The translations under genes were made by a program, and so were the position numbers. Below are positions 1 to 64,000 of a DNA stretch of 64,000 nucleotides, piece after piece. Source of the DNA: a bacterium. GTDB lineage: Bacteria; Patescibacteriota; Microgenomatia; Daviesbacterales; UBA10151. The DNA is taken from contig JAJYIE010000001.1 in assembly GCA_021790255.1 (NCBI GenBank), forward strand, positions 4,165 to 68,164, given 5' to 3'. The notes beneath the pieces were generated by a model. The model was given only the letters and a program-made list of their open reading frames with translations, searched no databases and was not told the DNA's origin. How positions within the stretch are numbered: position 1 is the first letter of the stretch; every line of letters begins with the position of its first letter.

Positions 1-662
1 GTTTGTACAATTTCTTTATGGACCTCCTGTGGAGTTTTAACCTGGTCTTTTTTTAAACAATTAATCATTACCCAGTTCAAATCCTGCCTGGCCATATCCA
101 GATAAACATCAGCCGCTTCCTGTTGGTATTTAATATTATTTTCATGGATATCAGCACCTTTCTCTTTTAAATATTCCCTTTTTTCTTTTTTAGCTACCAG
201 CTTTATGCTTTGCTTCGGAGGCATAAACAAAAAAATAACCAGCTCTTCCCTGGGAATGCCGTTAATGTTATATTCCAAATCGTCCAGCCAGTCAATAAAA
301 TTCTGGCGCATCTCTTTGGGCAGCTTGGCGGACATATAAGCCTTATTGGAAGGAACGTAACGGTCAGCAATAACTAAATTACCCTCATGCAACCACTGCT
401 GGATTTGCGGTTTTGCCAAAAACCTGTCCCCGGCATAAGCCAGTGAAACAAGATAAGTTCCCACATCCGCTCCCAAATCCCCAAAATCGCCGTTTAAGTA
501 TTTACCGACCAGCTTACCGTAAGGATTTCCGCTGTAACGGGGAAATCCAATCACCTGATGCGGGAAGTCCATCATTTGAAGTTTGCGGCGCAGCATTTTT
601 GCCTGGGTCGCTTTACCGGACCCGTCAGTTCCTTCAATAACAACAAAATGCCCTTTTTTCAT
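1..662 (-). CDS. tmk: Thymidylate kinase, partial (C-terminus lies beyond the window start).
   Basis: Manual reverse-complement translation from the ATG at 662..660 gives MKKGHFVVIEGTDGSGKATQAKMLRRKLQ..., with the classic Tmk P-loop/LID signature. The reading frame stays open to position 1. This gene is absent from the ORF track because it has no in-window stop. Its ATG overlaps the dut stop as ATGA. Confidence 0.85.
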   Translation of the reverse strand, partial: MKKGHFVVIEGTDGSGKATQAKMLRRKLQMMDFPHQVIGFPRYSGNPYGKLVGKYLNGDFGDLGADVGTYLVSLAYAGDRFLAKPQIQQWLHEGNLVIADRYVPSNKAYMSAKLPKEMRQNFIDWLDDLEYNINGIPREELVIFLFMPPKQSIKLVAKKEKREYLKEKGADIHENNIKYQQEAADVYLDMARQDLNWVMINCLKKDQVKTPQEVHKEIVQ

Positions 663-1093
663 TTATGTCCGGTGGTTCCGAATCCTCCCCGGCTGGGTTT
701 TCGCATATTTTCCACTTCTTCCCACTCCGCAATTTCTACCGGTACAAAAATCCCCTGGGCAATCCTCTCTCCCCGCTCAACTACCACCTCTTGGGCTGTA
801 AAGTTATACACTGCTACTTGATATTCATCCTCCGGTCCGCAGAAATCCTGATCGCCAATACCTATTCCATGCGGCGGCAGTAATCCTTTTCTAAAAGGTG
901 TCGAGCCTCTTGATCCTACCACGAACATATACCCCGGCGGTGTTTCAATAATTACATTAGCAGGAATTTTAGCCAAGCTCCTCGGTGCCACTTTTGTTGT
1001 TATCCTGGCGTACAAATCACAGCCTACTGCGCCGGCAGTTTTATATTCCGGCAGGGGCAGGGTTTTGTCCAGTCGATAAATTTTGATCTTCAT
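659..1093 (-). CDS. dut: dUTP diphosphatase (dUTPase).
   Basis: 144 aa. The dUTPase motifs are present: AGAVGCDL, SRGSTPFRKG, ERIAQGIFVPVE and a C-terminal RGGFGTTG. Confidence 0.9.
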   Translation of the reverse strand: MKIKIYRLDKTLPLPEYKTAGAVGCDLYARITTKVAPRSLAKIPANVIIETPPGYMFVVGSRGSTPFRKGLLPPHGIGIGDQDFCGPEDEYQVAVYNFTAQEVVVERGERIAQGIFVPVEIAEWEEVENMRKPSRGGFGTTGHK

Positions 1094-1671
1094 TGAACTT
1101 TTAACTTTTTGAGCAGCTCATCCAGTTTCTTCTCAAACTCTTCCAAAGTACCATTGTTTTCAATCTTAAAATCAGCCATTTCAATCGTAGCGGGGATATT
1201 CCTTCCGTCACCATACTGTTCCCTACCCATCATCTCCTTAAACTCTTTCCAAATTACAGGGTCTTTTCTGCCGGTAGTCTTTGCCCTCTCAACCATTCTG
1301 GCAAACCTTATTTTTTCATCAGTGTCAATGAAAATAAGCCGGAAGTTAGGAATGTGTTTCCGGAAAAACTCTACTTCTTCCGTTCCTCTCAAAGAACCAA
1401 CCGTGGCTTTTCCCGGATGCTTATCCAATACATTCTGCCAGGTCCTTTCAGCTAAAACCATGGGGCCGAATTTTTCCCTCATCTCTCCCGCCACTTTCTG
1501 CAGGCTATCCCTGGTTATCTCTTTACCTTGACGTACTATCTCCTCCCTAATCCGATCTGATAAGGAAGAGCTGTAAAAACCATGTTTCTCCTGCAGATAG
1601 GCCAAAGCCGTGTCCTTGCCGGCGCAAAGCTGGCTTACAAACCCCAAAATAATTTTGGGTTGATCAGCCAT
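1090..1671 (-). CDS. Deoxynucleoside-monophosphate kinase, phage T4 gp1-like.
   Basis: 193 aa. The atypical P-loop FVSQLCAGKDT matches T4 gp1 SGVKRSGKDT as far as I remember it. The C-terminal ENNGTLEEFEKKLDELL resembles the gp1 C-terminus TNDGSLEELFSKIKN. Its start overlaps the dCMP deaminase stop (ATGGCTGA). Confidence 0.65.
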   Translation of the reverse strand: MADQPKIILGFVSQLCAGKDTALAYLQEKHGFYSSSLSDRIREEIVRQGKEITRDSLQKVAGEMREKFGPMVLAERTWQNVLDKHPGKATVGSLRGTEEVEFFRKHIPNFRLIFIDTDEKIRFARMVERAKTTGRKDPVIWKEFKEMMGREQYGDGRNIPATIEMADFKIENNGTLEEFEKKLDELLKKLKVQ

Positions 1672-2182
1672 TTTTCTCCTCCAGTTGAACTAGCTCAACT
1701 TTGGCTTTTTTTAACAATCTATGTGTTTCTGGATTTGGCCTATAATCATAGCGGTATACCATCCGGACCACCCCGGCGTTAATTAAAACCTTAGCGCAGT
1801 TATAACAAGGCAGATTATTGACATAAACCGTGGTATCTTTGGTGGAAGTCCCGTTAAAAGCTGCCTGGACAACCGCATTAATTTCAGCATGAACCGTCCG
1901 GACACAATGACCATCTTCCATTAAACATCCTGCTTCAAAGCAATCGGGCGTTCCTTTGGGTGAGCCGCAATAGCCGGTAGAGATGATTTTTCGATCACGT
2001 ACTAAAACCGCCCCCACTTTAAGTCTCTGGCAGGTGGCACGGGTAGACACCAGATCCGACAGTTGTAAAAAGTATTCATCCCACGACGGCCGGATATTTT
2101 GGCGCGGGATGACGCAGTGGACGCTGCAATATCTGCCGTCATGGCAATTAGGACATACGGTGGTAAGTTGAGCCTTGACCAT
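1664..2182 (-). CDS. comEB: dCMP deaminase (ComEB/Dcd-like cytidine/deoxycytidylate deaminase fold) with an N-terminal Cys/His-rich extension.
   Basis: HAEINA zinc-binding motif plus PCYNCAKVL. A SWDEYFL start motif appears at residue ~33. This is preceded by a 32-aa extension, CPNCHDGRYCSVHC. Confidence 0.85.
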   Translation of the reverse strand: MVKAQLTTVCPNCHDGRYCSVHCVIPRQNIRPSWDEYFLQLSDLVSTRATCQRLKVGAVLVRDRKIISTGYCGSPKGTPDCFEAGCLMEDGHCVRTVHAEINAVVQAAFNGTSTKDTTVYVNNLPCYNCAKVLINAGVVRMVYRYDYRPNPETHRLLKKAKVELVQLEEKNG

Positions 2183-2233
2183 AATTATTGATCTAATTTA
2201 GCATTAACCAGAAATATTTCAATAGATAAACTT

Positions 2234-3853
2234 TTACTTTTTAGTGACTCTACTTGCCGCCTTTACAAACCCCATGAAAAGCGGATGGGGCTGAAGCGGC
2301 CGGGATTTTAACTCGGGATGAAACTGCGTGCCGATGAAAAACGGGTGGTCTTTTAACTCAATCATCTCCACCAGTTTTTTATCCGGGCTGGTTCCGGCAA
2401 CCAGAAAGCCTTTTTTCGCAAAGTTTTTCAGGTAGCGGTTGTTAAATTCATAGCGGTGGCGGTGGCGCTCAGAAGTGTGTGGCCGGTTGTACAATTTTCT
2501 GGCCAGCGTCCCGGCTTTAATTAAACAATCCCACGCCCCAAGCCGCATTGTCCCACCGTAATCTTTTTTTAAAAGTTTTTTCTCCTGATCCGGCATAATA
2601 TGGATTACCGGGAATTTGGTTTTCGGATCCACCTCCGTTGTATGAGCTCCGCTTAAACCCAAGACACTTCGGGCAAACTCCACAGTAGCCAGTTGCATGC
2701 CGTAGCAAAGACCCAGATAAGGGATTCTATTTTCCCGACAAAACTTAATGGCGGCAATTTTTCCTTCCACATCCCGCGACCCAAACCCACCGGGGACGAT
2801 AATGCCCTGATATTCTTTAAGTTCTTCGACATGCTGTCCGTCATTGTAGCGGCCGGAGTCAATCCAGTTTATTTCCGGTTTTAATCCTTGTGTAAAGGCA
2901 GCATGTTTTAGGGCTTCAATCACGGAAATGTAGGAATCAGATAATACTCCTGCTCCAGAAGAGAAATACTTACCGACAATACCGATTTTCACCCCTCTCT
3001 CAGCCATTTCTGCTTTTGCCACAAAATCCCGCCACTTTTTCAGGTCTTTTTGTTTGCGCTTCAGGTGAAGCTTCTCCAGAATACGGTCAGTTAAATGGGC
3101 GTCTTCAAAATTTAAGGGCACCTTATAAACATTGGTTACATCCGGTGCCGGGATAATATCCTCGGCTTCGATCCCGGTGTTAAAAGACAGCCTTTTTATG
3201 CGTGGCGCATCAATGGCCACCGTGGAACGGGCGAGAAGAATATCCGGCTGAATTCCCACTGAATTTAAATCCCGGACAGACATTTGGGCCGGCTTGCTTT
3301 TCATTTCCCCTAAAAACTGCGGCACCGGCAAGTAAGTAACATGGACATGAATTACGTCCTCGTGTTTTTTTAATTTCATCAGCCGGTTGGCTTCCAGGAA
3401 CAGCATATTTTGATACTCCCCGGCAGTCCCGCCGATTTCCACCAGCACGATATCTGCATTGCGGTCACGGCCGGCTGCCTGAATGCGGGAGATGATTTCC
3501 TGCGTTACATTGTGGATGTCCACATAATCGCCGTCATATTCTAAATTCCGCTCCTTTTGGATAACCGAGAGGTAGATACTGCCTTGAGTGGCAATATTTG
3601 TGGAGTTTAAACTTTCTGCTAAGAATCTTTCATAGTGGCCTAAATCCTGGTCAGTTTCCCGGCCGTCATCCAAAACAAAGGTTTCCCCGTGCGCCAGCGG
3701 GTTCATCGTTCCAGCATCCACATTTAAATAAGGATCCATTTTAAGCGGAGCAACTTTAAAGCCGGCAGCTTTAAGAAGCAGGGCAATTGAAGCGGTGGCG
3801 ATACCCTTGCCAATCCCAGATATTACTCCACCGGAAACAAAAATGTACTTCAT
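2234..3853 (-). CDS. pyrG: CTP synthase.
   Basis: 539 aa. N-terminus MKYIFVSGGVISGIGKGIATASIALLLK, a glutamine amidotransferase C-domain and GYCGVCP-type motifs. Confidence 0.95.
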   Translation of the reverse strand: MKYIFVSGGVISGIGKGIATASIALLLKAAGFKVAPLKMDPYLNVDAGTMNPLAHGETFVLDDGRETDQDLGHYERFLAESLNSTNIATQGSIYLSVIQKERNLEYDGDYVDIHNVTQEIISRIQAAGRDRNADIVLVEIGGTAGEYQNMLFLEANRLMKLKKHEDVIHVHVTYLPVPQFLGEMKSKPAQMSVRDLNSVGIQPDILLARSTVAIDAPRIKRLSFNTGIEAEDIIPAPDVTNVYKVPLNFEDAHLTDRILEKLHLKRKQKDLKKWRDFVAKAEMAERGVKIGIVGKYFSSGAGVLSDSYISVIEALKHAAFTQGLKPEINWIDSGRYNDGQHVEELKEYQGIIVPGGFGSRDVEGKIAAIKFCRENRIPYLGLCYGMQLATVEFARSVLGLSGAHTTEVDPKTKFPVIHIMPDQEKKLLKKDYGGTMRLGAWDCLIKAGTLARKLYNRPHTSERHRHRYEFNNRYLKNFAKKGFLVAGTSPDKKLVEMIELKDHPFFIGTQFHPELKSRPLQPHPLFMGFVKAASRVTKK

Positions 3854-3986
3854 ATTTTCCTCTAAGGGGAAACCAACTTCGCACCGGACTCATATAACTG
3901 GGCAGTGGTAAGTCAAAATAGTCCGAAGATTTAAGGCCCTTACTATAGTTACAAATTTTGCCGGAAATTGTCAATGGTTTACTGGG

Positions 3987-4511
3987 CTATTTCACTTGCA
4001 GTTTGGGGTCAGCAGAAATTATAGAATCCCCTCCGGAAACTGAAGCTGTAAAAAAATAAACCGGAGCGCCACTTAATCCTCCAATCATTCCCCCGTTATC
4101 CTCAGCGACCCATTGCCCTATGGCTACTCCACCTTTAAAAACCGCCGGGTCTGGATTGATCTTAACTGCTCTGGTCCCGAAAATCCCCTGATCCTGCTGA
4201 ACATTAAACACCACTGTTTCACCGTCACAATCCCCGGCTCCTTTTACCTGCAGTGTCGCTGGCTCCCCCAGACCGATTGAATCGGTACCTCCCGGCACTA
4301 CCCAGCTTGCCCCGGTTAACTCACAGGCAGTAAATGAAACTGCCTGCGGACGCGGTGCAAAAACCTTCTCGCTGCTGGCAGAAGAGTTCAGGGTTTGTCT
4401 TTGCCCAAGTAGAGCAGTCGTAGCAAAAATTGACAACAAAACAACTCCCGTCAAAAGATAGATCAAAAGATTGCTGCCGGTTTTAAACTTTCGCTTTTTT
4501 TTAGACATCAC
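3987..4511 (-). CDS. Hypothetical membrane-anchored / secreted protein.
   Basis: 174 aa. Lys-rich N-terminus followed by one hydrophobic helix (LLIYLLTGVVLLSIFATTALL). No recognisable domain. Confidence 0.5.
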   Translation of the reverse strand: MMSKKKRKFKTGSNLLIYLLTGVVLLSIFATTALLGQRQTLNSSASSEKVFAPRPQAVSFTACELTGASWVVPGGTDSIGLGEPATLQVKGAGDCDGETVVFNVQQDQGIFGTRAVKINPDPAVFKGGVAIGQWVAEDNGGMIGGLSGAPVYFFTASVSGGDSIISADPKLQVK

Positions 4512-4585
4512 TAACTTTTCCCCTGTATTTAGTGGAGCATAAAAAGCAGTTCTTTGTCAATCTGAGAGAGTAGACAATATGTAGT

Positions 4586-6649
4586 TCATCTTTTATCACT
4601 ATTTACTGTCGTCTGTTCACTGTTCACTTTCTTGGGCTTCGTCCAGGACGCATACTTGCACTTGGGCCAATTTTTGCAGCCATAAAAGGGCCGGCCTTTT
4701 TTAGTCCGCCGCACGACAATTTCTCCGCCGCAATCAGGACAGCGCGCATTAACTTTTTCTTCAATGCTTTCCGTATATTTGCACTCCGGAAAACCGGTAC
4801 AAGCCAAAAACTTGCCGAATTTACCATATTTTACCTGCAAATTTTTGCCGCATTTGGGGCAAACTTTATCCGTTACCTCGCTTGCTATCTGCATCTTCTC
4901 CGCGTTTTCTGAAACCTCATTCAGCTTTTTCTCAAAAGGAGTGTAAAATTCCTCGATTGTCGGCTGCCACCTTCTTTCCCCGCGGGCAATCTCATCCAGC
5001 TCATCCTCCATCCGGGCCGTAAAATCATAATCAACAATATCCGGGAAATACTGAAGTAGAAAATCGGTAACTGCTATCCCCAAAGGGGTGGGGATAAACT
5101 TCTTTTCCATTTTTTCCACATAATAACGATCCTGGATTGTGGAAATGATCGGGGCGTATGTAGAGGGCCGCCCAATTCCCAGCTCTTCTAATTTTTTGAT
5201 CAGCGAAGCTTCGTTGTAGCGCGGAGGTGGCTCAGTAAAATGCTGAACCGGCATAAGCTGCAATAAACTCAGCCTATCGTCAGTATTAAGCACCGGCAAA
5301 TGCTGTCCTTTTTCATCTTTCTCTTCTTCATCAGCCCCTTTACCATAAGCTTTCAGCCAACCATCAAACTTAATTACGCTTCCGCTAGCACGAAGTAAAA
5401 ACTTACTTCCATTATTTTCCGCCTTTACATCAACTGTGGTTTGGTTCAAAACCGCCTCGCTCATCTGGCAGGCCAATGCCCGTTTCCAGATTAGTTCATA
5501 TAAACGCACATGGTCACGGGTCATCCCATCCATCATCTTCAACTGCTCACTCCCAAGACGAATATCAGTCGGCCTAACCGCCTCATGCGCCTCCTGAGCC
5601 ACCTTGGACTTGGTTTTATAAAAACGGGGGCTACCTGGCAGATAAGCCTTGCCCACCTGCTGCTCAATATAATTCCTGATTGCCCCAACTGCCTGAGTTG
5701 ATAAATTAACTGAATCCGTCCTCATATAAGTAATCAATCCCCGCTCATATAAAGTCTGGGCCACCATCATTGTTTTTTTGGCTGAAAAACCCAGGCGGGA
5801 AGAAGCAGTCTGCTGTATGGTTGAGGTGGTAAATGGCGGAGCAGGATATTTGCGGACTTCTCTAGTGTTTACCGATGACACCTTGTAAGTAGCAGCCTGC
5901 AGCTGCTTTGTGATCTCACCCGCCACCTCACCATTTGGGATTTCTACTTTTTTGCCGTCTTGTTCAATTAAAGTGGCAACGAAATTAGCATTTTTTCTCT
6001 CTGCCGCTTCCAGGTTCGCCTCAACACTCCAAAACTCGATAGGATTGAATGCCTGAACTTCCCGCTCCCGCTCAACAATTAACCGCAGTGCTACTGACTG
6101 CACCCGCCCGGCTGAGAGTCCCGATTTTACTTTTTTCCAAAGAAGAGGGGAAAGTTTATAACCTACAACCCGGTCGAGTACCCGCCGGCCCTGCTGGGCA
6201 TCAACCAACTGGAGATCAATGTCACGGGGGTGCTCAAAAGCCTCCTTAATTGCCCCCTCGGTAATTTCATGAAACTCCACCCGACGAATTGTGGGCAACT
6301 GGCTCTTAGCGCGCGGCTCGCGGGTCTTTTTCTTATCAGCCCCCAACCCCCCACCCGCTACTAGCTCCTGCAAATGCCAGGCAATCGCTTCCCCTTCCCG
6401 GTCAGGATCTGTGGCAAGCCATAAATTTTTGGCGGATGCGGCCGCTTTTTTTAACTCATTAACTTTTTTTAACTTATCCCGCGGGATAATATAGCGGGGA
6501 GTAAAGTGGTGCTCAATATCCACACCCAGCTCTGATTTGGGCAGATCGCGGATATGTCCCATTGAGGCCTCAACCTGATATTTGCCTCCCAAAAATTTTC
6601 CCAGTGTCCGGGCTTTGGTCGGTGATTCAACAATAACAAGATTTTGCAT
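4586..6649 (-). CDS. topA: DNA topoisomerase I.
   Basis: 687 aa. TOPRIM N-terminus MQNLVIVESPTKARTLGKFLG, active-site region ITYMRTDS, and C-terminal CxxC zinc ribbons (CPKCG...CPDCGG). Confidence 0.95.
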   Translation of the reverse strand: MQNLVIVESPTKARTLGKFLGGKYQVEASMGHIRDLPKSELGVDIEHHFTPRYIIPRDKLKKVNELKKAAASAKNLWLATDPDREGEAIAWHLQELVAGGGLGADKKKTREPRAKSQLPTIRRVEFHEITEGAIKEAFEHPRDIDLQLVDAQQGRRVLDRVVGYKLSPLLWKKVKSGLSAGRVQSVALRLIVEREREVQAFNPIEFWSVEANLEAAERKNANFVATLIEQDGKKVEIPNGEVAGEITKQLQAATYKVSSVNTREVRKYPAPPFTTSTIQQTASSRLGFSAKKTMMVAQTLYERGLITYMRTDSVNLSTQAVGAIRNYIEQQVGKAYLPGSPRFYKTKSKVAQEAHEAVRPTDIRLGSEQLKMMDGMTRDHVRLYELIWKRALACQMSEAVLNQTTVDVKAENNGSKFLLRASGSVIKFDGWLKAYGKGADEEEKDEKGQHLPVLNTDDRLSLLQLMPVQHFTEPPPRYNEASLIKKLEELGIGRPSTYAPIISTIQDRYYVEKMEKKFIPTPLGIAVTDFLLQYFPDIVDYDFTARMEDELDEIARGERRWQPTIEEFYTPFEKKLNEVSENAEKMQIASEVTDKVCPKCGKNLQVKYGKFGKFLACTGFPECKYTESIEEKVNARCPDCGGEIVVRRTKKGRPFYGCKNWPKCKYASWTKPKKVNSEQTTVNSDKR

Positions 6650-6754
6650 ATTCCTTTAAAAGTATGTGTAGTTTACCAGTATTGTCAAGACCTCCGCTGC
6701 AAACTTATGTAGGCTTGACAAAGCACAGCTTGTTAACATAAAGTAGCAGAAGGC

Positions 6755-7471
6755 ATGGGAATCGAGGCCCAAAACCCCTCCGCTGCTGGTCAACATCTTT
6801 CTTCCGTCCCAGAAGAGACTTTTGCTTTTCCTCCCGATTTAGACCCTTCGCTGTACGTTGTTGAGAGTCTGCCGGCAAATCCGACAGCTCCCGAGCCTGT
6901 TAACTTCTCAAGCTCGGAATTAAAGATTCTTTCAAAGCTTGAGTGGAACCTGGCGGATTTTATCTCATTGCCGCGCCAGGAAATTGCCACTCATGTTATG
7001 CCCGGAAGCCCACTACCCAAAACAGCCCGTCCCAAAAGAGTTGTCCGCATCTCGGCCATGGCCCTAGCACAAGAAGCAGCTGAAAGAACCCAAGCAAAAG
7101 CAAAAAGGGTTTGTCTTCTTGCTCCACCAGCTCCGGTTCTTCAACTTCCGCCACCTACACCACAAGATACTTATTATCCCGCTGATGAGAACCGGGCAAT
7201 TCCTGAAGAAGATCGTTTGTTTAATTTCTTGTCGCCTGAAAGTAAAACTTTTGACAGGTTAACCCGGATCATCCTGCAAGCCGATATCCTCAATATGCCC
7301 AGCCGGGAAACGTATCCGGCAGCAGTTTTTGTCTCCCGGCAAATGCCGCGCTATGAAGATGCAGCACTAAGCAAAGCATTGCGACTAGGTTACTGGAAAA
7401 ACTGGTTGGTTCTGGAAAATCTTTACCGCGGAAGTTCCCAAGGTATAAGCAACTACTTAATGTCTCTTTAA
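6755..7471 (+). CDS. Hypothetical Pro-rich protein.
   Basis: 238-aa ORF that fills the gap between the divergent topA and the next minus-strand gene. No domain recognised. Coding status uncertain. Confidence 0.35.
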   Translation: MGIEAQNPSAAGQHLSSVPEETFAFPPDLDPSLYVVESLPANPTAPEPVNFSSSELKILSKLEWNLADFISLPRQEIATHVMPGSPLPKTARPKRVVRISAMALAQEAAERTQAKAKRVCLLAPPAPVLQLPPPTPQDTYYPADENRAIPEEDRLFNFLSPESKTFDRLTRIILQADILNMPSRETYPAAVFVSRQMPRYEDAALSKALRLGYWKNWLVLENLYRGSSQGISNYLMSL

Positions 7472-7474
7472 TGA

Positions 7475-8290
7475 TTACTTTCCAGGGTTACCACATTCAC
7501 CTGGTTTGACTCCATCACTCTGCAAAGCGAAGTATTCACTGCCGTTGATTTTTAAATGTTCCGCAATAACTGTTTCATTGGTTTGATATCGATAACCATC
7601 GGGCGTTGGTCCCGTTGCCCCACACTGCGGGTACCTTTCATAGGTAGCATAAGTCGGACTAACATTAGCCACCTTGTAAAGAGTAGTAAAAGTTTTCGAT
7701 AATATCTTAGTCACCAAATCCGGCTCCCGAAACATGTCTTCGTTATACTTTCCTTCCCAAAGGGTCAACTGGTAAGTCGTACCTTCCTTCGGCACAAACA
7801 CCCGGTTAGCTCCGCGGATATTATTTATCGCTCCGTCAATCGTCGCGCCACTGTAGCGGTTAGTGTTGCTTTCAAAACTAAATAAATAGCGGTCGGCAGT
7901 GTTGTCATGGCCAACCTGATGAAACTCTGACCAAACGCCCGGATAGATTTTTCCATAGGTAGCAACGCCTCTAAAGGAAATTGCCAAATGCGGCATCAGG
8001 GTGTATCGGCCCATATACTCATGTGGGCCATGAATTCCGGAGAAAACCTCAACTTTGGTAGCAGGCTGCTCCGGACTATTCCCGGCTTCAACTTTATTGG
8101 CAATTGGCAAGGAAGCCGCCACCAGCGAGGCAGCAACAGCCGCGGCGCATGCTCCACAGGCCCACCTACCTCGGCCCTTTGCCCGGGGAACTCTCAAATT
8201 ATCCGTTTGATTCTTTTCCCCAGTGACAGTCAATTCAACTTTTCGATCCATGGCAGCGGCAACTATATCTAATTTGCCGTTAACTGTCAA
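7475..8290 (-). CDS. Hypothetical secreted protein.
   Basis: 271 aa. Signal-peptide-like stretch (WACGACAAAVAASLVAASLPIA). No recognisable domain. Confidence 0.5.
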   Translation of the reverse strand: MTVNGKLDIVAAAMDRKVELTVTGEKNQTDNLRVPRAKGRGRWACGACAAAVAASLVAASLPIANKVEAGNSPEQPATKVEVFSGIHGPHEYMGRYTLMPHLAISFRGVATYGKIYPGVWSEFHQVGHDNTADRYLFSFESNTNRYSGATIDGAINNIRGANRVFVPKEGTTYQLTLWEGKYNEDMFREPDLVTKILSKTFTTLYKVANVSPTYATYERYPQCGATGPTPDGYRYQTNETVIAEHLKINGSEYFALQSDGVKPGECGNPGK

Positions 8291-8317
8291 TATTCACAGG
8301 CCTTGGGTGCTGTTCCA

Positions 8318-10855
8318 TTAAGCCAAAATTTGTTCCCCGGCGATAAATTTTTCTCCCTTGGGAAGTTTTCCTGCTAAAATCAGCACCGAGAGTTTCGATT
8401 CCAGAGTATCCTGTATCAGCCGACGCATCGGTCTGGCCCCCAATACCGGGTCAAATCCCCGCCTGGTCAGGGCACTAACCAATGTTTTATCAAATTCAAT
8501 CAGGAAACCCTGATCTTTGAGTTGTTTTTGCAGCTGGGTTAGCTTAATTTGTACAATCTTTTCCAAATTTTCGGGAGAAAGCGGCTTAAACAACACCACC
8601 TCATCAAAACGGTTTATAAGCTCCGGTTTAAATATTTTCAGCAATTCCTCGCTAACCGGCTTTTTCAGCTGGTCGACACTCCAGCCCTGGCTAATTCCTT
8701 CAGCAATGGTCAGGCTGGCTGCATTGGAGGTGGCAATAATTATAGTGCTGGTAAAATCAACAGTGTGGCCTGAATAATCAGTCAGTCGCCCGTCGTCCAA
8801 AACCTGCAGGAAAACCGTCAATACTTTGGAGTCGGCTTTCTCAAATTCATCCAGCAGGATCAGCGTGTAGGGCTTATGGCGCACTTCCTCAGTCAACACC
8901 CCTTCATTGCCTTCCTCACCGATCAGTCTTTTTACAGAATCCGGAGTTTGAAACTCGGACATGTCCAGTCGTAAGAAATTGCCCTCCCCCTTAAAATATA
9001 TCTCGGAGAGAATTTTGGCCAGTTCAGTTTTACCGACACCAGTAGGCCCGACAAAAAGAAATGAACCGATCGGCCGGGTTTCTTCACGGAGGTGGGCTGC
9101 AGAGCGGCGTAGCGTATTGGCCACTGCCGAAACCGCCTCTTCCTGATCAACCAATTTTTGATGGATCAGATTTTCCAGATCCAAAAGCTGCAGTTTTTGC
9201 GCGGACTGGGCTTCTCCCACCGGAATATGGGTAATCTCTTGCACCAAACTTTCCGCCGCCGCCTTCTTTATCCAACCGTTCTCTGCCCGAGGAAGAAGCT
9301 GGGCAAAAAGCTGGAGAGCAGAATCCGGCAAACAGCGGTCATGGATATAATGCGCAGAAAGTTTCACCAGCTCTTTTTGCGCCAGCAGGGTAATATGGAT
9401 ATTGCCATGCCGCTCTTTTTCCAGAGCCCGGTTTTCCAGCACATCCAGAGTTTCCTCTGGGGATGCAGGCGGCAGGTCAACTTTTACAAAAAGACGGGTG
9501 AAACTGGCGTTTTTTTCTAAAATACGGGCAAAGCTGGCCGGATCGGTTGTGGCAATAAACTGGAAATTCGATGATTCAATGTACGGCAAAAGCAGCGAAT
9601 AGGTATTGAAGGCAGTTCCGGCCTCGCCCATTCCCAAATTTTGAATTTCATCGATACACAAAATGATATCCCCACAAAACTTCACGTCTTCAAAAATATT
9701 TTTAATCCTTTCCGCCAATTCACCCTGGGTCCTAATTCCCGTAATCAGCCCGGCAATATTCAGCCTAACCAGCTTTTTGGTGGCCAGGGCCGACGGTGCA
9801 TCACCGGCAATGATGGCTTGCGCCAGGGAATCTACCAGGGTAGTGCGGCCGGAACCTGCCTCACCGACAATAACCACATTGCGCCCCTTTTCCAAAGACA
9901 ATATATCCACTACCTGTTTGACATATTGCTGTCGGCCAATGAACTCACTTGCTTCTCCGTGGGCAGCCTTAAGGGTAATGTCCTCACTGTAATTATTCAG
10001 TTCGGGTGTAGGCACAGCTGTCCAGCCCCGGTTTACCCCGCGCAGGTGACGGGTGTGAAAATCATCATCCCAAACTGCCAATAAACGATGCGCGTTGACC
10101 TTCCGTTGCCAAAACATAGCCAGATCCCGAAAATCCTGGCTTGTTAATCCCATTTTTAACAATTTGCTGTCCAAATCCGGGATACCCAAGATATAAGCCA
10201 AAAAGAAGTGGCCGGCCGAAAGATAAGGAGCCTCTGTCTGCTTTCCGAGATCCCATGCCAGGCTAATCATCTGATCAAAGGAAGGGAGAGGAACCAGAGT
10301 AGCCAGACCGCCCGGGGTAAGTTCCAGATAAAATAGCATTTCTAAAACCTCCCGGTTTTTCAGCAGGCGGGCAAAATCTATCTCTTCTTTTTTGACCAAG
10401 CTACAGGCAAAAACCTCATCGGCATTTTTGATCTGTTTCACCTTTTTGTGGGGGGCGCTGACTACATGGTAGAAAAACAGTCCCAGGCCCAGCAGCACCA
10501 GCACTTTTGCCACTATTCCCGCTTCTTCGGGAACCATCACCGCTGCCACTGGCAGGAGCCACCATATTACTGCCAGAGTCAGCATTATGACAGAAACCGC
10601 AAACATCACCAGCAGGCCGAAAATTACCCGGAACATCCGGAAGCTGAAGCTCATAACCAGCCCGACGAAGGTCCGGTCATGAAAAAGCGGTTTAAACAGC
10701 AGGCGCAGCATCAGCCTTACTGCCAGGTCTTCTTCAAAAACAGCGAGGGTGTTGCGCCAGGAGCGCAGGAAGATAAAAAAACTTTCCTCAAACCAAAAAC
10801 GCAGCAAATGGACAGGCAAGTCAAGATAGTTCATGCGTTTAGTAATTAGTACCAA
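8318..10855 (-). CDS. ClpA/ClpC-like double-AAA+ ATPase with an N-terminal multi-helix membrane anchor.
   Basis: 845 aa. Residues ~60-140 form 3-4 hydrophobic helices, followed by a Clp_N-like repeat region. D1 has Walker A GEAGSGRTT and Walker B ILCIDEIQ. D2 has GPTGVGKTELAK, LILLDEFEKA and a GARPMRR sensor. The inter-domain linker is short with no long M-domain, and no obvious IGF/IGL ClpP-docking tripeptide is present. Confidence 0.85.
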   Translation of the reverse strand: MVLITKRMNYLDLPVHLLRFWFEESFFIFLRSWRNTLAVFEEDLAVRLMLRLLFKPLFHDRTFVGLVMSFSFRMFRVIFGLLVMFAVSVIMLTLAVIWWLLPVAAVMVPEEAGIVAKVLVLLGLGLFFYHVVSAPHKKVKQIKNADEVFACSLVKKEEIDFARLLKNREVLEMLFYLELTPGGLATLVPLPSFDQMISLAWDLGKQTEAPYLSAGHFFLAYILGIPDLDSKLLKMGLTSQDFRDLAMFWQRKVNAHRLLAVWDDDFHTRHLRGVNRGWTAVPTPELNNYSEDITLKAAHGEASEFIGRQQYVKQVVDILSLEKGRNVVIVGEAGSGRTTLVDSLAQAIIAGDAPSALATKKLVRLNIAGLITGIRTQGELAERIKNIFEDVKFCGDIILCIDEIQNLGMGEAGTAFNTYSLLLPYIESSNFQFIATTDPASFARILEKNASFTRLFVKVDLPPASPEETLDVLENRALEKERHGNIHITLLAQKELVKLSAHYIHDRCLPDSALQLFAQLLPRAENGWIKKAAAESLVQEITHIPVGEAQSAQKLQLLDLENLIHQKLVDQEEAVSAVANTLRRSAAHLREETRPIGSFLFVGPTGVGKTELAKILSEIYFKGEGNFLRLDMSEFQTPDSVKRLIGEEGNEGVLTEEVRHKPYTLILLDEFEKADSKVLTVFLQVLDDGRLTDYSGHTVDFTSTIIIATSNAASLTIAEGISQGWSVDQLKKPVSEELLKIFKPELINRFDEVVLFKPLSPENLEKIVQIKLTQLQKQLKDQGFLIEFDKTLVSALTRRGFDPVLGARPMRRLIQDTLESKLSVLILAGKLPKGEKFIAGEQILA

Positions 10856-10862
10856 CCTCTGA

Positions 10863-11222
10863 TTATTGGACTCTCACCAGATTCCCGTTGGTGTCAAGTT
10901 CAACAAAATGTTTAGCCCTCCCTTCCAGGTAAGCCGGGCACTGGTTTTGCGGTAGATCATCCATGGGTTCCCGGGGGCTGTGGACAATGTCCACCACCCA
11001 CCCCGGCATCAAATCATTGGTCAGACACGGCCCGTTGTCCATGCTCATACCCCCTGCTGCACGCTTTTTATATAGATCCACGGCAGCGGCTATTACTTCC
11101 CGCTCAGAAATTTTTCCCGTATCAATAGCAGGACGGGCTTCCAATTTTAAGACCGCTGCAGTCACTATTCCTACCCAAAACAGAGCCAGCCAAAAAATTA
11201 CTACCTTTCTTTTCTTAAACAT
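10863..11222 (-). CDS. Hypothetical small membrane-anchored protein.
   Basis: 119 aa with one N-terminal TM helix (VVIFWLALFWVGIVTAAVL). Confidence 0.45.
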   Translation of the reverse strand: MFKKRKVVIFWLALFWVGIVTAAVLKLEARPAIDTGKISEREVIAAAVDLYKKRAAGGMSMDNGPCLTNDLMPGWVVDIVHSPREPMDDLPQNQCPAYLEGRAKHFVELDTNGNLVRVQ

Positions 11223-11280
11223 AGTTTGCGACTATCTCTTAAGCAAAGCTTACGAGGATTTCATCCTCTTAATTACAATT

Positions 11281-11448
11281 TTAGCAGGTTTTGACATAAT
11301 TTCCTCCACCAAGGTTTTTAACCGCCCCGATAATCTCCATTTTAATGAGCGCGGCCGAAACGCCGGCTACGGGCACCTTCAGCTCCCGGCAAATTTCGTC
11401 AACATGCTTACCATCCCCGACTAAACATTCCAAAACCTCTTGTTCCAT
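11281..11448 (-). CDS. dprA: DprA C-terminal winged-helix (DML1-like) domain. It is encoded in frame downstream of the dprA TAG, so this is a split gene, a read-through candidate, or a sequencing artefact.
   Basis: Manual translation continues in the same frame after the TAG. It reads SKVKSNKLKVKSGNLSK, then MEQEVLECLVGDGKHVDEICRELKVPVAGVSAALIKMEIIGAVKNLGGGNYVKTC*. This matches the conserved DprA C-terminal pattern (EQxVLxxL...VDEI...LP...V..AL..LEL.G.V...G..Y). Confidence 0.6.
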   Translation of the reverse strand: MEQEVLECLVGDGKHVDEICRELKVPVAGVSAALIKMEIIGAVKNLGGGNYVKTC

Positions 11449-11499
11449 CTTTGACAGGTTCCCGCTTTTTACTTTTAATTTATTACTTTTTACTTTACT

Positions 11500-12372
11500 C
11501 TACCCAAGATCTTCAAATATCTCTCCCGCGTCCGTCACCAGCCTGGCTCCCTGCTTAATCAACATTGAAGGACCGAAGGATACTTCCGAGGTAATTGGCC
11601 CAGGCACAGCAAACACCTCTCTTCCTTGTTCAAGGGCATCTTTGGCAGTAATAAGCGATCCTGAATCCTCAGCAGCTTCAGTTACCAAAACTGCTTGGGA
11701 CAATCCGGAGATAATGCGGTTGCGGGCAGGAAAATTGCCGGGCAAAGATGGTTCATCGGGAGCAAACTCACTGATTAAAGCTCCTCCGCCATCAGCTATA
11801 CGATGAGCAAGGGCCAAATTTTCCGGCGGGAAAATTTTTTTTAAACCCCCACCCAAAACGGCCAGAGTTCGGCCTCCTGCTTCCAGAGCCACCCGGTGTG
11901 CCTCACTATCCACCCCACGGGCCAGACCTGAAACAACAGTTACCCCGGCCTCAGAAAGTCCGCGGGTCAGCTTCTCTGTAACCAGCTGCCCATAGCCAGT
12001 AATTTTGCGGGTACCTACAACGGCAACCGCCTTTTCATCTTCAGGCAAAGTCTGTCCGCGCACATATAAAACCACCGGCGGGTCATAAATCTCTTTTAAA
12101 AGTCGGGGGTAGTTTTCATCGAAAATGGTCAGCCAACCGATGCCAGCCTTTTCCACATCTTCCTGGTATTTTTGGGGGTCAAGTTTCCTGCGGGTTTCTA
12201 AAACGAGCGCTACCACATTTTTCGGTAGGCCGATTCGCGCCAGCTCGCGTCCGTCTGCTTCCCAGGCCAGCTTAGGATCCCCGAAATAATCCAGCACTGC
12301 CTTCAGCCTGATCGGCCCCAGACCCTTGATTGAGTGTAGCGCTAAAAGATACTCAGTATTACTAGTACTCAT
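11500..12372 (-). CDS. dprA: DNA processing protein DprA (Smf). The Rossmann/SAM portion ends at an in-frame TAG.
   Basis: 290 aa. Typical DprA core (GxGxD...VVSGLARGVDSEAHRVALEAGGRTLAVLGGGL). The stop is TAG at 11502..11500. Confidence 0.9.
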   Translation of the reverse strand: MSTSNTEYLLALHSIKGLGPIRLKAVLDYFGDPKLAWEADGRELARIGLPKNVVALVLETRRKLDPQKYQEDVEKAGIGWLTIFDENYPRLLKEIYDPPVVLYVRGQTLPEDEKAVAVVGTRKITGYGQLVTEKLTRGLSEAGVTVVSGLARGVDSEAHRVALEAGGRTLAVLGGGLKKIFPPENLALAHRIADGGGALISEFAPDEPSLPGNFPARNRIISGLSQAVLVTEAAEDSGSLITAKDALEQGREVFAVPGPITSEVSFGPSMLIKQGARLVTDAGEIFEDLG

Positions 12373-12428
12373 AAAATTCAGATTGTCTACCTCACCTTCA
12401 GAAATCTATCAACCATTATAATCTTCCC

Positions 12429-12454
12429 AAAACATTCTCGATCGAGAATGTTTT
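12429..12454. promoter_or_regulatory. Perfect 26-bp palindrome AAAACATTCTCGATCGAGAATGTTTT, a candidate operator at the -35 position of a dprA promoter.
   Basis: Lies 3 nt downstream of the regulator-gene stop and 57 nt upstream of the dprA ATG. On the minus strand it is followed by a 17-nt spacer and a perfect TATAAT (12420..12415). Confidence 0.5.
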
Positions 12455-12457
12455 GGA

Positions 12458-12934
12458 CTAAGCTTTGATTGTTTTTGACTCCATAACAGTAACCCATTCC
12501 CCAATTCCCACCTGATTTATATAATCTTTCAATACTACCCGACAATCTTTCTTGCTGGCCCAAACACTCTTTTGAATCATTGTGAAACCTAGAAGTTTCA
12601 GTTGATGGCGAAAAAGATCACGAGCCTTTCGTCTTTTTTCAGGAATATCCCAGATTACTAACCGCCATTTTCCATCCCATACCTCGTCATCCTGTCTCAT
12701 CTTAATTCGCAGAGCTTGGCTTTTCCCTTGGTCTGTTAACCTCAATGCCAGCTCTTGACCGGTTAAAAGCTCCACGAAACCTTTTTCTCTTAGCCTCTTT
12801 AAAGCTTTCGCTAGAGTAGATTTCTTGACTTCCCTCATCCCCTGAGCATATAAACTGGGGTTATAAGCAAAATCCTCAATTAGGATATATCCATCTACCG
12901 ACTTCTCGAGCGCTAACAGCATCAGCTTTGACAA
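12458..12934 (-). CDS. PaaX-like transcriptional regulator: N-terminal winged HTH plus C-terminal Cas2-like fold domain.
   Basis: 158 aa. wHTH segment STLAKALKRLREKGFVELLTGQ. C-terminal segment WDGKWRLVIWDIPEKRRKARDLFRHQLKLLGFTMIQKSVWAS, following the (Y/W)DI..RR....L...G.r.Q.SVW pattern of Cas2/PaaX_C. The ATG may be the internal M5 at 12922. Confidence 0.7.
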   Translation of the reverse strand: MSKLMLLALEKSVDGYILIEDFAYNPSLYAQGMREVKKSTLAKALKRLREKGFVELLTGQELALRLTDQGKSQALRIKMRQDDEVWDGKWRLVIWDIPEKRRKARDLFRHQLKLLGFTMIQKSVWASKKDCRVVLKDYINQVGIGEWVTVMESKTIKA

Positions 12935-12968
12935 ACTATCTTTTCGATCAAATCTTGCTACTTAAGTC

Positions 12969-12996
12969 CATTATATTCTCGATCGAGAATATAATG
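12969..12996. promoter_or_regulatory. Perfect 28-bp palindrome CATTATATTCTCGATCGAGAATATAATG, sitting between consensus -35 and -10 hexamers of the regulator's own promoter.
   Basis: Minus strand reads TTGACA (13000..12995), a 19-nt spacer made entirely of palindrome, then TATAAT. It shares the 16-bp core ATTCTCGATCGAGAAT with the 12429 copy. It also faces the divergent HD-domain gene. Confidence 0.55.
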
Positions 12997-13069
12997 TCAA
13001 TATTTGCGCGATATCTTCTTCTGTCTATTACCGATTTCTTTTTCAGGCAGCTTAATGTAAAATAGGCCA

Positions 13070-13615
13070 ATGGAATTTTTAAAATTTGCTTCCACGATTG
13101 GTAATCTAAAAAAAATTGAACGGACCGGTTGGGTTAAAAATAATCTTCCTAACCCCGAAAGCGTAGCCGACCACATCTTTAGGGTTGCTGTAATGGCGAT
13201 GGTCCTGGCACCAAAATTGAAAGTTGACCAAAATAAGGTGGTTAAAATGGCTTTGGTTCATGATCTGGCGGAGTCCACTGTCGGTGATTTAGTTCTCGAC
13301 GGTAAATACGCCAATGTTAGCCCGGAGGAGAAAGCTCAGAAAGAGGCAGCGGCACTAAATGAATTGCTCTCACTCATCGATTCCTCTGAAGAATACCAAC
13401 AACTCTTTGTCAAATATGAGGCAGGCAATACCCCAGAGGCAAAATTTGTCAGAAACATTGACCGGCTGGAGATGCTGCTACAGGCTGCAGAATATGAGAA
13501 GGAGTTTTCCACGGTTGATTTAAGTAATCATTTTGAAACGACTATACCTAAAATTGTTGACCCCAAGCTGCAGTCGTTACTGCAACAAATTATCAAGATG
13601 CGCTCAAGTAAGTAG
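13070..13615 (+). CDS. HD-domain phosphohydrolase (YfbR-like 5'-deoxynucleotidase family).
   Basis: 181 aa. H..H and HD motifs (ADHIFRVAVMA...VHDLAES). Confidence 0.8.
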   Translation: MEFLKFASTIGNLKKIERTGWVKNNLPNPESVADHIFRVAVMAMVLAPKLKVDQNKVVKMALVHDLAESTVGDLVLDGKYANVSPEEKAQKEAAALNELLSLIDSSEEYQQLFVKYEAGNTPEAKFVRNIDRLEMLLQAAEYEKEFSTVDLSNHFETTIPKIVDPKLQSLLQQIIKMRSSK

Positions 13616-13749
13616 TAGTATTTTATTTGTCACTCTGAATTTCACTCCTTCATCCTACCATACCAGCAGGACAAGGGTTTGACTTCATCTACGGGATCCG
13701 CCAACGCTTCGCTCGCAGGGCTAAGTTAGGAATTTACTAGAAGATAGCC

Positions 13750-15603
13750 TTACTCCCCCAGCGCCTTTGCTGAAGCTGTGGCCACCGGCGCCACATCAAA
13801 GTTTTTCACATGGTTTTTATCCGGGCTGAAATACCAGGAATAGATATTTTTTACAATCGGGGCAGCAATATTTGATCCTTCCCCTGCCCCTTCAACCAAA
13901 ACCGTTGCCGTAATTTGGGGACTTTTTGCCGGGGCATAAGAAGTATACCAGGCATGGGTTGCCCCTTTGGGATCACCGAACTCCGCCGTACCGGTTTTCC
14001 CAGCCGTGGGGATGGAAAAGTTAAAAAAAGGCCATGCTGTGCCGCCCTGCGACGGCACCAGCGCCAGCCCCTGCTTCACTAAACCCAAATCAGATTGGCG
14101 GAAGATATTTTGCACCAGAGGACTGAAGCTAAACTTTTTGACCCCGCTGCCATCCGGATCAGTAATCCGGATGGCCAGGTGGGGCTGGTACAGCTTTCCG
14201 TTTGCCGCCACAAACGACGTTTCACCCATAATCTGCAATGGGGTGGCCAAAACATAGCCCTGGCCGATCGCCATATGCAGTGTGTCACCCGGATACCAAA
14301 CCTGCCCCACACTAGCCTGCTTCCACTCATCAGTCGGAATCAATCCGTCCGCTTCCCCAGGCAGATCAACACCCAACTTTTTGCCGAAACCAATTTCTGT
14401 GGCAACCTCACCCAGTTTCTTTTCGCCGATCACTTCTCCGACATTATAGAAGTAGACGTCGTTTGAGCGCTGCAGCGCCCGGATCATGTTAATCCAGCCC
14501 TCCGTTTTGCCGTATTCAGTAAAGTACCAGTTGGCAAATGAATAAGGACCAAGCTTCATCACTCCGGTATCGTCAAACTCCGTTTGGGAATTAATTTTGC
14601 CGGATGAAAGGCCGGCCAAAGCAGTGGCAATTTTAAAAGTCGATCCGGGCGGATAGGTACCGGCGATAACCCGGTTTAAAAGCGGCGAGTTGGGATCGTT
14701 GAAATATGCAGATACTTCATCATTGCGTTTCGGATCAGTGAAAGCGTTCGGGTCAAAGGAAGGGTAAGAGGCCATCGCCAATATCCCGCCGGTATTGGGA
14801 TCCTCCACCACCGCCGCCCCGCAACAGCTTTTGGCTCGCTGTACCCCCTGTTTTAAATCATCGTAAACAGTTTTTTGCAGATCAGCGTCAATTGACAGGT
14901 AAATATTATGCCCCGGGATCGGGTCAATAGTACGAAGAGTCCGCAGCTTTTTCCCTGAAGCATCGACTTCAATCACCTCTGCCCCATCTGTCCCCCGCAG
15001 CTCAGCCTCATAAATCTGCTCTATTCCGGAGCGGCCGACACGGTCGCCGACACGGTAACCACTGTACTGTGGCAGCTTCAGCTCATTCTCACTAATCTGG
15101 CCGACGTAGCCTAAAATATGGGCGGTCTGTTCACCCATGGGGTAATAACGGATAGCATCAATTTCCAGATCATTAAAACGCGGGTCATTGTTTGCTTCCA
15201 GGGCTAAGGCCTCATCTCTACTGATAAACTGTTTTCCCAATCTAAATCCCGGATTTGTTTCCGCTAAAACTTTACCGTTTCGATCGAAGATAACCCCGCG
15301 GGGAGCGTGAATTATGCGCAGTTGAATTCGGTTGGAGTCAGCCAGCTCGCGGTTTTCCTGCCCCTGGACAATCTGCAGATGGAAAAGCCGCAGGAATAAC
15401 CCGAAAAAGGCCAGCAAAAAAATGCAGCTTAAAAAAACCAGCCTCCATGAGGAAACCGGAGTAGCAATCTCCCGCGGAATGAAATTCGGGATCAGTGTTT
15501 CCCGCCACTCCTCCTCCTGCCTGCCCTTATTCGGTCGTCCCGACAGGCCGGCATTCGTGAGCTCCCCGGGAAAAGCCAACCCTAAACTCTTTCTTCTTCT
15601 CAT
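13750..15603 (-). CDS. mrdA: Penicillin-binding protein 2 (class B PBP transpeptidase).
   Basis: 617 aa. N-terminal TM, dimerisation domain, STFK active-site motif and KTGTA. Located immediately downstream of mreD. Confidence 0.9.
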   Translation of the reverse strand: MRRRKSLGLAFPGELTNAGLSGRPNKGRQEEEWRETLIPNFIPREIATPVSSWRLVFLSCIFLLAFFGLFLRLFHLQIVQGQENRELADSNRIQLRIIHAPRGVIFDRNGKVLAETNPGFRLGKQFISRDEALALEANNDPRFNDLEIDAIRYYPMGEQTAHILGYVGQISENELKLPQYSGYRVGDRVGRSGIEQIYEAELRGTDGAEVIEVDASGKKLRTLRTIDPIPGHNIYLSIDADLQKTVYDDLKQGVQRAKSCCGAAVVEDPNTGGILAMASYPSFDPNAFTDPKRNDEVSAYFNDPNSPLLNRVIAGTYPPGSTFKIATALAGLSSGKINSQTEFDDTGVMKLGPYSFANWYFTEYGKTEGWINMIRALQRSNDVYFYNVGEVIGEKKLGEVATEIGFGKKLGVDLPGEADGLIPTDEWKQASVGQVWYPGDTLHMAIGQGYVLATPLQIMGETSFVAANGKLYQPHLAIRITDPDGSGVKKFSFSPLVQNIFRQSDLGLVKQGLALVPSQGGTAWPFFNFSIPTAGKTGTAEFGDPKGATHAWYTSYAPAKSPQITATVLVEGAGEGSNIAAPIVKNIYSWYFSPDKNHVKNFDVAPVATASAKALGE

Positions 15604-15604
15604 T

Positions 15605-16114
15605 CTAATCTTTTAGTTTCAAGCGGAGTTCTTTTTGTGGTATAAACCGCTCTTCCCAAAAACGAACCAAAAAGTAGGCCGGTAAAATAAGTAGTGCTGA
15701 TAAAAACCACCACAAAAAGACAAATCCGGAAAAAATACCTGCTCCACTTAAAAAATTACGCAACAGGCTCTCTGCAAAGAGTGCCAGTAGTACTATGGGA
15801 AGAGATAGACTCCAGTGGGAGAAAAAATCAACCTTTTTTACCATGTTAACTAAAGCCAGCGCCACCAGATAAAACAAGCTCAAACTTCCCAACGGTAGAT
15901 TGGCCAGAAAGGAAACCAGCAAACCCAGACCAAATGCCAGGTAAATGTTTAAGTCATCATCGGTTATCAGAAAGCGCACCACCAAGACCAAACCCACCAG
16001 ATCAACAGGCAAAAATACCGCCTGAAAAAAAGCCAGCGCCAAAAGTACCGCTATTGATATTCTCATTGTTTCTACAAGAGGATACCCCGATCGAAAGATC
16101 ACGGGTAAACTCAT
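15605..16114 (-). CDS. mreD: Rod shape-determining protein MreD.
   Basis: 169-aa polytopic membrane protein positioned between mreC and PBP2. Confidence 0.6.
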   Translation of the reverse strand: MSLPVIFRSGYPLVETMRISIAVLLALAFFQAVFLPVDLVGLVLVVRFLITDDDLNIYLAFGLGLLVSFLANLPLGSLSLFYLVALALVNMVKKVDFFSHWSLSLPIVLLALFAESLLRNFLSGAGIFSGFVFLWWFLSALLILPAYFLVRFWEERFIPQKELRLKLKD

Positions 16115-16118
16115 TTTT

Positions 16119-16910
16119 TCAAGGATTCTCTATAACAAAAACATTATCCAGATCCGCCACATCCCAGAGCGGTTTTACCTGGGCTTGTTTGAAAACACCA
16201 TTGGTGTTTTCAAACACCCTGCTCACTTGACCGACAATCAACCCTCTGGGCAACTTGTCCTCTGTGCCCTCCGTATACACAATGTCGCCTGCCGCGATAT
16301 TTTCCTGGTGTAAAATCTTATCCATTAAAATATCTGAACTGAATTGCCCCAGTAAAATCCCCTTGGCCCGGCCGCCAGTGTTTTGCGAAAAAACGGCGAT
16401 CTTGCTGTCCGGATCCTGCGGTAATATAACTTGACTGCTTTTTAGACTCACCTGCTTTATTTGTCCCACCAGGCTGTCTTCAAACACCACTGCCTCATCA
16501 GCTTTAATTCCGTTTTCTGATCCCTTATTTATAATAAGGTAGCGGCCGGAGCTTATCACCTTTGCCAAAATCATCTGATAAGTGGAAGCGCTCAGCTTTT
16601 GATATTGGATACCCAATACCTGGTCTTCTGCCAGTTGGCTGCGAAGTTTACTGTTTTCTGCCATAAGCTGGGACATTTGCATCTTTAAGGCCTTATTTTC
16701 CTGGGTGGCTGTACGGACCGCTGCCAGGTAATCCCACTGCTTGCCTAGAGAGCGGCCAGTCCGGTAAAGGCCATACTCAATCGGCAAGCTGACGTTTTGC
16801 AGCATACCTTTAGGCCAGTTTAAAACATTTAATCCGTCCAAAAGCAACAACAGTAAAGAAAGAATTGTTAAGGATAAAAGAAGCCCGGTGTTGACGGTCA
16901 AAGCCCTCAT
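16119..16910 (-). CDS. mreC: Rod shape-determining protein MreC.
   Basis: 263 aa. N-terminal TM, a coiled-coil (LKMQMSQLMAENSKLRSQLAEDQ) and a beta-rich C-terminal domain. Confidence 0.8.
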   Translation of the reverse strand: MRALTVNTGLLLSLTILSLLLLLLDGLNVLNWPKGMLQNVSLPIEYGLYRTGRSLGKQWDYLAAVRTATQENKALKMQMSQLMAENSKLRSQLAEDQVLGIQYQKLSASTYQMILAKVISSGRYLIINKGSENGIKADEAVVFEDSLVGQIKQVSLKSSQVILPQDPDSKIAVFSQNTGGRAKGILLGQFSSDILMDKILHQENIAAGDIVYTEGTEDKLPRGLIVGQVSRVFENTNGVFKQAQVKPLWDVADLDNVFVIENP

Positions 16911-16948
16911 CGCAGCTACTATACCATATCCGCGGAAGTGGCAAAAGC

Positions 16949-17287
16949 TTAGTCCGGCGTGAGTGATACCCAGGAGGCAACCGATCGAAAAGAGCTGATT
17001 TCTGTCGGGGTCTGCGGCTTACCTTCTCCGCAGTTTAAGCGCAGAAAAAATTGCCCCAGTTCGCTGCAGGAATTTAGCCAATGCGAATCAATGTAATTAT
17101 GGGCAATACTTCTCGAAGCACCTTGGTTATTCCATACCTCACCCCATTTTTCCGCTATCATGATGATCCGATCAAATGAATGTTCTCCAATCAGGTGCAG
17201 GCCCAGGTAATGCAACCCTGCGCCGGAATCGGTAATTATACCCGGTGGCAGGTTAAACTCCCTTAAAACCTGCTTAAAGTTACGCAT
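16949..17287 (-). CDS. Hypothetical ORF, possibly a gene fragment.
   Basis: 112 aa with no domain recognised. Lies in the atypical ~1 kb gap between mreC and mreB, next to ~600 bp with no long ORF. Confidence 0.3.
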   Translation of the reverse strand: MRNFKQVLREFNLPPGIITDSGAGLHYLGLHLIGEHSFDRIIMIAEKWGEVWNNQGASRSIAHNYIDSHWLNSCSELGQFFLRLNCGEGKPQTPTEISSFRSVASWVSLTPD

Positions 17288-17893
17288 TCCCCAGGCAATT
17301 TTAATCCGTGGATTTTTGCGGCAGAGGCAGTAACAACCTCAGCTTTGGATAAACCTCTTAGTTTTTCCATCTTAAGTTTCCAGCAGTTTAAACAACACCG
17401 CTTTAAAATATATGGTGTTGCCGAATTGGTCAAGCATCGAATTTTATTGTTCCAGCGTAATTTATACCCGGCCTAAATATCTTGACAAAAGGCGTAAATT
17501 TGGGCTACTGTCATCCCTACCTGCTCCGCTTTTATTGGCGCCGAAAACTTTTTTCGCCCTTACCGTCTGACTTCAGGTGAGCTTGATGACAATAATGCTA
17601 TTTTTCAACATGACTTAAGCTATAGCGGCATCTGCCTATTCAGACCCAGAAAAATTTAAAGATAATCGACAGGCCGACAGAGCAGGCAACAGCCGGCAGC
17701 CAGGCAGTTAAGCAGGAAGAACTTATCCGGGAAGCAGTTTTTATCCGCAATCATGGATATAAATCAGCCCGGCTCCGTAATACCATTACGGAAATCCAAA
17801 ATGCCTTAGCCGTCCGCAACCCAGTCAGCTCCCTGGATGAAGCGGCTAACCGTCAAAATGTGAAAAGCATCCTGACCTTGGAATAGGACTATG

Positions 17894-18949
17894 CTACTTT
17901 AACCCGCCGGTAACTTTGACTTTGGAGAGAAGGTCAAGGTCTTCCAGCACTCTGCCGCATCCGCGGACAACGGTAGTCAAAGGGTCCTCCGCCACCCAAA
18001 CCGGCATCTTGGTTTCCTCAGCAACTTTTTTATCCAAACCACGCAGCAGTGATCCGCCCCCCGTAATGACCAATCCTCTCTCCAGAATATCCGACAAAAG
18101 TTCCGGAGGTGTTTCTTCCAAAACCTCAGACAGCGTCCCAATAATTTGATTAATCGTCGAAGAAAGCGCTTCCCGGATTTCTCTGGAAGAGATTTTAATT
18201 GATTTGGGCAGGCCAGTGGAAAGATCCCGTCCCCGCACTACTGTTTCTTTTTCTTCTTTTAACGGGGAGGCCGAGCCAATCTCAAGTTTGACCACCTCCG
18301 CTGTCTTTTCCCCGATCAATAGGCCGTAGCGCATCTTCAGATAATTAATAATGTCCTGGTCCAGCTCATCCCCGGCAATCCGCAGCGAACGGTTCAAAAC
18401 CATCCCGCCCAGGGATATGACAGCAATTTCCGTGGTTCCGCCGCCGATATCCATGATCAGGTTGCCTTCCGGTTCTTCAATCGGCAACCCCGCCCCAATA
18501 GCTGCAGCCATTGGCTCTTCAATTAAAAATGCCCGCCTTGCCCCGGCAATTAAGGCAGCATCCTGGACAGCCCGTTTTTCTACCTCTGTTACACCTGATG
18601 GAATACCGATTACCACCCGCGGGCGGGGCAGCTTCGGCAGGCGCAGTCCTGATTGAGGATCCCGGTGAACCTTATGGATAAAATGGCGAAGCATTGCCTC
18701 AGTAGTATCAAAATCGGAGATTACCCCGTCGCGAAGAGGCCGGACAGCCTCAATAGCTGCCGGAGTGCGTCCAAGCATCCGCTTAGCTTCGTTGCCGATG
18801 GCTAAAACCTGCTTGGACTTTTTATGGATGGCGACAACGGAAGGCTCGCGGATAACAATCCCCTTCCCTCGCACTAAAACCAGCGTGTTAACCGTTCCCA
18901 AATCAATTCCGATATCGTGTGAAACAAGCCTCCAGAAAGAATCAAACAT
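17894..18949 (-). CDS. mreB: Rod shape-determining actin homolog MreB.
   Basis: 351 aa. DIGIDLGTVNTLV phosphate-1 motif and overall Hsp70/actin-fold signature. Confidence 0.95.
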   Translation of the reverse strand: MFDSFWRLVSHDIGIDLGTVNTLVLVRGKGIVIREPSVVAIHKKSKQVLAIGNEAKRMLGRTPAAIEAVRPLRDGVISDFDTTEAMLRHFIHKVHRDPQSGLRLPKLPRPRVVIGIPSGVTEVEKRAVQDAALIAGARRAFLIEEPMAAAIGAGLPIEEPEGNLIMDIGGGTTEIAVISLGGMVLNRSLRIAGDELDQDIINYLKMRYGLLIGEKTAEVVKLEIGSASPLKEEKETVVRGRDLSTGLPKSIKISSREIREALSSTINQIIGTLSEVLEETPPELLSDILERGLVITGGGSLLRGLDKKVAEETKMPVWVAEDPLTTVVRGCGRVLEDLDLLSKVKVTGGLK

Positions 18950-19020
18950 CTCAGGATTGAGTTTAACACAAGCTCAGAAGACTTTCCAACTGAAGATGAA
19001 TTTGGTAGGATTCAGTTGTA

Positions 19021-21153
19021 ATGCCTCAGAAAGTTATTACCATTTGTTTTTATCTCCTCTTCTTCCTCACCCCTTTAATCTGGAGCCCTGCAAACTTCGA
19101 GCTTTTTGAGTACGACAAAATGATGGTTGTTTACGGGCTGACAGTAATCATTATCGCTGCCTGGTTAATTAAGATGGTCTCCGCCCGGCAATTAGTTTTC
19201 AAACACACACCCTTAGACTGGCCGCTTCTTGCCTTCCTGGTTGCCAATATTATTTCAACTATTACCTCAATGAATCCGCATGTTTCCGTTTGGGGTTATT
19301 ATTCACGCTCCAACGGCGGGCTGCTCTCTACAATCTCCTATATAACGCTCTACTACGCTCTGGTTTCAAACTTTACCGCCCAATATGCGCTCAAGTTCAT
19401 TAAAGCTGCGCTTTTTGGCGGAGCGATCGTCGCCCTCTATGCAATCCCTGAACACTTTGGTGCCTCCCCGTCTTGCCTAATCCTCAACCATCAGCTGACT
19501 GACAGATGCTGGGTGCAGGATGTCCAGGCACGGGTTTTTGCCACACTCGGCCAGCCCAACTGGCTGGCAGCTTACCTTGCCATGCTCATCTTCCCGGCCA
19601 TTTATTTTTTCCTCACCTCAGCATCCCGCTCGTCAAAAGTTTTTTACTTTTTACTCTTTACTTTTTACTATCTCGCCTTTACCTTTACTTATTCCCGCGG
19701 AGGCACCCTAGGCTTTCTGATCAGCCTGGCGGTATTTATTCCCACTCTTCTTTTACGATTCAACTGGGGTGGCAGGCTAAATTTGATAGCAGTCTTACTC
19801 AGCCTATGTTTTGTCAGCCTGTTTTTTGGCACGGCACTGACTGATTTCAAGCTCATTTCTGCCTTTGCCCCACCCCCACGGCCGGCACTAACCGCGGCTG
19901 CCAGCGGAATGAGCCAGTTGGAAAACGGCGGCACTGAGTCCGGGGAAATCCGTCTGATTGTTTGGAAAGGAGCCCTGGATATTTTCCGCCACTATCCTTT
20001 GTTTGGATCCGGCGTGGAAACGTTTGCCTACTCTTATTACCAATACCGTCCACTTGCTCACAATATGGTTTCCGAATGGGATTTTCTTTATAACAAAGCG
20101 CACAATGAATACCTTAATTACCTGGCAACAACCGGTTTAATAGGATTCATCTCATACATGAGTATTATTGCTGTTTTTATATGGTGGAGCATGAAGTATG
20201 TGGTATTAAGTATAAAGGGAGGCGGTAAAAATTTCTCTGTACATCATACTTCATACTTTGTACTTGCCCTAGCTGCTGCCTACGTTTCCTACCTTATCCA
20301 AAACTTCTTCGGTTTTTCTGTGGTCATCATCGCCATGTTCTTTTATCTTTTCCCCGCCCTTGCCTTCCTCGTAACCGATTCAGCAAAACCGGCGACCTTT
20401 CCTAAATACAATATACCAAATACCATATGCTCCCTCATTTACCGTCGCTCTTTTTACTCAAAGCTTGCAAAATCAATCATTTTAGTTCTGGCAGCAGCTA
20501 TCATCTTCACCCTGGCCAAATATTGGGTAGCTGACACCATTTTTGCCCAAGGTGAGCATGCTTCCGATGCCAATAACCCAGGCCGGGCCTACAATGACCT
20601 GGCCGATGCCGCTGCCTTAAATCCGGGGGAGCCTTATTACAGAAGCGAGCTGGGGTTTGCTGCTGCTTCCGCAGCTGTGGCGCTGCAACAAGACGATGCT
20701 ACCGCTTCTGCCACGCTGGCCATACAAGCAGATGATCTGACCAAAAATGTGCTGCAAAAAAACAGCACGAATGTTTCTTTCTGGCGCACCGCCATCCGCA
20801 CCTATTTTATGCTTTCTGTCCTTGATCCTAAGTTTAACAGCTTAACCATTGATGCTGTCAACCAGGCTATTGCTCTGGCCCCCACCGACCCCAAATTAAT
20901 GTACAACAAAGGGATAATTTTAAACCAGCAGGGGAAAAACCAGGAGGCAGTTGCCGCCCTGCTGGAAGCTTTAAAATTAAAGCCCAACTACCGGGATGTA
21001 TATTTTACTCTGGCCGATGTCTATAACCAGCTCAACCAAAAAGATAAAGCCGTCTCTGCCCTGGAAAGCTATTTAAAATATGCCCCGGGTGATGCCCAGA
21101 CCATGGACAAAATCAGCAAACTGGAAGCAGCCACAACACCTGCGAGTAGATAG
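19021..21153 (+). CDS. O-antigen ligase/polymerase-like (Wzy_C) polytopic membrane protein fused to C-terminal TPR repeats.
   Basis: 710 aa with ~12 TM helices, followed by TPR-like repeats (LEALKLKPNYRDVYFTLADVYNQLNQKDKAVSALESYLKYAP). Confidence 0.75.
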   Translation: MPQKVITICFYLLFFLTPLIWSPANFELFEYDKMMVVYGLTVIIIAAWLIKMVSARQLVFKHTPLDWPLLAFLVANIISTITSMNPHVSVWGYYSRSNGGLLSTISYITLYYALVSNFTAQYALKFIKAALFGGAIVALYAIPEHFGASPSCLILNHQLTDRCWVQDVQARVFATLGQPNWLAAYLAMLIFPAIYFFLTSASRSSKVFYFLLFTFYYLAFTFTYSRGGTLGFLISLAVFIPTLLLRFNWGGRLNLIAVLLSLCFVSLFFGTALTDFKLISAFAPPPRPALTAAASGMSQLENGGTESGEIRLIVWKGALDIFRHYPLFGSGVETFAYSYYQYRPLAHNMVSEWDFLYNKAHNEYLNYLATTGLIGFISYMSIIAVFIWWSMKYVVLSIKGGGKNFSVHHTSYFVLALAAAYVSYLIQNFFGFSVVIIAMFFYLFPALAFLVTDSAKPATFPKYNIPNTICSLIYRRSFYSKLAKSIILVLAAAIIFTLAKYWVADTIFAQGEHASDANNPGRAYNDLADAAALNPGEPYYRSELGFAAASAAVALQQDDATASATLAIQADDLTKNVLQKNSTNVSFWRTAIRTYFMLSVLDPKFNSLTIDAVNQAIALAPTDPKLMYNKGIILNQQGKNQEAVAALLEALKLKPNYRDVYFTLADVYNQLNQKDKAVSALESYLKYAPGDAQTMDKISKLEAATTPASR

Positions 21154-21154
21154 C

Positions 21155-21439
21155 ATGAAAAAAATCGGGCAGATCATTGCTGAAAAACAATTTCCTGACC
21201 GGCCGAAAAACCTATTCACCGAATTTCAGGTCTACGGTGTTTATTTGGCGGAAAGTTTAAATGACACCAAGCATTACTCTTTATATATTAAGCTGGCAAA
21301 GCAACACGATCGGGCCATTTTGGAGGAGGCTTTATCTTACGCCAAAGGGTACATCTCGGCCAAATCCAAGGCAAAAGTGTTTATGTGGAAACTTACCAGT
21401 CTAAAAAACGATCAAAAAGTTTCTACTCAAGATCTTTGA
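21155..21439 (+). CDS. Hypothetical small protein.
   Basis: ATG at 21155 immediately after the previous stop. About 94 aa (MKKIGQIIAEKQF...). No domain recognised. Confidence 0.4.
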   Translation: MKKIGQIIAEKQFPDRPKNLFTEFQVYGVYLAESLNDTKHYSLYIKLAKQHDRAILEEALSYAKGYISAKSKAKVFMWKLTSLKNDQKVSTQDL

Positions 21440-21541
21440 AACAGAGTCAAAAGGTTCTCTTATGTTGAAACTCCAACAATTAAAAAATAGTAACTTACCC
21501 GACTAATTTTCTGGAAATCATCATCTTAAAATGCTAAAATT

Positions 21542-22078
21542 ATGCTCATGCACGCCAACAATTTGGCAGTTGTCCAGGCACCAAACCCGATTTTGCGCTC
21601 AAAAACCAAACCGGTTAAAAAAATCACCCCGGATTGTCTTAAGTTATCCAGGGACATGATTAAACTTACCAAAACCTTTATTGACCCGGAGGGAGTTGGG
21701 CTGGCGGCCAACCAAGTGGGCCGGGATGACTGTTTTTTTGTAGCCAAACAGGGCAAAAAGTTTATCACCTGCTTTAATCCCAAAATTCTCTCTTACGGAG
21801 ATAAGAAGAAAATCTTCTTTGAGGGCTGCCTGTCTATCCCTAATTATTATGCCTATATTAAACGCCCCACCAAGGTTACAGTAGAGTACCAGGATGAAAC
21901 TGGCCAAACTATCACCAAAAAACTGGGGGGCACTGCCGCCTGGATTTTTCAGCACGAAACCGACCACTTAAACGGTAAACTGTTTATGGACCTGGCCTTA
22001 GAACAAAAGGGGAGAATCTTTAAGGTTACAGGTAAAGACAGAGCCGGAGCGGATATTTTTGAGGAAGTGGAGTTTTAA
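21542..22078 (+). CDS. def: Peptide deformylase.
   Basis: All three PDF motifs are present: GVGLAANQVG, EGCLSIP and HETDHLNG. Confidence 0.95.
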   Translation: MLMHANNLAVVQAPNPILRSKTKPVKKITPDCLKLSRDMIKLTKTFIDPEGVGLAANQVGRDDCFFVAKQGKKFITCFNPKILSYGDKKKIFFEGCLSIPNYYAYIKRPTKVTVEYQDETGQTITKKLGGTAAWIFQHETDHLNGKLFMDLALEQKGRIFKVTGKDRAGADIFEEVEF

Positions 22079-22081
22079 TCG

Positions 22082-22966
22082 ATGCCCCAGGATCAAATTC
22101 ACTCCCAAACAACAACCCCTGATAAGTTATTATTTGCCGAGTTTCCCCCGCTGGTTTTTTTCGGCACTCCTGATTTTGCTGTTCCGGTTCTTAATGCCTT
22201 ACAGAAAAATTACCAAGTTGCAGCTATCGTAACCGCTCCAGATAAACCTGTTGGTCGACACCGAACACTGACCCCCTCGCCGGTAGCCCAGGCAGCACCA
22301 ACCCAAATTCCACTCCTTAAACCGAAACAGTTGGGCAATGAAACAATTCAACAATTACAAAATCTGAAACCTGGTCTTTTTATTGTCGCCGCTTACGGCA
22401 AAATTATTCCGCAAGAACTACTGGATATTCCTGCCTTGGGAGCTTTAAACATCCATCCGTCTCTTTTACCCAAATACCGGGGACCATCTCCCGTCCAAAA
22501 TGCCATTTTAAACGGCGATAACAAAACGGGTGTCACAATTATTAAAATGGATGCCCAAATGGACCACGGGCCAATAGTTTCAGCAAAAGAGTATAGGTTG
22601 TCTCAGAGTGATAATTATTTAACATTGGGTAATAAACTTTTTCAGACCGGAGCAAAGGACTTATTAGCCATCTTACCTGATTTTATCAACGGAAAAACTG
22701 CCCCCCAACCCCAAAATCATGCTGAGACCACTTACACAAAAATCATCACCAAAGAAAACGGCTTTTTCGACATTAATAATCCACCGTCGACGGAAAAACT
22801 GGACCGCATGGTCCGTGCTTTTTATCCCTGGCCCACCGCCTGGACACGCTGGAATAATAAAGTGGTAAAATTTCTCCCCGGCACTTTAGTGCAAATCGAG
22901 GGTAAAAAACCTGTTCCTTTAAAAGATTTTCTCAACGGCCACCCTGATTTTTCGCTGAAAAATTAG
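22082..22966 (+). CDS. fmt: Methionyl-tRNA formyltransferase.
   Basis: 294 aa. The formyltransferase N-domain motif (LNIHPSLLPKYRGPSP) is present. Immediately downstream of def. Its stop overlaps the rpmB stop on the other strand. Confidence 0.95.
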   Translation: MPQDQIHSQTTTPDKLLFAEFPPLVFFGTPDFAVPVLNALQKNYQVAAIVTAPDKPVGRHRTLTPSPVAQAAPTQIPLLKPKQLGNETIQQLQNLKPGLFIVAAYGKIIPQELLDIPALGALNIHPSLLPKYRGPSPVQNAILNGDNKTGVTIIKMDAQMDHGPIVSAKEYRLSQSDNYLTLGNKLFQTGAKDLLAILPDFINGKTAPQPQNHAETTYTKIITKENGFFDINNPPSTEKLDRMVRAFYPWPTAWTRWNNKVVKFLPGTLVQIEGKKPVPLKDFLNGHPDFSLKN

Positions 22967-23202
22967 GCCGCTGCATGAATTTCCACCTTAGGTTGGGAAG
23001 GGTTTTTCTGCGCTGATTTAACCATCCGCAGGCATTTGGTGCAAAGTTTCATACATTTATAGGCATGCAGGTTCACTTTCTGGGTACGCATATGGATTGG
23101 GGCCTTCATTTTCCATTGTCCGCCCGCACCGGAGGAACCCTTTTTATGACGGGAATAAGCAATGGTTTGCTTGGTTTTTCCACAAATTTGACAGACTAAC
23201 AT
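22963..23202 (-). CDS. rpmB: 50S ribosomal protein L28, zinc-ribbon type.
   Basis: 79 aa. CQICGK...SRHKK...KLCTKCLR pattern typical of Cys4 L28. Confidence 0.8.
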   Translation of the reverse strand: MLVCQICGKTKQTIAYSRHKKGSSGAGGQWKMKAPIHMRTQKVNLHAYKCMKLCTKCLRMVKSAQKNPSQPKVEIHAAA

Positions 23203-23254
23203 AGCCTCGTAACTATATCATTTTACCCTGCAGAATGCAACGGGATGGAAACAC

Positions 23255-23548
23255 TTGCCACCTTACCTCATCTGTGATATATTACCTGCAGCTACAAATA
23301 TGTTATCAGAACAAGCTGAACTGGCAATAAATTGCATTGATAAGGATGTCCGGGGTATACAAACCAAAGAAGGCACCATTATCCGCTTCCGCAGTGCTCA
23401 CGATTTTCTGGAAGCGTTAAGCGAAGAAGAAAACGTGCAGTTAGGCCACACTCACCGGAGGCATCCTGACTCTATGTTTTTCCTGCGTCCCAATCTGGTG
23501 AAGTTGGCAGAAGAGATTGCCTTGGAGCGCCAAAAAAGTTACAAGTAA
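23255..23548 (+). CDS. Hypothetical small protein.
   Basis: 97-aa ORF. The start may be the internal MLSEQ. No domain recognised. Confidence 0.35.
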   Translation: MPPYLICDILPAATNMLSEQAELAINCIDKDVRGIQTKEGTIIRFRSAHDFLEALSEEENVQLGHTHRRHPDSMFFLRPNLVKLAEEIALERQKSYK

Positions 23549-23588
23549 TTTCCATTTCGTCTCAGCCGTGATAAACTTATAAGGGTCA

Positions 23589-24212
23589 ATGGGTACATCC
23601 ACGCTTCTTGCAGCTAGCATTGTTATCCTGCTTTTTTCCGTCATTTTACATGAGGTAATGCACGGGCTGGCGGCCCTTTACTGGGGTGATACCACCGCCC
23701 AGCAGGCTGGCCGGCTGACTTTAAATCCTATTTCCCACATTGACCCTATCGGAACTATTTTAGTCCCTGCTCTGCTAGCCCTGACCCACTCCCCTTTTCT
23801 TTTCGGCTGGGCCAAACCGGTTCCTATTGATCCCTTCAATTTCCGGGACATCCGCAAGGGAGAACTGGCCACCTCCGCTGCCGGCATTGCCGCCAATTTA
23901 GCGTTGGCGCTTTTGGCTGCCTTACTTTTTCACCTGCTGGTATCTTTTGCCAACACGCTATGGCTTCAAATTCTTATCTTTACTTCTTACATTAATTTGC
24001 TACTAGCCGTTTTTAACATGATACCCATCCCGCCCCTGGACGGATCAAAAATACTTATCTCCCTACTGCCGCCAAAAGCGGCTGCCGGATTTGCTGCCCT
24101 GGAACAATACGGGATGTTTTTGCTGCTATTGCTCTTGGTCAGCGGTTTATTCGGGGCGGTCTTGGGCCCCGTTTTAATTTTACTCATGCATATTCTGGGG
24201 CTGCCGTTTTAA
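23589..24212 (+). CDS. Peptidase M50 family (site-2 protease-like) membrane metalloprotease, short form.
   Basis: 207 aa. HEVMHG HExxH motif inside a TM helix. A second conserved region matches NLLPIPPLDG (the LDG motif). Confidence 0.75.
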   Translation: MGTSTLLAASIVILLFSVILHEVMHGLAALYWGDTTAQQAGRLTLNPISHIDPIGTILVPALLALTHSPFLFGWAKPVPIDPFNFRDIRKGELATSAAGIAANLALALLAALLFHLLVSFANTLWLQILIFTSYINLLLAVFNMIPIPPLDGSKILISLLPPKAAAGFAALEQYGMFLLLLLLVSGLFGAVLGPVLILLMHILGLPF

Positions 24213-24313
24213 GTTTGTACGGCTAACTTTACGTTTTTCTTCCTCCGTTCTTACCGGGAATATTTTTTAAGAGCCTATTATTTGCTGGCAAATATTTACT
24301 GTGGAAAAATGCC

Positions 24314-26587
24314 ATGAGATTTAAAAAACCGCTACTTTCTCCTAACAGTCTCTGCATTCACTCTCACACACAACTTGATAGACAAACCGAAACGAGGCAA
24401 GCACCTTTTTTTGTCTTGAAAAAAATCTTCAGTATTAACTCTTCCGACCTTATCATTGCGGGACTTTCTATTTTAGCCTTTTTAATATTTGTACCCGTTT
24501 TCACATATGCATATTTTGCCAATGATCTTGTCAGCACTGATGCAATTATGAATAAAAACGATACCGGGATTGTTCTTTATGACCGGTCTGGCCGACCCTT
24601 TTTTACCTTTTACCAGGGTCAGCCGAAAAATTATATCCCCTTTGCGTCTATCCCCAAATACACCCAGCAGGCAATCATTGCCATGGAGGATAAAGATTTT
24701 TATTCCCACCCCGGCTTTTCTGTCCCCGCCATTGTCCGGGCCATGTGGGAAGATATACTGAGCCGTAACCTCTCTTATGGAGGTTCAACCATTACCCAGC
24801 AGTTGGTAAAAAATTCCCTTCTTACATCACGCAAGGATTTCTTACGAAAATACCAGGAGGTGGTTTTGGCCAGTGAAATCGAACGCCGCTACAGTAAAAA
24901 TCAAATTCTTGAGATGTACCTTAACTCTGTTTACTTTGGTGAAGGGTCATTCGGGGTGGAAGAAGCTGCACAAACATATTTTGGCACGGACGCAAAAAAT
25001 CTGGACCTGGCCCAGTCTGCTTTCCTGGCAGCACTCCTCCCTGCTCCATCCGCCCTCTCTCCTTTTCATGGAGACTTAGCTGCTGCCCGTGACAGGCAAA
25101 AATATATTTTGGGGAAGATGGCAGAGCAAGGATATATCACCCAAAAGCAGGCAGATCAAGCTGTCGCAGAGCCGCTGATCTTCCATCCTCCGGCTGATCC
25201 AATTAACTCTCAGGCTATCCATTTTGCTTTAATGGTTCGGGATGAGCTGGTCCAAAAATACGGCGAGGAACAAGTTTCCCGAGCTGGTTTACATGTAAAA
25301 ACCACCCTGGATTTAGGGCTCCAGGAATTTGCCCAGCAGGTAGTAGCCCAGCAGGTAGCCCGGCTTGCTCCCGACAACGTCAGCAACGGGGCAGCTGTGG
25401 TGATTGACCCCAAAACCGGAGAAATTCTGGCTATGGTTGGCAGCGCTGATTGGAATAACCCTAAATTTGGCAAAGTCAATGTTACACTGATGCCCCGCCA
25501 GCCGGGATCTTCTTTTAAACCGATTTATTATTCTGCAGCCCTTGATAAAGACATTATTACTCCAGCAACCATCTTAACGGACACTCCGACAACATTTCCC
25601 GGCGGATACAAACCGCATGATTATGACAATCAATTTTGGGGATCATTAACCGTGCGCCAGGCACTGGCAAACTCCCGCAATGTCCCCTCAGTGGAAGTGA
25701 TGAATAAATTAGGCGTGTTGAATGCTGTGGACCAAGCCCACGCCCTAGGGATTACTACCCTGCAGGATCCTTCCCAATACGGTTTGGCTCTGGCCCTGGG
25801 GGCCGGGGATGTCCGGCTGCTGGATCTTACCGGCGCCTATGCGGCCTTTGCCGACCAAGGCATGTACAATATCCCGACCTCTGTACTGCAGATCAAAGAC
25901 AAAAATAACAACATAATTTATTCCTACCAGCCCACTCCCAGTGAAGCTGTCTCACCACAGGCAGCATTTCTTATCTCCTCCATTTTATCTGATAACAATG
26001 CCCGGGCCCGGGAATTCGGCAACCTTTTGACAATTAGCCGCACTGCTGCCGTCAAGACAGGCACTACTGAGAATTACCGCGATTCACTAACTTTAGGCTA
26101 CACCCCATCTGTTACCGTGGGAGTATGGGTGGGCAACAATGACGGGGCGCCGATGGACAATGTGGCCGGGTCGCTGGGTGCAGCCCCAATTTGGAAGGCA
26201 ATTATGGAACATTACCTCGCCGGCACTCCCGTTGAGCAATTTATCCCTCCCCCCGGTATTATTTCTGCCACTACCTGTACAAGTATCTCCCAGCCAACTC
26301 CCACTCCGCCTCCCGGCAAGGAGCCTCCCGCAGCAAATAAACAAAGTTTGGTTTCCGGCGAAAATAAAACTACGGTTGTTCGCTTCAGTGAATATTTTAT
26401 TCAGGGAACCCAGCTGCGCAACCTTTGTCCAGGCACAAATTCTACGCCAGAAGGCCACAGTCAAAACCTGCCTCCGGTATTAACACCACTGCCGCTCACG
26501 ACTTTTTATCTGCCTTCCCCTGCCCCATCGCCAACTGCACCACCCACCCCGATGATCTCACTACCCGCTCCAACTCCAAATCCGTAA
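24314..26587 (+). CDS. mrcA: Class A penicillin-binding protein (PBP1A; glycosyltransferase GT51 plus transpeptidase) with a Pro-rich C-terminal tail.
   Basis: GT51 motifs AMEDKDFYSHPGF and GGSTITQQLVKN. Transpeptidase motifs SSFKP, SRN and KTGTT. Confidence 0.9.
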   Translation: MRFKKPLLSPNSLCIHSHTQLDRQTETRQAPFFVLKKIFSINSSDLIIAGLSILAFLIFVPVFTYAYFANDLVSTDAIMNKNDTGIVLYDRSGRPFFTFYQGQPKNYIPFASIPKYTQQAIIAMEDKDFYSHPGFSVPAIVRAMWEDILSRNLSYGGSTITQQLVKNSLLTSRKDFLRKYQEVVLASEIERRYSKNQILEMYLNSVYFGEGSFGVEEAAQTYFGTDAKNLDLAQSAFLAALLPAPSALSPFHGDLAAARDRQKYILGKMAEQGYITQKQADQAVAEPLIFHPPADPINSQAIHFALMVRDELVQKYGEEQVSRAGLHVKTTLDLGLQEFAQQVVAQQVARLAPDNVSNGAAVVIDPKTGEILAMVGSADWNNPKFGKVNVTLMPRQPGSSFKPIYYSAALDKDIITPATILTDTPTTFPGGYKPHDYDNQFWGSLTVRQALANSRNVPSVEVMNKLGVLNAVDQAHALGITTLQDPSQYGLALALGAGDVRLLDLTGAYAAFADQGMYNIPTSVLQIKDKNNNIIYSYQPTPSEAVSPQAAFLISSILSDNNARAREFGNLLTISRTAAVKTGTTENYRDSLTLGYTPSVTVGVWVGNNDGAPMDNVAGSLGAAPIWKAIMEHYLAGTPVEQFIPPPGIISATTCTSISQPTPTPPPGKEPPAANKQSLVSGENKTTVVRFSEYFIQGTQLRNLCPGTNSTPEGHSQNLPPVLTPLPLTTFYLPSPAPSPTAPPTPMISLPAPTPNP

Positions 26588-26609
26588 AATATTCTTACCT
26601 TACGCTTAC

Positions 26610-26638
26610 TTGACTGCCCAAAAGTGTTTTGCTACTAT
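26610..26638 (+). promoter_or_regulatory. Sigma-70-like promoter: TTGACT, 17-nt spacer, TACTAT.
   Basis: Hexamers at 26610..26615 and 26633..26638 with a 17-nt spacer, inside a 335-bp non-coding region. Confidence 0.35.
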
Positions 26639-26663
26639 ATAAGTGCCTTAAAAAGGCAAGTAG

Positions 26664-26816
26664 ATGGGTCAAAACCCAAGCCCTACTCGGTACGTTTACA
26701 ATCTAAAGAGTATTTTTCCTCCATCGTTTACCTACTACGGGTTAACCTGGAAGTTGATCCTGATTAAATCGGGGTCGCAGGGTTCCCACCTGTTAGTTTT
26801 GGGGAAAAAGCTTTAG
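26664..26816 (+). CDS. Candidate 50-aa small ORF. The alternative reading is that this whole region is a non-coding RNA or leader.
   Basis: AAGG Shine-Dalgarno sequence 8 nt upstream of the ATG. The ORF MGQNPSPTRYVYNLKSIFPPSFTYYGLTWKLILIKSGSQGSHLLVLGKKL ends 30 nt before a strong terminator. No homology recognised. Confidence 0.2.
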   Translation: MGQNPSPTRYVYNLKSIFPPSFTYYGLTWKLILIKSGSQGSHLLVLGKKL

Positions 26817-26847
26817 ATTACGGCCAAGTGGGGTGAAATTATTCTGT

Positions 26848-26876
26848 CCAGTCCCGTTTCCGGGGCTGGATTTTTT
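26848..26876 (+). terminator. Rho-independent terminator.
   Basis: Stem CCAGTCCCG / CGGGGCTGG (9 bp, one G-U pair), loop TTTC, then A and TTTTTT. Confidence 0.7.
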
Positions 26877-26922
26877 GTAGCCACTTTGACAACAAACTTA
26901 AAATCTTCTAATATTCCAAGCT

Positions 26923-27669
26923 ATGGTTGAGTCAATCAATTATCATACTATCTGGGGTCAACAAGCAGACCGCTTAGCTTATCTATTCGCCCCCGAGCTT
27001 GGTTTATCCAGAGACCAGTATATTGATCATCTGCCCCAATTTGCTCCTCAAGGTAAGGCCGATAAAGGCGTTTTTGATTTCCCACTCTTGGTACAAACTG
27101 CCACCCCAAATCTGACACTGGTGAGAATTTGTGAGGTTACCGGTATTAACGTAGGGTCACCAAACATCGACGAAATGGTAGATTGGCGAGACGATATGAT
27201 TATAAAAATGTGGCGTGATAAAAGAAGCGATACAATAACTAGCGCCACTGTAGACTGGAGTAATGATCCAAAAAAGTTTCGGACTCCCTCTGCACCTTAC
27301 TCAACCTGGATAAATACAAGGATTCAAAAAGACAACAGCGCTTATCAGACCAGAGCCGGCTTAACTTCTCAAGAACGTGGGGGAACAATTTATGACGGTT
27401 TATCACTCTTAATCCAAAAACCTGAGCTTTTAGACAGAGAGGGTCTTGCCCTGCCGGGATCTGAATACTTTTTTGACTTCTTCTTCTCAGATGAAGGTAC
27501 CGTCATTATACTTACTCAAGAGAGTAATCATAAAATCCTAGGTTTTGGTTATGCTGGTCTTAACTATGCCGGGTTTCAGTCCAAATTCCATCCACCCACA
27601 GGCTGTCTGGTAGCCAGCAGAAAAATTGCTACTAAGCGGCGCCAACCTCCAAGTGGCCAAAAACCCTAA
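26923..27669 (+). CDS. Hypothetical protein.
   Basis: 248 aa with no domain recognised. Located directly downstream of the terminator and leader region. Confidence 0.5.
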   Translation: MVESINYHTIWGQQADRLAYLFAPELGLSRDQYIDHLPQFAPQGKADKGVFDFPLLVQTATPNLTLVRICEVTGINVGSPNIDEMVDWRDDMIIKMWRDKRSDTITSATVDWSNDPKKFRTPSAPYSTWINTRIQKDNSAYQTRAGLTSQERGGTIYDGLSLLIQKPELLDREGLALPGSEYFFDFFFSDEGTVIILTQESNHKILGFGYAGLNYAGFQSKFHPPTGCLVASRKIATKRRQPPSGQKP

Positions 27670-27789
27670 TGCTTTAATCTATCTGGGTTGGCAACATGCC
27701 TTCAGAATAAAACCCCGGAGCCTTAGTTAGCCTTGCAAAACGTCCTCCTGTGTGCGCAAAGTTTCAGGTATGCCTGCGCGGGTAACATC

Positions 27790-27825
27790 AGTCCATTATA
27801 TTCTTGACCAAGAATATAATGGACT
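27790..27825. repeat. 36-bp inverted repeat AGTCCATTATATTCTTG-AC-CAAGAATATAATGGACT, the third member of the palindrome family.
   Basis: 17-bp arms with a 2-nt centre. It shares GTCCATTATATTCT...AGAATATAATG with the 12969 copy. It sits in a convergent intergenic region (after the nifU stop). Confidence 0.5.
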
Positions 27826-27859
27826 GATTCCTAAAATAGACTGTATAAATACCTGACAG

Positions 27860-28258
27860 TTATTTCCCGGAGCGGTAGTCGGCAATAGCCTTTTTTAAAG
27901 CCTCAGCAGACAAAACCGAGCAGTGGAATTTAATTGGAGGAAGTCCCCCAAGAGCTTCGGCAATAGCTTTTTCCGTCACTTTTTCCGCCTCGTCCAACCT
28001 TTTGCCTTTAACCAAAGTGGTGATCATGCTGGATGTAGCAATAGCTGCCCCACAGCCCAAAGTCTGAAACTTAATATCCTTAATATACTCCTGCCCGCCA
28101 TTTTTAATAATCTTCAAATACAGTTTCATCACATCCCCGCAATGCGGATTGCCCACCAAAGACTGCGCATTTGCATCAGCAATCTTCCCCATATTTTTTG
28201 GGTTTTTCATATGCTTTAAAACTTTCGGCGAATAAATCTTCTGAAAAATATCTTCCAT
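27860..28258 (-). CDS. nifU: Fe-S cluster scaffold protein NifU/IscU (N-terminal-domain type).
   Basis: 132 aa. GNPHCGD, GCGAAIATS and KFHCSVL Cys motifs. Confidence 0.9.
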   Translation of the reverse strand: MEDIFQKIYSPKVLKHMKNPKNMGKIADANAQSLVGNPHCGDVMKLYLKIIKNGGQEYIKDIKFQTLGCGAAIATSSMITTLVKGKRLDEAEKVTEKAIAEALGGLPPIKFHCSVLSAEALKKAIADYRSGK

Positions 28259-28261
28259 AGG

Positions 28262-29488
28262 CTAAATTGTTGCAAAAGCTCCTCTTAGCTCGGAAAGGTC
28301 AGGTGCCATCTCCCGCAACTTCTCCGTTGCCTCACGCAAAACTTTCAGCGTATAGCCGATCTCTTCTTCCGTAGTATCCTTACCCAAAGATACGCGCAGA
28401 GAACCGTGCGCGAGCTCTGCCGGAATGCCCACGGCAGAGAGGACATGGGAGGGAGTAAGGCTCTGGCTGGTACAAGCAGATCCTGTGGAAACAATCACCT
28501 TTTTATCAGATAAAAGCAGCTGCAAAGCTTCCCCTTCCACTCCTTCCACTATAAATGAAGCCAGGTGCGGTGCCCTGATTTTGGGGTGTCCTGTTAAACT
28601 GACCCCAGGAATTTCCAGCACTCCCTTGATCAGCTTATCTCTGAGCCTTTCCATCTCCTTTTGCCTTTTGATTTTTGATTTTTGACTTAACTCCACCGCT
28701 TTCCCCAACGCCACAATATACGGCACATTTTCCGTGCCAGAGCGCAATTTCCTCTCCTGGTCCCCTCCATCCAGTTGCCGAATCAGTGGAGTTCCCGTCT
28801 TGACAAAAAGTGCTCCCACCCCTTTTGGCGCATAAATTTTGTGCCCTGTAAACGAAAGCAGATCCACACCCAGCTTATCTGCACCACAGTCCAGATATTG
28901 GACAGCCTGCGTCGCGTCGGTATGAAAATAAATGTGTGGTTTGTTATGAGTTCGCTCGTGGTTGATAGCTTTCAACAACCGGCCGATCTGTGAAACCGGC
29001 TGAATTGTCCCCACCTCATTGTTTACATACATCACCGACACCAGCACCGTTTCCGGGCGTACTTCCTTTCGGACATCATATATGGAAACCATACCGTATT
29101 TATCTACCTGCAGGTAAGTAACCTTCGCCCGGCCCAAAGTTTCCAGGTGAGCACAAGTCTCGAGAACAGCCTTATGCTCCACAGTACTCGTAATAATATG
29201 CGGCCGCCTGCCGTTTTGAAACTGCGGCAGTAAAGCCTCAATCAGGCCTTTATGGGATAAATTTATTGATTCTGTTGCCGAACCGGTGAAAATTACCTCG
29301 GCATTTTTGCAACCCAACATCCCAGCCACTTGTTCCCGGGATTTTTCCACAGCTTCTTTCGCCTGCCGGCCTAACGAGTGTACTTCGGAAGGATTGCCGT
29401 ATTTTTGAGTAAAATAAGGCCGCATCGTCCGGAAAACCTGGGGATCAACCCTGGTGGTAGCAGCATTATCAAGATAAACCAGCTTCAT
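28262..29488 (-). CDS. nifS: Cysteine desulfurase (NifS/IscS).
   Basis: MKLVYLDNAATT N-terminus, PLP-lysine region GHKIYAPKG and catalytic-Cys loop SSGSACTS. The ORF track starts at a GTG at 29533. The ATG at 29488 avoids overlap with the upstream regulator. Confidence 0.9.
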   Translation of the reverse strand: MKLVYLDNAATTRVDPQVFRTMRPYFTQKYGNPSEVHSLGRQAKEAVEKSREQVAGMLGCKNAEVIFTGSATESINLSHKGLIEALLPQFQNGRRPHIITSTVEHKAVLETCAHLETLGRAKVTYLQVDKYGMVSIYDVRKEVRPETVLVSVMYVNNEVGTIQPVSQIGRLLKAINHERTHNKPHIYFHTDATQAVQYLDCGADKLGVDLLSFTGHKIYAPKGVGALFVKTGTPLIRQLDGGDQERKLRSGTENVPYIVALGKAVELSQKSKIKRQKEMERLRDKLIKGVLEIPGVSLTGHPKIRAPHLASFIVEGVEGEALQLLLSDKKVIVSTGSACTSQSLTPSHVLSAVGIPAELAHGSLRVSLGKDTTEEEIGYTLKVLREATEKLREMAPDLSELRGAFATI

Positions 29489-29501
29489 AATAAAGTTAAA
29501 T

Positions 29502-29765
29502 CTATGAAAACAGCTTACAAATATTTTCATCACATTTCGGGTGTAATTTATAAAAAACTTTCCGTCCTTCTTTGCGGGAAGTGACTATCCCCGAATCTTC
29601 CAGGTATTTTAAGTGGTGGGTGATGGTTGGTTGGGCGATCTGGAAATGTTTGGCAATTTCCATCACCGACATCTCGGGCTTTTCCTGGAGCAAACCGATA
29701 ATTTCAATCCGGGAACTGCAGGACAGCCCTGCAAAACATCCCGCACAACCAGAGTCCATTTTCAT
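29502..29765 (-). CDS. ArsR/SmtB-family transcriptional regulator with a Cys-rich N-terminus.
   Basis: HTH MSVMEIAKHFQIAQPTITHHLKYLEDSGIV. N-terminal DSGCAGCFAGLSC. The likely ATG is at 29765; the track's 29774 is a TTG. Confidence 0.8.
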   Translation of the reverse strand: MKMDSGCAGCFAGLSCSSRIEIIGLLQEKPEMSVMEIAKHFQIAQPTITHHLKYLEDSGIVTSRKEGRKVFYKLHPKCDENICKLFS

Positions 29766-29778
29766 AATTTGCAATGTA

Positions 29779-29810
29779 TTGACAATAATCTATATTTCAG
29801 TTATTGTCAA
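29779..29810. promoter_or_regulatory. Dyad TTGACAATAA-N12-TTATTGTCAA, forming a symmetric divergent promoter/operator.
   Basis: 10-bp perfect inverted repeat. Each arm supplies a TTGACA -35 hexamer and, 17 nt away, a TATTGT -10 on its own strand. Located 14 nt upstream of the ArsR ATG and 87 nt upstream of the FNR-like gene. Confidence 0.4.
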
Positions 29811-29896
29811 GCTGTTCAGTTTTCGGTTTTCGGATAATAGTCAGCTGAAAACCGGCAGACTAAATTCCGACAGCTGAGAATTGATAGCCCTAAGGT

Positions 29897-30646
29897 ATGC
29901 CCACTTTTTTTTCATCAATTGTGCTTGAAAATAAGAAACTCAACGATAAGTTCCACCATCTTCGCCTCCGTGCAGAAAACCCGGACTTTCAGTTTAAGAC
30001 CGGCCAATTTACTGTTCTCAAGATTGACAGTCTCACGTACCGCAGTTATTCCATTTCTTCAACTCCGCAAAAACTCCCTCTTTGGGAGATGTTTGTGGAT
30101 GTCACACCGCAGGGCCCCGGCACACGTTACCTGGAAAGCCTAAAACCCGGCCAGGCTATTGAAACCAGCAGACCTGCCGGCAATTTCATCATCACCCAAA
30201 AGGCTCCCAGGAATATTATTTTTGGTGCCACTGGATGTGGGATTGCCTCAATTAAACCCCTTATTGAACAACTCCTTACTCAACCCGCTTCGCCAGCCAA
30301 GCAGAACGAGCAGCCGGCAATCCACATCCAACTCTTCTGGGGCCTGCGGCATATCAAAGACATTGTCTGGCAGGAAAATTTCAAGCAGTGGGCTAAAGAC
30401 CATCCTAGTTTTCATTATCAGATATATCTTTCCCGCCCTGAGGGGCCGTGGGACGGTAAGACAGGCCATATAAATACCGGTCTGCTGACACTCACCAAAA
30501 CGCTGCTTCCACTTCAAACCGCAGTTTATCTTTGCGGCAGCCTGGAAATGATCACGGATATCACTGAGCAATTGTCGGTTGCGGGTTTCCCGGATAAGCA
30601 AATCTTTTTTGAGCATTACTTTGCTGGGAATAAAAACCGGACATAG
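29897..30646 (+). CDS. FAD/NAD(P)-binding oxidoreductase (ferredoxin-NADP reductase-like).
   Basis: 249 aa. RSYSISS (RxYS FAD motif), GATGCGIASI (NAD(P) motif) and a C-terminal YLCGSLEM. Confidence 0.75.
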   Translation: MPTFFSSIVLENKKLNDKFHHLRLRAENPDFQFKTGQFTVLKIDSLTYRSYSISSTPQKLPLWEMFVDVTPQGPGTRYLESLKPGQAIETSRPAGNFIITQKAPRNIIFGATGCGIASIKPLIEQLLTQPASPAKQNEQPAIHIQLFWGLRHIKDIVWQENFKQWAKDHPSFHYQIYLSRPEGPWDGKTGHINTGLLTLTKTLLPLQTAVYLCGSLEMITDITEQLSVAGFPDKQIFFEHYFAGNKNRT

Positions 30647-31733
30647 GCCAGTTTTCCCCAAAACCTTTAACCAGTGTTATCTTAATATTATTCGCCAACC
30701 TGCCCGATCTTCTCTTAGCTAAGCTGGTAGAGGTCCCCCTGACCAAACCTAAAGCATAGGACAAATGAGCAACTAAAAATAACAGCGGCAGGAAAAGCGC
30801 CAGGTAAAGCTTTCTCCTCCTTTTGGAAAAACCCGCAGCAGAAGCAAATGCGGCAGCAAAATAGACAAATATCGGCATTAAAACCAAGGCTGCATGGTAA
30901 AAAAACAGTAAAACAAAATACAAAAGCAAGCCCAGTGGTAACAGAAATAGTTTGCCTGTTCTAAACCCAGTTACCCGCAGGTTTTCCATCCGCCCCCGGC
31001 CGTAGTTGAAAAACATCTCCATGATTGTACTTAAAGATTCACGCCTTGGCCGGTTAACATAGATCCCCGGGTGATAAATCAAGCCATAGCCCTTTCTGCT
31101 CAGCCGGCTTAAAAACTCGTTTTCTTCATTCGGATAAAGTTCTTCACGAAACCCTCCCGACTCACTAAAGACTTTCCTTCGGACAGCCAGATTACATAAG
31201 ATCAGCTCCCTCTCGTCGGTAAAACGAAAACGGCCGGTGGGCCGAAACCTGCTGCTCATAACATAGTATGCAAAAAAAGATTCAAGGATAATCCCGCCTA
31301 TCGATGCCCAGAATGATTCCCGGCGGTTCCAGATACTCGGGCCTCCGACTACGGCAATCTTTTCTCGGGGCCGGCGGCTGGAAAAAAACACTTTCTCCAC
31401 CTGCTCACAAATCAAAGGAGGAAGTACGGAGAAAGTCCTCATCGGAGCCGGCCCACCCAAATCTTGACCCCCAAAGGCTGCTACAACACGGGTCAAAGAT
31501 TCCCGGGAAAGTTCAGAATCGTTATCCAAAAAATACAGAATCTGCCCGCGGGCAGATTTTGCCGCCTCGTTCCTTTGCCGAGAAGGGGATGAACCCTGAC
31601 AAATGATCACTTCTAAAAGCCGGGGGTCAAAATCCAGTCTGGTCAGAGATTTTAAAGAAGCTCCGGGAAACTCGGTAGGCCGGGCTGCAATAATAATACT
31701 GAATTTAGGCTGCTTGCTTTCCATATTCGCCAT
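30561..31733 (-). CDS. GT2-family glycosyltransferase with a C-terminal TM domain.
   Basis: FSIIIAARP N-terminus, YFLDNDSE DxD-like motif and 3-4 C-terminal TM helices. The start is chosen downstream of the upstream gene's stop; the track's 31799 start would overlap it by ~95 nt. Confidence 0.7.
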   Translation of the reverse strand: MANMESKQPKFSIIIAARPTEFPGASLKSLTRLDFDPRLLEVIICQGSSPSRQRNEAAKSARGQILYFLDNDSELSRESLTRVVAAFGGQDLGGPAPMRTFSVLPPLICEQVEKVFFSSRRPREKIAVVGGPSIWNRRESFWASIGGIILESFFAYYVMSSRFRPTGRFRFTDERELILCNLAVRRKVFSESGGFREELYPNEENEFLSRLSRKGYGLIYHPGIYVNRPRRESLSTIMEMFFNYGRGRMENLRVTGFRTGKLFLLPLGLLLYFVLLFFYHAALVLMPIFVYFAAAFASAAGFSKRRRKLYLALFLPLLFLVAHLSYALGLVRGTSTSLAKRRSGRLANNIKITLVKGFGENWPMSGFYSQQSNAQKRFAYPGNPQPTIAQ

Positions 31734-32559
31734 GGTGCTTTCCCCAACCTGATCGGTATTTTTCTGCTTCAAAGTAGCATGAAACTCCATTCCTTCCAAC
31801 CCTTGAATCCACTTTCAGGACAAGTAAATCGGCCAGCCAGGCGTTAACCCACTCCGGTCTAAGGATTACCCATCTTTTAAATAACTTTTTTAAGAAATAT
31901 TGTAAGGCCGATACCGGCATCAGCAAATCCATCGTCACTACTACTTTTGGGTCAACGAACTCCGAAGCCTCTCTGACCCGGAAGTTGTTCTGCTCCAGAA
32001 GTTTTATCCAATACTTCTTAGGATAAAGCTCCTGCTGCCAAAGGCGGTTTTTCCAGTTAATATAGGCACTGCCCGCTTTGGAAAATCCCATCGCACGCAG
32101 GCTGTTTCCCAAAACATAGTGCTGTTTGGTCCGTTCGTTAGGTACGGTAAACATTAACTTGCCGCCCCTTTTTAATACCCTGTTGATCTCAGAAAAAACC
32201 CGGTCATGGTCCGGGAGATGCTCAAAGACGCTATTGGAAATCACGGTAGAAAAACTGTCTCCGGCGAAAGGCATCCGACCGGCTTCGCCTACAACAACTT
32301 TTTTATAAGCACCTCGCCGGCGGGCCAACTTTATTTCGGCGCTGTTGAAGTCTAAACCGGTATCAATTCCCTTCTTTCCAAAGCACGCGGCAGCAAAAAC
32401 ACCGTCACCACAACCGATGTCCAGTATTGGTGGTTCCAATTTTTTACCGGCAAAGGCTATTGCTTCACAACTCCTGGCCAGGGCGTGAGCTACCGGTAAA
32501 TCTTTCAGAAAAACTTTCAGAATTTCTTTTTCGTCCGCTGTCTTACGTGCCATAATCAA
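31705..32559 (-). CDS. Class I SAM-dependent methyltransferase.
   Basis: 284 aa. Motif I ILDIGCGDG, and motif II/III regions present. Confidence 0.8.
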   Translation of the reverse strand: MIMARKTADEKEILKVFLKDLPVAHALARSCEAIAFAGKKLEPPILDIGCGDGVFAAACFGKKGIDTGLDFNSAEIKLARRRGAYKKVVVGEAGRMPFAGDSFSTVISNSVFEHLPDHDRVFSEINRVLKRGGKLMFTVPNERTKQHYVLGNSLRAMGFSKAGSAYINWKNRLWQQELYPKKYWIKLLEQNNFRVREASEFVDPKVVVTMDLLMPVSALQYFLKKLFKRWVILRPEWVNAWLADLLVLKVDSRVGRNGVSCYFEAEKYRSGWGKHHGEYGKQAA

Positions 32560-32649
32560 AAAAATTTTTTAGCAAGAGCTTTAAGATGATAAAGTTGCTA
32601 CAACCTTCGGTTATAAATTGTTATAATTCCAACAGCCAATAAATACAAG

Positions 32650-33693
32650 GTGGCAAATATGTCCCACAAGCTCACTTATCTGGTTATATCTTTGACACAC
32701 CGGTGCAATTCCCGCTGTCAGGCTTGTCTTGAGTGGCAAATGCCGGCCCCCGATAAAAACAGAGAACTTTCGGCCGGACAATACCGGCAAGTATTTCAAA
32801 GCTGGAAAGACACTATTCCCTACTTATCATTTGTCGGCGGGGAGGCTTTCCTGCGGGAAGACCTGGCAGAAATTGTGATTACCGCTGCAAAAAATTTACA
32901 CCCGAAGAATATCAACCTGGCCACAAACGGGCTTCTGCCTGAAAAAATTGTGAGCGACACTAAAACTATCTTGTCAAAGATCCCTTTCTCCACCATCCTC
33001 ACAATTAATTTATCTATTGACGGAGTTCGGCATGTCCACGATTTCAGCCGGGGAGAAAAGGGGTTTTTTGCTAAACTATTTTCGACTTATCATGGTCTGA
33101 AGCCGCTCCAAAAAGATTTCCCAAATTTACGCATCGCCTTCCACAGTGGTTTATCTGTTTATAATAACACCCGCCTTCCGGCACTATTTCGCCTCCTGGA
33201 AAGCCTTAAACCGGATAGCTATATACTGGAACCTGCTGCCGACAGAGATGAACTGCTGGAAAAGATGCGCAAGGTGCAAATAGATGCAACCAGCTGGCAA
33301 AATATAATACAAAAACACAAAAAAGCCCTTTGGGACTTAAACGGCAAGGTAAGCCTGCCTTATCATTTGGCTCGTTTCGGCTATTATCCCTTTTCCGCGG
33401 AAGTTTTAAAAAAGTTCGACCAGGTTATCCCCTGTCAGGCCGGCAGGAAAGCTCTTTTTATTGACCAGGCAGGAAATGTCAAAGCCTGCGAAAACCGTCC
33501 TACAATTGCAGGTCTCCCTCAGTTTAAATACAACCTAAAGAAAATTTTCCACTCCAATACCACTAAGGCTGAGCAGCAAAAGATTGCCGTCCGAGAGTGT
33601 TTTTGCCACAGCAGTTACCACTATTATATCAGTATCGAAAGCAGGCCCTGGTATTTGGTAAAATTACTGCTGAAAATGCTCATGGACAGATGA
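32650..33693 (+). CDS. Radical SAM protein with a C-terminal Cys-rich (SPASM/twitch-like) region.
   Basis: 347 aa. CNSRCQAC (CX3CX2C) at residues ~19-26. C-terminal Cys residues (CQAGRK...NVKAC...CFCHSS). Confidence 0.8.
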   Translation: MANMSHKLTYLVISLTHRCNSRCQACLEWQMPAPDKNRELSAGQYRQVFQSWKDTIPYLSFVGGEAFLREDLAEIVITAAKNLHPKNINLATNGLLPEKIVSDTKTILSKIPFSTILTINLSIDGVRHVHDFSRGEKGFFAKLFSTYHGLKPLQKDFPNLRIAFHSGLSVYNNTRLPALFRLLESLKPDSYILEPAADRDELLEKMRKVQIDATSWQNIIQKHKKALWDLNGKVSLPYHLARFGYYPFSAEVLKKFDQVIPCQAGRKALFIDQAGNVKACENRPTIAGLPQFKYNLKKIFHSNTTKAEQQKIAVRECFCHSSYHYYISIESRPWYLVKLLLKMLMDR

Positions 33694-35093
33694 CTGATGT
33701 TTTGCTAATCAACCCTTACGCCAAATCCACTACCTGGGCCTCCGGTTACCGGGTTATGCCCTTGGGGCTTTCCTATATAGCCTCTTTTTTGGAGCAATCA
33801 GGTGTTATTGTTAAAGCGCTTGATTTAAACATTAACCATCTCTCCTCCCAGGAGCTGAAAAAAATCATCTTGCGGGATAAGCCACGCCTGGTCGGGATAA
33901 CTGCGACCACCCCTATGGTTAAAAGCAGCTGGCAGCTTGCCGAACTGATCAAGGAAACAATTGACACAAAAATTGTTCTGGGGGGGCCGCATCCCTCTGC
34001 CTTACCGGAAGAGTCGGCTTCGTTGCCCCAAATTGACTTTGTTGTCAACCACGAAGGTGAAGAAACTATGGCAGAGCTTACAAAAGCAATTTTTAACCAC
34101 CAGCCAACCACACAAATCCCAGGGATAAGCTACAAAAAAGGGCAGCAAGTGATAAACAACCTGCCCCGCCCTTATATTAAAAACCTGGACAGCCTGCCTT
34201 TTCCGGCCCGCCACCTTTTCCCTGTCAAAAAATACCGTCCCTCCCAACCACTTTTATCGATGCGCTACCCCGCTGCGCACATTTTGACCTCCCGTGGATG
34301 TCCATATGGCTGCAACTTTTGTTATAAGGGTGTTTTCGGCAGAACTTACCGGACCCGTTCCGTAGAAAGTGTGTTAAATGAGTGGGAAATATTGGTTAAA
34401 AAATATAAGGTCAAAGAGATTGAGATTGTTGACGATAATTTTGCCCTTGATGTCTCGCGGGCAATTAAGATCTGCGAGGGAATTATCCGCCGGAAGTTGG
34501 TCGTTCCCTGGGCAACCTACTCCGGAATCAGGGTTGATCATCCTCATTCCGGGGAACTAATTAAGCTGATGAAAAAAGCCGGCTGCTACCGGATCGCTTT
34601 TGGGGTAGAATCCGGGTCGGACAAAGTTTTATCCCGCATTGAGAAAAAAATCAGCACCCGCCAAGTGCAAAAAGCTGTTGCTACTGCGAAAGAGGCAGGA
34701 TTTTTAACTATGGCATATTGTATGGTCGGCAATATTGGCGAAGACAGACAAACCATGCAGCAGACAGTTGATTTTGCCAAAAACTTAGGCTGCGACTTTG
34801 CCCAGTTTACCGTCAGTACCCCCTTCCCCGGTACCGCACTTTATAGGCAAGTGCTCGAAGAAGGCAGGCTTCTGATAACCGATTGGGACCGGTTTGATAA
34901 CATGGGCGGCAAAGCTTTTTTTGAAATCGGCAGTGTCAGGAAAGATGATGTAGAACAGATGCGGAGCAAGGCTTATTGGCAGTTTTACACTCAGCCGCGG
35001 GTTTTGTTAACTCTGGGGCGAAAAATGGTTGAAAATCCCAGGATGATACAATTTTTCCTGCCAAAACTGCTGTCTGCTATCAAAAGGTCATGA
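33690..35093 (+). CDS. B12-binding (class B) radical SAM protein.
   Basis: N-terminal cobalamin-binding Rossmann-like domain. Radical-SAM motif SRGCPYGCNFC. ATGA overlap with the upstream gene. Confidence 0.85.
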   Translation: MTDVLLINPYAKSTTWASGYRVMPLGLSYIASFLEQSGVIVKALDLNINHLSSQELKKIILRDKPRLVGITATTPMVKSSWQLAELIKETIDTKIVLGGPHPSALPEESASLPQIDFVVNHEGEETMAELTKAIFNHQPTTQIPGISYKKGQQVINNLPRPYIKNLDSLPFPARHLFPVKKYRPSQPLLSMRYPAAHILTSRGCPYGCNFCYKGVFGRTYRTRSVESVLNEWEILVKKYKVKEIEIVDDNFALDVSRAIKICEGIIRRKLVVPWATYSGIRVDHPHSGELIKLMKKAGCYRIAFGVESGSDKVLSRIEKKISTRQVQKAVATAKEAGFLTMAYCMVGNIGEDRQTMQQTVDFAKNLGCDFAQFTVSTPFPGTALYRQVLEEGRLLITDWDRFDNMGGKAFFEIGSVRKDDVEQMRSKAYWQFYTQPRVLLTLGRKMVENPRMIQFFLPKLLSAIKRS

Positions 35094-36112
35094 AAATTTT
35101 TTTAACCGGCGCTACCGGTTTTATCGGTACTCACCTGGCAGATGCCCTCATTGGCAAGGGCTATGAAGTCTGCTGTCTGGTCAAAAGTCCGGGTCAGGCA
35201 AAGAATCTAAAGCAAAAAGGGTGTCACACCATAACAGGGGACCTTACCGATATTCACCTGGGCAGGAAAATTTCTCCCGAACTAACAAATACCGACCTGG
35301 TCATTCACCTGGCAGCACTTTTTGCCGAATGGGGGCCTTCAAAAGGGGACTACCAGGAAGTGAACGTCGAAGGTACAACCAGGCTGCTGCAAGCCAGCTG
35401 GGAAAACCGGGTAGAGCATTTTATTTTAATCAGTACGGCTCATGTTTTAGGCAACCCTCCAAACCATACACCCGCTGCGGAAACAGACACACCTCATCCG
35501 GATTCAGGCTATGCCCATTCCAAACTAGCTGCAGAAAAAAAGGCAGTGGCTTATTTTAATAAAGGGCTGCCGGTCACAATCCTTCGGCCGACGTTCGTTT
35601 ACGGCCCCGGGGACAGCCGCGGAGCGTTCTTCCGTTTTTTTCAAAGGATTAAAAACGGCCGGGTAATCATTGTCGGATCCGGCCGAAATTTTTTCCAGCC
35701 GCTTTTTGTCGAAGACCTGGTTGCTGCCATCCTTGCTGCTGCCAAAAAGCCCGGCCGCGGTGAAATTTATCTTATTGCCGGCAGGCAGCAGATCAGGCTG
35801 CAACAACTGCTGAAGCTTCTGGCAAAGTCCCTGAAAGTCCGCAATCCCAAAATTATCAGGCTTCCGTATTTACTCAGTTTAGCTGTCAGTTATCCTGCAA
35901 GCACACTGTTTACCTTGGGCAGAATGCTTCATCTGCCGATTCTAAGAGATGAACCATTTCTGGAGCCGCGTAAAGTGAAATTCAGTACCGGTAGCTTCAC
36001 TTATAAAATAACCAGGGCGGAAACAGATTTGGGATATCGTCCTCGCCACAACCTCAAGATTGGACTCAGGGAAACTGCTGAAAGTTTAGAAAAATCATTT
36101 CCTCTTCTCTAA
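35090..36112 (+). CDS. NAD-dependent epimerase/dehydratase (extended SDR).
   Basis: 340 aa. GATGFIG Rossmann motif and a YxxxK-type catalytic region (YAHSK). ATGA overlap with the upstream gene. Confidence 0.85.
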   Translation: MKIFLTGATGFIGTHLADALIGKGYEVCCLVKSPGQAKNLKQKGCHTITGDLTDIHLGRKISPELTNTDLVIHLAALFAEWGPSKGDYQEVNVEGTTRLLQASWENRVEHFILISTAHVLGNPPNHTPAAETDTPHPDSGYAHSKLAAEKKAVAYFNKGLPVTILRPTFVYGPGDSRGAFFRFFQRIKNGRVIIVGSGRNFFQPLFVEDLVAAILAAAKKPGRGEIYLIAGRQQIRLQQLLKLLAKSLKVRNPKIIRLPYLLSLAVSYPASTLFTLGRMLHLPILRDEPFLEPRKVKFSTGSFTYKITRAETDLGYRPRHNLKIGLRETAESLEKSFPLL

Positions 36113-36730
36113 CCTCAACAGCAAATCTGCAGGGAAGATTGCGGAAAGAAGACAATTTAAATTTTTCCCAAGCCGCCCGATAGAGTTTGTAAAAACCATC
36201 TCCTCGATAGTAAAATCCCGGCTCACCAGGCTAATGAGTTGTCCCCGGCTCAGTTCCGCCAGATGAGAAGGATCATGAATCATGATTTTTTTGTACAAAC
36301 TGTGTTTATCAGGAGTAGAGATAATCAGGATCCCTTTATCTTTTAACACCCGGCCTGCTTCCCGCAAAAGTTTGGGCTGCTCACCGGAGCTGACATGTTC
36401 AATGAGATTGATCATAAAAATAGTATCAAATGATTTATCCCTAAAAGGCAGACGGTTATTTTTAAGTAGGATAAATTTAAGATTAGGATAAAGAGCGTGG
36501 GCACCTTTAACGGCTACTTCTGAGGTATCCACCCCGAAGCCTTTTGCTCCCGTGCAAAAACAACTCCAATGCAGCAGATAGCCTAAACCACAACCGATAT
36601 CTAAGATCTTTGCCGGGCGCTTAAGGTCTAACCACTGCCCGATTTTGGCAAAAAGCGGCACATCGCCCAGGTTAATCTTTAAATAATGGTCATAGCGGCG
36701 AAAATAGATTTCATTGTAATGATCATTCAT
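36095..36730 (-). CDS. Class I SAM-dependent methyltransferase.
   Basis: 211 aa. ILDIGCGLG motif I. Confidence 0.8.
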   Translation of the reverse strand: MNDHYNEIYFRRYDHYLKINLGDVPLFAKIGQWLDLKRPAKILDIGCGLGYLLHWSCFCTGAKGFGVDTSEVAVKGAHALYPNLKFILLKNNRLPFRDKSFDTIFMINLIEHVSSGEQPKLLREAGRVLKDKGILIISTPDKHSLYKKIMIHDPSHLAELSRGQLISLVSRDFTIEEMVFTNSIGRLGKNLNCLLSAIFPADLLLRLEKRK

Positions 36731-38189
36731 AGTCCGTCACATGACCAAAGTGGGAAAAAGCCCCCCGCATTAAAAATTTAATATCATTGAAACTTCGCAC
36801 AGAAAGAGTGGTTTTGAGCAAAAATACTGGATGCAGGTGTATATTCCAGATTTTTTTGCACCAGTAGGCATTATCAATATTGCTTTTTAAAACCGGCTGG
36901 CTCATATCGTATTTTTCAAATTTATGGGAGTCAATAATAAACCAGCTGTGTCTTTCAGCCTGATTCCACAACGGCGTACCGGGATAAGGCACAATAACTG
37001 AAGCCTGCAGGCTGTCCCCAACCCGTGTTTTATAAAACAGCAGCTCTTTCATAAAACTGAGGGTTGCTGCCGCATCCTCTTCTTTTTCCCAAGGATATCC
37101 CACCATTGCTGAAAGATGAACGATCAACCCGGCATCTTTGGCGTTTTTAACCCCCCATCGGATTATTTCTGTTGTCTCACCTTTGCCGATCATCTTAAGG
37201 GTACGGTCAGTACCCGCCTCCACACCAACTTTAAGCATCCTGAAACCACATTTTTTTAAAAGTCGACATGTTTTTTTATCCAAAACATCCGCCCGGGAAT
37301 TGGCAGAGAACTTAATTTTGCCAAGCAATTTTTCTTTTTTTAAAAGCTCATAAAATTGCGAGAGCCAGGCAAAGTCATAGTGAGCGCCCCCGTCGGTATC
37401 GTCAAAAATTTCCCTGATTTTATACTTGCCTACCAAAAACCGGATTTCTGAAACTACATGCTCGGGGGAACGAAGCCTGGGTTTTAAAGCCCAAAGACAG
37501 TGCTGCCAAATGCAAAAAGTGCAGGCGCCGGGCCTTCCGTCTACACCACCGCATCCCCGCCCAAACATCATGTAGGCGCAGGGGCTTAAAACGTCAGCCT
37601 CTTTGTATTTCCAAAAACGAGTCAGATCCCGGTCAATTAGCGGTGATTGGTCCAGATTGTGATTTGGTATAAACTCTCCGGTGCTTCTGATCATCTTACC
37701 GGCCCTAAAATAGACCCCGTTCTCCAATTTTTCATCTTTTTCTAGATGCTCTGCCAAATTTACAGCCAGAAAATCCCAGTCTCCCCCTGTCAAAACATAA
37801 TCCGCCCTGCTTTCTTTAAGGCATTCCTTTGGAAAATATGTGACGTGGTCACCCACCAGCGCCACCTTCACATCCTTCCAGCGTTTTTTCAGCGAATCCA
37901 CAAACCCCCATGTTTTTCCAGCCACCGGAGCTTTTGTTTCCGTGATCACCAAATCCGGTTCGAATGCTTTCAGCCGGCGGAGGGTTTCTGCCATGCTCAG
38001 GTTCTCGGTAATTCCGTCCAGCCAGAAAACGGTATGGCCTGCCTGCCGCAACATAGTTGCCGCCGTGGCAGCTAGAACAGGATAAAGCCGGACCTCTTTG
38101 GAGGAAGAATAAACAAACTGGCGGTTTTGAGGCAGGAAAGCAACTTTTTGGCCCTTTTTAAAAGGAGGATAAACAAAGGCAACTCTCAT
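36723..38189 (-). CDS. B12-binding radical SAM protein with a non-canonical CX9CX2C cluster motif.
   Basis: 488 aa. N-terminal B12-binding-like domain. RGCGGVDGRPGACTFC in place of CX3CX2C. Confidence 0.7.
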   Translation of the reverse strand: MRVAFVYPPFKKGQKVAFLPQNRQFVYSSSKEVRLYPVLAATAATMLRQAGHTVFWLDGITENLSMAETLRRLKAFEPDLVITETKAPVAGKTWGFVDSLKKRWKDVKVALVGDHVTYFPKECLKESRADYVLTGGDWDFLAVNLAEHLEKDEKLENGVYFRAGKMIRSTGEFIPNHNLDQSPLIDRDLTRFWKYKEADVLSPCAYMMFGRGCGGVDGRPGACTFCIWQHCLWALKPRLRSPEHVVSEIRFLVGKYKIREIFDDTDGGAHYDFAWLSQFYELLKKEKLLGKIKFSANSRADVLDKKTCRLLKKCGFRMLKVGVEAGTDRTLKMIGKGETTEIIRWGVKNAKDAGLIVHLSAMVGYPWEKEEDAAATLSFMKELLFYKTRVGDSLQASVIVPYPGTPLWNQAERHSWFIIDSHKFEKYDMSQPVLKSNIDNAYWCKKIWNIHLHPVFLLKTTLSVRSFNDIKFLMRGAFSHFGHVTDYE

Positions 38190-38191
38190 CT

Positions 38192-41128
38192 TTACACTTC
38201 ATCTTGCTCATCCCAGAAAGACTTGATCTTTTGGACAATTTTTGGTGAAGGTAAAGCAATTTTAGCAGATGGAGTGGCTAATTTTCTACCACCAAGTGCC
38301 AGCAGCCAGGCAATAATTAGCCCGATCATAGTAAGAGCCGAGATCAGGAAAGCGATTTTTACTGTCAAAGACCGGTCATAATTTAAGACCAGCTTATCTC
38401 CTGCATGCACCTGCGGCAAAATATACCCCTGCAACCCCGGCCCCATCCTTGCCTGGGTGACAGAAGTATCACCACCACCCGCGCTGGTATATTGATAATG
38501 CCAGTCAGGCGAGAAACCTTCTTTCCAGACAAGGGTTGTTCCAGCAGGCAAATCTTTTGTAAAATCGAATTCCACACGGTCCGGATAATTTCTTATTAAG
38601 GTTAGTCCATCCAGCTCTTCCCCACCTTGGGGCAACAGCCATGCCATTATGTCCCGGAAAAAACGCGATTCTTCTTTATTGTTATTACGGCGGGCGTGGT
38701 TTATTAAGTTAAAACCGCTCCAGACAATCCGTCCCTGCCCCAAATTTCCGGCTGCCACCAAAATATGCTGTCCGTCAGTTAGAACTGGTTTCGCCCAGGA
38801 CCTCAGGCTATCAGACGAGACCACATCCAACCCCCAATCTTTGCCCTCCCAATCAAGATTATCAAAAGCCGTGGCGCTGGCGGTTGAAATATTTTCTACC
38901 TGCCAGTTTGCCAAAGATTTACCGACACTGCCCCATTTAACTCCGGTGACGGGAAAAACATCGCCCAGCTTGGGGTTATCCCAGTCAGCGGCTGTATATT
39001 GCCATCCCGTATCCACAAATACCCGGCCGCCGGAATTTACATAATCCAAAAGCAGTTGCTGGGCTCTTTGGGCATTATGGTACTCATAGGCGTTCAGAAT
39101 CAATACCGGATATTTTTGTAACTCTGCCAGGGTATAGTCATCAACCGCTGACTTACCCTCCACCGGTATCAGCTGGTCATAGGTAAAGCCTCCCAAAAGC
39201 CCCATTCGGAAAAATCCTTCATAAGCGTGAATTTTGGAGTAATCACCGATCACCAGCACCCGGGGTTTGGTAGTCAGCCTCCAAAGCCGGGTTGGCTGTT
39301 TTAAGGCAAAAACTTTTCCCATAAGCATCTGTGTTCCCAGCTTGTTAATATAAAAATCCGGTGCCGGATGCCAATACAGGCTACCAAACTTCTCGAGTGG
39401 ATCCTGGGCACCGGCTACAGCAATGTTTACTCCAAACCATTTCGCAAGCTCAGCTACCATGAAAGGGTCTCCAAACTCCCGGTTATAAAACGCCCCCTGC
39501 TGAATCCCGGCGTATTCGCGGAAAAATGACTCGCCGGCACTATAGATGGACAGTTGCGGAACATCACTAAAGGCATTCAGGAGCTCCACAATCCCCCCCA
39601 ATCTCGGTGAAAGATCCACTCTCCCACCCTTCAAATCCAGGTTATCAAAATAAGATTTTATTGAATCCCGCTCCTCATGATCAATATCTTCCGGAGAAAC
39701 CTGCCAAGTGGGCTGGTGATAAGTACATTTATCCGGCCCATTACTACAATCCACTACCCAAGGCGGAAGCATGGCACCGGGGCCATAGGGACCATAACCT
39801 AAATAATAAACGCCAGTGGTGGATTTGTGCTGGAAAGGAATCATTGCCTGCCACAAAAAAAACATGGCTGCAAAAGATGCTAGCGTCACAACCCAAAAAC
39901 GCGCTGCCCGCCAGATAATATTGCGCCAGCCGGAAACTTTTTGCCAAAGAGCGAAAATGGTGTCAAAAAGCCCCACCAGTGCCCAGCCGGCCATCAGCGG
40001 AATTAAGAAGAGCAAGGCTACTATAAAACGGACAGCAAAGGCGACGGCAACCGGCATGATATTATACAGCCAGCCAAAAGTGCGGGGAGAACCAACATAT
40101 AAAATCAACACGCCGATAGTAGCCATCAAAGCCAGCGCCTGCCCGTTTCTTCTGATCAGAGCTGCCAGCAGCGCCACTCCCAGCAGCAGACTGTAAATAT
40201 ATGGGAAAAAGCCTATTTCAAAGAGGGCATTGGGATCATTCGGGTCAGAGCTGAAAACAAATAAATATTTTGCCCGCACCGCTCCTACATCCTGCAGAGA
40301 CGGATAAACACTTGCCCCACGGCTAACCGCATGCAGCGGAACTGAATAGAGCTCATAAAATCCTAAGGTGACCGCTCCAAGCAGGCAGGTCAGCAGTCCC
40401 AACATAATCAGACCCCTCTTCTTTTGATGACGAAAATCCGGGCGCAGCACCAACTGAAAGCCCTCAAACAGCACAAAGGTCAGCCCTAGTGAAGCAGCTA
40501 CAGCTTGGTGAAAAGCAAAACTTAAAGAAAAAAGCGCCGCTGCTAAAATAAATGGGGCAAGCCACTTTTTAGCTGGCTTCCCCGACATAAGATAGTCAAA
40601 AGCTATAATCAAAAGAAGCAGGGTGATGGGGAAAAAAGGCAAAGCGATCGCCTGGGAAGCTAAACCTCCAAAGGTCGTATATGTCCAGGAGGCCGGAGCC
40701 AAAATATACATGACAGCCGCAAGGATAGCCGCCGGCACCCCCCACAACCTTAAAGCCAGAAGATACAAAAAAATTGCTGAGAGAGGGACTGAGGCGAACA
40801 ACCCTAGCTTTAGAGTCTGAACCGTATTGAGGTTAAAGTAGGAGGCAAAATCATGCTGGAAAAAAGCCAGCAGTAACCGGTCACCAAAGGGGTGCAGTTC
40901 AATCGGGGCTGAGCCTGCACCCTGCAGGGGAAACCAAAAGGGAATTTGTGGCCACCACTTGGTAAACCAGAGCAGATAGGTATAGGCCAGAGGGGTGTCG
41001 TTGCCGGATAGCCCATTCTGAAGGTACATAAAACCAAGAATATATGCAAAATAGAAAATGCCTGCAGCCACCACCACAAATAAACCAAAATGCACAAAAA
41101 CCTTAACTACCCTAAGCAGCAGCCTCAT
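38192..41128 (-). CDS. Large polytopic membrane protein with a big extracytoplasmic domain; putative GT-C-fold glycosyltransferase.
   Basis: About 978 aa from the ATG at 41128 (the track starts at a TTG at 41173). It has ≥10 TM helices in the N-terminal half, a soluble domain, and a final C-terminal TM helix. Confidence 0.6.
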   Translation of the reverse strand: MRLLLRVVKVFVHFGLFVVVAAGIFYFAYILGFMYLQNGLSGNDTPLAYTYLLWFTKWWPQIPFWFPLQGAGSAPIELHPFGDRLLLAFFQHDFASYFNLNTVQTLKLGLFASVPLSAIFLYLLALRLWGVPAAILAAVMYILAPASWTYTTFGGLASQAIALPFFPITLLLLIIAFDYLMSGKPAKKWLAPFILAAALFSLSFAFHQAVAASLGLTFVLFEGFQLVLRPDFRHQKKRGLIMLGLLTCLLGAVTLGFYELYSVPLHAVSRGASVYPSLQDVGAVRAKYLFVFSSDPNDPNALFEIGFFPYIYSLLLGVALLAALIRRNGQALALMATIGVLILYVGSPRTFGWLYNIMPVAVAFAVRFIVALLFLIPLMAGWALVGLFDTIFALWQKVSGWRNIIWRAARFWVVTLASFAAMFFLWQAMIPFQHKSTTGVYYLGYGPYGPGAMLPPWVVDCSNGPDKCTYHQPTWQVSPEDIDHEERDSIKSYFDNLDLKGGRVDLSPRLGGIVELLNAFSDVPQLSIYSAGESFFREYAGIQQGAFYNREFGDPFMVAELAKWFGVNIAVAGAQDPLEKFGSLYWHPAPDFYINKLGTQMLMGKVFALKQPTRLWRLTTKPRVLVIGDYSKIHAYEGFFRMGLLGGFTYDQLIPVEGKSAVDDYTLAELQKYPVLILNAYEYHNAQRAQQLLLDYVNSGGRVFVDTGWQYTAADWDNPKLGDVFPVTGVKWGSVGKSLANWQVENISTASATAFDNLDWEGKDWGLDVVSSDSLRSWAKPVLTDGQHILVAAGNLGQGRIVWSGFNLINHARRNNNKEESRFFRDIMAWLLPQGGEELDGLTLIRNYPDRVEFDFTKDLPAGTTLVWKEGFSPDWHYQYTSAGGGDTSVTQARMGPGLQGYILPQVHAGDKLVLNYDRSLTVKIAFLISALTMIGLIIAWLLALGGRKLATPSAKIALPSPKIVQKIKSFWDEQDEV

Positions 41129-41145
41129 GCTATTGTAATTGTAAC

Positions 41146-42600
41146 ATGGGTAGCTACAATACAGACATGACAAAAAGGGTCATTCTTGTCCATCCGCCGA
41201 TGTATTTGAGCGTCCTTTATGGTGACCTGGCAGCTGCCGGATCGGAACTTCCGCCGCAGGGGTTGTGCATCATCGCGGCAGTGCTTCGGCAAAAAGGTTT
41301 CGAACCGGTCATTATCGATGCTACTGCTGAAAAGTTGGGCTACAAAGAAACTCTCACCCGCATTAAAAGCTTTCTTCCGGCACTTTTTGTCGGTATGGGG
41401 GTTTATTATGTTGCGGAAGGAACTGTCGGTAGGCTGGCCAAGGCGCTGAAAAAAATAAACCCGGATTTGCCGATTGTTGTGGGCGGAGGACACATCTCTA
41501 TCCTTGGTGAGAAAGTGATGGAAAGGCACCCGCAGTTTGACATTGCCGTTTTTGGTGAGGGCGAAGAAACCATAGTTGATGTTGCCAAAGCTCTTAGCCA
41601 AAGCCGTCCCCTGGGCAATCTGAAGGGAGTTGTTTGCCGTCAAGGCGGTAAAATTATTAAAAACTCTCCTCGGCCTTTTTTAAAAAACCTTGACAAAATC
41701 CCCTTTCCGGCGTGGGATCTGCTTCCCGATATCACCAGATACTACACCCCTGCAGGTGACAGTTTAAAAAGGTGGCCTTCTACCGGATTGGTTACTTCCA
41801 GAGGCTGCCCCGGCACCTGCTTTTTCTGCAACCGAAACTCTTTCGGCACCCATGTCCGCCAAAACAGCCCGGATTATGTCATCGCCGAAATTAAAGATCT
41901 CCAGAAAAAATATAACATTAAAGACATCTACTTTCAGGATGACACTTTTGTTGCAAACCGCAAGTGGGTTGTAAAGTTTTGCCGCCTGCTTATCAGGGAA
42001 AAGCTGGACTTAACCTGGGCCTGCCATGGCCGGGTAGACTTTGTTGATCTGCCTCTTTTAAAATTGATGAAAAAAGCCGGATGCTGGCAGATGGCCTTCG
42101 GTCTGGAGTCAGGCAGCCAGCAGGTTCTTGATGCCATTAATAAGCGCACTACCGTCAAGCAAAATTATCAGGCTCTGCAGTATTGCCGGAGGGCAGGTTT
42201 GTCTACCAAGGGACTGTTTATGATCGGAGCATTTGGCGAAAACCTTGAAACGATAAATGTAACGAAACAGTTCCTGAAAAAAGCTTACCTTACCGATATT
42301 CACATCACCTTCTTCACGGTCATTCCCGGCACTGTCGCGTCAATAGTCTGGCCCCGCTTCGGCAAAAACCCTGCCGGCCGGGTTCCGGCGGTTACGGCCA
42401 AACCATCCTTTATCGCCAACGGCCTTTCTACCCGGCTGCTTATAAAAAAGCACCGTGAGCTTTATAGAACATTTTACTTTCAGCCGAAGATCATCTGGTA
42501 TTTTCTCACTAAATTACGTTACCCGCATCAGGCCAAAAAAATTATCACCAGCGCTATGGCCCTGGCCAGATATACTCTTAAACCCAAACCTGCCACCTAG
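41146..42600 (+). CDS. B12-binding (class B) radical SAM protein.
   Basis: 484 aa. B12-binding domain, SRGCPGTCFFC motif. Its TAG stop overlaps the convergent gene's stop (CTAG). Confidence 0.85.
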   Translation: MGSYNTDMTKRVILVHPPMYLSVLYGDLAAAGSELPPQGLCIIAAVLRQKGFEPVIIDATAEKLGYKETLTRIKSFLPALFVGMGVYYVAEGTVGRLAKALKKINPDLPIVVGGGHISILGEKVMERHPQFDIAVFGEGEETIVDVAKALSQSRPLGNLKGVVCRQGGKIIKNSPRPFLKNLDKIPFPAWDLLPDITRYYTPAGDSLKRWPSTGLVTSRGCPGTCFFCNRNSFGTHVRQNSPDYVIAEIKDLQKKYNIKDIYFQDDTFVANRKWVVKFCRLLIREKLDLTWACHGRVDFVDLPLLKLMKKAGCWQMAFGLESGSQQVLDAINKRTTVKQNYQALQYCRRAGLSTKGLFMIGAFGENLETINVTKQFLKKAYLTDIHITFFTVIPGTVASIVWPRFGKNPAGRVPAVTAKPSFIANGLSTRLLIKKHRELYRTFYFQPKIIWYFLTKLRYPHQAKKIITSAMALARYTLKPKPAT

Positions 42601-44255
42601 ATCCTGGGGGAGTTGTAACTGCTCATATTAACTGCATAAACATCCAAAATCTCTCCATTCTCTTTCAGGGTAAAATACTGCGGCTCTTTTGCCACCAGTT
42701 TACGGTAGCGATCCGATTGTGCGGGGAAAGCCATCAGCCGGATATCTTCATTTTTTAACCAACTCAAAACTTTGACCCGGTTAAGGTTCCAGTGGACATA
42801 CGGGTCACCTTCCATATAAAAATACGGGTCAAACATTTCCCCGACAATATTTTCCCCATTGATCCCGTTAAAACGAACCAGGGCGTAGGTAAACGGCGCT
42901 CGGTCCTCAGGAATCAGGATCCTGCCCCCATCATAGAACTTAGCTACGTCCGCCGCTAGGGCCTGCTGCGGCGGCCAGCCCTGCTGGGCGGCAGTGAAGT
43001 AGCCCATTATCACAGGCCAAAATATTACCTGAGCAAACGCCAGTAGTATCAAGACCATGAGAGCACCCAGCTTCAGCTTGCCCCACAATCTTACCTTTTG
43101 ACCGAGGTAGTAGACAAAAAAGACCGAAAGCAAAAAACCCAGGTAGATATAAGACAGGTCAAGCAGGCGGTCAACGTAGTAGCGGTTCAGCCAGCCATAG
43201 ATATATGCGGAAAAGCCGAAGAAAATGCCGTTGAAGATAAGCACCCCACTGCCCAGCAAATACAAAAGGTAGCCCCTGGGCTTTTTGAAAAAAGTCAGAA
43301 GTGCTCCCACCACTCCCATTAAAAACAGTCCCCGGAAAACCCATTGGGCCAAAATTGCATCAGCAGTAAGTGGTTTTTCCACCTCCCATCTCCCGGCAGC
43401 ATTACCCAAATAATTCCACCAGACCGGGTAAATCGGATTCCCGGTCTTATCCAGCAGATATTTCATATAAAGAAGGCTGATAAAACCCCAGGTAACCAGC
43501 GCTAGGATTATCCTCTCGCCTTTCCTGTCTATCAGGCCCGCGGCAATCAGCAAACCCAAGCCATAGATCCAAAATTCCGACCGCCCCATTCCCGCAACGC
43601 CCCAAAGAAGTCCTGAAAGCGCCGGTTTTGCAGGCCAGAAGTAGATACCTCCCAAAAGTATAAACAAGGCCAGCTGGTCCTGCATCCCCAATCCGTCTGA
43701 ATAAACCATTACCGGGAAAAAGGCTGCCCAGGCTGCTGCCAAAATAGCCGTACCCGTGCCGAAATAGCGGCGGATAATTAAAAACAGCAGCCACACGATT
43801 CCGGCACCGCTTGCTGCTGAGAGCAAACGCGGCACCAACAAATCAATAGAACCGGTGATGGTAAACAGGGCGCTTAAAATCAGCGGGTGCAGCAGTCCCC
43901 AAAAATACTCCATCCCCTTAAGGTCCCACAGCCGCAGGAAGCCGTTATGAAAGCCGACAGTCCAGGAAAGATAAGCAATCTGCCAGTGGTGGTAAACATC
44001 ACCATACCAGTCAGGACCTGCATTCTCTACGCCGGAGACAAAAAATAAAAAATACAGGCGGGGCAAAAGCGCCGCGATAAAAACCAAAGAAGGCAATACA
44101 GCCTGCTGCCAGACACCAGATACCTTACCCTCAACATCAGTATCGTCTTGTTTAGTCAGTTCAGCAGCCTTTTCCCGGGTGGCGTTGCGCAGGTTTTGCA
44201 GCCACTGCTCATGAGCGCTGGTTTCGTTTTTTGGATCAGGTTGCTCTTTTACCAT
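42597..44255 (-). CDS. Polytopic membrane glycosyltransferase-like protein (GT-C fold, GT39/ArnT-like).
   Basis: 552 aa, multi-TM, with an extracytoplasmic C-terminal domain. The family assignment rests on topology and gene context only. Confidence 0.5.
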   Translation of the reverse strand: MVKEQPDPKNETSAHEQWLQNLRNATREKAAELTKQDDTDVEGKVSGVWQQAVLPSLVFIAALLPRLYFLFFVSGVENAGPDWYGDVYHHWQIAYLSWTVGFHNGFLRLWDLKGMEYFWGLLHPLILSALFTITGSIDLLVPRLLSAASGAGIVWLLFLIIRRYFGTGTAILAAAWAAFFPVMVYSDGLGMQDQLALFILLGGIYFWPAKPALSGLLWGVAGMGRSEFWIYGLGLLIAAGLIDRKGERIILALVTWGFISLLYMKYLLDKTGNPIYPVWWNYLGNAAGRWEVEKPLTADAILAQWVFRGLFLMGVVGALLTFFKKPRGYLLYLLGSGVLIFNGIFFGFSAYIYGWLNRYYVDRLLDLSYIYLGFLLSVFFVYYLGQKVRLWGKLKLGALMVLILLAFAQVIFWPVIMGYFTAAQQGWPPQQALAADVAKFYDGGRILIPEDRAPFTYALVRFNGINGENIVGEMFDPYFYMEGDPYVHWNLNRVKVLSWLKNEDIRLMAFPAQSDRYRKLVAKEPQYFTLKENGEILDVYAVNMSSYNSPRI

Positions 44256-44258
44256 AGG

Positions 44259-44840
44259 TTACTTTTCTACCATTAAAAATGCTCCCATGGATAAAACAAT
44301 TATTGCCACAGTTTCTACGGCGCTTGCTGTAAACAGGCCGCCTGAGAAATTTAGGAAGATCCGCTTGAGAGCATATTCACCAAGGTAAACCACAGCCAGT
44401 ATCAGCAAGTAAAATATTGCCGCTCCCCATACTTTTCCCTGCACAGCCGTCCGGCTTTCATCTGTTGAGATATAGTTTAAAACACCTTCCCGGGCCAAAT
44501 ACTGCTCAGCCTCCTCACGGGTCTGCTCATTGTGAGCCTTTAATATGTAGGCACAGGCCACACATTGCTCGGATGGGGTGAGTGTGTGTTCAAACCGACG
44601 GACATTTTCCAGGTTGCCCTCCTTTAAGGCCTCATAAAAGTCCGGCAGATGGTTGGAGCAAACTTTTACCGGGATACTCTCTCGCTGCGGCAGACTGATC
44701 ATATTCTTATGCTTTTTAACATACCACGATTGCCGCACAAAGAAAATACCGGCCGGTATATATATAGGATAAACCACGGAGCCCTGACGCAAACTACGCG
44801 ATTTGGTGTCCAGCGAAAGCGGGCTATTCGACAATGTCAT
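44259..44840 (-). CDS. Hypothetical membrane protein.
   Basis: 193 aa with two C-terminal TM helices. Confidence 0.45.
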   Translation of the reverse strand: MTLSNSPLSLDTKSRSLRQGSVVYPIYIPAGIFFVRQSWYVKKHKNMISLPQRESIPVKVCSNHLPDFYEALKEGNLENVRRFEHTLTPSEQCVACAYILKAHNEQTREEAEQYLAREGVLNYISTDESRTAVQGKVWGAAIFYLLILAVVYLGEYALKRIFLNFSGGLFTASAVETVAIIVLSMGAFLMVEK

Positions 44841-45072
44841 TGCAGGGATGATCCGGCTACACTGGAGATAACTCTAAATCTGGCCAGAAGACGAGATGGC
44901 AGGCGGCTTACCGTCATAAATATTACCACAATCAAAGTTTACCCGGGTATTCCGACCTGCTGGCAGTCTTTCACTCCTGTTTCCACCTGGTCCCCACGCG
45001 AACTTGTGCGCAGTCTGACAAAATCTCACCTAGCCATGCCCGGCCACGCTACGCTTTGCATACGCCAAGCCT

Positions 45073-46317
45073 TCAGGTATACTCACGGATATATTTTTCC
45101 AAAATATCGGCGTGCCGTTCCCAGGAAAAACTCCTTTTTACTCTTCTCCAAGCTGATAACCCCATTTGGCTTCGCTGGGTTTGGCTTTGCAATGCTTCCA
45201 CAATCTTATCAGCAAAATCTTCCACCACATACGGTTTGGCCAAAAACCCGGTCACTCCGTTTTTGACCGTTACTGTCGGCCCGGCAAAATTCCAGGCTAC
45301 AACAGGCACTCCCCACCCCATTGCCTCAATCACCCCCATCCCAAAATCCTCCTCCGGCGCAGTATAAATATAAACCGCAGCGTTGCGGTATAACTTCTGC
45401 AGAGTTTCCTCATCTACCTGTCCGGTAAAGATCACTCTTTTATCTACTCCCAGCTTCCTGGCCAGGCTGATCAGGTTCAGGGTATAAACAGTATGCGGAC
45501 CCGGAATAACCAGGCGCAAATTGGGGTGCTTTTTTAATACCAGCTTCAGGGATGCAATACCGTATTCAAATTTTTTCTGCGGAACATGGCGGTTAGTAAG
45601 CAGGAAAAAGGGGCGGTTTATCCTAAAGACCCGTCCGGCCAGATTTTCAGCTTTAAACCAACCTGTGTAAGCAGTATGGGGGTTAACCCGCAAAAGTTGC
45701 CGGGGCCAGACATTGGCTCCGGCCGGGCAGGTGACGGTTTTCCGGCCATAAACTGACTCGATTACCTGGCCAATATACTCCCCGTTGACAAGCATCACCC
45801 GGCCGGAAGTAAAAGAAACTCTGTCTGCCCAGGTTACAAATCGCTTAATTTTTCTGATCAGCCGGTCGATATAGTAGTATTCCTTAAGGTTTTGCCAGCG
45901 AACCGCTTCATCAATAGCCCGGGGATAAAGCAGGCGGTTAGGCTGGTTTAGGTAAACCAGGTAAGGTTTGCCCAGTACTCGGGAGACACAGTAGGCAATC
46001 CAAGCCCCAGGCTGGTTGGCACCGATAATTACATCGTATCGGCGGAACCGCCAGGCCAAAAACGGCGCCAGCAGTGATGAAAGTACCATGGATGCAGCGT
46101 ATCGTGCCGGTATGAATGGTGGAAATTGAGGTAAAAATGTTTGCACATTTAAACGTTTAATCTCTTCCGGAAAGCATAACTTATTATTCAAGGTTGGCGA
46201 ATAGACATCGACCAAATAACCTCTCGCCCGCAAGTTTTTTGCCTCTTCCAAGACCAACCTCTCTCCTCCTCCTGAATAAACAAAACCGCAATGGAAAATG
46301 GCAATCTTTTTTTTCAT
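45073..46317 (-). CDS. GT1/GT4-family glycosyltransferase.
   Basis: EX7E motif EEDFGMGVIEAMGWGVPVV. N-terminus MKKKIAIFHCGFVYSGGGE. The ATG at 46317 overlaps the upstream stop (ATGA). Confidence 0.85.
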   Translation of the reverse strand: MKKKIAIFHCGFVYSGGGERLVLEEAKNLRARGYLVDVYSPTLNNKLCFPEEIKRLNVQTFLPQFPPFIPARYAASMVLSSLLAPFLAWRFRRYDVIIGANQPGAWIAYCVSRVLGKPYLVYLNQPNRLLYPRAIDEAVRWQNLKEYYYIDRLIRKIKRFVTWADRVSFTSGRVMLVNGEYIGQVIESVYGRKTVTCPAGANVWPRQLLRVNPHTAYTGWFKAENLAGRVFRINRPFFLLTNRHVPQKKFEYGIASLKLVLKKHPNLRLVIPGPHTVYTLNLISLARKLGVDKRVIFTGQVDEETLQKLYRNAAVYIYTAPEEDFGMGVIEAMGWGVPVVAWNFAGPTVTVKNGVTGFLAKPYVVEDFADKIVEALQSQTQRSQMGLSAWRRVKRSFSWERHADILEKYIREYT

Positions 46318-47672
46318 TGTTCCTGCTCCGGAATCCACACGCGCCTTTTGATATAGGCCCAGCAAATTACCAGCAAAGTTACCCCGGTAATAGTATAACC
46401 TACCAGAGCAGATGTTCCTGTAAAGTTATCCCGTAGCACCCACAGCGTGCTTTTGTCCACATTATCGAGTAGTTTATTGCTGCTGTATAAGCCGGAAGAT
46501 ATATCTTTTCGCAAGATTATGCTGCCTGCAACCAGTAAGCCTAAAACTAAAGTAATAAGTGGATTGGAAAAAGCCGGCCGATTAAGCTGCGGAATACGGG
46601 TAATTTTTGACTGCTTCATAGAATCAATAAAATATGTTATCCCGAGCCCGAGCAAAAAAGCCAAAGTGAGTCCCAACTCCGGCAGATAGCGGGACGTGCC
46701 GGAAGGCGGGAAACCGCCGGAGCTAATACAATCAATGATTAAAAAGCCAATCGTCCAGAAACTGGCCAGAAAAACTGCCTGCAGGTTGGGCTTGCGGTCA
46801 AACAGTAAAAATCCGAAAGTCCCCAAAACCGGTATGATAAAAAGCGATAAGGGGATCAGGTCAACAATCCCTGTGCGCAACCCGTCTCCAAGCGGCCCGA
46901 AAATCAGCCAAAAAGTGAAAGATGGGTTATACCAAAAAGAGGTTAAAGCTCCCACCAGAAGAAAAAGCGAGGCAAACCGCAGTATTTTTATCCTGCTGCC
47001 TCCGAGGAGCGCTTCTGAAAATGTGGCGAAAATTGCCAGCAAAAAATAAGAAATTGCTCCGGAAGGCGAGATCAGGATAATTGCTGCGCTGAGGGCTGAG
47101 GCGATCACCAGATTTTTCATTCCTCCACGGCGCAAAAAGGCAATCAGGCAAAACAGCGCCAGTGGCATTAAACCCAGGCTTGCTACGTGTGAGCTGTCCC
47201 CGCCCAAAAGTCCTGCCTCTACCCGCCCCTGAAGGAATAAAGTCAAAGGCAGAGTGGCAATAAGCACGGCAAAAAGAGCCGTCAGGATCCGGTTGGTTAA
47301 TAATTTTATTAGGATATAAAGAGAAACCGGCAGGAGGAGGAAGAAAAAAACATTGACCATCTGGGCAGCGTATGAAAAAGGTATTCGGGAAATTGTAGCT
47401 ACAATACTGGCCAGGAACGGGATAAGCGGCCCGGAATAAGTGTTGCTTGGGCTGGCGGTACCCACCAGCGGAGAAAGCAAAAATAAGTTAAGCACACTAA
47501 TCAAAGTTAATGCAGCCAGCTCAACATAACCGCTGCGCCACCAGGCATCAGCAGTAAATAACCCCCCGTCGGCGCTTTCTATCCGCCGCAACAGGCGGTG
47601 GCTGCGGCGGGCAGCAATGGTTGCCTCTGTGGTAGGAATATAATCTAGCTCTGAATCTTCCTGCTTTACCAT
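46314..47672 (-). CDS. Polytopic membrane protein (GT-C/O-antigen-polymerase-like).
   Basis: 452 aa, with ≥10 TM helices. Confidence 0.55.
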   Translation of the reverse strand: MVKQEDSELDYIPTTEATIAARRSHRLLRRIESADGGLFTADAWWRSGYVELAALTLISVLNLFLLSPLVGTASPSNTYSGPLIPFLASIVATISRIPFSYAAQMVNVFFFLLLPVSLYILIKLLTNRILTALFAVLIATLPLTLFLQGRVEAGLLGGDSSHVASLGLMPLALFCLIAFLRRGGMKNLVIASALSAAIILISPSGAISYFLLAIFATFSEALLGGSRIKILRFASLFLLVGALTSFWYNPSFTFWLIFGPLGDGLRTGIVDLIPLSLFIIPVLGTFGFLLFDRKPNLQAVFLASFWTIGFLIIDCISSGGFPPSGTSRYLPELGLTLAFLLGLGITYFIDSMKQSKITRIPQLNRPAFSNPLITLVLGLLVAGSIILRKDISSGLYSSNKLLDNVDKSTLWVLRDNFTGTSALVGYTITGVTLLVICWAYIKRRVWIPEQEQ

Positions 47673-47703
47673 CCTTAACTATTTAATATGATAATCATTT
47701 CAA

Positions 47704-49464
47704 TTACAACAGGTCCTGTTTAACTGTTACCTGCTTTGCTCCTTCTGTTTGAATTACCATCATACCGAAGCCGTCAGTACTGCTTCCGAGCAATTCCCCT
47801 TTTTCTGAATAGGCATGAATGCCAGGGGAAAAGTTTACCAGGAGCAATACACAAGAGCTCCCTTCGCTGGAAATTTCCCAACCCTCAGTTGTTTTTTTAA
47901 CCGGTAAAGGCTTCCCCCAGGCCGAAAGATAGTTTTTTAAAACGGCTCTGTCATTACCTGTTTGAGGATGTTTTATATTCAATATAGCATTTTTATCCAC
48001 TGCCCACGCTAAATTATTACCCTCAAATTCATAGACAGTTTCACCATTACCGCTCCACACAAGTTTTCCCAGCTCATCCCACTTATCCAGATTTTTAAAA
48101 TCGTGGTAGTATTCCGTAGATTTGCTGCCTTCCACCAAAACTGCCCTGACCCCCAAAATTTTCAGCCACATTCCGGCAATATCCGCATCTTTTCCTTCAC
48201 GAATCTGATAAGAAGCCATCGCCCAAACAGGATTTTGTGAAACCTCATCGCGTCCGCCCCGCACCTGATCAAGGCCGTACAGGTTGTCTGCCCAAAATAC
48301 CGGCGTGCCTGACAGGAAAACCCTGCCCTGATCACCAACCAAAAAGTTCAGCGCACTCAAGCCATCAAGACCCGGCGGCAAAATCGGCGATAAAAGCGGC
48401 GGGGTACCCAACGCTGCATAAATTCTGAGCGTCAGCAGCCAGGGCAGATAAAATAACGCTACCGCTCCCCCTATCCCCCTAAAACCTCTAATCTCCTTTG
48501 TCCCTCCTGCCAAAAGCAAAGCTATCCCAACCTCAATTTCAGCGAACCAGCTTGTCCAATCCTGCCAAAAGTCAGGGTTCAAAATCAGCCGGTATACAGT
48601 GAGGATCGCAAAAGTTAAAAGCCAGATTAAGGCAAAACCCATTAAACCACCCTTGCTTTTCCTTCCCAACTTAACCACCCAAATTGCCGCCGCCACAGGC
48701 AAAGCTGCCTTGGCAAAGCCGATTAACTGCCAGATTGCCGTCCAGCCGCTCGCCCCGCCTATTGAAGGGTTACTCAAAATCGTCCACCAAAATTGGGGGG
48801 TATACCAAAAAGTCACCAACACAAAAGCTGATATTAGAACAGGCAAAACATCCTTCAGGCGGTCAACAAAGTTTTCTGTAGTCCCCTGGTTCTCCGTTTT
48901 TTCCCGGCTTGCTGCTGCCCAGGCCAAAGCTGCCGCCCCCACCAGTAAAACCGGTATGACCGAGGTGCTAATAAGCAATGCCAGACTTATAAATAGTGTT
49001 GCCGGAATCGCTCTCAAATAAGTTTTTTGGGTAAAATAATATTCCAGACTGATTAAAGCAAAGGGCACTAAGCTCTCTGCCAATACATTCACCGGGTTGC
49101 TTAAAGCTAAGGCAGATAGGTACTTCCAGGGTAGTGCTAAATATATTGCTCCCGCCGTCATCCCAATCACCCCCGTCTCCCTTACTCCTCTTACCCCCGC
49201 CAGTCTTCCTGCCAGGAGTCCCCAACCGAATGCCTGTACCAAAAAACCGGTTGCTAAAATACCGTAGGTTAGCTCAAAAAAAGACAGCCAGGGGAAAACT
49301 GTCTGCAGGTAAAGCAAAAGCTGTGGCAATACCGGCCCCGCCAAAAATCTGACCGGTACCCCCAAATACCAGTTTGGGTAAATTGCCCACCAGCCGTGGG
49401 CCTGCACAAAGCCGGTCACAGCCAAAACTACCGGGATAAGCGATGTCTGTGGCGGATAAACCAT
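47704..49464 (-). CDS. Polytopic membrane protein with a C-terminal extracytoplasmic domain (GT-C-like).
   Basis: 586 aa, multi-TM, followed by a soluble ~200-aa C-terminus. Confidence 0.55.
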   Translation of the reverse strand: MVYPPQTSLIPVVLAVTGFVQAHGWWAIYPNWYLGVPVRFLAGPVLPQLLLYLQTVFPWLSFFELTYGILATGFLVQAFGWGLLAGRLAGVRGVRETGVIGMTAGAIYLALPWKYLSALALSNPVNVLAESLVPFALISLEYYFTQKTYLRAIPATLFISLALLISTSVIPVLLVGAAALAWAAASREKTENQGTTENFVDRLKDVLPVLISAFVLVTFWYTPQFWWTILSNPSIGGASGWTAIWQLIGFAKAALPVAAAIWVVKLGRKSKGGLMGFALIWLLTFAILTVYRLILNPDFWQDWTSWFAEIEVGIALLLAGGTKEIRGFRGIGGAVALFYLPWLLTLRIYAALGTPPLLSPILPPGLDGLSALNFLVGDQGRVFLSGTPVFWADNLYGLDQVRGGRDEVSQNPVWAMASYQIREGKDADIAGMWLKILGVRAVLVEGSKSTEYYHDFKNLDKWDELGKLVWSGNGETVYEFEGNNLAWAVDKNAILNIKHPQTGNDRAVLKNYLSAWGKPLPVKKTTEGWEISSEGSSCVLLLVNFSPGIHAYSEKGELLGSSTDGFGMMVIQTEGAKQVTVKQDLL

Positions 49465-49523
49465 TGTTTTAAGTTAGTACGGATGTGCCTTTTTTGTCAA
49501 ACACATCGTGAGTCTCGGAAAAG

Positions 49524-51761
49524 TTGCCAACAGGCCCTGCATTATACATAATATGTAGCATGAAGACTTTTCTGCTCCGCATGGCTTTGCTTATCGCCCT
49601 GGCAATCGCCTTACCTTTATTTTTATTCCACGAAGTGTTTTTTAACAACATCATTGTTCTGGGGGACTTATCCGGCAGCGACCTTCTAAATCTTCATCTT
49701 CCCTTTAAATATATCCTGCACACTAACCTTCTCGCCGGACAACTGCCTCTTTGGGAACCGAACCTGGCAATGGGCTTTCCGGTTTTTGCAGAAGGCCAGA
49801 CAGGAGTGTTTTACCCGATAAACCTCATCCTTGCCTTCATCTCTCCTTATCTAAGCTTAAACTTAAGCATTATTGCCGTATTTTTTATATCTTTCATCTC
49901 TTCATTCCTTTATCTCAAAAGCCTGAAAAGGTCCACTCCTGCATCAATTTTCGGCAGCATCGCTTTTTCCTTTTCCGCTTTTTTTATAACCCGTTTTAAG
50001 CATCTGAACCTGGTCAATGTTGCCTCACTCTTTCCGCTGCTGTTTCTTTTTACCAGACTGTATTTTGACCGCAAAAAGATGCGGTATGTCCTGCTGACGG
50101 GGTTTACCATTGCCGCCATGGTTTTTGCCGGACATCCGCAGATGATGTTTTACTGCGTGCTTGTCTTTCTAATTTATACGCTCTTTGAAGCCTTCCGTAT
50201 CTTTTACAACGGAAAGGATCAGGCGGTAGCGGCCAGCGTCGTTTTCTTTTTAACCGTGTCGATTGTCACCGGCGTAGGCCTGTCTGCCGTTCAGACTCTC
50301 CCCACCGTCGAATTTCTCCAGCTGACCCAGCGCCAGGATTTTAATGATGTGACGCTTACCGCCTATCCTTATAACCCCAGAAATCTTATTACCTTAATTT
50401 CCCCGTACTTTTTCGGCAACCCGGCCCTGGGCACATACAAAGAAGATGAAAATGTTATGGGAATTTTTTGGGAGAATGCCTCGTATTTTGGTGTCATCCC
50501 GCTTCTTTTTGCCCTGTTTTGGATTTACAAAGCGGTACGAAAAAAGGGCAGTTTTGATGATTTTTTCTTTATTTTTCTGGCTCTTTTTTCGCTTCTGCTG
50601 ATGTTTGGTAAAAACACCCCCTTGTTTTTGGCTTTAACCAAAATCATCCCCCTTTTTAACCTCTTCCGCTTTCCCACCCGGTTTAATTTATTCTTCATCT
50701 TTGCCCTGGTTGCCCTCTCCACCAACACTTTTGACTATCTCTTAAACAGGCTTCCCGCAAAACGGAAAAAAATTTTTACTTTTGGCACGATTTTACTGTT
50801 GATTGCCGACCTCTTCGTTTTTGCCACCCCTTATATCTCCTACCTTCATCTTGAGGAGTACCGGAAAGTTCCGGAGATAGTTAAGAAGATATCTACTGAC
50901 AAAAACTTTTTCCGCATCTACAGCCTTACCCAATACGGACAATCTCCCTATGCAGTGTTTGGATGGAAAAATGATGCTGCTACCCTGCTGGCCACAGGTG
51001 AAATGCTACCCCCCAACAACAATGTTTTTTACAAACTGCCCTCTTTTACTGACCGCGGCTGGTTTGAAGGTGGCTTAAGCCTGCAACGGCGCAACCGGGT
51101 GGAAAACTTCCTTCTCAAAGAAAATCAAAACCCCGCCTTAACCGGAAAAATTCTCGGTCTGTACAATGTCAAATATTTAATCTCTTTTGCCGACCAACTG
51201 GGTATCGAAATTACCAAAATCGGTGAATATAACTTAGGTCCAGCCTATGCCAGCCCCGTAAATATATTTGAAAATATGCAGGTAATGCCCCGGGTTTACT
51301 TTGTCCCGGAAGCAGAAGTGGCCCAAAACAAGGAAGAGGCCTTTCAAAAAATAACCGATCCGAACTTTCTGCCCACCAAAACGGTCATCCTGGAAAAAAT
51401 GCCACAAACGCTGCCGCCGCGGTTTAATGAGGTAATCGATACTTTCCAACATGACAATCCGGTCCGAATTATCGATTATCAGCCGCAGGAGGTCTTGATC
51501 AGCGCAAACCTGAAAAACTCCGGTTTTTTAGTATTTTCAGATATTTATTACCCCGGCTGGAAGGCGGAGGTTGACGGGAAAAGCCAAGAAATTCTCCGGG
51601 CCAACTATTTAAATCGGGCCCTCGAACTTACCCCGGGACAGCATCAGATCCGCTTCGATTACGATCCGGTTTCTTTTAAAATCGGTTTTGCTATCTCAGC
51701 GGTAACTTTCCTTGGCCTGATAGTGGTCGGAGGATGGCTGCTGGTTAGTAAGCGGCGCTAA
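49524..51761 (+). CDS. YfhO-family membrane protein (GT-C glycosyltransferase).
   Basis: GHPQ motif. C-terminal SDIYYPGWKAEVDGK...FDYDPVSF followed by a final TM helix. Confidence 0.8.
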   Translation: MPTGPALYIICSMKTFLLRMALLIALAIALPLFLFHEVFFNNIIVLGDLSGSDLLNLHLPFKYILHTNLLAGQLPLWEPNLAMGFPVFAEGQTGVFYPINLILAFISPYLSLNLSIIAVFFISFISSFLYLKSLKRSTPASIFGSIAFSFSAFFITRFKHLNLVNVASLFPLLFLFTRLYFDRKKMRYVLLTGFTIAAMVFAGHPQMMFYCVLVFLIYTLFEAFRIFYNGKDQAVAASVVFFLTVSIVTGVGLSAVQTLPTVEFLQLTQRQDFNDVTLTAYPYNPRNLITLISPYFFGNPALGTYKEDENVMGIFWENASYFGVIPLLFALFWIYKAVRKKGSFDDFFFIFLALFSLLLMFGKNTPLFLALTKIIPLFNLFRFPTRFNLFFIFALVALSTNTFDYLLNRLPAKRKKIFTFGTILLLIADLFVFATPYISYLHLEEYRKVPEIVKKISTDKNFFRIYSLTQYGQSPYAVFGWKNDAATLLATGEMLPPNNNVFYKLPSFTDRGWFEGGLSLQRRNRVENFLLKENQNPALTGKILGLYNVKYLISFADQLGIEITKIGEYNLGPAYASPVNIFENMQVMPRVYFVPEAEVAQNKEEAFQKITDPNFLPTKTVILEKMPQTLPPRFNEVIDTFQHDNPVRIIDYQPQEVLISANLKNSGFLVFSDIYYPGWKAEVDGKSQEILRANYLNRALELTPGQHQIRFDYDPVSFKIGFAISAVTFLGLIVVGGWLLVSKRR

Positions 51762-51780
51762 CCCACAGAAGGTGTCAGGG

Positions 51781-52416
51781 TTATTTTTTGACCTTAAACA
51801 CCACTGCCAGTCCCCAGAAAGCTGTTTTTTCTTCGGTGATAACTAGTCCGACCCTCCGGAGTGAAGTGTCAATACTTTTCCTGCTCAGGCTGTGCAAGTG
51901 GGCTCCCCGCCAAACTTTTCCGGGGCCGAAGCGAATCCACCAAAACCAGCCGGCTTTAAACCGAGCACTCAGGCTGTCCACTGATAAGATCAGATAACCG
52001 TCCGTCTGAAGACAACGGGAAATTTCTGCCAACACCCGCTGCGGATCCAGAACGTGTTCCAGCAGTTCGGTCGCTAAAATTATCCTGAACTGCCCATTCC
52101 GGAATGGTAAATTATGGGCATCAGCCGTGATAAATTTCACCCCCGGGTGTTTCCGCCTGGCAAATTCCACAAAATTCCGGGAGACGTCAATCCCGGTAAC
52201 AGCAGCATCCGGAAAAACTGACTTAACCTTGGCGGTTATTTCACCGGAAGCGCAGCCAACGTCCAGAACGCTGTCGGGTTGGTCCTCCAGCAATCCGCGG
52301 ATTACTTGCCATTTTCTGCCATGCCAGGTCCGCTGGAGCCGATTCTGCCCAATCCCCTTCTCGTAATAATCCGCTGGAGCCTGAGCCCAGATCAGCTTCA
52401 ATTTCTTCTTATCCAT
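51781..52416 (-). CDS. Class I SAM-dependent methyltransferase.
   Basis: 211 aa. VLDVGCASG motif I. Confidence 0.8.
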   Translation of the reverse strand: MDKKKLKLIWAQAPADYYEKGIGQNRLQRTWHGRKWQVIRGLLEDQPDSVLDVGCASGEITAKVKSVFPDAAVTGIDVSRNFVEFARRKHPGVKFITADAHNLPFRNGQFRIILATELLEHVLDPQRVLAEISRCLQTDGYLILSVDSLSARFKAGWFWWIRFGPGKVWRGAHLHSLSRKSIDTSLRRVGLVITEEKTAFWGLAVVFKVKK

Positions 52417-54704
52417 ATCTTGGCCTTAAGCGTGATAACCAGTATTGCTCCGGCCACTCCCGCCAGAGCAAAAATACTGATCCTTACCCCAAAGTAAAAG
52501 CTGTCCGGATCGTAGGTAAAAACCACGCTGTGTTTGCCCTCGGGTACCGGCACTGCCCGGAAAGCATAATCCGCCCGCAGAATTTTAGTTTCCCGACCGT
52601 CTACATAAGCTTTCCAGCCGGGATAGTAAGTATCCGACAGAAAAAGATACCCATTTCCTGAAGCCTGGGTGCTCACATCTATTTTTTGATCCGTGTATTT
52701 TGTAAATAAAGCGGTGGCAGCATAGCCGCCCTGGGCCTTCCATGTCGTATGGTCCACGCTCTTCACCTCAGCAGCGCTCCGGCCGGATAAAGAATCCAGC
52801 CACCCCAGTACCCCGTCAAATACGGAAAGCGGCAAGCTTTTGTCCTCATCATCCACGAAAATTTCATTTTTCGGATCAAAGTCGCCTTTTAAAAGACGGG
52901 CTTTTATATCTGCCGGCGCAGCTTTTTCCGCTTTGGGCACCATAAAAACCCGTGGGAAATAATCTGTAAACTCATAAACGTACACAGGATCCTGACCGTT
53001 TTGAAAATTTACCTGGAAAGCTTTAGTTAACAGGTCGTTTTGTACAGGCTCAGTTAAGAGTACAAATCGCACTCCCATCAGCCTGTTTAGAAAGAGGAAA
53101 GAATCTGAAAGCTTGAGGGTATTTATATCCGGATAGCTTATCCCGTTGTAGAATATCTCATATTCCAACTCATTGTAGCGGTCCAGTTTCAGGCCTCCGG
53201 AATTGGCAATGCCGACATTTTCCGGGATACCGTACATCAAATTGTTAAAAACCGGAAGCAGGTTTCTCAGGTTGATAAAAACATCCGGATCTCCCCAAAG
53301 ATCCGGTTTTTCCAGGAATATTTTTAAGCTCGGATAAAAGTAGTACTCCGTTGTAACCCTTTCCTGATCACTCAACTTCCCCTGCAAAAAAGTGGCTACC
53401 TGCGGCTTTTTGTACCAGCTATTTGTATCAACACTGGGGTGTAAATCCACCGCGGCAATTTTCAGGTTAATAAAACTGAATAAGATCACCGCTCCCGAAA
53501 TACCGAAAACAGCCGCCTTGCTGATTTTAATCTTCTCCAGGCCGCTTTGCAGCTCCTGCATCGAGAAAGCCGCAAGGACCCCCAAAGAAAAGCTCACCAA
53601 AAAGATCAGACGAAATGGGATCCGGAAAAATGAAAACGGCATCAGGGTCAAAATGTACCCAACTGTAAGCTGAGAGCCGAAAGATAAAAGCAACGCTATA
53701 CCGGCTGTTGCCAGAAAAATGTAACTGTAAGGAGTGTACTTTTTCAGCCTTAATAAGGCAAAGGCCGCCAGAACCAGGCCCAGAAGCCCTAGATAAACAT
53801 ACCTTTCATCTGCCGGCCAGCCATTATTTATAAAAGCACTGAAAGTATGGCTCCCATCAAAGGTGGCCTGTGGAGCGATAAAATCCGCAAGGTTGGACAG
53901 GGGAAAAGAATATTGGTTAATTGAAGATGCTGCCAGCCCAGCTGACCTGCTGGAGTGGAGCATCAGTTCTGCTTCCGGCAAGACCTGGACAGCTCCAATA
54001 GCAAAACCGCAGAAGACAAAAAGCGCGAAGTAAGGAATGAAAGAAAAAGTTGCTTCTTTCCTCCGGTACCAAAACAGCATCCAGTAAAAAAACAAGAAAA
54101 TCAGGCTGTAAAAGATAACCTGGGGATGGCCGCCTAGAAGCGACAACCCCAGCAAAACCCCCATTAAAAGTACCCAAATTGCTTCTTTCTTCTTCCCCTG
54201 CAGAAAAACTTCCAGAAAATAGAGCTGGCCTACGAAAAGGTAGAAGGAAACCACCATCGGAAAACGGACCAGTTCACCCACAGCAAAACCTGAAAAAGTA
54301 ATAATCGAGGCGCCGAAAAACGCTGGAAAGGCAAACAGGCGGATCTTTGATAAATATAAAAAGCTGAGCAGAAAAAGAAAAAAGAAGCTACAGACCAGTG
54401 TTATATTGATTGAGGTGGTAGTATCGAAGTATGCTGCCAGCAGATTTAACGGATAGAGAGCTCCAATTTGCCCATCAGCAAAAAGGGGGAAACCACTGCT
54501 TATAGCAGAAGACCAAAGTGGCAGCTGCCCCTCTCTGAGAGACTGCGAGAGAAAATAACGGAAGGGGTAATGCAAATCCGTCAGCTCATTGGTTCCAACA
54601 TTAGGGGTAATATTGACCGCCCCCCTCAGATTGCCGATCAGGAAAAACACCACTAAAGCCAGACCGGCTAAAACTGACGCCAGCAGGCTAAGCCTCTTTT
54701 TCAT
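52398..54704 (-). CDS. YfhO-family membrane protein (second paralog).
   Basis: GGHPQVIFY. C-terminal SDTYYPGWKAYVDGRETKILRADYAFRAV...TYDPDSF followed by a TM helix. Confidence 0.8.
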   Translation of the reverse strand: MKKRLSLLASVLAGLALVVFFLIGNLRGAVNITPNVGTNELTDLHYPFRYFLSQSLREGQLPLWSSAISSGFPLFADGQIGALYPLNLLAAYFDTTTSINITLVCSFFFLFLLSFLYLSKIRLFAFPAFFGASIITFSGFAVGELVRFPMVVSFYLFVGQLYFLEVFLQGKKKEAIWVLLMGVLLGLSLLGGHPQVIFYSLIFLFFYWMLFWYRRKEATFSFIPYFALFVFCGFAIGAVQVLPEAELMLHSSRSAGLAASSINQYSFPLSNLADFIAPQATFDGSHTFSAFINNGWPADERYVYLGLLGLVLAAFALLRLKKYTPYSYIFLATAGIALLLSFGSQLTVGYILTLMPFSFFRIPFRLIFLVSFSLGVLAAFSMQELQSGLEKIKISKAAVFGISGAVILFSFINLKIAAVDLHPSVDTNSWYKKPQVATFLQGKLSDQERVTTEYYFYPSLKIFLEKPDLWGDPDVFINLRNLLPVFNNLMYGIPENVGIANSGGLKLDRYNELEYEIFYNGISYPDINTLKLSDSFLFLNRLMGVRFVLLTEPVQNDLLTKAFQVNFQNGQDPVYVYEFTDYFPRVFMVPKAEKAAPADIKARLLKGDFDPKNEIFVDDEDKSLPLSVFDGVLGWLDSLSGRSAAEVKSVDHTTWKAQGGYAATALFTKYTDQKIDVSTQASGNGYLFLSDTYYPGWKAYVDGRETKILRADYAFRAVPVPEGKHSVVFTYDPDSFYFGVRISIFALAGVAGAILVITLKAKIWIRRN

Positions 54705-56974
54705 TTGGCCGTTTTCTCCACTGCAGCGGAGGGGCTGGCTAAGTTATCCGTCTGAGCCGCTGTTTCCCCTGTTTGCTTAGAGGACTTATCCTGCAGATCA
54801 GAAATCATACTCTGGGCTTCCTGGGCCAGTTCCCCGTCACCGCTTCCTAAGACTGACAGATAATCCTGCAAATAATTTATGGCGCTCGCGTAATCCGGCG
54901 GTTTCTTCTCGTACCCATAAATTCTTCCCAAACCTGCCAGTGCTTCCTTAAAATAAGGGTCAATCTGAAGCACCCGCTTATATTGGGTAATGGCATCATC
55001 ATATAGTTTCACCTGTTCAAAAACATACCCCAGATTATAGAAATGACGGCTGTAGTAAAAGATAATTAATCCTTCAAAGAGCGGGGCATCCCTTTTTATT
55101 CTGGCAAACGATGCTAAATCCAGGCTGTTCCAGAATTTGTCGTTTTCTGCCCGGTAATCCTCCAGCTTCAGGCTCTTTCCGGACTTCAAAACCAAAAAGA
55201 GCATATTTTTCGGCCAGAGGGTATATTTTTGCTCAAGCTCAGGGTCATGAACCACCAAGTCCGGGTTAACATAAATGGGGCGTCTACCGTAGTTTGCATT
55301 AACCAATTGAGTAGTAGATGTGAACACTTTCCCGGGTTTAGGCGTCGGAATGACTAAATCAGGGTAGCGTGCTTTCAGTTGCGGGATAAACCAGGCGAGG
55401 TGGAACTGGCCGGGCGAAAAAGTAACCATGTGATCTTTTCCTTTCTGCTGCACGTAGCGGAAATAGTCCATGGTCATGCCGGCAATATCACCCGACTGCA
55501 ACACCAGGGCGTTATCCGGAAGACCGGCGTAAGCTGCTTGCGTATAATCAATTGTCGCTGTCCCCGCCCGGCCGTTGGCACGGTCGAAATTTATAAGGAA
55601 AGGGGTGACAAAAGAGGTTATAAGCAGCACTTTGCCGATGGCCAGTCCGAATCTCTGATCAGCGGAGCCACTCAGAATTTTATTCTTAATCGAGAATACC
55701 CCGTCTGCTTGCAGCGAGGATGAATCAATCACAGAAGAACCTGCCCGGGGGGAAACCTCGCCAGCTTTGCTGCGAGGTAGTTCATTAAATAATTTATATA
55801 TCATCAGCAGTCCGAATGCTATAAAAAGAGTAACAAAAATGTTCGGCAGCATAAAAAACCGTGCCGCTGTTGCCTGGCTGAAATCATCTCCCAGAGGGAA
55901 ATCGGCGTAAGCAAGAAAAAGAAAGCCGCTTACAAAAAAACCCGTGCTGATAAAAATAAGTATCCGGTGAAAGGCAAGGGGCCTCCCCCGCCCCTCCTTC
56001 CACAGATAGAAAATACCGGCCACAGCAAAGATTGCCCCGATGATCGAAAAATCAAGGACAATATATTTCAAGTAAAACCAGGCCTCCTCAAACACAGACG
56101 GCGCGCCGCTGGTATCCGATCCGGCCAGGTAGGCAGAAAAAGTCCCGAAGTCCTGGCGGGTTAGGGCGCTTATCGCATCCGGAATAGTTTTTATACCCCC
56201 CCAATTAAGCGGCGGGTTTTTTGAGGCAATAAAGATCAGCAAAAATACATACGGCAGAATCCCCACTAAAAAAGCCGGAATTATCAAAGCGGCCCTGGAC
56301 GGGCTCTTGAAGATATTTACTACCGGGGTTGTTAAAAGCAGAAAAAATACCGCCGGGAAAACCAACACCGCTGTTTCATGATGTGAGAAGGCAAATCCGG
56401 ACAAAACCGCCAAAATCAGCAGCATTTTTAAAGAGCTTAGAAAGGAAATGGTTGGCGCCGATTTAAACTTCCGGCAAATCCGCACCGTGATAAACAGGAT
56501 ACTTACTACAAAAAAGTTGTTTAGGGGAAACACTTCAAATTTAGTGGCATACTGCCAAAAAACAGTGTTAAAAGCTAAAAACATGCCGGCGGTAAATGCA
56601 ACCAGATAGTAGCCAGTTTCCGGGTCCTTATCCAGCCCGGAGTCCGGCAACCGGCGAGAGTCTGAGTCAGCGAGCCTGAAAAGATCCAGCACCAGAAAAT
56701 AAAACACGAGCACGCTCAAAGCTTGAAGGAGCGCGGAAACCGCATTAATCCGCTCAATCGGGTTAAGCGGCAGCGGCAGTTCGTAAGCAATATGGCCCAA
56801 AAGCGTATTGACCGGGTAGCTTGGTTGGTGCGGTACTCCCAGCACCACGGCGGCAGTGACCATTTCAGTACTATCTCCGGCAGATATGGAGGGCGATAAA
56901 GTAAAAATATAGACGCAAAAAGGTATTAAAAAGGCCAAAAGGGCAACCAGTTGTTTAAAAATAATTTTTTTCAT
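54701..56974 (-). CDS. DUF2723/TMTC-like polytopic membrane protein with C-terminal TPR repeats.
   Basis: N-terminal SAGDSTEMV motif region. About 11 TM helices. TPR-like repeats (YDDAITQYKRVLQIDPYFKEALAGLGRIY). Confidence 0.65.
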   Translation of the reverse strand: MKKIIFKQLVALLAFLIPFCVYIFTLSPSISAGDSTEMVTAAVVLGVPHQPSYPVNTLLGHIAYELPLPLNPIERINAVSALLQALSVLVFYFLVLDLFRLADSDSRRLPDSGLDKDPETGYYLVAFTAGMFLAFNTVFWQYATKFEVFPLNNFFVVSILFITVRICRKFKSAPTISFLSSLKMLLILAVLSGFAFSHHETAVLVFPAVFFLLLTTPVVNIFKSPSRAALIIPAFLVGILPYVFLLIFIASKNPPLNWGGIKTIPDAISALTRQDFGTFSAYLAGSDTSGAPSVFEEAWFYLKYIVLDFSIIGAIFAVAGIFYLWKEGRGRPLAFHRILIFISTGFFVSGFLFLAYADFPLGDDFSQATAARFFMLPNIFVTLFIAFGLLMIYKLFNELPRSKAGEVSPRAGSSVIDSSSLQADGVFSIKNKILSGSADQRFGLAIGKVLLITSFVTPFLINFDRANGRAGTATIDYTQAAYAGLPDNALVLQSGDIAGMTMDYFRYVQQKGKDHMVTFSPGQFHLAWFIPQLKARYPDLVIPTPKPGKVFTSTTQLVNANYGRRPIYVNPDLVVHDPELEQKYTLWPKNMLFLVLKSGKSLKLEDYRAENDKFWNSLDLASFARIKRDAPLFEGLIIFYYSRHFYNLGYVFEQVKLYDDAITQYKRVLQIDPYFKEALAGLGRIYGYEKKPPDYASAINYLQDYLSVLGSGDGELAQEAQSMISDLQDKSSKQTGETAAQTDNLASPSAAVEKTAK

Positions 56975-56981
56975 ATAAGTT

Positions 56982-59900
56982 TTACCCGCTTCCCGGGCCC
57001 GACCTGAAATTGTTTTTAGCGGTTTTCAGTAAATTTATCTTATGCGTCGAGCCTCTCCCTCTTTTTCCCTGGGTTTTTCTTCTAACAAACAGGGGGATTA
57101 GGACACCCAAGGACAGCAGATAGACGAGCCTTTCCGGAATAATAATATAGTTCCAGTTTAAAGTATACGGAGAGGATGTGCCTGAGGTCCACTCGGCAAA
57201 GACCCTTCCTGAGGCAGGCAGACTGGCAGTAAGGTAACGGGGAGTGGTGCCTGTCGTCCAGCCTGTTGAGGCCTCTTTGGTCCCCCATGATCCTGAGAAG
57301 TAGCGGGAATAATAAATTGCCGGAGTGGCGCTTTTAATATACAGAACATAAATATCTCCGTTGGCAGTATCCGAGGTGATACTTACAGATGACATCCCGC
57401 CTGTTGAGTCAACTCTGGTAGGTGAAGCGTCCCATGAAGTGCCGTTGTATTTTTTATACTGGACATAACCTGAGGAGTCAATGTAAGCAAGATGGGTATT
57501 ATAACTTGAGTCAAAGGTTGTCGAGATACCGTTGGCAAAGCCTGTCTGGCCGGTAGCAATACTGTCCAGCGTTTGCCAACCGGATCCGGAAATCCACTTC
57601 TTGCCTTCAATTGCTGTCCCGCGAATCCAGGTAGCGTAAATATTGCCTGAGGCAGCAGGTTCCAGGGCCCCGTAAAGGTTGGGGTCGGTATTTGTGCCTG
57701 AAGAAAGTGAAACGGCTGCGTTCCAGCTCGAGGGATTCTGGATACTGGTTGACTGGACGCCATACATGGCAATATAGCGGCCGCCGGTCGTGCTGTATGA
57801 TTGACCCAAGACCCAAAGGTAACCGTTGGTGTCCTGGCCGATATACGCCAGATGGTATAAAGAAGACGAGGAACCAGTCAAGGCAACATAGCCCGAAGCA
57901 TCCCAGCTGATATTGGTGGCAGAAACCGTGCCGCGCCTGACCATAATGCTGTATGAGTTGGCCCCGGTTGTTTCAAAATAGGCAATATATATATAGGAAG
58001 AAGAGTAGTCTTTAAAGACTGAAAAATCAGCTGTGTTTTCCGCCAAAGGTGAAATAGCCGTCCAGCCGGTATTCCAGGGAGAGGCGCTGTATTCAATCTT
58101 AATATCCAGGCCGGTGCTGTCATACGAGAAGCGCCAGTAAGATCCGCCGGTGGCATCATAAAAAGTTTTTCTCTGGAAAGAGTAAGCAGTAATCCCGCCG
58201 TCTGCCGCCCCGCCGCAGGTATCAGAGGTAATAACCCAGTTACTATTGTCTCCCGAGTCGGATGAATCAATTGCCCCAATCCGCGCTATATTATTTGAGT
58301 CTTTAATGTCGGCAAACCTGACGGCTCCCGTTGCCGAGACATTTAAAGCATACTGGCTGCCTGCTAAATCTGAATACAGCTTGACTTTACTGCTGCAGGC
58401 TCCCCCGCTCGCTGTAAGCGTCCCCGTCACATTCGTCTGGTGAAGATGGTCAAAGTCAACCTCCTTTGAGGCGGTAGAAACGGTTAGGTTATAAAAGCTG
58501 GTGGCAACAGAGTATGTAAGAACCGATGCCCCGGCTCCGTTGAATGTAACCGTGCCGGAGTTGGCGGTAAAAGTGCCGTTATTGGTAAAGTTGCCGGAGA
58601 TGGTAAAACCAGCAGAGCCGGAGGCAGAGAAGGTATGGCCGGAGCCGATCGTCAAGTTGCCGGTGATATTTATGGCAGGATTGTTAGTGCTTGCATTGAC
58701 GGTTAAAGTCCCTGCTCCTGAAGTAGTAAAATTCCCGTTAACAGTCAGTGTACCGCTGTTTAAATAATAAATTTGTGTGCCTGAGGCCGGAGCAAAACTT
58801 AAAGCATTATAAGTTGTAGCCTCAATATCAGAGGCAGATGTGCCGGTAAAGGTGGTAGTTGCGGGGGCAGTAAATGTCCCTCCGTTAATATAAAGGGGCC
58901 GGGATGTTGTTTGTCCTGAACCGGTTAAAGTTAATGTTTCTGTTGACCCGGAATATGTTCCCCCTGTAACAATATGGAGTTCTGGTGTGGTTACATTTGT
59001 TCCGGGAGCGTATGATCCCATTACGTGCAGCTCTGATCCTGAAACAGTTAAATTATTGCTTCCATCACAGGTAAAAAGGTTATCCCCTGAGGGAGGATAA
59101 GTGGAAAAAGAGCATATATTGGCATTTGTTGTAGAGGAGGAGTTATTGTTGGTAACAGCCAGCCTTCCTATGTATAAGTTGAGGTTGGAGATGGTAGCAG
59201 CGCCAAAAATGGTAGTTGTGTTGGCATTATTTGTGGCTCCGGAAATATAAACCATCACTTTGGCTCCGGCCGCGGCAGTTATGCCTGAGAAAGTAAATGT
59301 GCTTTGACCTGCAGAAACAGTTGTGGTGGTTGGAGCAGCGTTATTGACGGACAAAGCTACGGTATAACCTGTGGTATCAGGGGTCGTCTCGTCAGATTGG
59401 TAAATAGTCCCGCCGATTGAAGGGTACGGGGTAAACGGCGACCCGGTAATTGTCACGCCGGTATCGTAGTTCAGGTAACCGTCAGCCTGGAAGATTTTGT
59501 AGGAGTAAGTAGTCCCATTAGTGACAGTCGTATCAGTGCAGTTGACAGCCGTGGAGTAAGCATCGGTTGTTCTCACACAGGCCACAGTTGCACTGCCGAT
59601 GGTATTCCCGGCGCTGTAACTTGAGCCTTCTGCCGGGACATCAGATCCGGGGGTCGAGGCGGTCCAGCGCAGGAGCACCGACTGGGAAAAGTCGGTGCTT
59701 GAAGAGGTGGTCCAGTTGATGGTCACGGAGTTGCCCCCAACCGACCCCGAAGTTGAGGTAGCCCCGTTGGGTGAGAGGTTGTCAATTGTGACGGTAGCTG
59801 AGGCACCGTCGCTACCAGCATGGGCATTAGTGGAAGTAAAAGCGGTGACTGTCCCTGTTATGGCGTACGATCCCCCCGGAGGAGCAGGCATGGCTGAGGC

Positions 59901-62900
59901 GGATTTGGGGGTGATGCGCACTTTGAAGGTGGTAAGGGTGGTTGTCACAGCGATGTTGCAGCCGGTAAAGCTTAAAGTTGTCGAGGCGGGGTTGGTAATG
60001 GAGGTGCACTGGGCGGTGTTGGAGGTGTCGGTAATATCCGCCTGGCCGATACCGGTGTAGGAGTTTAAGGTCACCGTTAGGGCAGTTACCGTATCGGTCG
60101 CGGCGGAAGTTTGCAGAGTAAAAGCATCCAAATCGGTGGCAGCCCCACCCGGGCCGATGGTGACATTGGAGGGATTTGTCCCGTCCCCTAAGGTAGTGGT
60201 TTTGGGGTCAAGTGCCAATTGCCAGGGGTGAAGCTCAGTAAAAATAACCTGTCCTTTCTCAGAAACCCTGGACGGGCCTAAAGCATACAAAGCCGGGGAG
60301 ATTTTTGGGGCCTGATAAGTATAACTTAAGGTTGCGCTCTTCCCCGCCGCTAGGTTAATATTCCAGTCAATCTTCTGATCGGTCATCCCTGCTCCATTAT
60401 TTTGGATTCCTGCCTGCGCAGAAATGACGGAAGATGCAGAAGCGGGAGAAACGGATTTGATGACAAAGCCTGCAGGAACCGCCTCTTCTACCACTCCGTT
60501 GGTAATCCGCCGGGCGGCTGTTACCTTCATAGTCATGGTGTAAGCGGACAGGAAAGGATTGATTCTGGTAGCCCCGACTCTTTGAATAGCCAGCGGATCA
60601 CCACTCCTCACCACAAAAAAGGATGAGGCGTCAGCTCCGTTGTCGGTGTTGGTCAGCTGAATGTCATATTGTCCGGCGGAGAAGGTTGAAATATAGGCAA
60701 AATAGTCCGGCGAATTGGTAAAATTATCCGGCCCGCATGTTGGTGATGTCCGAACCCCGGGGTGCAAAACTACCCCCTCAGGAGTTGTAACAGTCAGAGT
60801 CAGGTTAGAGGTGCAGAGGGTGTGTCCGTTATTATCTAACGAGGCCATCTGAATATAGGCGCTTTCCCCTGATACATAAACTGTCTTGTCAGTATTTATG
60901 GCCAAGACTCCCCACAAAAAGTCCTGGCTCATAACCTTGCCTGATGAACCGGTGATTTGCAGTGTCATTTTTCCCGGGTGGGTACCCTGAGGAAAGTTTA
61001 GCTGCAGGCTGTGACTGCTTCCGTTTGTCTGGGCGCTGCTTGAAAAGTTGACCTTTTCGCCAAAGGAGTCCAAAACCGTAAAGCGGTAGAAGGAGGCTGC
61101 GTGACCACCCAGGTTGATATTTACGGATTCCCCTGCCTGGTATGCTTTCTTCGGCAAGGCAAAGGTCGGATCAAAGAACGAGTTTATTGCCGGGGTTGGA
61201 GTGGTGGTTGGGGCCAGAGTAACTGCCGCTGCCGGGGTATCGCTATACACTACCCACGGGTTTCCTTCCTCAAAAACGCTCACCAATTGCGCTTGTGGTG
61301 CCGTCAGCTCCTGCGCCAAGACCCGGGTCGCTCCAATCTCCCCAATACCCCCAACCTGAACGTGTGATAGTGTTTGCAGTATTGCGTGATAGATTGATGT
61401 AGTGATGGAAGTAATTTCGTTGATAACCCCTGCAAACAAATTACCACCTGAAGTTACCGGTTGTAATCCGGACACCGCTTTGCTGCCGTTTGCAAGGTAA
61501 GCTTGAAATGCAGGAGATGCTGTCGCCGAAGCTCCCAATATCTGAGCTGATGGTGTGGCAGAAACCGTTGATTCTGTTAACTTGTTACTGCGAGCCGAAG
61601 GCAGAGTGGGGGTGGGCGTTATCTCTTTTTCCTGCTGAATTATAAGCGGTCCGAATGAATAATCAACCGGCGAGGCAGCAGAGGTTTGGAAAATGTATGA
61701 AAACCCCGCTGCCTTACCTCCCTTTAAATTAACTGTCCAGGTTAAGGTAGCCGAACCGTCTAAATTGGGAGTTTGAGTAAGTCCGGTGGAAGGCTGGACA
61801 CTCGCCACGCTCACCCCCGCAGGTACAGTTTCTTTTACCAAACCCGTGAAGTCATCTACGGTGGTGAGGGTAAACTTCATCCGCTGGTCCCCGTCTTTGG
61901 AATAGATCCTGACAGGAGCCTGTCTTGTGACGGTAAACTGCGGCTTAACCTCAGTTTTGATATATGAGGTAATAGCCGCATTTGTATCAGTATTTATCAG
62001 TGTGATAGTGTATGTACCTACCTCGGATAAGGTGAAGGCTGAGGTGTAATCAGGGTTTTGCGGTGTCTGGCCAGCCCGGCAGTTGTGAACTTGCATTATG
62101 GCCGGTTTTAATGTTAGGCCCGACGGCGTGGTAATGGTTAAAGCAAGGTTTGCATCGCACAAAAGGTGGCCCGAATCTCCGGTTGCTTCCATATAGAGAC
62201 TGGCCCTTTCCCCTACTTTGTACAAAGAGGAGCTGCTGTTTAGCGCCAAAGTCCCCCAGCTAAACGGCAGGGAAATTACTTTTCCTCCTGTGTCAGTTAA
62301 GCTAAGGGTATATTTTCCGGGGACAAACGTTCCTTTTTGGGTAATAACTAAAACATCAGACCCTGTACCATCTTCTTCGCTTATTACAACCGGCACAACC
62401 TCCCCGTTGTAACTGGTTAGTTTTACACCCAGATGGTCCAGGTGAGACGAGCCGATGTTCACCTTCACCACCTCTTCTGCCTTAAGGCTTGTCTTCTCTA
62501 AACTCATCTGACCGGTTAGATCTGATGGTTGGTTGAGCCCCGAAAACTTGCCGCTTAAAAAATCCTTCAGTGATAGAACAGGAGAGAGAATAGCGGGCAG
62601 GGAGCCGGAAGAGGTCGAAGATGGGGATGAAGAGGCAGAAGGCGCTACAGTGGGAGTGGGTCCCGGAGCAGGGGTAGGAACAATTGTTGGTGCAGGCATT
62701 GTGGTTGGCGTGGGTGTGTTGTCACCAGCGGAGGAAGCGGCAGCGACAACTCCGGAATCTGATACTGAAGGCCGGGATGATGATGCTGCAGGTGTGGGCG
62801 TGGGGGTAACTGATATAGTTTGAGCACTTTGGCTAGCCTCAGATGAGGTATTTTGCAAGATTTGGGATGAACCACTTTGCACAGCGCCAGGGGCAAGAAG

Positions 62901-64000
62901 TACACCTGATGATGTGCCCTGGGCATAAGCCGGAGCAGGGCTAAAGTATGGAGCATAGGGGGCCAAAGATAGAACGGTATTGGTTACGAGCAGGAGCATG
63001 GCAAGAAATGCTTTTGATGCATAGCGCCAGCCGCGCCTTGGCAGGGCAAATGAATCAAAGCGTGAGTTTGCAGATGTCAGGGCGAGGTAGGGTGTGGCGG
63101 AACTGTTAGCAGACAGACTGAATGCCGCCCTGGAACCTGAGAAAATCCCTGACACAAGACGGTAAAACGTTCCCCTGGTAAATACATCCGTGACCCTTCC
63201 TGTTTTGGGTGTCCTGAACCACCCACCCTCTTTTTCTTCGGTAAACCCTTTGACGGCAGCATAAGCCTGGAATGGCACGATTAGGTAACATAGAACAACA
63301 AATGAGGCAATTCCAAGGTAATCTTTTTCCTCTGACTCTTCCAGAAAAAGCCCGACGATATTTACAAGGGGAAGGGATAACATATTTGTGAGAACCAGCG
63401 ACCAGCCCCAAAGAGATGTCCAGAAAGGAAGCCTGACCTGGAAAGCCACCTCAGCCAAAAGCCAGGAAAAAGTCCCCAAAAGAAAGAAGAAGGCCTGAAG
63501 ATAATACGGGGCAAGGTATACTGTTTCAAACTTTTCTGCTCCGGTTAAGTTTTGGGAAACAAGAAGTTTTCTGAGCATCAGCTTAATATTAAAAGAGTGC
63601 CCCTCCGCCCATCGCATCCTCTGTCTGATAAGCCTCTTGAATGTTGACACACACTCTGCGGGAGCCTGAATGTATGGAGTGTAAACTACTTTATAGCCCG
63701 CCTCATAAAGGCGCAGGGTCAACTCAAAATCTTCAGTAATGGACGACCCCCAGCCCACCTTCTGCAGCGGATCTTTGCGGATCATATACACTGAGCCTGA
63801 GATCATCTTCAGCCCCCCGTAAAGCTCAGTTCCGGCACGCTCGATAACATAAGATCCTGCATACTCGGTTCTTATCCCTCTGGTAATCCAGTTTTCTGAT
63901 TTGTTTAAAACATGCCACTGGTATCCCTGAACTGCTGCAACTTTGGAGCTGGTGTAATCTTCTGATCCGTTATTTTGTACTTTGAAATACTTTAAGAAGA
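56982..64000 (-). CDS. Giant fusion protein, partial (N-terminus beyond the window end). A GT2 processive glycosyltransferase catalytic/TM module is fused to a ~2,000-aa Ser/Thr-rich extracellular multi-domain region with a C-terminal TM anchor.
   Basis: The 2274-aa ORF is extended manually in frame to position 63998 (FLKYFKVQNNGSEDYTSS...). It carries the GT2 ITEDFE and QRMRW (QxxRW) motifs, then ~5 TM helices. Next comes a PT-rich linker and two paralogous ~300-aa modules. After that is an NxT/GxT-rich beta-helix-like repeat region and a Y/W-rich blade-like repeat region. The sequence ends with LVYLLSLGVLIPLFV followed by RRK. Confidence 0.8.
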   Translation of the reverse strand, partial: FLKYFKVQNNGSEDYTSSKVAAVQGYQWHVLNKSENWITRGIRTEYAGSYVIERAGTELYGGLKMISGSVYMIRKDPLQKVGWGSSITEDFELTLRLYEAGYKVVYTPYIQAPAECVSTFKRLIRQRMRWAEGHSFNIKLMLRKLLVSQNLTGAEKFETVYLAPYYLQAFFFLLGTFSWLLAEVAFQVRLPFWTSLWGWSLVLTNMLSLPLVNIVGLFLEESEEKDYLGIASFVVLCYLIVPFQAYAAVKGFTEEKEGGWFRTPKTGRVTDVFTRGTFYRLVSGIFSGSRAAFSLSANSSATPYLALTSANSRFDSFALPRRGWRYASKAFLAMLLLVTNTVLSLAPYAPYFSPAPAYAQGTSSGVLLAPGAVQSGSSQILQNTSSEASQSAQTISVTPTPTPAASSSRPSVSDSGVVAAASSAGDNTPTPTTMPAPTIVPTPAPGPTPTVAPSASSSPSSTSSGSLPAILSPVLSLKDFLSGKFSGLNQPSDLTGQMSLEKTSLKAEEVVKVNIGSSHLDHLGVKLTSYNGEVVPVVISEEDGTGSDVLVITQKGTFVPGKYTLSLTDTGGKVISLPFSWGTLALNSSSSLYKVGERASLYMEATGDSGHLLCDANLALTITTPSGLTLKPAIMQVHNCRAGQTPQNPDYTSAFTLSEVGTYTITLINTDTNAAITSYIKTEVKPQFTVTRQAPVRIYSKDGDQRMKFTLTTVDDFTGLVKETVPAGVSVASVQPSTGLTQTPNLDGSATLTWTVNLKGGKAAGFSYIFQTSAASPVDYSFGPLIIQQEKEITPTPTLPSARSNKLTESTVSATPSAQILGASATASPAFQAYLANGSKAVSGLQPVTSGGNLFAGVINEITSITTSIYHAILQTLSHVQVGGIGEIGATRVLAQELTAPQAQLVSVFEEGNPWVVYSDTPAAAVTLAPTTTPTPAINSFFDPTFALPKKAYQAGESVNINLGGHAASFYRFTVLDSFGEKVNFSSSAQTNGSSHSLQLNFPQGTHPGKMTLQITGSSGKVMSQDFLWGVLAINTDKTVYVSGESAYIQMASLDNNGHTLCTSNLTLTVTTPEGVVLHPGVRTSPTCGPDNFTNSPDYFAYISTFSAGQYDIQLTNTDNGADASSFFVVRSGDPLAIQRVGATRINPFLSAYTMTMKVTAARRITNGVVEEAVPAGFVIKSVSPASASSVISAQAGIQNNGAGMTDQKIDWNINLAAGKSATLSYTYQAPKISPALYALGPSRVSEKGQVIFTELHPWQLALDPKTTTLGDGTNPSNVTIGPGGAATDLDAFTLQTSAATDTVTALTVTLNSYTGIGQADITDTSNTAQCTSITNPASTTLSFTGCNIAVTTTLTTFKVRITPKSASAMPAPPGGSYAITGTVTAFTSTNAHAGSDGASATVTIDNLSPNGATSTSGSVGGNSVTINWTTSSSTDFSQSVLLRWTASTPGSDVPAEGSSYSAGNTIGSATVACVRTTDAYSTAVNCTDTTVTNGTTYSYKIFQADGYLNYDTGVTITGSPFTPYPSIGGTIYQSDETTPDTTGYTVALSVNNAAPTTTTVSAGQSTFTFSGITAAAGAKVMVYISGATNNANTTTIFGAATISNLNLYIGRLAVTNNNSSSTTNANICSFSTYPPSGDNLFTCDGSNNLTVSGSELHVMGSYAPGTNVTTPELHIVTGGTYSGSTETLTLTGSGQTTSRPLYINGGTFTAPATTTFTGTSASDIEATTYNALSFAPASGTQIYYLNSGTLTVNGNFTTSGAGTLTVNASTNNPAINITGNLTIGSGHTFSASGSAGFTISGNFTNNGTFTANSGTVTFNGAGASVLTYSVATSFYNLTVSTASKEVDFDHLHQTNVTGTLTASGGACSSKVKLYSDLAGSQYALNVSATGAVRFADIKDSNNIARIGAIDSSDSGDNSNWVITSDTCGGAADGGITAYSFQRKTFYDATGGSYWRFSYDSTGLDIKIEYSASPWNTGWTAISPLAENTADFSVFKDYSSSYIYIAYFETTGANSYSIMVRRGTVSATNISWDASGYVALTGSSSSLYHLAYIGQDTNGYLWVLGQSYSTTGGRYIAMYGVQSTSIQNPSSWNAAVSLSSGTNTDPNLYGALEPAASGNIYATWIRGTAIEGKKWISGSGWQTLDSIATGQTGFANGISTTFDSSYNTHLAYIDSSGYVQYKKYNGTSWDASPTRVDSTGGMSSVSITSDTANGDIYVLYIKSATPAIYYSRYFSGSWGTKEASTGWTTGTTPRYLTASLPASGRVFAEWTSGTSSPYTLNWNYIIIPERLVYLLSLGVLIPLFVRRKTQGKRGRGSTHKINLLKTAKNNFRSGPGSG

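Follow-up and report, generated by a model that had tools for sequence, protein, structure and literature searches.

What is encoded, if anything, in the gap behind the penicillin-binding protein (PBP) gene of this Microgenomates-group bacterium? Within the window, that is, the whole stretch of 64,000 nucleotides which was analysed, the gap (26588..26922) runs from the end of a PBP1A ORF (26587) to the start of an ORF of 248 amino acids (26923). The order of genes is M50 peptidase, PBP1A, gap and orphan ORF, followed on the opposite strand by NifU/NifS. Among species-representative genomes the best relatives of the PBP (40–60% identity) are found in Daviesbacteria, Levybacteria, Roizmanbacteria, Gottesmanbacteria and other Patescibacteria MAGs, which places the window in a CPR bacterium of the Microgenomates group that has no close relative among those genomes.

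The gap is real, and an independent gene call on identical DNA (L001) also left it empty. That it stands out, as a preliminary description of this DNA had it, holds only in relative terms, since several gaps in the window exceed 300 bp and this is one among them. Its minus strand carries no ORF of 30 or more amino acids. The plus strand carries only three, at 26425..26613 (62 aa), at 26624..26767 (47 aa) and at 26664..26816 (50 aa), the first of them sharing most of its length with the last part of the PBP gene. Scans of the 64-kb window for tRNA and tmRNA returned neither; both identities were rejected for the element described here, the Rfam scan being likewise without a match to them.

Transcription signals around the element

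A predicted promoter of the sigma-70 type opens the gap, and an intrinsic terminator lies towards its end (Table 1). The sequence TTGACT-17-TACTAT, to which the preliminary description had drawn attention, is present at 26610..26638, with a 9/12 match and a TGn extension. The same arrangement, TTGAC[AT]-17-TA[CA]n[AG]T, is kept upstream of the RNA in all nine homologs (see below), the spacer usually ending in TGn. Taken singly, each such motif is weak evidence, since neither the promoter-like nor the terminator-like class is enriched over shuffles; for the former we counted 25 sites in 14 kb as against 19.6 +/- 4.6. It is because the identical arrangement precedes all nine homologs that we regard this promoter motif as credible.

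Table 1. Features of the gap and its surroundings. Positions are those of the window, except in the last three rows, where they are those of the homologous locus.
Feature	Position	Strand	Remarks
PBP1A-family penicillin-binding protein gene	24314..26587	+	Transgly and Transpeptidase, TIGR02074
Sigma-70-type promoter, predicted	26610..26638	+	9/12 match, TGn present
-35 TTGACT	26610..26615	+	TTGAC invariant in 9/9 homologs
TGn extension, end of 17-nt spacer	26630..26632	+	Motif search
-10 TACTAT	26633..26638	+	TA[CA]n[AG]T in 9/9 homologs
Predicted transcription start	~26643..26645	+	From promoter position
Leader hairpin HP1	26645..26657	+	GCCUU-AAA-AAGGC, at predicted 5' end
Single-stranded linker AAGUAGAU between HP1 and HP2	26658..26665	+	8/9 homologs
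Leader hairpin HP2	26666..26677	+	GGGU-CAAA-ACCC
6S-like core, rod of ~160 nt (162 nt in window)	26677..26838	+	RF00013 match and covariation
Closing stem	26680..26695 with 26820..26834	+	CCCUACUCGGUACG / CGGCCAAGUGGGG in Rfam alignment
Helix H2	26700..26708 with 26811..26819	+	Double changes at 7/9 pairs
Helix H3	26713..26721 with 26801..26809	+	Sequence-invariant
Helix next to bubble, UUUUUCCUCC / GGGGAAAAA		+	RF00013 alignment
Central bubble, 5' strand	26722..26738	+	C-AUCGUUUACCUACUAC; predicted template strand
GGG/CCC clamp, apical side of bubble	26739..26741 with 26785..26787	+	G-C in 9/9, all three pairs
CCC clamp and central bubble 3' strand ACCUGUUAGUUUU (13 nt)	26785..26800	+	Stretch UUCCCACCUG invariant
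Apical hairpin	26755..26777	+	Variable sequence; double changes at 9/10 pairs
Intrinsic terminator	26846..26876	+	GUCCAGUCCCG-UUUC-CGGGGCUGGAU, then U6
Second promoter-like site TTGACA-17-TAATAT	26886..26914	+	Between terminator and ATG of 248-aa ORF
248-aa ORF	26923..27669	+	Without Pfam or NCBIfam match
Homolog in L084	3180..3339		92.6 bits (R1)
Homolog in L085	3239..3393		Cut by contig end
Homolog in L086	5192..5351		94.2 bits (R1)

The textbook terminator of 9 bp that had been read at 26848..26876 is the core of a hairpin of 11 pairs (26846..26871; 7 G-C, wobble ends included) with the loop TTTC and T6 at 26871..26876. Of the 109 terminator-like sites found across the 64-kb window it has the most G-C pairs, the runners-up having six or fewer and some of those placed sitting inside listed ORFs. 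Its earlier description as the only strong terminator in the window is a fair simplification. A hairpin and U-run terminator is found 3' of the core in all eight homologs with sequence that far; the contig of L085 ends before the terminator position. A separate terminator-like hairpin with a T-run can be read by eye between the PBP stop and the RNA promoter in L084, L085 and L086.

Based upon these signals the predicted primary transcript would be about 232 nt long, starting near 26645 and ending near 26876. The transcript so delimited folds at -89.5 kcal/mol (z = -5.5), a value which none of 200 dinucleotide shuffles equalled. Since the element is flanked by promoter and terminator in the homologs as well, we consider it an independent gene.

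Homologs, structure and covariation

Two covariance models were used, R1 from the single sequence of the window with a 6S-like structure imposed upon it, and R2 built from six sequences. Eight further distinct homologs were found on contigs of the Microgenomates group (CPR/Patescibacteria), scoring 81–94 bits with R1 and 116–155 bits with R2. Seven of the eight lie behind an orthologous PBP1A gene, the exception (L093) being located behind an M50 peptidase gene, and on the contigs of the closest PBP orthologs (60–65% amino-acid identity) the element is directly downstream of the PBP. A metagenome scan with the pattern ACCTNCTACGGGN{25,55}TTCCCACCTG gave seven matches. Two of these are homologs, L093 (90.4 bits) and L095 (81.2 bits); five (L089–L092 and L094) had no match to the covariance model and are due to chance. 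R2 added L097 (identical to L098), L099 and L100 (identical to L101), all downstream of PBP orthologs. Synteny is loose: in L093 the order is M50, RNA and two tRNAs, in L095 PBP and RNA. The nine distinct sequences share 62–97% pairwise identity, the window sequence being 66–75% identical to the rest, and the covariance model search found a single copy of the RNA in the window.

Outside these sequences the searches were negative. Comparison of the gap with 82 loci by blastn and nhmmer returned only the identical copy in L001. In 80 more distant Microgenomates PBP loci, taken from species-representative genomes (Daviesbacteria, Levybacteria, Gottesmanbacteria and others), neither R1 nor R2 detected a homolog with default filters, nor was one detected in the two closest of them (L003 and L004) with filters off, and an Rfam scan of the 80 returned tRNAs only. 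Up to a distance of about 6 kb from the PBP, no copy occurs in any of these 80 loci, or in L087 and L088, which carry PBP orthologs of about 60% identity. The known range of this RNA family is thus nine close relatives.

Comparative data support an extended hairpin of the 6S type, with closing stem, internal stem and terminal loop. Past helix H3 the core continues through the central bubble, the GGG/CCC clamp, an internal stem and the apical hairpin; between the core and the G+C-rich terminator hairpin is a short tail, for which seven of the eight homologs that are complete have [AG]AA[AC]U[UC]AU. Over the nine distinct sequences, 22 of the 49 pairs in six helices show double compensatory changes. 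Canonical pairs occupy 92.7% of the pair cells, as against 41.9–59.3% when the 3' partners are slid by one to three columns, and none of 500 shuffles matched any of five covariation measures. RNAalifold, in an independent run, arrived at the same outer stems and at the apical hairpin. It is the plus strand that is functional, as shown by a U-G pair that is invariant and by numerous further G-U pairs.

Comparison with relatives had been proposed as a check in the preliminary description, and the strong covariation across nine distinct homologs supports its suggestion that promoter and terminator here delimit a structured RNA some 230 nt long. That the gap contains a real, conserved and independently transcribed structured RNA gene is, in our opinion, near certain.

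The bubble is a different matter. It measures 16–17 nt on the 5' side and 13 nt on the 3' side and is closed by the invariant GGG/CCC; covariation cannot show that it is unpaired, because its strands are sequence-invariant or nearly so. The fold of minimum free energy (MFE; -58.5 kcal/mol, compared with -52.4 kcal/mol for the 6S-like fold) pairs part of it. TTCCCACCTG is invariant in all nine homologs, and the 5' strand of the bubble is nearly invariant in eight of them. The exception, L100, has AAUCUAUAAA instead of AACCUACUAC, with no compensating change in the opposite strand; such uncompensated changes fit an unpaired loop, and fall short of proof.

At the 5' end, ahead of the core, the RNA carries a leader module. 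HP1 begins about 7 nt after the -10 element, and a hairpin occupies the equal position in every homolog with differing sequence, the variants including GCCUU/AAGGC, GUCAC/GUGAC, GCCC/GGGC and CAUUUGG/CCAAAUG. HP2 is kept in all homologs, variable both in sequence and in length, and L097 and L099 possess a third leader hairpin. The probable role of these hairpins is to stabilise the RNA or to mark where it is processed.

Neighbouring and internal reading frames

The preliminary description allowed that the element might be a leader or attenuator of the 248-aa gene. A strong terminator does lie 47 nt upstream of this ORF on the same strand, as would suit a cis-acting 5' leader, attenuator or riboswitch; the gene downstream, however, is not conserved among the homologs. 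The RNA is followed by tRNAs in L086 and L093 (by eye also in L084), by HNH in L097 and by unrelated small ORFs in L099 and L100. Furthermore, no riboswitch family was matched in Rfam and no conserved antiterminator alternative was seen. The 248-aa ORF is itself a near-orphan: a search of 5.8 billion proteins gave one distant homolog (L002), whose upstream surroundings differ, the gap there being of 41 nt and containing no such RNA. The second promoter-like site (Table 1) separates the ORF from the terminator; possibly the orphan gene has its own promoter here, and its message may be leaderless. Because the downstream gene differs between relatives we reject the leader or riboswitch reading, which is very improbable.

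The 50-aa ORF which had also been pointed out (26664..26816) is present, and its ATG at 26664 does have AAGG a few bases upstream. That it is a gene for a small protein is hardly conceivable, the frame not being conserved in the eight homologs: their longest ATG ORFs over the same region measure 0–25 aa and are unrelated, and the equivalent ATG in L084 and L085 leads to a stop after nine codons. Substitutions track base-pairing and not codon structure, and there is no Pfam or NCBIfam match. In the local annotation this ORF should not count as a gene.

Likeness to 6S RNA and to other known RNAs

At gathering thresholds Rfam gave no match anywhere in the 64-kb window. A permissive Rfam scan of 26400..27100 gave one significant match, to RF00013 (6S/SsrS), which covers the model at full length (1–187) and lies at 26677..26838 on the plus strand [29.6 bits, E = 4.2e-4]. 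Narrow scans of three homologs also matched RF00013 at full length: L093 [31.5 bits, E = 5.8e-5], L100 [27.0 bits, E = 6.9e-4] and L095 [19.3 bits, E = 0.047]. All four scores fall below the gathering score of 46.4 bits, by 15–27 bits. RF00013 was the top match in three of the four narrow scans, had the lowest E-value in all four, and was the only Rfam family with E < 0.01. It should be borne in mind that these E-values are calibrated on random sequence, so that any long hairpin-like RNA is somewhat favoured when scored with a model of rod shape.

The coordinates of each match are exactly those defined by the R1 and R2 models. The bubble strands, AUCGUUUACCUACUAC of 16 nt and ACCUGUUAGUUUU of 13 nt, align to the 6S consensus loops without insertions or deletions, and GGG, CCCACCUG and CGGC, which are conserved letters of that consensus, recur at the corresponding positions. 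Rfam E-value scans of the homolog loci at 8 kb and at 40 kb returned no 6S match, which we ascribe to an effect of filter or search space because the narrow scans recover RF00013. In the reciprocal direction R2, run with filters off against the E. coli ssrS locus (L096, 1484..1666), did not detect ssrS, its best chance matches scoring 7.5 bits; with a narrow model whose effective sequence number is 1.32 this is a weak test. As both the gathering score and the reciprocal match failed, formal membership of the 6S family is not established. The preliminary description had seen no likeness by eye to 6S, SRP, tmRNA and other RNAs; this stands with respect to SRP and tmRNA, neither of which was matched, while 6S is resembled, though below threshold.

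Might the likeness of the rod be superficial, that of a lineage-specific structured small RNA unrelated to 6S and without action on RNA polymerase, for example a protein-binding or scaffold RNA? The deficit of 15–27 bits and the failure of R2 to find ssrS would be expected of such an RNA, whereas the fact that 6S stands alone at E < 0.01, end-to-end and in register with the covariation-supported helices, would not. Similarly, the narrow known distribution and the extra conserved 5' hairpins and linker motif, foreign to canonical 6S, would sit well with it; yet the 16/13 bubble, the GGG/CCC clamp, CCCACCUG and CGGC all coincide with the 6S consensus, and the potential to form the collapse hairpin (see below) is conserved. 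We consider an unrelated RNA unlikely. The element is probably a divergent 6S-type (ssrS-like) RNA of a Microgenomates-group CPR bacterium, which would sequester the RNA polymerase holoenzyme and be released through the synthesis of product RNA (pRNA).

On the 6S reading, the rod with its open bubble would imitate a melted promoter and bind the RpoD-containing RNA polymerase holoenzyme, damping sigma-70-dependent transcription in the starved or non-growing cell. Once nucleotides were again available, the 5' strand of the bubble would serve the polymerase as template. The pRNA of E. coli 6S RNA starts at U44, and it is by analogy with this position that we place the putative start opposite U26724 or C26725, from where synthesis would read into helix H3. 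The short product would be roughly 5'-(G)AUGGAGGAAAAAUAC, the predicted forms being AUGGAGGAAAAAUAC or GAUGGAGG..., 5'-AUGGAGG..., antisense to 26710..26725, and the pRNA would unzip H3. GGGGAA (from 26801), no longer held in H3, would be able to pair with the invariant UUCCCACC on the 3' side of the bubble, and the resulting collapse of the bubble would set the polymerase free.

Such a collapse hairpin, UUCCC(A)CC(UG)/(CA)GGGGAA, is possible in silico in all nine homologs, at -5.4 to -12.2 kcal/mol. It was computed as UUCCCACC(UG) with (CA)GGGGAA, the 5' strand of H3 being blocked so as to mimic the pRNA. The equivalent in E. coli 6S RNA, CCUUGAACC/GGUUCAAGG, reaches -13.4 kcal/mol, also in silico.

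Few regulators are known from the CPR/Patescibacteria, a very large branch of the bacteria whose members have tiny genomes and are for the most part uncultured. Should a 6S-type RNA indeed be retained here, a global brake on RNA polymerase would have been kept despite extreme genome reduction, and it would have been missed by standard annotation, which applies the Rfam gathering score. We found no literature linking 6S RNA with CPR, Patescibacteria, Saccharibacteria or Microgenomates in a search outside which most subscription journals lay. The alignment of nine sequences and the model could serve as the starting point of a new 6S subfamily, with which CPR genomes could be surveyed, and concrete predictions follow as to the transcript ends, the pRNA sequence and the collapse hairpin.

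The leader module, made up of two covarying hairpins and the linker, raises a further possibility, that we are dealing not with an ordinary 6S ortholog but with polymerase-binding RNAs that form a class of their own, specific to the CPR, in which the 5' module, remaining in the mature RNA, adds a function absent from classical 6S. GUAG/UAGAU of the linker AAGUAGAU can pair with CUAC/AUCUA of the bubble template strand, and this pairing might inhibit initiation of the pRNA and so gate release from RNA polymerase; alternatively, the module may serve Ms1-like binding to core polymerase. A pairing partner of the linker was sought in the 3' tail and the bubble, and nothing consistent was found. We regard such a class as doubtful; if real, it would suggest that ultra-small symbiotic bacteria control their transcription globally by another logic.

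Ms1 itself deserves comparison. This actinobacterial RNA of about 300 nt is 6S-like, binds RNA polymerase core and has extra short terminal hairpins (PMC9130861). A 6S-like rod with a central bubble and additional short hairpins at the termini, known from Ms1 (PMC9130861), is predicted also for our RNA, in which extra 5' hairpins and the 3' terminator hairpin surround the rod, and one might suppose a counterpart of Ms1 that binds the polymerase core and not the sigma-70 holoenzyme, and so regulates the level or storage of polymerase. With about 232 nt, however, our RNA is the shorter, and its host belongs to the CPR and not, as that of Ms1, to the Actinobacteria (PMC9130861). No similarity to Ms1 was detected by sequence or covariance model, and in the narrow scans Rfam gave no meaningful match besides 6S; instead of such similarity the RNA has the 6S consensus motifs, and these, together with the invariant bubble and the pRNA-type switch potential, better fit a 6S RNA of the holoenzyme type. 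An Ms1-like RNA is accordingly quite unlikely.

With SRP (4.5S) RNA our RNA has in common a rod-like hairpin with conserved internal loops, encoded by a stand-alone gene. It differs in that both the apical loop and the sequence on either side of it vary within this family (UUAAA, CUUAG, CUUUG and CUAAAUG occur), and in that the family has neither the GGAA/GNAR tetraloop nor the domain IV motif. SRP RNA was rejected as an identity, no SRP family being matched even at E <= 10.

There remains 6S RNA (Rfam RF00013; E. coli ssrS, B. subtilis 6S-1), the closest of the known systems. Compared with it, the RNA of the window has an apical domain that falls short of the consensus by about 25 nt, is predicted to end at an intrinsic terminator of its own and is hosted by a CPR bacterium; its family scores 19–32 bits against a threshold of 46.4 bits and has in addition the 5' module of two hairpins, in some members three, and the linker AAGUAGAU, which canonical 6S does not have. 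What they share is a stand-alone gene with a sigma-70-type promoter and a rod of about 160 nt composed of closing stem, central bubble (predicted in our RNA, with strands of 16 and 13 nt), internal stem and apical loop. GGG/CCC closes the bubble in both, CCCACCUG lies at its 3' edge and CGGC in the 3' strand of the closing stem, and in both, opening of the neighbouring helix would allow the 3' strand of the bubble to fold into a hairpin.

Upstream flank and PBP1A relatives

Inspection by eye places a separate terminator-like hairpin, followed by a T-run, between the stop codon of the PBP gene and the promoter of the predicted 6S-type RNA in three relatives (Table). Only 22 nt separate these two elements in the window and they contain no terminator-like hairpin; read-through from the PBP gene into the RNA is therefore possible in this genome.

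PBP1A itself ends in a Pro/Thr-rich low-complexity tail, and alignments with its homologs mostly end at about residues 640–700 of 757. Many of the MAGs giving the best PBP matches (loci L004, L006, L009, L014 and others) are titled "uncultured Gammaproteobacteria ... binchicken." The closest relatives with a name are, however, CPR bacteria of the Microgenomates group, so the taxonomy in these titles seems to be a placeholder or an error.

The + strand GC skew stays negative throughout the first 56 kb of the window, at about -0.1 to -0.2, has its cumulative minimum near 56 kb, and changes sign to positive at about 56–58 kb. This switch could represent a replication origin or terminus, or merely the strand bias of a 2274-aa ORF.

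Leader motif

Between the two covarying leader hairpins lies a conserved single-stranded motif, AAGUAGAU, which is kept in eight of the nine RNA homologs. Its GUAG/UAGAU is complementary to CUAC/AUCUA of the template strand of the bubble, from which the pRNA is predicted to be made. Searches of the 3' tail and the bubble revealed no consistent pairing partner.

Features in and around the RNA locus
Feature	Location	Strand	Remarks
Leader motif	window 26658..26665; equivalent positions in the further homologs among loci L084-L100		
Second promoter	window 26886..26923, up to the start of the 248-aa ORF	+	sigma-70-like, TTGACA-17-TAATAT, 10/12 match
248-aa ORF	window 26923..27669	+	
2274-aa ORF	window 56982..63806	-	
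PBP1A tail	window ~26290..26587		
PBP-to-RNA hairpin and T-run	L084 3060..3105; L085 3125..3160; L086 ~5110..5145		by eye
tRNA genes directly after the RNA terminator	L084 ~3437; L086 5448..5579; L093 1105..1253		L084 by eye

The 248-aa ORF

The 248-aa ORF downstream of the RNA has a sigma-70-like promoter of its own; 8 nt lie between the end of this promoter and the ATG, with no recognisable Shine-Dalgarno sequence ahead of the start codon. The mRNA of this orphan gene may be leaderless. Its product lacks any Pfam or NCBIfam domain, and in a collection of 5.8 billion proteins it found, besides the identical sequence, a single distant homolog (41% identity, 195 aa).

There are no tRNA genes anywhere in the 64-kb window (1..64000); in three relatives such genes directly follow the terminator of the RNA. 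The 248-aa ORF is a near-orphan inserted at the position which tRNA genes hold in relatives.

What the first reader, a model, noticed from the sequence alone, without database searches (positions are those of the whole stretch)
30561..56974. Envelope-glycan island with four radical-SAM enzymes (three B12-binding class B), three methyltransferases, an epimerase and seven or more GT-C-like membrane transferases
Seen directly: four radical-SAM genes in a 12-kb stretch. They are one CX3CX2C protein with a SPASM/twitch-like tail (32650..33693) and three class B enzymes carrying an N-terminal cobalamin-binding domain (33690..35093, 36723..38189 and 41146..42600).

They are interleaved with three class-I SAM methyltransferases, an extended-SDR sugar-nucleotide epimerase/dehydratase, and GT2, GT1/GT4, two YfhO paralogs, DUF2723-TPR and other GT-C-like polytopic proteins. 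Translational coupling (ATGA and CTAG overlaps) suggests these are transcribed as sub-operons.

Established knowledge: class B radical-SAM enzymes usually C-methylate or rearrange unactivated carbons (for example GenK, Fom3, HpnP). SDR epimerase/dehydratases act on NDP-sugars. YfhO, GT39 and DUF2723 transfer glycosyl units from lipid carriers onto envelope polymers or proteins.

Inference: the island may build and export a C-methylated or otherwise radically modified sugar onto a surface glycoconjugate. The giant protein encoded immediately downstream is one possible acceptor. I know of no characterised pathway with this gene combination.
Basis: partly seen in the sequence, partly recalled or inferred. 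Interest (0 to 1): 0.7.

Follow-up and report, generated by a model that had tools for sequence, protein, structure and literature searches.

The report
Radical-SAM sugar-tailoring envelope glycosylation island
A candidate-phyla-radiation (Daviesbacteria-like) bacterium carries a packed gene island in which radical-SAM enzymes of an uncharacterised family sit among glycosyltransferases; these enzymes probably alter lipid-carried sugars chemically before membrane transferases attach them to the cell surface.

Summary
Between about 29.9 kb and the window end there are one twitch-type radical-SAM gene, three radical-SAM genes with an N-terminal B12-binding domain, three class-I methyltransferases, an extended SDR, a GT2, a GT4, and polytopic GT-C-type proteins. 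Four of the GT-C proteins pass Pfam thresholds and three are weak or borderline. The ATGA and CTAG gene overlaps are real.

Three details need correcting:
- One B12-type enzyme has a conserved CX9CX2C motif instead of CX3CX2C.
- The giant downstream ORF runs off the window, and its N-terminus is itself a processive-type GT2.
- The closest curated families are HpnJ and BchE, which are not methylases. The best structural match is AprD4, a sugar diol dehydratase.

The neighbourhood is conserved. The rSAM–B12-rSAM–SDR and methyltransferase–B12-rSAM units recur in the nearest relative, and similar islands occur in other CPR and DPANN genomes. Across 79 species-level loci the commonest neighbour is a GT2, usually an AglJ/PpgS-type polyprenyl-phosphate glycosyltransferase directly upstream.

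Best reading (confidence about 0.45): the radical-SAM enzymes tailor lipid-linked sugars, and GT-C enzymes then transfer them to surface acceptors. No RiPP precursor was found. I rate it a new variant of a known kind.

The parts
29897..30646 (+). FNR-like FAD/NAD(P)-binding oxidoreductase (249 aa). It is peripheral and could be an electron donor for the radical-SAM clusters.
   Evidence: Pfam FAD_binding_6 and NAD_binding_1. Its role is inferred only. Adjacency was seen only in the same organism's second contig, L001.
30561..31799 (-). GT2 'type B' (MftF/EpsD-like, Glyco_tranf_2_3-like) with two C-terminal TM helices. The true start is probably a downstream ATG; the gene is called as 390 aa in L001.
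   Evidence: Weak Pfam GT2 hits. NCBIfam MftF and EpsD pieces. TM segments at 289-307 and 335-353. Orthologous GT2s lie next to g03-like rSAM and B12-rSAM genes in L087, L088, L002, L011, L022 and L091.
31705..32559 (-). Class-I SAM methyltransferase (284 aa).
   Evidence: Methyltransf_11, 74 bits. Orthologs of about 270-284 aa lie directly after the B12-rSAM in L087, L088 and L089.
32650..33693 (+). Twitch-type radical-SAM enzyme with one predicted auxiliary cluster. First gene of the g03-g04-g05 operon.
   Evidence: It is a rare family, with 17 hits in 5.8 billion proteins. It sits immediately upstream of the B12-rSAM in 10 loci across phyla.
33690..35093 (+). B12-binding-domain radical-SAM enzyme 'a' (467 aa, CX3CX2C). 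Member of a widespread, uncharacterised, glycan-cluster-associated family.
   Evidence: Pfam. NCBIfam BchE 199 bits and HpnJ 193 bits, both far below cut-off. AF2 pLDDT 94; TM 0.75/0.77 to AprD4, then TsrM, MgmA, CysS, TokK and OxsB. Homologs and their contexts.
35090..36112 (+). Extended SDR (340 aa; GATGFIG, YAHSK), translationally coupled to the B12-rSAM.
   Evidence: Epimerase, 150 bits. The top NCBIfam hits are HpnA (137 bits) and OleD (124 bits), below cut-off and ahead of RmlB and GalE. PDB hits are generic epimerases. The B12-rSAM/SDR pair recurs in L086 and L090.
36095..36730 (-). Class-I SAM methyltransferase (211 aa). Last gene of the g08-g07-g06 operon.
   Evidence: Methyltransf_11. 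An ortholog lies after the g07 ortholog in L086 (244 bits).
36723..38189 (-). B12-binding-domain radical-SAM enzyme 'b' (488 aa) with a non-canonical CX9CX2C cluster motif.
   Evidence: (HpnJ 154 bits is the best hit). The motif is conserved in L086 and L002-L004. The clade has CX3 to CX18 spacings.
38192..41173 (-). Large polytopic PTPS_related (GT-C clan) membrane protein (993 aa, about 11 TM).
   Evidence: PF10131, 36.6 bits, above cut-off. TM prediction. Proteins of about 910-925 aa from this family flank B12-rSAM and methyltransferase genes in L002, L010 and L087.
41146..42600 (+). B12-binding-domain radical-SAM enzyme 'c' (484 aa, CX3CX2C).
   Evidence: Pfam. HpnJ 180 bits and BchE 176 bits, below cut-off. 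34% identical to enzyme 'a'.
42597..44255 (-). Polytopic PMT_2-like protein (552 aa, about 8 TM). Probably GT-C.
   Evidence: PMT_2, 26.0 bits against a cut-off of 26.1. TM prediction. PMT_2 proteins also lie beside B12-rSAM genes in L005, L016 and L087.
44259..44840 (-). 193-aa protein with two C-terminal TM helices. Function unknown.
   Evidence: No family hit. TM prediction.
45073..46365 (-). GT4 (GT-B fold) glycosyltransferase.
   Evidence: Glycos_transf_1, 108 bits, and Glyco_transf_4.
46314..47672 (-). Polytopic protein (452 aa, about 12 TM), weakly PTPS_related-like.
   Evidence: PF10131, 22 bits, below cut-off. Related proteins of about 677 aa accompany PTPS_related genes in L002 and L087.
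47704..49464 (-). Polytopic protein (586 aa, at least 5 TM). Family unresolved.
   Evidence: Only PF10131 at 13 bits, E 0.027. Single-sequence hhalign was uninformative.
49524..51761 (+). YfhO-family GT-C protein (745 aa).
   Evidence: PF09586, 63.5 bits. Weak hit to the PgfM2 C-terminus.
51781..52416 (-). Class-I SAM methyltransferase (211 aa).
   Evidence: Methyltransf_11, 80 bits.
52398..54704 (-). YfhO-family GT-C protein (768 aa), a paralog of 49524-51761.
   Evidence: PF09586, 58 bits. 26% identity over about 790 aa to the other YfhO.
54701..56974 (-). TMEM260-like (DUF2723) GT-C protein with C-terminal TPR (757 aa).
   Evidence: PF11028, 96.7 bits, plus TPR. ATGA overlap with the downstream YfhO gene.
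56982..64000 (-). Giant membrane and surface protein (more than 2,330 aa; the ORF runs off the window). It has an N-terminal processive-type GT2, TM helices, a Ser/Thr/Pro-rich linker, an MG2 domain, a Thr/Ser-rich ectodomain and a C-terminal TM anchor.
   Evidence: Pfam Glyco_trans_2_3 (profile positions 72-164 at residues 2-133) and MG2. CelA- and PgaC-like pieces. There is no stop codon in frame up to 63998. Composition is 25.5% Ser+Thr against 11% elsewhere in the island.

Best explanation
The locus is a multi-module envelope glycosylation island of a Microgenomates/Daviesbacteria-like CPR bacterium.

Proposed steps:
1. In each module a membrane-associated GT2 loads a sugar onto a lipid. 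The lipid is a polyprenyl phosphate or a membrane lipid.
2. Cytoplasmic tailoring enzymes then rewrite that lipid-linked sugar. They are the twitch radical-SAM g03, the B12-domain radical-SAM enzymes g04, g07 and g09, the SDR g05, and the three class-I methyltransferases.
3. After flipping, the polytopic GT-C enzymes (PTPS_related, PMT_2-like, two YfhO, TMEM260-like/TPR) transfer the modified sugars to extracytoplasmic acceptors. The adjacent Ser/Thr-rich giant protein is one candidate acceptor.

The radical chemistry is not resolved. Three options are plausible:
- C-methylation, as in MoeK5 and GenK.
- Ring contraction to a carbocycle, as in HpnJ and Cds.
- Diol dehydration followed by SDR reduction, which gives a deoxygenated sugar, as in AprD4/AprD3.
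The translational coupling of g04 to the SDR g05, and its fold match to AprD4, make the third option a real candidate for that pair.

Shown here: gene identities, domain architectures, gene coupling, conservation of the modules, and enrichment of GT2 neighbours.
Inferred: the substrate class, the order of steps, the acceptor and the chemistry.
For: Domains and families.

Conservation of the units in close relatives and other CPR/DPANN lineages:
- g03-g04-g05 and g06-g07 recur in the closest relative, L086, at 65% identity.
- The partners of P0002 and P0004 carry g03 orthologs.
- L087 and L088 hold the same four families (B12-rSAM, 284-aa methyltransferase, twitch/SPASM rSAM, type-B GT2) in one operon, together with a TIGR00374 flippase-like protein and a PTPS/PMT_2-type GT-C.
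- Patescibacteria L010 repeats [GT-C][methyltransferase][GT2][B12-rSAM] modules.
- Nealsonbacteria L002 has PTPS_related, a g07 ortholog, more B12-rSAMs, GT4, a UDP-GlcNAc 2-epimerase and a GT2.
- Aenigmatarchaeota L005 has seven B12-rSAMs with GT2s, methyltransferases, PMT_2 and a flippase-like protein.

Neighbour statistics over 79 species-level loci from many phyla:
- A GT2 is adjacent in 27 loci and within three genes in 36 loci.
- GT2 frequency is 40/410 for near genes against 7/350 for far genes (odds ratio 5.3, p=6e-6).
- Pfam on 126 immediate neighbours finds Glycos_transf_2 in 28, making it the top family.
- 21 of the 27 adjacent GT2s are AglJ/PpgS/dolichyl-phosphate-hexose-transferase-like, and 18 of these lie directly upstream on the same strand, some with 4-nt overlaps.
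- In L086 an ArnC/PgfS-like undecaprenyl-phosphate GT2 directly precedes the g07 ortholog.

Precedents for radical-SAM enzymes acting on lipid-linked sugars:
- HpnJ acts after the GT2 HpnI, and the calditol synthase Cds acts on a glycolipid head group (PMC9204698, PMC13459092).
- HpnJ is the best or second-best curated match for all three B12-type enzymes.

Other support:
- The SDR's best curated matches are lipid-associated extended SDRs, HpnA and OleD.
- Fold evidence.
Against: - No protein reaches any equivalog cut-off. HpnJ scores 154-193 bits against a cut-off of 578, so family-level transfer of function is weak.
- Adjacency to a GT2 is also what one expects if the enzymes acted on NDP-sugars before transfer or on the finished glycan.
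- The window contains no clear GtrB/ArnC-type polyprenyl-phosphate GT2 and no recognisable flippase. Those appear only in related loci.
- The neighbour statistics are not phylogenetically independent, because many loci are Dehalococcoidales. The sample was also drawn with a single peptide pattern.
- Some relatives lie next to MaoC-type dehydratase and RND/MMPL genes, which would suit a lipid pathway.
- Cobalamin binding itself cannot be shown from sequence, and AprD4, the best structural match, does not use cobalamin.
Confidence: 0.45

Rival explanations
1. NDP-sugar-level tailoring. The radical-SAM enzymes, SDR and methyltransferases act on soluble nucleotide sugars. The GT2, GT4 and GT-C enzymes then incorporate the products.
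For: - The extended SDR has the NDP-sugar epimerase/dehydratase fold and motifs.
- NTP_transferase and UDP-GlcNAc 2-epimerase genes occur near homologs.
- g03 resembles DesII and BlsE, which act on nucleotide-linked sugars.
Against: - To my knowledge, no B12-domain radical-SAM enzyme is known to act on an NDP-sugar.
- In many Dehalococcoidales, the GT2 plus B12-rSAM pair stands without any NDP-sugar biosynthesis gene.
- The nearest curated relatives act on lipid-linked or free glycosides.
- The SDR scores higher against HpnA and OleD than against RmlB and GalE.
Confidence: 0.2
2. Lipid-chain remodelling. The radical-SAM enzymes methylate, cyclise or cross-link hydrocarbon chains of membrane lipids or of the polyprenol carrier, as GrsA/B, Gms/Gmm, Tes and the ladderane enzymes do. 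The glycosyltransferases are only co-located envelope genes.
For: - There are partial NCBIfam hits to the lipid-biosynthesis B12/rSAM family TIGR04072 (144 bits), HpnR, Tes and HpnH.
- The pairing of a SPASM/twitch rSAM with a B12-rSAM mirrors Gms plus Gmm (PMC11214058).
- Flippase-like LPG_synthase_TM, MaoC/FAS1_DH and RND/MMPL genes are neighbours in L087 and L088.
Against: - GT2 is by far the commonest neighbour, and lipid-synthesis genes are rare.
- HpnJ and BchE score higher than the lipid-tail families.
- The window has no lipid-synthesis genes.
- CPR bacteria generally lack de novo lipid synthesis (my own knowledge).
Confidence: 0.12
3. The island is a juxtaposition of independent envelope genes, and the radical-SAM enzymes act on something unrelated, for example post-transfer modification of a polymer or protein, or cofactor chemistry.
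For: - The genes lie in at least six transcription units on both strands.
- B12-domain rSAM families are huge and functionally diverse: 24,803 representatives match g07 at E<=0.001.
- 29 of 79 loci show no glycan-type gene within three genes.
Against: The same family combinations recur in distant lineages, with translational coupling.
Confidence: 0.15
4. RiPP maturation. The twitch/SPASM and B12-type radical-SAM enzymes modify a ribosomal peptide.
For: g03's best structural and sequence matches include the RiPP maturases SkfB, CteB, SuiB and WgkB. The B12 enzymes hit ApyD and the RiPP C-methyltransferase models weakly.
Against: - The few intergenic gaps contain no precursor-like ORF.
- There is no protease or ABC exporter.
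- g03 starts its CX3CX2C at residue 19, which leaves no room for an RRE domain.
- Neighbours in all relatives are glycosyltransferases.
Confidence: 0.03

Closest known systems
HpnI / HpnK / HpnJ branch of hopanoid side-chain biosynthesis (Burkholderia cenocepacia)
   Same: A GT2 puts a hexosamine on a lipid, and a B12-domain radical-SAM enzyme then rearranges the lipid-linked sugar. HpnJ is the best or second-best curated match for all three B12-type enzymes, and HpnA is the best match for the SDR (PMC9204698, PMC13459092).
   Different: Scores are a quarter to a third of the family cut-offs. The window has no squalene-hopene cyclase, HpnH, HpnG or HpnK. The organism is a CPR bacterium. Here the enzymes are linked to GT-C transferases, not to hopanoids.
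Three-component lipid-carrier glycosylation systems: GtrB-GtrA-GtrC, CsbB-GtcA-YfhO, S. mutans PgfS-PgfM1-PgfE-PgfM2, and the Arn pathway (ArnC-ArnD-ArnE/F-ArnT)
   Same: A GT2 makes a polyprenyl-phosphate sugar, the sugar is flipped, and a GT-C enzyme (YfhO, PMT-like or ArnT-like) transfers it outside the membrane. In the Arn pathway the sugar is modified while lipid-linked. Pgf glycosylates Thr-rich surface adhesins with two YfhO paralogs and an epimerase. These mechanisms are from my own knowledge; the family names appear.
   Different: None of those systems contains radical-SAM enzymes. The window lacks a clear GtrB/ArnC-type GT2 and a recognisable flippase. The PgfM1/M2 equivalog scores are tiny (26-32 bits against cut-offs of 1400-1500).
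AprD4 / AprD3 (apramycin C3' deoxygenation)
   Same: A radical-SAM enzyme with an N-terminal Rossmann (B12-like) domain dehydrates a sugar diol, and a partner NAD(P)H reductase finishes the deoxygenation. g04 has its best mutual TM-score with AprD4 (0.75/0.77) and its best PDB sequence hit with AprD4. It is translationally coupled to an SDR.
   Different: The NCBIfam AprD4 score is 88 bits against a cut-off of 500. AprD4 acts on a free pseudodisaccharide in an antibiotic pathway and does not use cobalamin.
Sugar C-methylating class B radical-SAM enzymes (MoeK5, GenK, GenD1, Fms7)
   Same: The domain architecture is the same. MoeK5 methylates a sugar carried on a lipid-phosphoglycerate scaffold, and it co-clusters with HpnJ and Fom3 in the published sequence-similarity network (PMC9204698).
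   Different: Those enzymes belong to antibiotic pathways of actinomycetes.
Calditol synthase Cds and the archaeal lipid radical-SAM enzymes (GrsA/B, Gms, Gmm)
   Same: Radical-SAM enzymes act on membrane-anchored substrates, and Cds converts a glycolipid hexose head group to a carbocycle. The pairing of a SPASM/twitch rSAM with a B12-rSAM recurs (PMC11214058, PMC13459092).
   Different: Those enzymes are in archaeal tetraether-lipid pathways. No homology above generic radical-SAM level was shown here.

Membership tests
Class B (cobalamin-dependent) radical-SAM enzymes | N-terminal Rossmann-type B12-binding domain followed by a radical-SAM core | tested here: met
   PF02310 and PF04055 pass their cut-offs in all three proteins (74, 36 and 74 bits for B12-binding). 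The AF2 model of g04 superposes on TsrM, TokK, OxsB, CysS, MgmA and AprD4 with TM 0.63-0.75.
Class B (cobalamin-dependent) radical-SAM enzymes | Canonical CX3CX2C cluster motif | tested here: met
   Met for g04 (C204) and g09 (C221). Not met for g07, which has a conserved CX9CX2C variant.
Class B (cobalamin-dependent) radical-SAM enzymes | Actual cobalamin binding and use | not testable with these tools
   There is no universal sequence signature. AprD4, the best structural match, lacks cobalamin.
HpnJ (TIGR03471) | Score at or above the equivalog cut-off (577.6 bits) | tested here: not met
   Scores are 192.9, 154.0 and 180.1 bits.
HpnJ (TIGR03471) | Hopanoid gene context (shc, hpnH, hpnG, hpnI, hpnK) | tested here: not met
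   None of these families was found among the ORFs of the 64-kb window that were scanned.
BchE (TIGR02026) | Score at or above 481 bits and a bacteriochlorophyll gene context | tested here: not met
   Scores are 198.8, 97.2 and 176.1 bits. There are no photosynthesis genes in the window.
AprD4 family (NF033070) | Score at or above 500 bits | tested here: not met
   Scores are 88, 38 and 75 bits. The resemblance is at fold level only.
SPASM/twitch radical-SAM subfamily | C-terminal CX9-15GX4C motif plus further Cys ligands for an auxiliary cluster | tested here: met
   C259-X12-G272-X4-C277 plus C314-X-C316 are invariant or nearly invariant in 14 homologs. PF13186 is hit by homologs but not by the window copy. 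The fold matches SkfB, BlsE, MoaA, anSME and BtrN. Four Cys residues indicate a one-cluster twitch type rather than a full SPASM domain.
RiPP biosynthetic cluster | Precursor peptide gene and an RRE or leader-binding domain | tested here: not met
   No plausible short ORF lies in the intergenic gaps. The g03 rSAM motif starts at residue 19, leaving no room for an RRE. No dedicated RRE HMM search was run.
YfhO family (PF09586) | Pfam gathering threshold and polytopic architecture | tested here: met
   63.5 and 58.3 bits against a cut-off of 28.5. 10-12 predicted TM helices.
TMEM260-like / DUF2723 (PF11028) | Pfam gathering threshold | tested here: met
   96.7 bits against a cut-off of 24.2, plus C-terminal TPR.
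PTPS_related (PF10131, GT-C clan) | Pfam gathering threshold (26.4 bits) | tested here: inconclusive
   g08 scores 36.6 bits (met). g13 scores 22.1 bits and g14 13.4 bits (both below the cut-off).
PMT_2 (PF13231) | Pfam gathering threshold (26.1 bits) | tested here: inconclusive
   g10 scores 26.0 bits, E 1.2e-5.
Three-component lipid-carrier glycosylation system (GtrB/ArnC-type GT2 + flippase + GT-C) | Polyprenyl-phosphate GT2 of the GtrB/ArnC/Dpm1 type | tested here: inconclusive
   The window GT2 is MftF/EpsD-like, although it has two C-terminal TM helices. Clear AglJ/PpgS/ArnC-like GT2s occur beside homologs in other genomes.
Three-component lipid-carrier glycosylation system (GtrB/ArnC-type GT2 + flippase + GT-C) | Flippase (GtrA, EamA or TIGR00374-like) | tested here: not met
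   None was recognised in the window. A TIGR00374 flippase-like protein and an EamA protein are present in L087, L088, L005, L048 and L086.
Three-component lipid-carrier glycosylation system (GtrB/ArnC-type GT2 + flippase + GT-C) | GT-C transferase(s) | tested here: met
   Four proteins are above Pfam cut-offs.

The most novel reading that the evidence does not exclude
The g04-type B12-domain radical-SAM enzymes define a widespread, uncharacterised enzyme class. With the twitch rSAM and the CX4-18CX2C clade as partners, they may perform radical chemistry (C-methylation, deoxygenation or carbocycle formation) directly on polyprenyl-phosphate-linked or glycolipid sugars. If so, CPR bacteria, DPANN archaea, Dehalococcoidia, Bathyarchaeia and some methanogens decorate their surfaces with sugars of kinds not yet described in cell envelopes. 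In the episymbiotic CPR and DPANN lineages, multiplied modules would then diversify the surface that contacts the host.
Probability: 0.35. Interest if true: 0.8.

Novelty: new variant of a known kind. Interest (0 to 1): 0.6.

Why it matters
CPR bacteria and DPANN archaea live attached to host cells, and almost nothing is known about the chemistry of their surfaces. This island and its relatives show that these small genomes invest heavily in glycan tailoring by expensive iron-sulfur, and probably cobalamin-dependent, enzymes. A window of a roughly 1-Mb-class genome carries four such radical-SAM genes, and one DPANN locus carries eight.

If the enzymes act on lipid-linked sugars, that would add radical chemistry to the lipid-carrier glycosylation scheme. 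It would also predict new sugar structures, such as C-methyl, deoxy or carbocyclic units, in cell envelopes.

The comparative data offer a minimal two-gene test system: an AglJ/PpgS-like GT2 followed by the B12-rSAM, found in Dehalococcoidales and Methanoperedens. That makes the question experimentally tractable. The finding also implies corrinoid dependence in organisms that cannot make B12.

Tried and rejected
- tRNA and Rfam scans of the window found nothing.
- Composition gives no sign of a foreign island. GC is 0.44-0.51 throughout the window.
- RiPP reading: the gaps were searched for short ORFs and only an 18-aa chance ORF in the 91-bp divergent promoter region was found. Rejected.
- Single-sequence hhalign among the polytopic proteins, run to prove GT-C relatedness, was uninformative except for the two YfhO paralogs. 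A permissive Pfam scan gave only a 13-bit PTPS_related hit for the 586-aa protein and nothing for the N-terminal half of the 993-aa protein or for the 193-aa protein.
- I tried to extend the window through the contig carrying the DUF2723 gene, but only a 6.6-kb contig from another assembly was returned. The N-terminus of the giant protein was therefore not recovered.
Taxonomy was inferred from TopA relatives instead.
- Literature searches for this gene combination in CPR or DPANN genomes found no description.
- I could not test whether true HpnJ proteins share g07's expanded Cys spacing, because no HpnJ sequence was available.
- Membership in HpnJ, BchE, AprD4, PhpK, HpnR and the other curated class B families was considered and rejected on score.

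Full report
**1. What is there**

For brevity I number them g00 to g19. All are listed with coordinates under 'parts'.
- The window upstream of the island is ordinary housekeeping: CTP synthase, TopA, ClpB, DprA, PBP2, MreBC, def/fmt, PBP1 and IscS/NifU.
- TopA is 65-69% identical to proteins named Candidatus Daviesbacteria or Microgenomates. The Patescibacteria assignment is therefore supported.
- There are no tRNA genes, no Rfam matches and no compositional break.
- The ATGA overlaps (g03/g04, g04/g05, g18/g17) and the convergent CTAG between g09 and g10 are real.
- These junctions give at least six transcription units:
  - g02-g01, divergent from g03-g04-g05
  - g08-g07-g06
  - g09
  - g14-g13-g12 and g11-g10
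  - g15
  - g19-g18-g17-g16

**2. Corrections to the observation**

(a) The twitch tail of g03.
- The tail is not detected by Pfam SPASM in this copy.
- The signature CX12GX4C plus CXC is conserved in 14 homologs.
- Homologs hit PF13186.
- A confident AF2 model (pLDDT 93) superposes on SkfB, BlsE, MoaA, anSME, DesII and BtrN.
- Four C-terminal Cys residues indicate a one-cluster twitch type.

(b) The cluster motif of g07.
- It lacks CX3CX2C and has CGGVDGRPGACTFC, which is CX9CX2C.
- Its orthologs in L086 and Nealsonbacteria L002-L004 keep the same spacing.
- 144 of the 149 B12-type rSAMs scored in the fetched loci are canonical.

(c) The GT-C count.
- Four polytopic proteins pass Pfam cut-offs: PTPS_related g08, YfhO g15, YfhO g17 and TMEM260-like g18.
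- g10 is at the threshold (26.0 bits against 26.1).
- g13 and g14 are sub-threshold.

(d) The giant ORF.
- It has no in-frame stop up to the window end.
- Its first residues match the C-terminal half of a processive-type GT2 (Glyco_trans_2_3; CelA/PgaC-like).
- It is therefore a GT2 fused to TM helices, a Ser/Thr/Pro-rich linker, an MG2 domain and a very Thr/Ser-rich ectodomain (25.5% Ser+Thr against 11% in the other island proteins).

**3. What the radical-SAM enzymes resemble**

- None reaches any curated equivalog threshold.
- For g04 the best hits are BchE (199 bits) and HpnJ (193). For g07 the best is HpnJ (154). For g09 they are HpnJ (180) and BchE (176).
- P-methylase, RiPP, ladderane-lipid, HpnR, BzaD and Mmp10-like models score lower.
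- HpnJ and BchE are the non-methylating members of the class (PMC9204698).
- The AF2 model of g04 (pLDDT 94) has the full class B architecture.
- Its best mutual TM-score is with AprD4, the paromamine 1,2-diol dehydratase (0.75/0.77). TsrM, MgmA, CysS, TokK and OxsB follow.
- AprD4 is also the best PDB sequence hit.
- g04 is translationally coupled to the SDR g05, which has intact GATGFIG and YAHSK motifs.
- The best curated matches of g05 are HpnA and OleD rather than RmlB or GalE, and all are below cut-off.
- C-methylation is therefore only one of three reasonable chemistries.

**4. Conservation of the neighbourhood**

- The g04 family is large. 6,771 of the 8,000 scored candidates had E<=1e-10.
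- The closest relatives, at 64-69% identity, sit on contigs that also carry g03 orthologs.

| Locus | Lineage | Arrangement |
|---|---|---|
| L086 | closest relative (65% identity) | g03-g04-g05; on the other strand, DUF218 – ArnC/PgfS-like GT2 – g07 ortholog – methyltransferase – EamA |
| L087, L088 | about 50% identity | one operon: a PTPS_related-like large membrane protein (915 aa with a weak PMT_2 hit in L087; 521-553 aa in L088) – B12-rSAM – methyltransferase (267-284 aa) – TIGR00374 flippase-like – SPASM rSAM – type-B GT2 |
| L010 | Patescibacteria | four PTPS_related proteins, four GT2s, three B12-rSAMs, one g03-like rSAM and three methyltransferases, arranged as repeated modules |
| L016 | Patescibacteria | rSAM – B12-rSAM – GT2/TPR fusion – PMT_2, followed a few genes downstream by two YfhO-like genes |
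| L002 | Nealsonbacteria | PTPS_related – 677-aa polytopic protein – g07 ortholog – three more rSAMs – GT4 – UDP-GlcNAc 2-epimerase – GT2 |
| L005 | Aenigmatarchaeota | seven B12-rSAMs, a g03-like rSAM, methyltransferases, GT2s, PMT_2 and a flippase-like protein |

That criterion is not met.

**5. A broader, unbiased look**

- One scan of species-representative genomes returned 80 loci at 34-46% identity.
- They come from Kiritimatiellota, Firestonebacteria, Elusimicrobiota, Omnitrophota, Hydrogenedentota, Patescibacteria, Dehalococcoidales, Bathyarchaeia, Iainarchaeia, Aenigmatarchaeota, Methanothrix, Methanoperedens and others.
- After ORF calling and clustering, the commonest neighbour cluster is GT2 (50 of 89 loci). 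GT4 (24), SDR (21), g03-like rSAM (18) and methyltransferases (15) follow.
- In the 79 usable species-level loci:
  - a GT2 is adjacent in 27 and within three genes in 36
  - some glycan-type gene lies within three genes in 50
  - a second B12-rSAM lies within three genes in 24
- GT2 frequency is 40/410 for genes within three positions and 7/350 for genes six or more positions away (odds ratio 5.3, p=6e-6).
- A Pfam scan of the 126 immediate neighbours puts Glycos_transf_2 first (28 genes). Next comes glpX, a Dehalococcoidales-specific convergent neighbour, followed by GT4/GT1, Radical_SAM/SPASM, methyltransferases and epimerases.
- The adjacent GT2s are of two kinds:
  - Type A scores best against AglJ, PpgS and dolichyl-phosphate hexose transferase, so these are polyprenyl-phosphate glycosyltransferases. 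It accounts for 21 of 27, and 18 of those lie directly upstream on the same strand, some overlapping by 4 nt.
  - Type B is g01-like (MftF/EpsD-like) and travels with the g03-like rSAM (L011, L022, L087, L088, L091).
- Caveats:
  - many of the loci are Dehalococcoidales, so the counts are not independent
  - the scan used one peptide pattern

**6. Mechanism**

- The recurrent logic is a GT2 that charges a lipid, then radical-SAM, SDR and methyltransferase tailoring, then a flippase-like protein and GT-C transferases.
- This is the three-component lipid-carrier glycosylation scheme (Gtr, CsbB/YfhO, Pgf, Arn) with an added radical tailoring step.
- It is analogous to ArnD acting on the lipid-linked sugar in the Arn pathway.
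- It is also analogous to HpnI/HpnK/HpnJ and to the calditol synthase Cds, where radical-SAM enzymes rewrite a sugar already attached to a lipid (PMC9204698, PMC13459092).
- I therefore favour lipid-linked sugars as substrates (confidence about 0.45).
- The island probably works as several parallel modules feeding different GT-C enzymes.
- The Ser/Thr-rich giant protein is one plausible acceptor. The PMT_2, TMEM260-like and YfhO families include protein O-glycosyltransferases (Pfam descriptions, and my own knowledge).
- Not shown:
  - the substrate, the chemistry and the acceptor
  - cobalamin use
  - a GtrB-type GT2 or a flippase in this window

**7. Rivals**

- NDP-sugar-level tailoring (0.2) remains open, mainly because of the SDR and the nearby nucleotidyltransferases and 2-epimerases.
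- Lipid-chain remodelling (0.12) has some support:
  - the Gms/Gmm analogy
  - weak hits to lipid radical-SAM families
  - MaoC and RND neighbours in two loci

  The GT2 enrichment argues against it.
- An unrelated function in a merely co-located gene set is given 0.15.
- RiPP maturation is given 0.03. There is no precursor, no RRE and no protease or exporter.

**8. Novelty**

- Every domain family here is known, and the overall frame, lipid-carrier glycosylation, is known.
- What appears undescribed is the systematic embedding of B12-domain and twitch radical-SAM enzymes in such systems. Four literature searches found no description.
- Also undescribed is the multiplication of these modules in CPR and DPANN genomes.
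- I rate it a new variant of a known kind, with interest 0.6.

**9. Side observations**

- The g07 clade shows first-Cys spacings from CX3 to CX18.
- Five of its representatives carry intein-like insertions exactly inside the radical-SAM Cys motif.
- IscS/NifU and an FNR-like oxidoreductase lie directly upstream of the island.
- A Wzy_C/TPR protein lies at 19-21 kb.

Noticed in passing
window 36723-38189 (-) and representatives P0260-P0329: The clade around the second B12-type radical-SAM enzyme has a variable spacing between the first two cluster cysteines. Among the top 70 representatives it is CX3, CX4 (RDCWWGKCTFC), CX7, CX9 (this gene, L086, L002), CX10, CX12 or CX17-18.
   Followed up: partly
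homologs P0267, P0268, P0269, P0270, P0273 (not in the window): These 665-972-aa homologs carry intein-like insertions exactly inside the radical-SAM Cys motif. One type is CTF|C[FV]xxxTxIxT...HSYTA...N|CSWTT at the third Cys. The other is GRD|CFPAGTLVET...AVHN|CWWRR at the first Cys.
   Followed up: partly
window 27860-30646: NifU/IscU (27860-28258), a cysteine desulfurase (28262-29533), a small HTH gene and an FNR-like FAD/NAD oxidoreductase (29897-30646) lie immediately upstream of the island. They could supply Fe-S clusters or reductant for the four radical-SAM enzymes. The 3' ends of the FNR-like gene and the GT2 overlap by about 86 nt.
   Followed up: no
window 19021-21153 (+): A 710-aa Wzy_C (O-antigen ligase-like) protein with C-terminal TPR repeats sits between mreB and def/fmt. 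It is another polytopic glycan enzyme, outside the range of the finding.
   Followed up: no
window 56982-64000 (-): The giant ORF continues beyond the window end, and its N-terminus is a processive-type GT2. Residues 290-420 are 50% Ser+Thr+Pro, and residues 1200-1900 are 32% Ser+Thr. No internal repeats were found at E<=1e-5.
   Followed up: partly
L090 (Anaerolineae contig JBRAJR010000010.1), 4624-13626: A g03-like rSAM lies about 5.5 kb upstream of an NTP_transferase – B12-rSAM – SDR trio. A bacterial-microcompartment shell gene set (BMC, two EutN) and a class II aldolase lie between them.
   Followed up: no
L016 11311-13548: In another Patescibacteria genome, the gene after the B12-rSAM is a fusion of GT2, TPR repeats and a Peptidase_MA_2 domain (745 aa). 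A PMT_2 protein follows it directly, and two YfhO-like proteins lie a few genes further on.
   Followed up: no

What the first reader, a model, noticed from the sequence alone, without database searches (positions are those of the whole stretch)
56982..64000. Giant (>2,300 aa) protein fusing a processive GT2 synthase core to a huge Ser/Thr-rich extracellular multi-domain region
The ORF is continuous for 2274 codons and stays open in frame to the window end, so the N-terminus lies outside the window.

The first ~200 residues visible carry the GT2 hallmarks ITEDFE and QRMRW (QxxRW). They are followed by ~5 TM helices, as in cellulose, chitin or hyaluronan synthases.

Instead of ending there, the protein continues without an intervening stop. 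It runs through a PT-rich linker, two tandem paralogous ~300-aa modules, a long NxT/GxT-rich repeat region resembling parallel beta-helix adhesins, and Y/W-rich blade-like repeats (YIAYFET, YHLAYIGQD, GNIYATW, YVLYIKS). It ends with a C-terminal TM helix and an RRK-rich tail.

A synthase covalently fused to its own putative surface or glycan-binding scaffold is unusual. It may couple polymer extrusion to a cell-surface structure, or act as a self-glycosylating adhesin. It sits at the head of an operon with a DUF2723-TPR protein, a YfhO protein and a methyltransferase.
Basis: partly seen in the sequence, partly recalled or inferred. Interest (0 to 1): 0.7.

Follow-up and report, generated by a model that had tools for sequence, protein, structure and literature searches.

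The report
Sugar-polymer synthase fused to sortable surface protein
This giant gene from an ultra-small (Patescibacteria) bacterium joins a cellulose-synthase-like enzyme to a huge variable surface protein that ends in an exosortase-type sorting signal; it belongs to a large family that I could not find described, and it physically links polysaccharide synthesis to protein sorting.

Summary
The minus-strand ORF 56982-64000 is open for 2,338 codons. It is the 3' 82% of a 2,866-aa protein (P0001, 100% identical).

The visible N-terminal part is a BcsA/hyaluronan-synthase-like membrane GT2. TED, QRMRW and a gating-loop-like WFRTPKTG are invariant in relatives.

After a signal-anchor-like TM helix comes a 1,935-aa extracellular region:
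- a P/T/S-rich linker;
- two paralogous MG2/Ig-like modules;
- a T/N/G-rich stretch, for which a beta-helix was not confirmed;
- a lectin-like beta-propeller.

- Two transposase-type HTH modules lie at the N-terminus, outside the window.
- The "C-terminal TM + RRK tail" is a family-wide PEP-CTERM-like sorting signal ([V/I]PE-TM-basic).
- In relatives the gene is usually followed by a dedicated ~190-aa exosortase-family gene. None is in this window.

The family has about 300-370 clusters at 50% identity. It is essentially confined to Patescibacteria, often sits in tandem arrays, and has hypervariable ectodomains. No paper describing it was found.

Best reading: a polysaccharide synthase fused to an exosortase-sorted, probably glycosylated, glycan-binding surface protein. 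This is a new variant of known kinds. The biochemical function is inferred, not shown.

The parts
56982..64000 (-). Visible 3' part of the giant gene: codons for aa 529-2866 of the 2,866-aa protein P0001, plus the stop codon at 56982-56984. The first 528 codons (2 x HTH, TM1-2, first half of GT2) lie beyond 64000.
63513..63998 (-). C-terminal half of the GT2 catalytic domain (aa 529-690). It includes ITEDFE (63723-63740) and QRMRW (63609-63623).
   Evidence: Pfam PF13632/PF13641/PF13506. The motifs are invariant in 32 aligned relatives. Sequence and fold matches are to BcsA. Coordinates.
63240..63542 (-). Interface/transmembrane helices after QxxRW (aa 681-781). This is the putative glycan channel half.
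   Evidence: Hydropathy. AF2 helices 681-694, 696-713, 721-747 and 755-781. Foldseek alignments of 600-760 columns to BcsA, HAS and chitin synthases.
63198..63221 (-). WFRTPKTG motif (aa 788-795), gating-loop-like. Compare BcsA FxVTxK: the T and K are kept and the aromatic residue is kept.
   Evidence: Invariant W788-K793 and G795 in alignment A1. Low pLDDT at 791-801, as expected for a mobile loop. The comparison with FxVTxK rests on my own knowledge.
62943..63029 (-). Last TM helix of the synthase module (aa 852-880). It looks like a signal anchor: a basic n-region (RRGWRYASK), a hydrophobic core, then PAPAYA|QG (62916-62939), a possible signal-peptidase-I site.
   Evidence: In 197 relatives the n-region net charge averages +4. 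AxA occurs within 30 aa in 43% of them, against 17% of control windows.
62505..62942 (-). P/T/S-rich low-complexity linker (aa 881-1026).
   Evidence: aa 901-1000: S+T 40%, P 16%
61593..62504 (-). Ectodomain module A (aa 1027-1330), a paralogue of module B. Ig/filamin-like beta-sandwich domains.
   Evidence: A vs B: 29% identity over 372 aa, E = 1e-46. Weak Filamin hit. Shared with about 30 of 119 relatives.
60213..61160 (-). Ectodomain module B (aa 1475-1790). An MG2 (alpha-2-macroglobulin-type) domain followed by an Ig-like domain. There is no thioester motif.
   Evidence: PF01835 at 37.2 bits, above the 32.8 cut-off. bMG10, GBS104_Ig and DUF11 are sub-threshold. No CxEQ.
58191..60212 (-). 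T/N/G-rich region (aa 1791-2464). Possibly a beta-solenoid stalk; the fold is not established.
   Evidence: No Pfam hit. AF2 pLDDT 25-65. Weak ~30-aa periodicity. The relative P0012 carries PF13229 Beta_helix.
57138..58190 (-). C-terminal 6-7-bladed beta-propeller (aa 2465-2815), lectin-like. It starts with the conserved AYSFQRKTFYD.
   Evidence: AF2 pLDDT 80-95 with about 26 strands. Foldseek vs PDB: Photorhabdus PLL/PHL lectins at E = 3.5e-11 and TMt about 0.7, then fucose lectins and sialidases. Present in about 15 of 119 relatives.
57048..57137 (-). PEP-CTERM-like sorting signal: (II)IPE-R, a TM helix (LVYLLSLGVLIPLFV), then a basic cluster (RRKTQGKRGRG).
   Evidence: The consensus VPE-N-[LA]-[LW]-LLL-P-LAPFLP-K-..-K/R occurs in 99 of 120 relatives and in 54 of 62 3'-complete ORFs in related loci. 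It is found only on family members. No curated CTERM model matches.
56985..57047 (-). An extra 21-aa hydrophilic tail after the basic cluster (THKINLLKTAKNNFRSGPGSG). It is not conserved.
54701..56974 (-). Downstream gene 1, 7 bp after the giant gene: a TMEM260-like/DUF2723 GT-C-type putative protein O-glycosyltransferase with C-terminal TPR.
   Evidence: PF11028 at 96.7 bits plus TPR. The same protein is in GCA_027334485.1. A homologue follows P0003 in L002, but it is found in only 4 related loci.
52398..54704 (-). Downstream gene 2 (4-bp overlap): a YfhO-family GT-C membrane glycosyltransferase. Its C-terminus weakly resembles PgfM1/M2.
   Evidence: PF09586. NF047590/NF047589, far below their cut-offs.
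51781..52416 (-). Downstream gene 3 (19-bp overlap): a class I SAM methyltransferase.
   Evidence: PF08241 at 80 bits
47704..49464 (-). A 586-aa polytopic membrane protein with faint PTPS_related similarity. Its homologues flank family genes in 32 related loci, either just upstream or just after the mini-exosortase.
46314..47672 (-). A 452-aa PTPS_related-like membrane protein. Homologues occur in 17 related loci.

Best explanation
**What it is.** The ORF is the 3' 82% of a real 2,866-aa gene. It encodes one member of a Patescibacteria-specific multigene family of four-part fusion proteins.

1. Two cytoplasmic IS481/IS3-type helix-turn-helix modules. These lie outside the window.
2. A membrane-integrated family-2 glycosyltransferase of the cellulose/hyaluronan-synthase type. 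It polymerises a sugar from a nucleotide-sugar on the cytoplasmic face and threads the chain out through its own TM channel.
3. A signal-anchor-like TM helix, then a long, S/T-rich, lineage-variable extracellular region. Here that region is a PT linker, two MG2/Ig modules, a T/N/G-rich stalk and a lectin-like beta-propeller.
4. A PEP-CTERM-like sorting signal (IPE, TM helix, RRK cluster).

**How it probably works.** A small (~190 aa) exosortase-family cysteine enzyme probably cleaves the signal at the membrane surface and re-anchors the ectodomain to a lipid or a glycan. In most relatives this enzyme is encoded immediately downstream; none is encoded in this window. The downstream GT-C enzymes (TMEM260-like, YfhO) probably O-glycosylate the S/T-rich ectodomain. 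The net effect would be a variable protein-polysaccharide surface coat or adhesin for an episymbiotic cell.

**Shown:** the ORF, the domain anatomy, motif conservation, fold assignments, the sorting-signal consensus, and the gene pairing in relatives.

**Inferred:** polymer synthesis, cleavage by the exosortase, the nature of the new anchor, glycosylation, and an adhesive role.

**Confidence.** About 0.9 for the anatomy and family assignment. About 0.4-0.5 for the full mechanism. The single figure given is a compromise.
For: **ORF and identity with P0001:**

**GT2 core.**
- Pfam GT2 families hit.
- The closest NCBIfam models are PgaC/IcaA (1e-22) and CelA (9e-21), both far below their cut-offs.
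- The best PDB sequence hits are BcsA (2e-9).
- In the AF2 model the GT2 domain has pLDDT above 90.
- Foldseek's top hits are BcsA 9b8v_E (1e-14), 4p00, HAS 8sne, PcManGT (TMt 0.73), chitin synthases and CesA.
- DDS, DxD, TED, QRMRW and WFRTPK are invariant in 32 relatives.

**Family size and range.**
- 374 clusters at 50% identity hit the TM/gating region at E <= 1e-3, and 297 at E <= 1e-30, out of 1.84 billion representatives.
- At least 254 relatives occur in GTDB representative genomes. Nearly all named ones are Woese-, Davies-, Curtiss-, Gottesman- or Chisholmbacteria, or Microgenomates.

**Sorting signal.**
- 99 of 120 homologues, and 54 of 62 3'-complete ORFs, end in [V/I/L]PE-x-TM(P..P..P)-K/R.
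- In the loci examined the signal occurs only on family members.

**Exosortase.**
- All six downstream ~190-aa proteins tested pass the TIGR04178 exosortase/archaeosortase signature (32-41 bits against a cut-off of 23).
- 56 such genes were found in the related loci. The Cys (WNCxGWQS), Arg and His are kept in at least 90% of them.
- Of 54 family genes with at least 1.5 kb of downstream sequence, 41 have one on the same strand. 28 are within 300 bp and often overlap the family gene.
- This fits Haft's description of dedicated one-to-one sorting systems encoded by consecutive genes, with the motif abutting the TM helix (bioRxiv 10.1101/2023.06.07.544157; PMC1569441).

**Ectodomain:** MG2, duplicated module, propeller lectin fold.

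**Downstream genes:** GT-C enzymes in tight operon spacing.
Against: - No exosortase-family gene exists anywhere in the 64-kb window, even with filters off (best E = 1.9). Processing of this particular protein therefore depends on an unseen gene.
- 13 of 54 related genes also lack a downstream exosortase.
- The signal is not recognised by any curated PEP-CTERM/PEF-CTERM model, and it lacks the third Pro.
- The protein has no N-terminal signal peptide. If uncleaved, the ectodomain stays tethered to the synthase at its N-terminal end, which is unlike any known exosortase substrate.
- Foldseek TM-scores to BcsA are low (0.33-0.35), partly because the query includes the HTH modules and loops.
- The polymer, the exosortase chemistry and any glycosylation are all untested.
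- The DUF2723/YfhO neighbours are not conserved with the family.
Confidence: 0.55

Rival explanations
1. BcsA-BcsB-like closed loop. The C-terminal TM helix is not a cleaved sorting signal. It is a permanent anchor that packs against the synthase's TM domain, as BcsB's C-terminal helix does with BcsA and as in the natural AcsAB fusion. The ectodomain then arches over the channel exit and guides or binds the nascent glycan.
For: - The topology matches: GT2 core, extracellular region, single C-terminal TM helix, basic cytoplasmic tail.
- A lectin-like propeller sits immediately before the C-terminal helix.
- The C-terminal helix is conserved together with the core whatever the ectodomain is.
- This window has no exosortase.
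- The BcsB/AcsAB comparison rests on my own knowledge.
Against: - There is no BcsB (PF03170) similarity.
- The invariant PE at the membrane boundary, together with an adjacent and often overlapping exosortase gene with an intact Cys/Arg/His in 41 of 54 relatives, argues for enzymatic processing.
- Only about 15 of 119 relatives have the propeller.
- I could not test helix packing, because the tools return no contact or PAE data.
Confidence: 0.2
2. Polyprotein. Signal peptidase I cuts after the last synthase TM helix (PAPAYA|QG). This releases a conventional secreted protein with a PEP-CTERM-like signal from a separate HTH-GT2 enzyme. The fusion would exist only to ensure 1:1 co-expression and co-localisation. 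This reading is compatible with the best explanation and is a variant of it.
For: - The last TM helix has the three-part shape of a signal peptide.
- The n-region net charge averages +4, and is at least +3 in 91% of 197 relatives.
- AxA occurs within 30 aa after the hydrophobic core in 43% of relatives against 17% of control windows. [AVS]x[AS] occurs in 87% against 70%.
- Known exosortase substrates carry an N-terminal signal peptide (PMC1569441).
Against: - The enrichment is modest.
- The c-region is long (about 10-20 aa) compared with typical signal peptides.
- A positive charge before a TM helix is expected anyway from the positive-inside rule.
- No signal-peptide predictor was available, and there are no proteomic data.
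Confidence: 0.3
3. Not a polymer synthase. The GT2 makes a lipid-linked sugar or directly glycosylates protein. The gene cluster (GT2 + TMEM260-like + YfhO + methyltransferase) would be a surface-protein O-glycosylation system whose substrate is the enzyme's own S/T-rich ectodomain.
For: - The ectodomain is 27% S+T.
- GT-C enzymes lie directly downstream.
- The YfhO C-terminus weakly resembles the PgfM1/M2 adhesin-glycosylation enzymes.
- PcManGT, a non-polymerising enzyme with a minimal cellulose-synthase fold, is a good structural match (TMt 0.73).
Against: - The invariant QxxRW and the gating-loop-like motif, together with a multi-helix TM domain that aligns with BcsA/HAS over 600-760 columns, are hallmarks of processive, channel-forming synthases rather than GtrB/CsbB-type enzymes (hallmark assignment from my own knowledge).
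- The DUF2723/YfhO neighbours are absent from most family loci.
Confidence: 0.15
4. Artefact. The GT2 module and the ectodomain are separate genes joined by an assembly or frameshift error in this MAG.
For: - The second assembly that shares this sequence (L001, GCA_027334485.1) covers only window 52361-58967 and does not span the junction.
- No long-read data for this genome were available.
Against: - The frame is uninterrupted for 7 kb.
- GC content is uniform across the region.
- The same fusion is seen in hundreds of independent assemblies from NCBI, JGI, ENA and Logan, including closed chromosomes.
- P0003, P0009 and P0023 share the same junction plus the MG2 module.
- The C-terminal signal is found only on proteins that have the GT2 core.
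Confidence: 0.02

Closest known systems
BcsA (bacterial cellulose synthase) and related processive membrane GT2 synthases (hyaluronan synthase, chitin synthase/NodC, PgaC/IcaA)
   Same: - A GT-A catalytic domain with D, DxD, TED and QxxRW.
- TM and interface helices after QxxRW.
- A T/K-containing loop motif where the gating loop sits.
- These are the best sequence and fold matches.
   Different: - No PilZ domain.
- 17-19% identity, and far below the equivalog cut-offs.
- N-terminal double HTH.
- About 1,940 aa of extracellular domains and a sorting signal fused to the C-terminus.
- The TM/gating region is so family-specific that only 374 clusters in 1.84 billion match it.
AcsAB (natural BcsA-BcsB fusion of Komagataeibacter) and the BcsA-BcsB complex
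   Same: A synthase followed by a large extracytoplasmic glycan-handling region that ends in a single C-terminal TM anchor. The topology is the same (my own knowledge).
   Different: - No BcsB homology.
- The ectodomain is hypervariable between paralogues.
- The C-terminal helix carries a PE motif, and in relatives it is paired with an exosortase.
PEP-CTERM/exosortase, PEF- and PGF-CTERM/archaeosortase protein-sorting systems (Haft 2006, PMC1569441; Haft 2023 preprint, 10.1101/2023.06.07.544157)
   Same: - A three-part C-terminal signal: a PE-containing motif abutting a TM helix, then a basic cluster.
- In relatives the cognate enzyme passes the TIGR04178 signature and keeps Cys/Arg/His.
- An association with polysaccharide genes.
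   Different: - The motif is [V/I]PE-[N/K/R], not PEP.
- It is not detected by curated CTERM models.
- It is a dedicated one-gene-one-enzyme pairing rather than one-to-many.
- The substrate is itself a glycan synthase with no N-terminal signal peptide.
- The host is a Patescibacterium, probably without an outer membrane (my own knowledge).
- The enzyme is a ~190-aa mini form that reaches no named Xrt/Art subfamily cut-off.
XrtG locus of Gram-positive bacteria (small exosortase XrtG + TIGR03111 GT2 + PTPS-related membrane protein)
   Same: - The trio of small exosortase, BcsA-like GT2 and PTPS_related-type membrane protein recurs here.
- There are weak hits to TIGR03110 and TIGR03111.
- PF10131-like neighbours are present.
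- The composition of the XrtG locus is recalled from TIGRFAMs descriptions and was not verified here.
   Different: - All scores are far below the XrtG-system cut-offs.
- Here the GT2 carries the sorting signal and a giant ectodomain, plus HTH modules.
Photorhabdus PLL/PHL seven-bladed beta-propeller lectins
   Same: The fold of the C-terminal domain matches: TMt about 0.7 over about 370 aligned columns, E = 3.5e-11.
   Different: - 12-14% identity.
- The sugar-binding residues were not examined.
- Here it is a domain of a membrane-anchored giant protein.

Membership tests
Processive membrane-integrated GT2 synthases (BcsA/CesA/HAS/CHS type) | GT-A domain with the UDP-binding D, DxD, TED and QxxRW motifs | tested here: met
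   DDS 441-443, DAD 516-518, TED 616-618 and QRMRW 654-658 are present in P0001 and invariant in 32 relatives. Pfam GT2 families score above their cut-offs.
Processive membrane-integrated GT2 synthases (BcsA/CesA/HAS/CHS type) | A TM/interface-helix bundle around the catalytic site that forms the glycan channel | tested here: inconclusive
   The AF2 model has 2 + 5 long helices. Foldseek aligns 600-760 columns to BcsA, HAS and CHS at E down to 1e-14 and probability 1.0. However, the global TM-score is only about 0.33, and no channel geometry could be inspected.
Processive membrane-integrated GT2 synthases (BcsA/CesA/HAS/CHS type) | A gating loop with FxVTxK (BcsA) or WGTR (HAS/CHS) | tested here: inconclusive
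   An invariant WFRTPKTG sits at the equivalent position and has low pLDDT. The T and K are kept and the aromatic residue is kept, but the motif is not identical.
Processive membrane-integrated GT2 synthases (BcsA/CesA/HAS/CHS type) | Production and translocation of a polysaccharide | not testable with these tools
   Needs biochemistry.
BcsA proper (c-di-GMP-regulated cellulose synthase) | C-terminal PilZ domain; equivalog-level similarity | tested here: not met
   No PilZ hit at E <= 1. TIGR03030 scores 73.5 bits against a cut-off of 699, and NF008558 scores 45 against 992.
BcsA-BcsB fusion (AcsAB) | BcsB periplasmic domains after the synthase | tested here: not met
   No BcsB family hit in Pfam at E <= 1.
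PEP-CTERM / exosortase substrates | A C-terminal three-part signal: PEP motif, TM helix, Arg/Lys cluster, at the extreme C-terminus | tested here: inconclusive
   The shape is present (IPE-R + TM + RRKTQGKRGRG) and is conserved across the family. However, the third Pro is absent, a 21-aa tail follows, and no curated CTERM model matches.
PEP-CTERM / exosortase substrates | A cognate exosortase/archaeosortase-family enzyme encoded in the genome | tested here: inconclusive
   None in the 64-kb window; the rest of the genome is unavailable. In relatives, 41 of 54 have one downstream, and all six tested pass TIGR04178.
PEP-CTERM / exosortase substrates | An N-terminal signal peptide for export | tested here: not met
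   The N-terminus is a cytoplasmic HTH + GT2. Only an internal signal-anchor-like TM helix precedes the ectodomain.
IS481/IS3 transposases | An N-terminal HTH DNA-binding region plus a DDE (rve) catalytic domain | tested here: not met
   There are two HTH copies (NF033577 at 86 bits against a cut-off of 224, covering profile positions 2-112 only). No rve/DDE domain is present. All of this lies outside the window.
Alpha-2-macroglobulin-like proteins | An MG-domain array with a thioester (CxEQ) domain | tested here: not met
   One MG2 domain scores above the cut-off. There is no CxEQ and no A2M/TED domain hit.
Beta-propeller lectins (PLL/PHL type) | A seven-bladed propeller with inter-blade sugar sites | tested here: inconclusive
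   The fold match has TMt about 0.7 and E = 3.5e-11, with about 26 strands modelled. Binding residues and sugar binding were not tested.

The most novel reading that the evidence does not exclude
The family is a self-contained 'proteoglycan factory'. The N-terminal synthase extrudes a glycan. The dedicated mini-exosortase then cleaves the same polypeptide's C-terminal PE signal and transfers the ectodomain onto that nascent glycan, or onto its lipid primer. If so, exosortase would be a protein-to-polysaccharide transpeptidase. That would be the first system in which the acceptor of an exosortase reaction can be read from the gene architecture.

Tandem paralogues with mosaic ectodomains, a shared MerR-type promoter and membrane-tethered HTH modules would then provide switchable surface variation for host attachment in episymbiotic Patescibacteria.
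Probability: 0.15. Interest if true: 0.88.

Novelty: new variant of a known kind. Interest (0 to 1): 0.7.

Why it matters
**The open question it touches.** Exosortases and their PEP-CTERM substrates have been linked to exopolysaccharide loci since 2006. What the enzyme attaches its substrates to is still unknown (PMC1569441; 10.1101/2023.06.07.544157). In this family the glycan synthase and the exosortase substrate are one polypeptide, and a one-to-one enzyme is encoded next door. That gives a minimal two-gene system in which the chemistry can be tested directly.

**Relevance to Patescibacteria.** This phylum has tiny genomes and lives attached to host cells. The family is a major, variable, multi-copy surface-protein family there. 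Three paralogues total about 22 kb in a 1.27-Mb genome. That makes it a strong candidate for host recognition or attachment.

**The HTH fusion.** A DNA-binding domain fused to a membrane polysaccharide synthase is unexplained. It may reveal a new way of coupling envelope synthesis to gene regulation.

Tried and rejected
- **Fetching the missing 5' end and upstream region.**
  - The look-up of encoding contigs on P0001 found nothing on record.
  - The neighbouring gene gave only a 6.6-kb contig that stops inside the giant gene.
  - The window genome is not among the GTDB representatives; the best match was 53% identity.
  - Two exact-word scans of JGI metagenomes gave nothing, or only other paralogues (86% identity over 100 bp).
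  - The listing of cluster members gave no accession or name.
- **Exosortase in the window.** tblastn and a profile search with filters off both found nothing.
- **Curated sorting-signal models.** Six C-termini were searched at E <= 10. The only hit was one marginal PEP-CTERM match.
- **Beta-helix claim.** Pfam, AF2 and an autocorrelation test gave no solid support.
- **Homologue search with the propeller alone.** It returned only 4 proteins because of the word-index limit, so that MSA was shallow.
- **Promoter/terminator scan of the operon.** No more sites than in shuffled sequence.
- **Packing of the C-terminal helix against the synthase.** I considered predicting a deletion construct to test this. 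I rejected it because the tool returns no contacts or PAE, so the result could not be evaluated.
- **Rejected readings.**
  - A transposase, because there is no DDE domain.
  - An alpha-2-macroglobulin, because there is no thioester.
  - A BcsB fusion, because there is no homology.
- **Literature.** Six searches plus reading four papers found no description of this architecture or of exosortases in Patescibacteria/CPR. The library lacks most subscription journals, so absence is not proof.

Full report

Yes. The ORF listing reports a minus-strand ORF 56982..63806 of 2,274 codons from an internal ATG. Translation in that frame from 63998 runs 2,338 codons to a single terminal stop. By my own arithmetic, the chance of no stop in 2,338 random codons is about e^-112.

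The translation is 100% identical over its full length to a 2,866-aa protein (P0001) from a 70.6-kb NCBI contig.

A second public assembly (GCA_027334485.1) matches window 52361-58967 at 99.985%, but it does not span the synthase/ectodomain junction.

**2. Anatomy**

Residues use P0001 numbering. The first base of residue r is at window coordinate 63998-3(r-529), on the minus strand.

*Outside the window*
- aa 1-260: two tandem HTH units. They match HTH_28, HTH_23, HTH_Tnp_1, HTH_7 and the N-terminal ~110 positions of the IS481 transposase model. There is no DDE domain. AF2 models them confidently (pLDDT 85-95).
- A disordered linker follows, then TM1-2 (aa 294-359).
- The first half of the GT2 domain carries DDS (441-443) and DAD (516-518).

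*Inside the window: the synthase part*
- TED is at aa 616-618, within ITEDFE at 63723-63740. QRMRW is at 63609-63623.
- Helices span aa 681-781.
- An invariant WFRTPKTG is at 63198-63221.
- A last TM helix covers aa 852-880.

*Inside the window: the extracellular part*
- A P/T/S-rich linker runs to aa 1026.
- Module A (aa 1027-1330) and module B (aa 1475-1790) are 29% identical over 372 aa, E = 1e-46. Module B contains an MG2 domain above Pfam's cut-off and a sub-threshold Ig-like domain. It has no thioester motif.
- aa 1791-2464 is T/N/G-rich. It has no Pfam hit, a low-confidence AF2 model and only weak periodicity. The beta-helix reading is not established.
- aa 2465-2815 is a confidently modelled all-beta domain (pLDDT 80-95, about 26 strands). 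Its best PDB matches are the seven-bladed Photorhabdus PLL/PHL lectins (E = 3.5e-11, TMt about 0.7), followed by fucose lectins and sialidase-type propellers.
- The protein ends with IIIPE-R, a TM helix, RRKTQGKRGRG and a 21-aa tail.

**3. The synthase core**

*Sequence evidence*
- The nearest curated models are PgaC/IcaA and CelA, at a small fraction of their cut-offs.
- The best solved relatives are E. coli and Rhodobacter BcsA (E = 2e-9 and 1.6e-6).

*Fold evidence*
- The AF2 model of aa 1-895 used a 32-sequence alignment. It has mean pLDDT 76, with the GT2 domain above 90.
- Against the PDB it hits BcsA (1e-14), hyaluronan synthases, the 'minimal cellulose-synthase-fold' mannosyltransferase PcManGT (TMt 0.73), chitin synthases and plant CesAs.

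*Conservation*
- All catalytic motifs and the WFRTPK loop are invariant in 32 relatives. This argues for an active enzyme.

*Differences from BcsA*
- There is no PilZ domain.

It therefore works like a processive, channel-forming GT2, but it is not an orthologue of any named synthase. The sugar is unknown.

**4. It is a family, not a one-off**

A whole-protein search returned 248 hits, the best 120 of which were listed. Almost all are 1,300-3,700-aa proteins with HTH + GT2 Pfam content. Where named, they come from Woese-, Davies-, Curtiss-, Roizman- or Chisholmbacteria, Microgenomates or the 'Patescibacteria group'. Only 12-18% of the query, the core, is shared with most of them.

*Family size*
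- An exhaustive HMMER search with the TM/gating region alone (aa 660-900) found 374 clusters at 50% identity at E <= 1e-3, and 297 at E <= 1e-30, among 1.84 billion. The family boundary is sharp.
- In GTDB representative genomes at least 254 relatives were confirmed. These include closed genomes: CP011214.1, OY970314.1, and CP065002.1. That rules out assembly chimerism as the origin of the architecture.

*Copy number and mosaicism*
- Genes are often in tandem arrays. There are three in L002 and three in L003.
- Within one genome the paralogues P0005 and P0008 are 49.5% identical in the core but 78-83% identical in distal ectodomain segments. That is a mosaic pattern.
- The region after the gating-loop motif, which includes the last TM helix and the ectodomain, ranges from about 300 to about 3,400 aa.

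*N-terminal variants*
- Some members replace the IS-type HTH by a MerR/HTH_17 domain (P0092, P0097).
- Some have no HTH at all (P0049, P0059, P0069).

**5. The C-terminus is a sorting signal**

Across ectodomains that share nothing else, 99 of 120 homologues end with [V/I/L]-P-E-[N/K/R]-x-[L/W]-LLL-P-L-A-P-F-L-P-K-..-K/R-rich. Most of the rest are truncated at contig ends. The same signal occurs in 54 of 62 3'-complete ORFs in the related loci. In about 1.2 Mb of loci the signal occurs only on family members.

No curated CTERM model recognises it. Its shape, a PE motif abutting a TM helix followed by a basic cluster, is that of PEP-CTERM/PEF-CTERM signals (PMC1569441; 10.1101/2023.06.07.544157).

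**6. The partner enzyme**

In three long contigs most family genes are followed by a ~190-aa polytopic protein.
- All six tested pass the TIGR04178 exosortase/archaeosortase signature (32-41 bits against a cut-off of 23). None reaches a named subfamily cut-off.
- A profile of these proteins finds 56 copies in the related loci. WNCxGWQS (Cys), an Arg and an H-D-Y His are kept in at least 90% of them.
- Of 54 family genes with at least 1.5 kb of downstream sequence, 41 have such a gene downstream on the same strand. 28 are within 300 bp and often overlap the family gene.

This is what Haft describes for dedicated one-to-one sorting systems.

The caveat for this window is that no such gene exists anywhere in its 64 kb, even with all filters off. 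The enzyme for this protein must lie upstream of 64000 or elsewhere in the genome, or be absent. 13 of the 54 relatives are in the same position.

**7. Neighbourhood**

*In the window*
- The giant gene is followed by a TMEM260-like/DUF2723 + TPR gene 7 bp downstream, a YfhO gene overlapping by 4 bp, and a methyltransferase overlapping by 19 bp. This is a plausible operon. Its GT-C enzymes could O-glycosylate the ectodomain, which is 27% S+T.
- That context is not conserved with the family: homologues occur in 4 and 1 related loci.

*Conserved partners in relatives*
- A ~460-600-aa polytopic membrane protein recurs in 32 loci. It is homologous to window 47704-49464 and lies just upstream of the family gene or just after the exosortase.
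- A PTPS_related-like protein recurs in 17 loci, and a GT4 in 13.
- A small MerR-like gene is present in 35 loci. It is usually divergent and immediately upstream.

*A conserved upstream element*
- Upstream of family genes in many species lies the composite element CTTGACA-N5-TAyCCA-N6-TGTTAACAT. This gives a 19-nt spacing between the -35 and -10 elements.
- A second GTGTTAACAC palindrome often lies near the start codon.
- TGTTAACA is 57-fold denser within 260 bp of family gene starts than elsewhere in the loci.
- By my own knowledge, 19-bp spacers are typical of MerR-regulated promoters.
- None of this can be checked for the window gene, because its start lies outside the window.

**8. How it most likely works**

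*Shown*
- The fusion itself.
- A BcsA/HAS-like core with invariant catalytic residues.
- An extracellular, modular, variable region with MG2/Ig and lectin-like propeller domains.
- A conserved PE-TM-basic C-terminus.
- In relatives, an adjacent exosortase-family gene.

*Inferred*
- The core polymerises and extrudes a beta-glycan.
- The last core TM helix exports the ectodomain.
- The exosortase cuts at PE and re-anchors the ectodomain.
- GT-C enzymes glycosylate it.
- The product is a variable glyco-protein coat or adhesin.

*Open sub-questions*
- Signal peptidase may separate the synthase from the ectodomain. The evidence is an n-region charge of +4, AxA enriched 43% against 17%, and PAPAYA|QG in this protein.
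- The role of the membrane-tethered HTH modules is unknown.
- The main rival is a BcsB-like permanent C-terminal anchor. I could not test it, because no contact information is returned by the structure tool.

**9. Comparison and novelty**

The parts are all known kinds: a processive GT2, HTH modules, MG/Ig domains, a propeller lectin and an exosortase-type signal. The combination appears not to be described.
- No curated family covers it.
- Sources name members 'glycosyltransferase', 'hypothetical protein' or 'cellulose synthase-like glycosyltransferase/transposase'.
- No paper in the searchable library links exosortases or archaeosortases to Patescibacteria, or describes these fusions.

I therefore rate it a new variant of a known kind. 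This gene is one member of an uncharacterised family that is already abundant in databases.

**10. Verdict**

Interest is 0.7. A specialist in envelope biogenesis or CPR biology would be surprised to see an exosortase substrate that is itself a polysaccharide synthase. The one-to-one gene pair also makes the long-open question of what exosortases attach their substrates to directly testable.

The main weaknesses are three:
- Every functional step is inferred.
- This particular locus lacks the exosortase.
- The gene's 5' end and promoter are outside the window.

Noticed in passing
Related loci L005, L007, L012-L015, L017, L020, L021, L025/L002, L027, L030-L032, L044, L046, L065, L076, L079 (about 30-250 bp upstream of family gene starts); window 6731: A conserved composite element, CTTGACA-N5-TAyCCA-N6-TGTTAACAT, lies upstream of family genes in many species. 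It gives a 19-nt spacing between the -35 and -10 elements. A second GTGTTAACAC palindrome often sits at the start codon. TGTTAACA is 57-fold enriched near family gene starts (1.13/kb against 0.02/kb). The window has one differently spaced copy, upstream of ORF 6755-7471(+).
   Followed up: partly
Related loci, e.g. L002:23672-23983(-), L003:8749-9054(-), L003:3223-3828(-); hits in 35 loci in all: Small MerR/HTH_17-like genes usually lie divergently and immediately upstream of family genes. Together with the 19-bp-spacer promoter, this suggests MerR-type control. Two family members (P0092, P0097) carry a MerR/HTH_17 domain in place of the IS-type HTH.
   Followed up: partly
window 62916-63029 (aa 852-889) and the equivalent region of 197 relatives: The last TM helix of the synthase module looks like an internal signal peptide. 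The n-region net charge averages +4. AxA is enriched after the hydrophobic core (43% against 17% of controls). In this protein the site reads PAPAYA|QG. Signal peptidase may therefore split synthase and ectodomain.
   Followed up: partly
L003 (CP065002.1): P0005 vs P0008; L002 (OY970314.1); L004; L080/L082 (Ga0307378_10000830): Family genes form tandem arrays of 2-3 paralogues. P0005 and P0008 are 49.5% identical in the core but 78-83% identical in distal ectodomain segments. This mosaic pattern suggests recombination or cassette exchange between paralogues.
   Followed up: partly
window 30561-49464: A large envelope-glycan gene cluster lies downstream of the finding.
- GT2 (30561-31799)
- methyltransferase (31705-32559)
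- three PTPS_related-like polytopic proteins (38192-41173, 46314-47672, 47704-49464)
- a PMT_2-like protein (42597-44255)
- GT4 (45073-46365)
- a second YfhO (49524-51761, + strand)

Three ORFs (33597-35093, 36723-38189, 41146-42600) carry Cys-rich, radical-SAM-like motifs (e.g. CxxxCxxC). This is judged by eye and was not tested with Pfam.
   Followed up: partly
window 19021-21153 (+): A Wzy_C/O-antigen-ligase-like membrane protein fused to C-terminal TPR repeats. This is another GT-C/TPR-type envelope enzyme in the same window.
   Followed up: no
record titles (e.g. L011-L013, L017, L031): Several MAGs that carry typical family genes are titled 'uncultured Gammaproteobacteria bacterium' or 'Candidatus Bathyarchaeia archaeon'. 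Given their gene content, these look like mislabelled Patescibacteria bins.
   Followed up: no
L004:7483-8136: A Y1-type (IS200/IS605-like) transposase gene sits between a 3,807-aa family gene and its mini-exosortase. This shows that mobile elements insert within these arrays.
   Followed up: no
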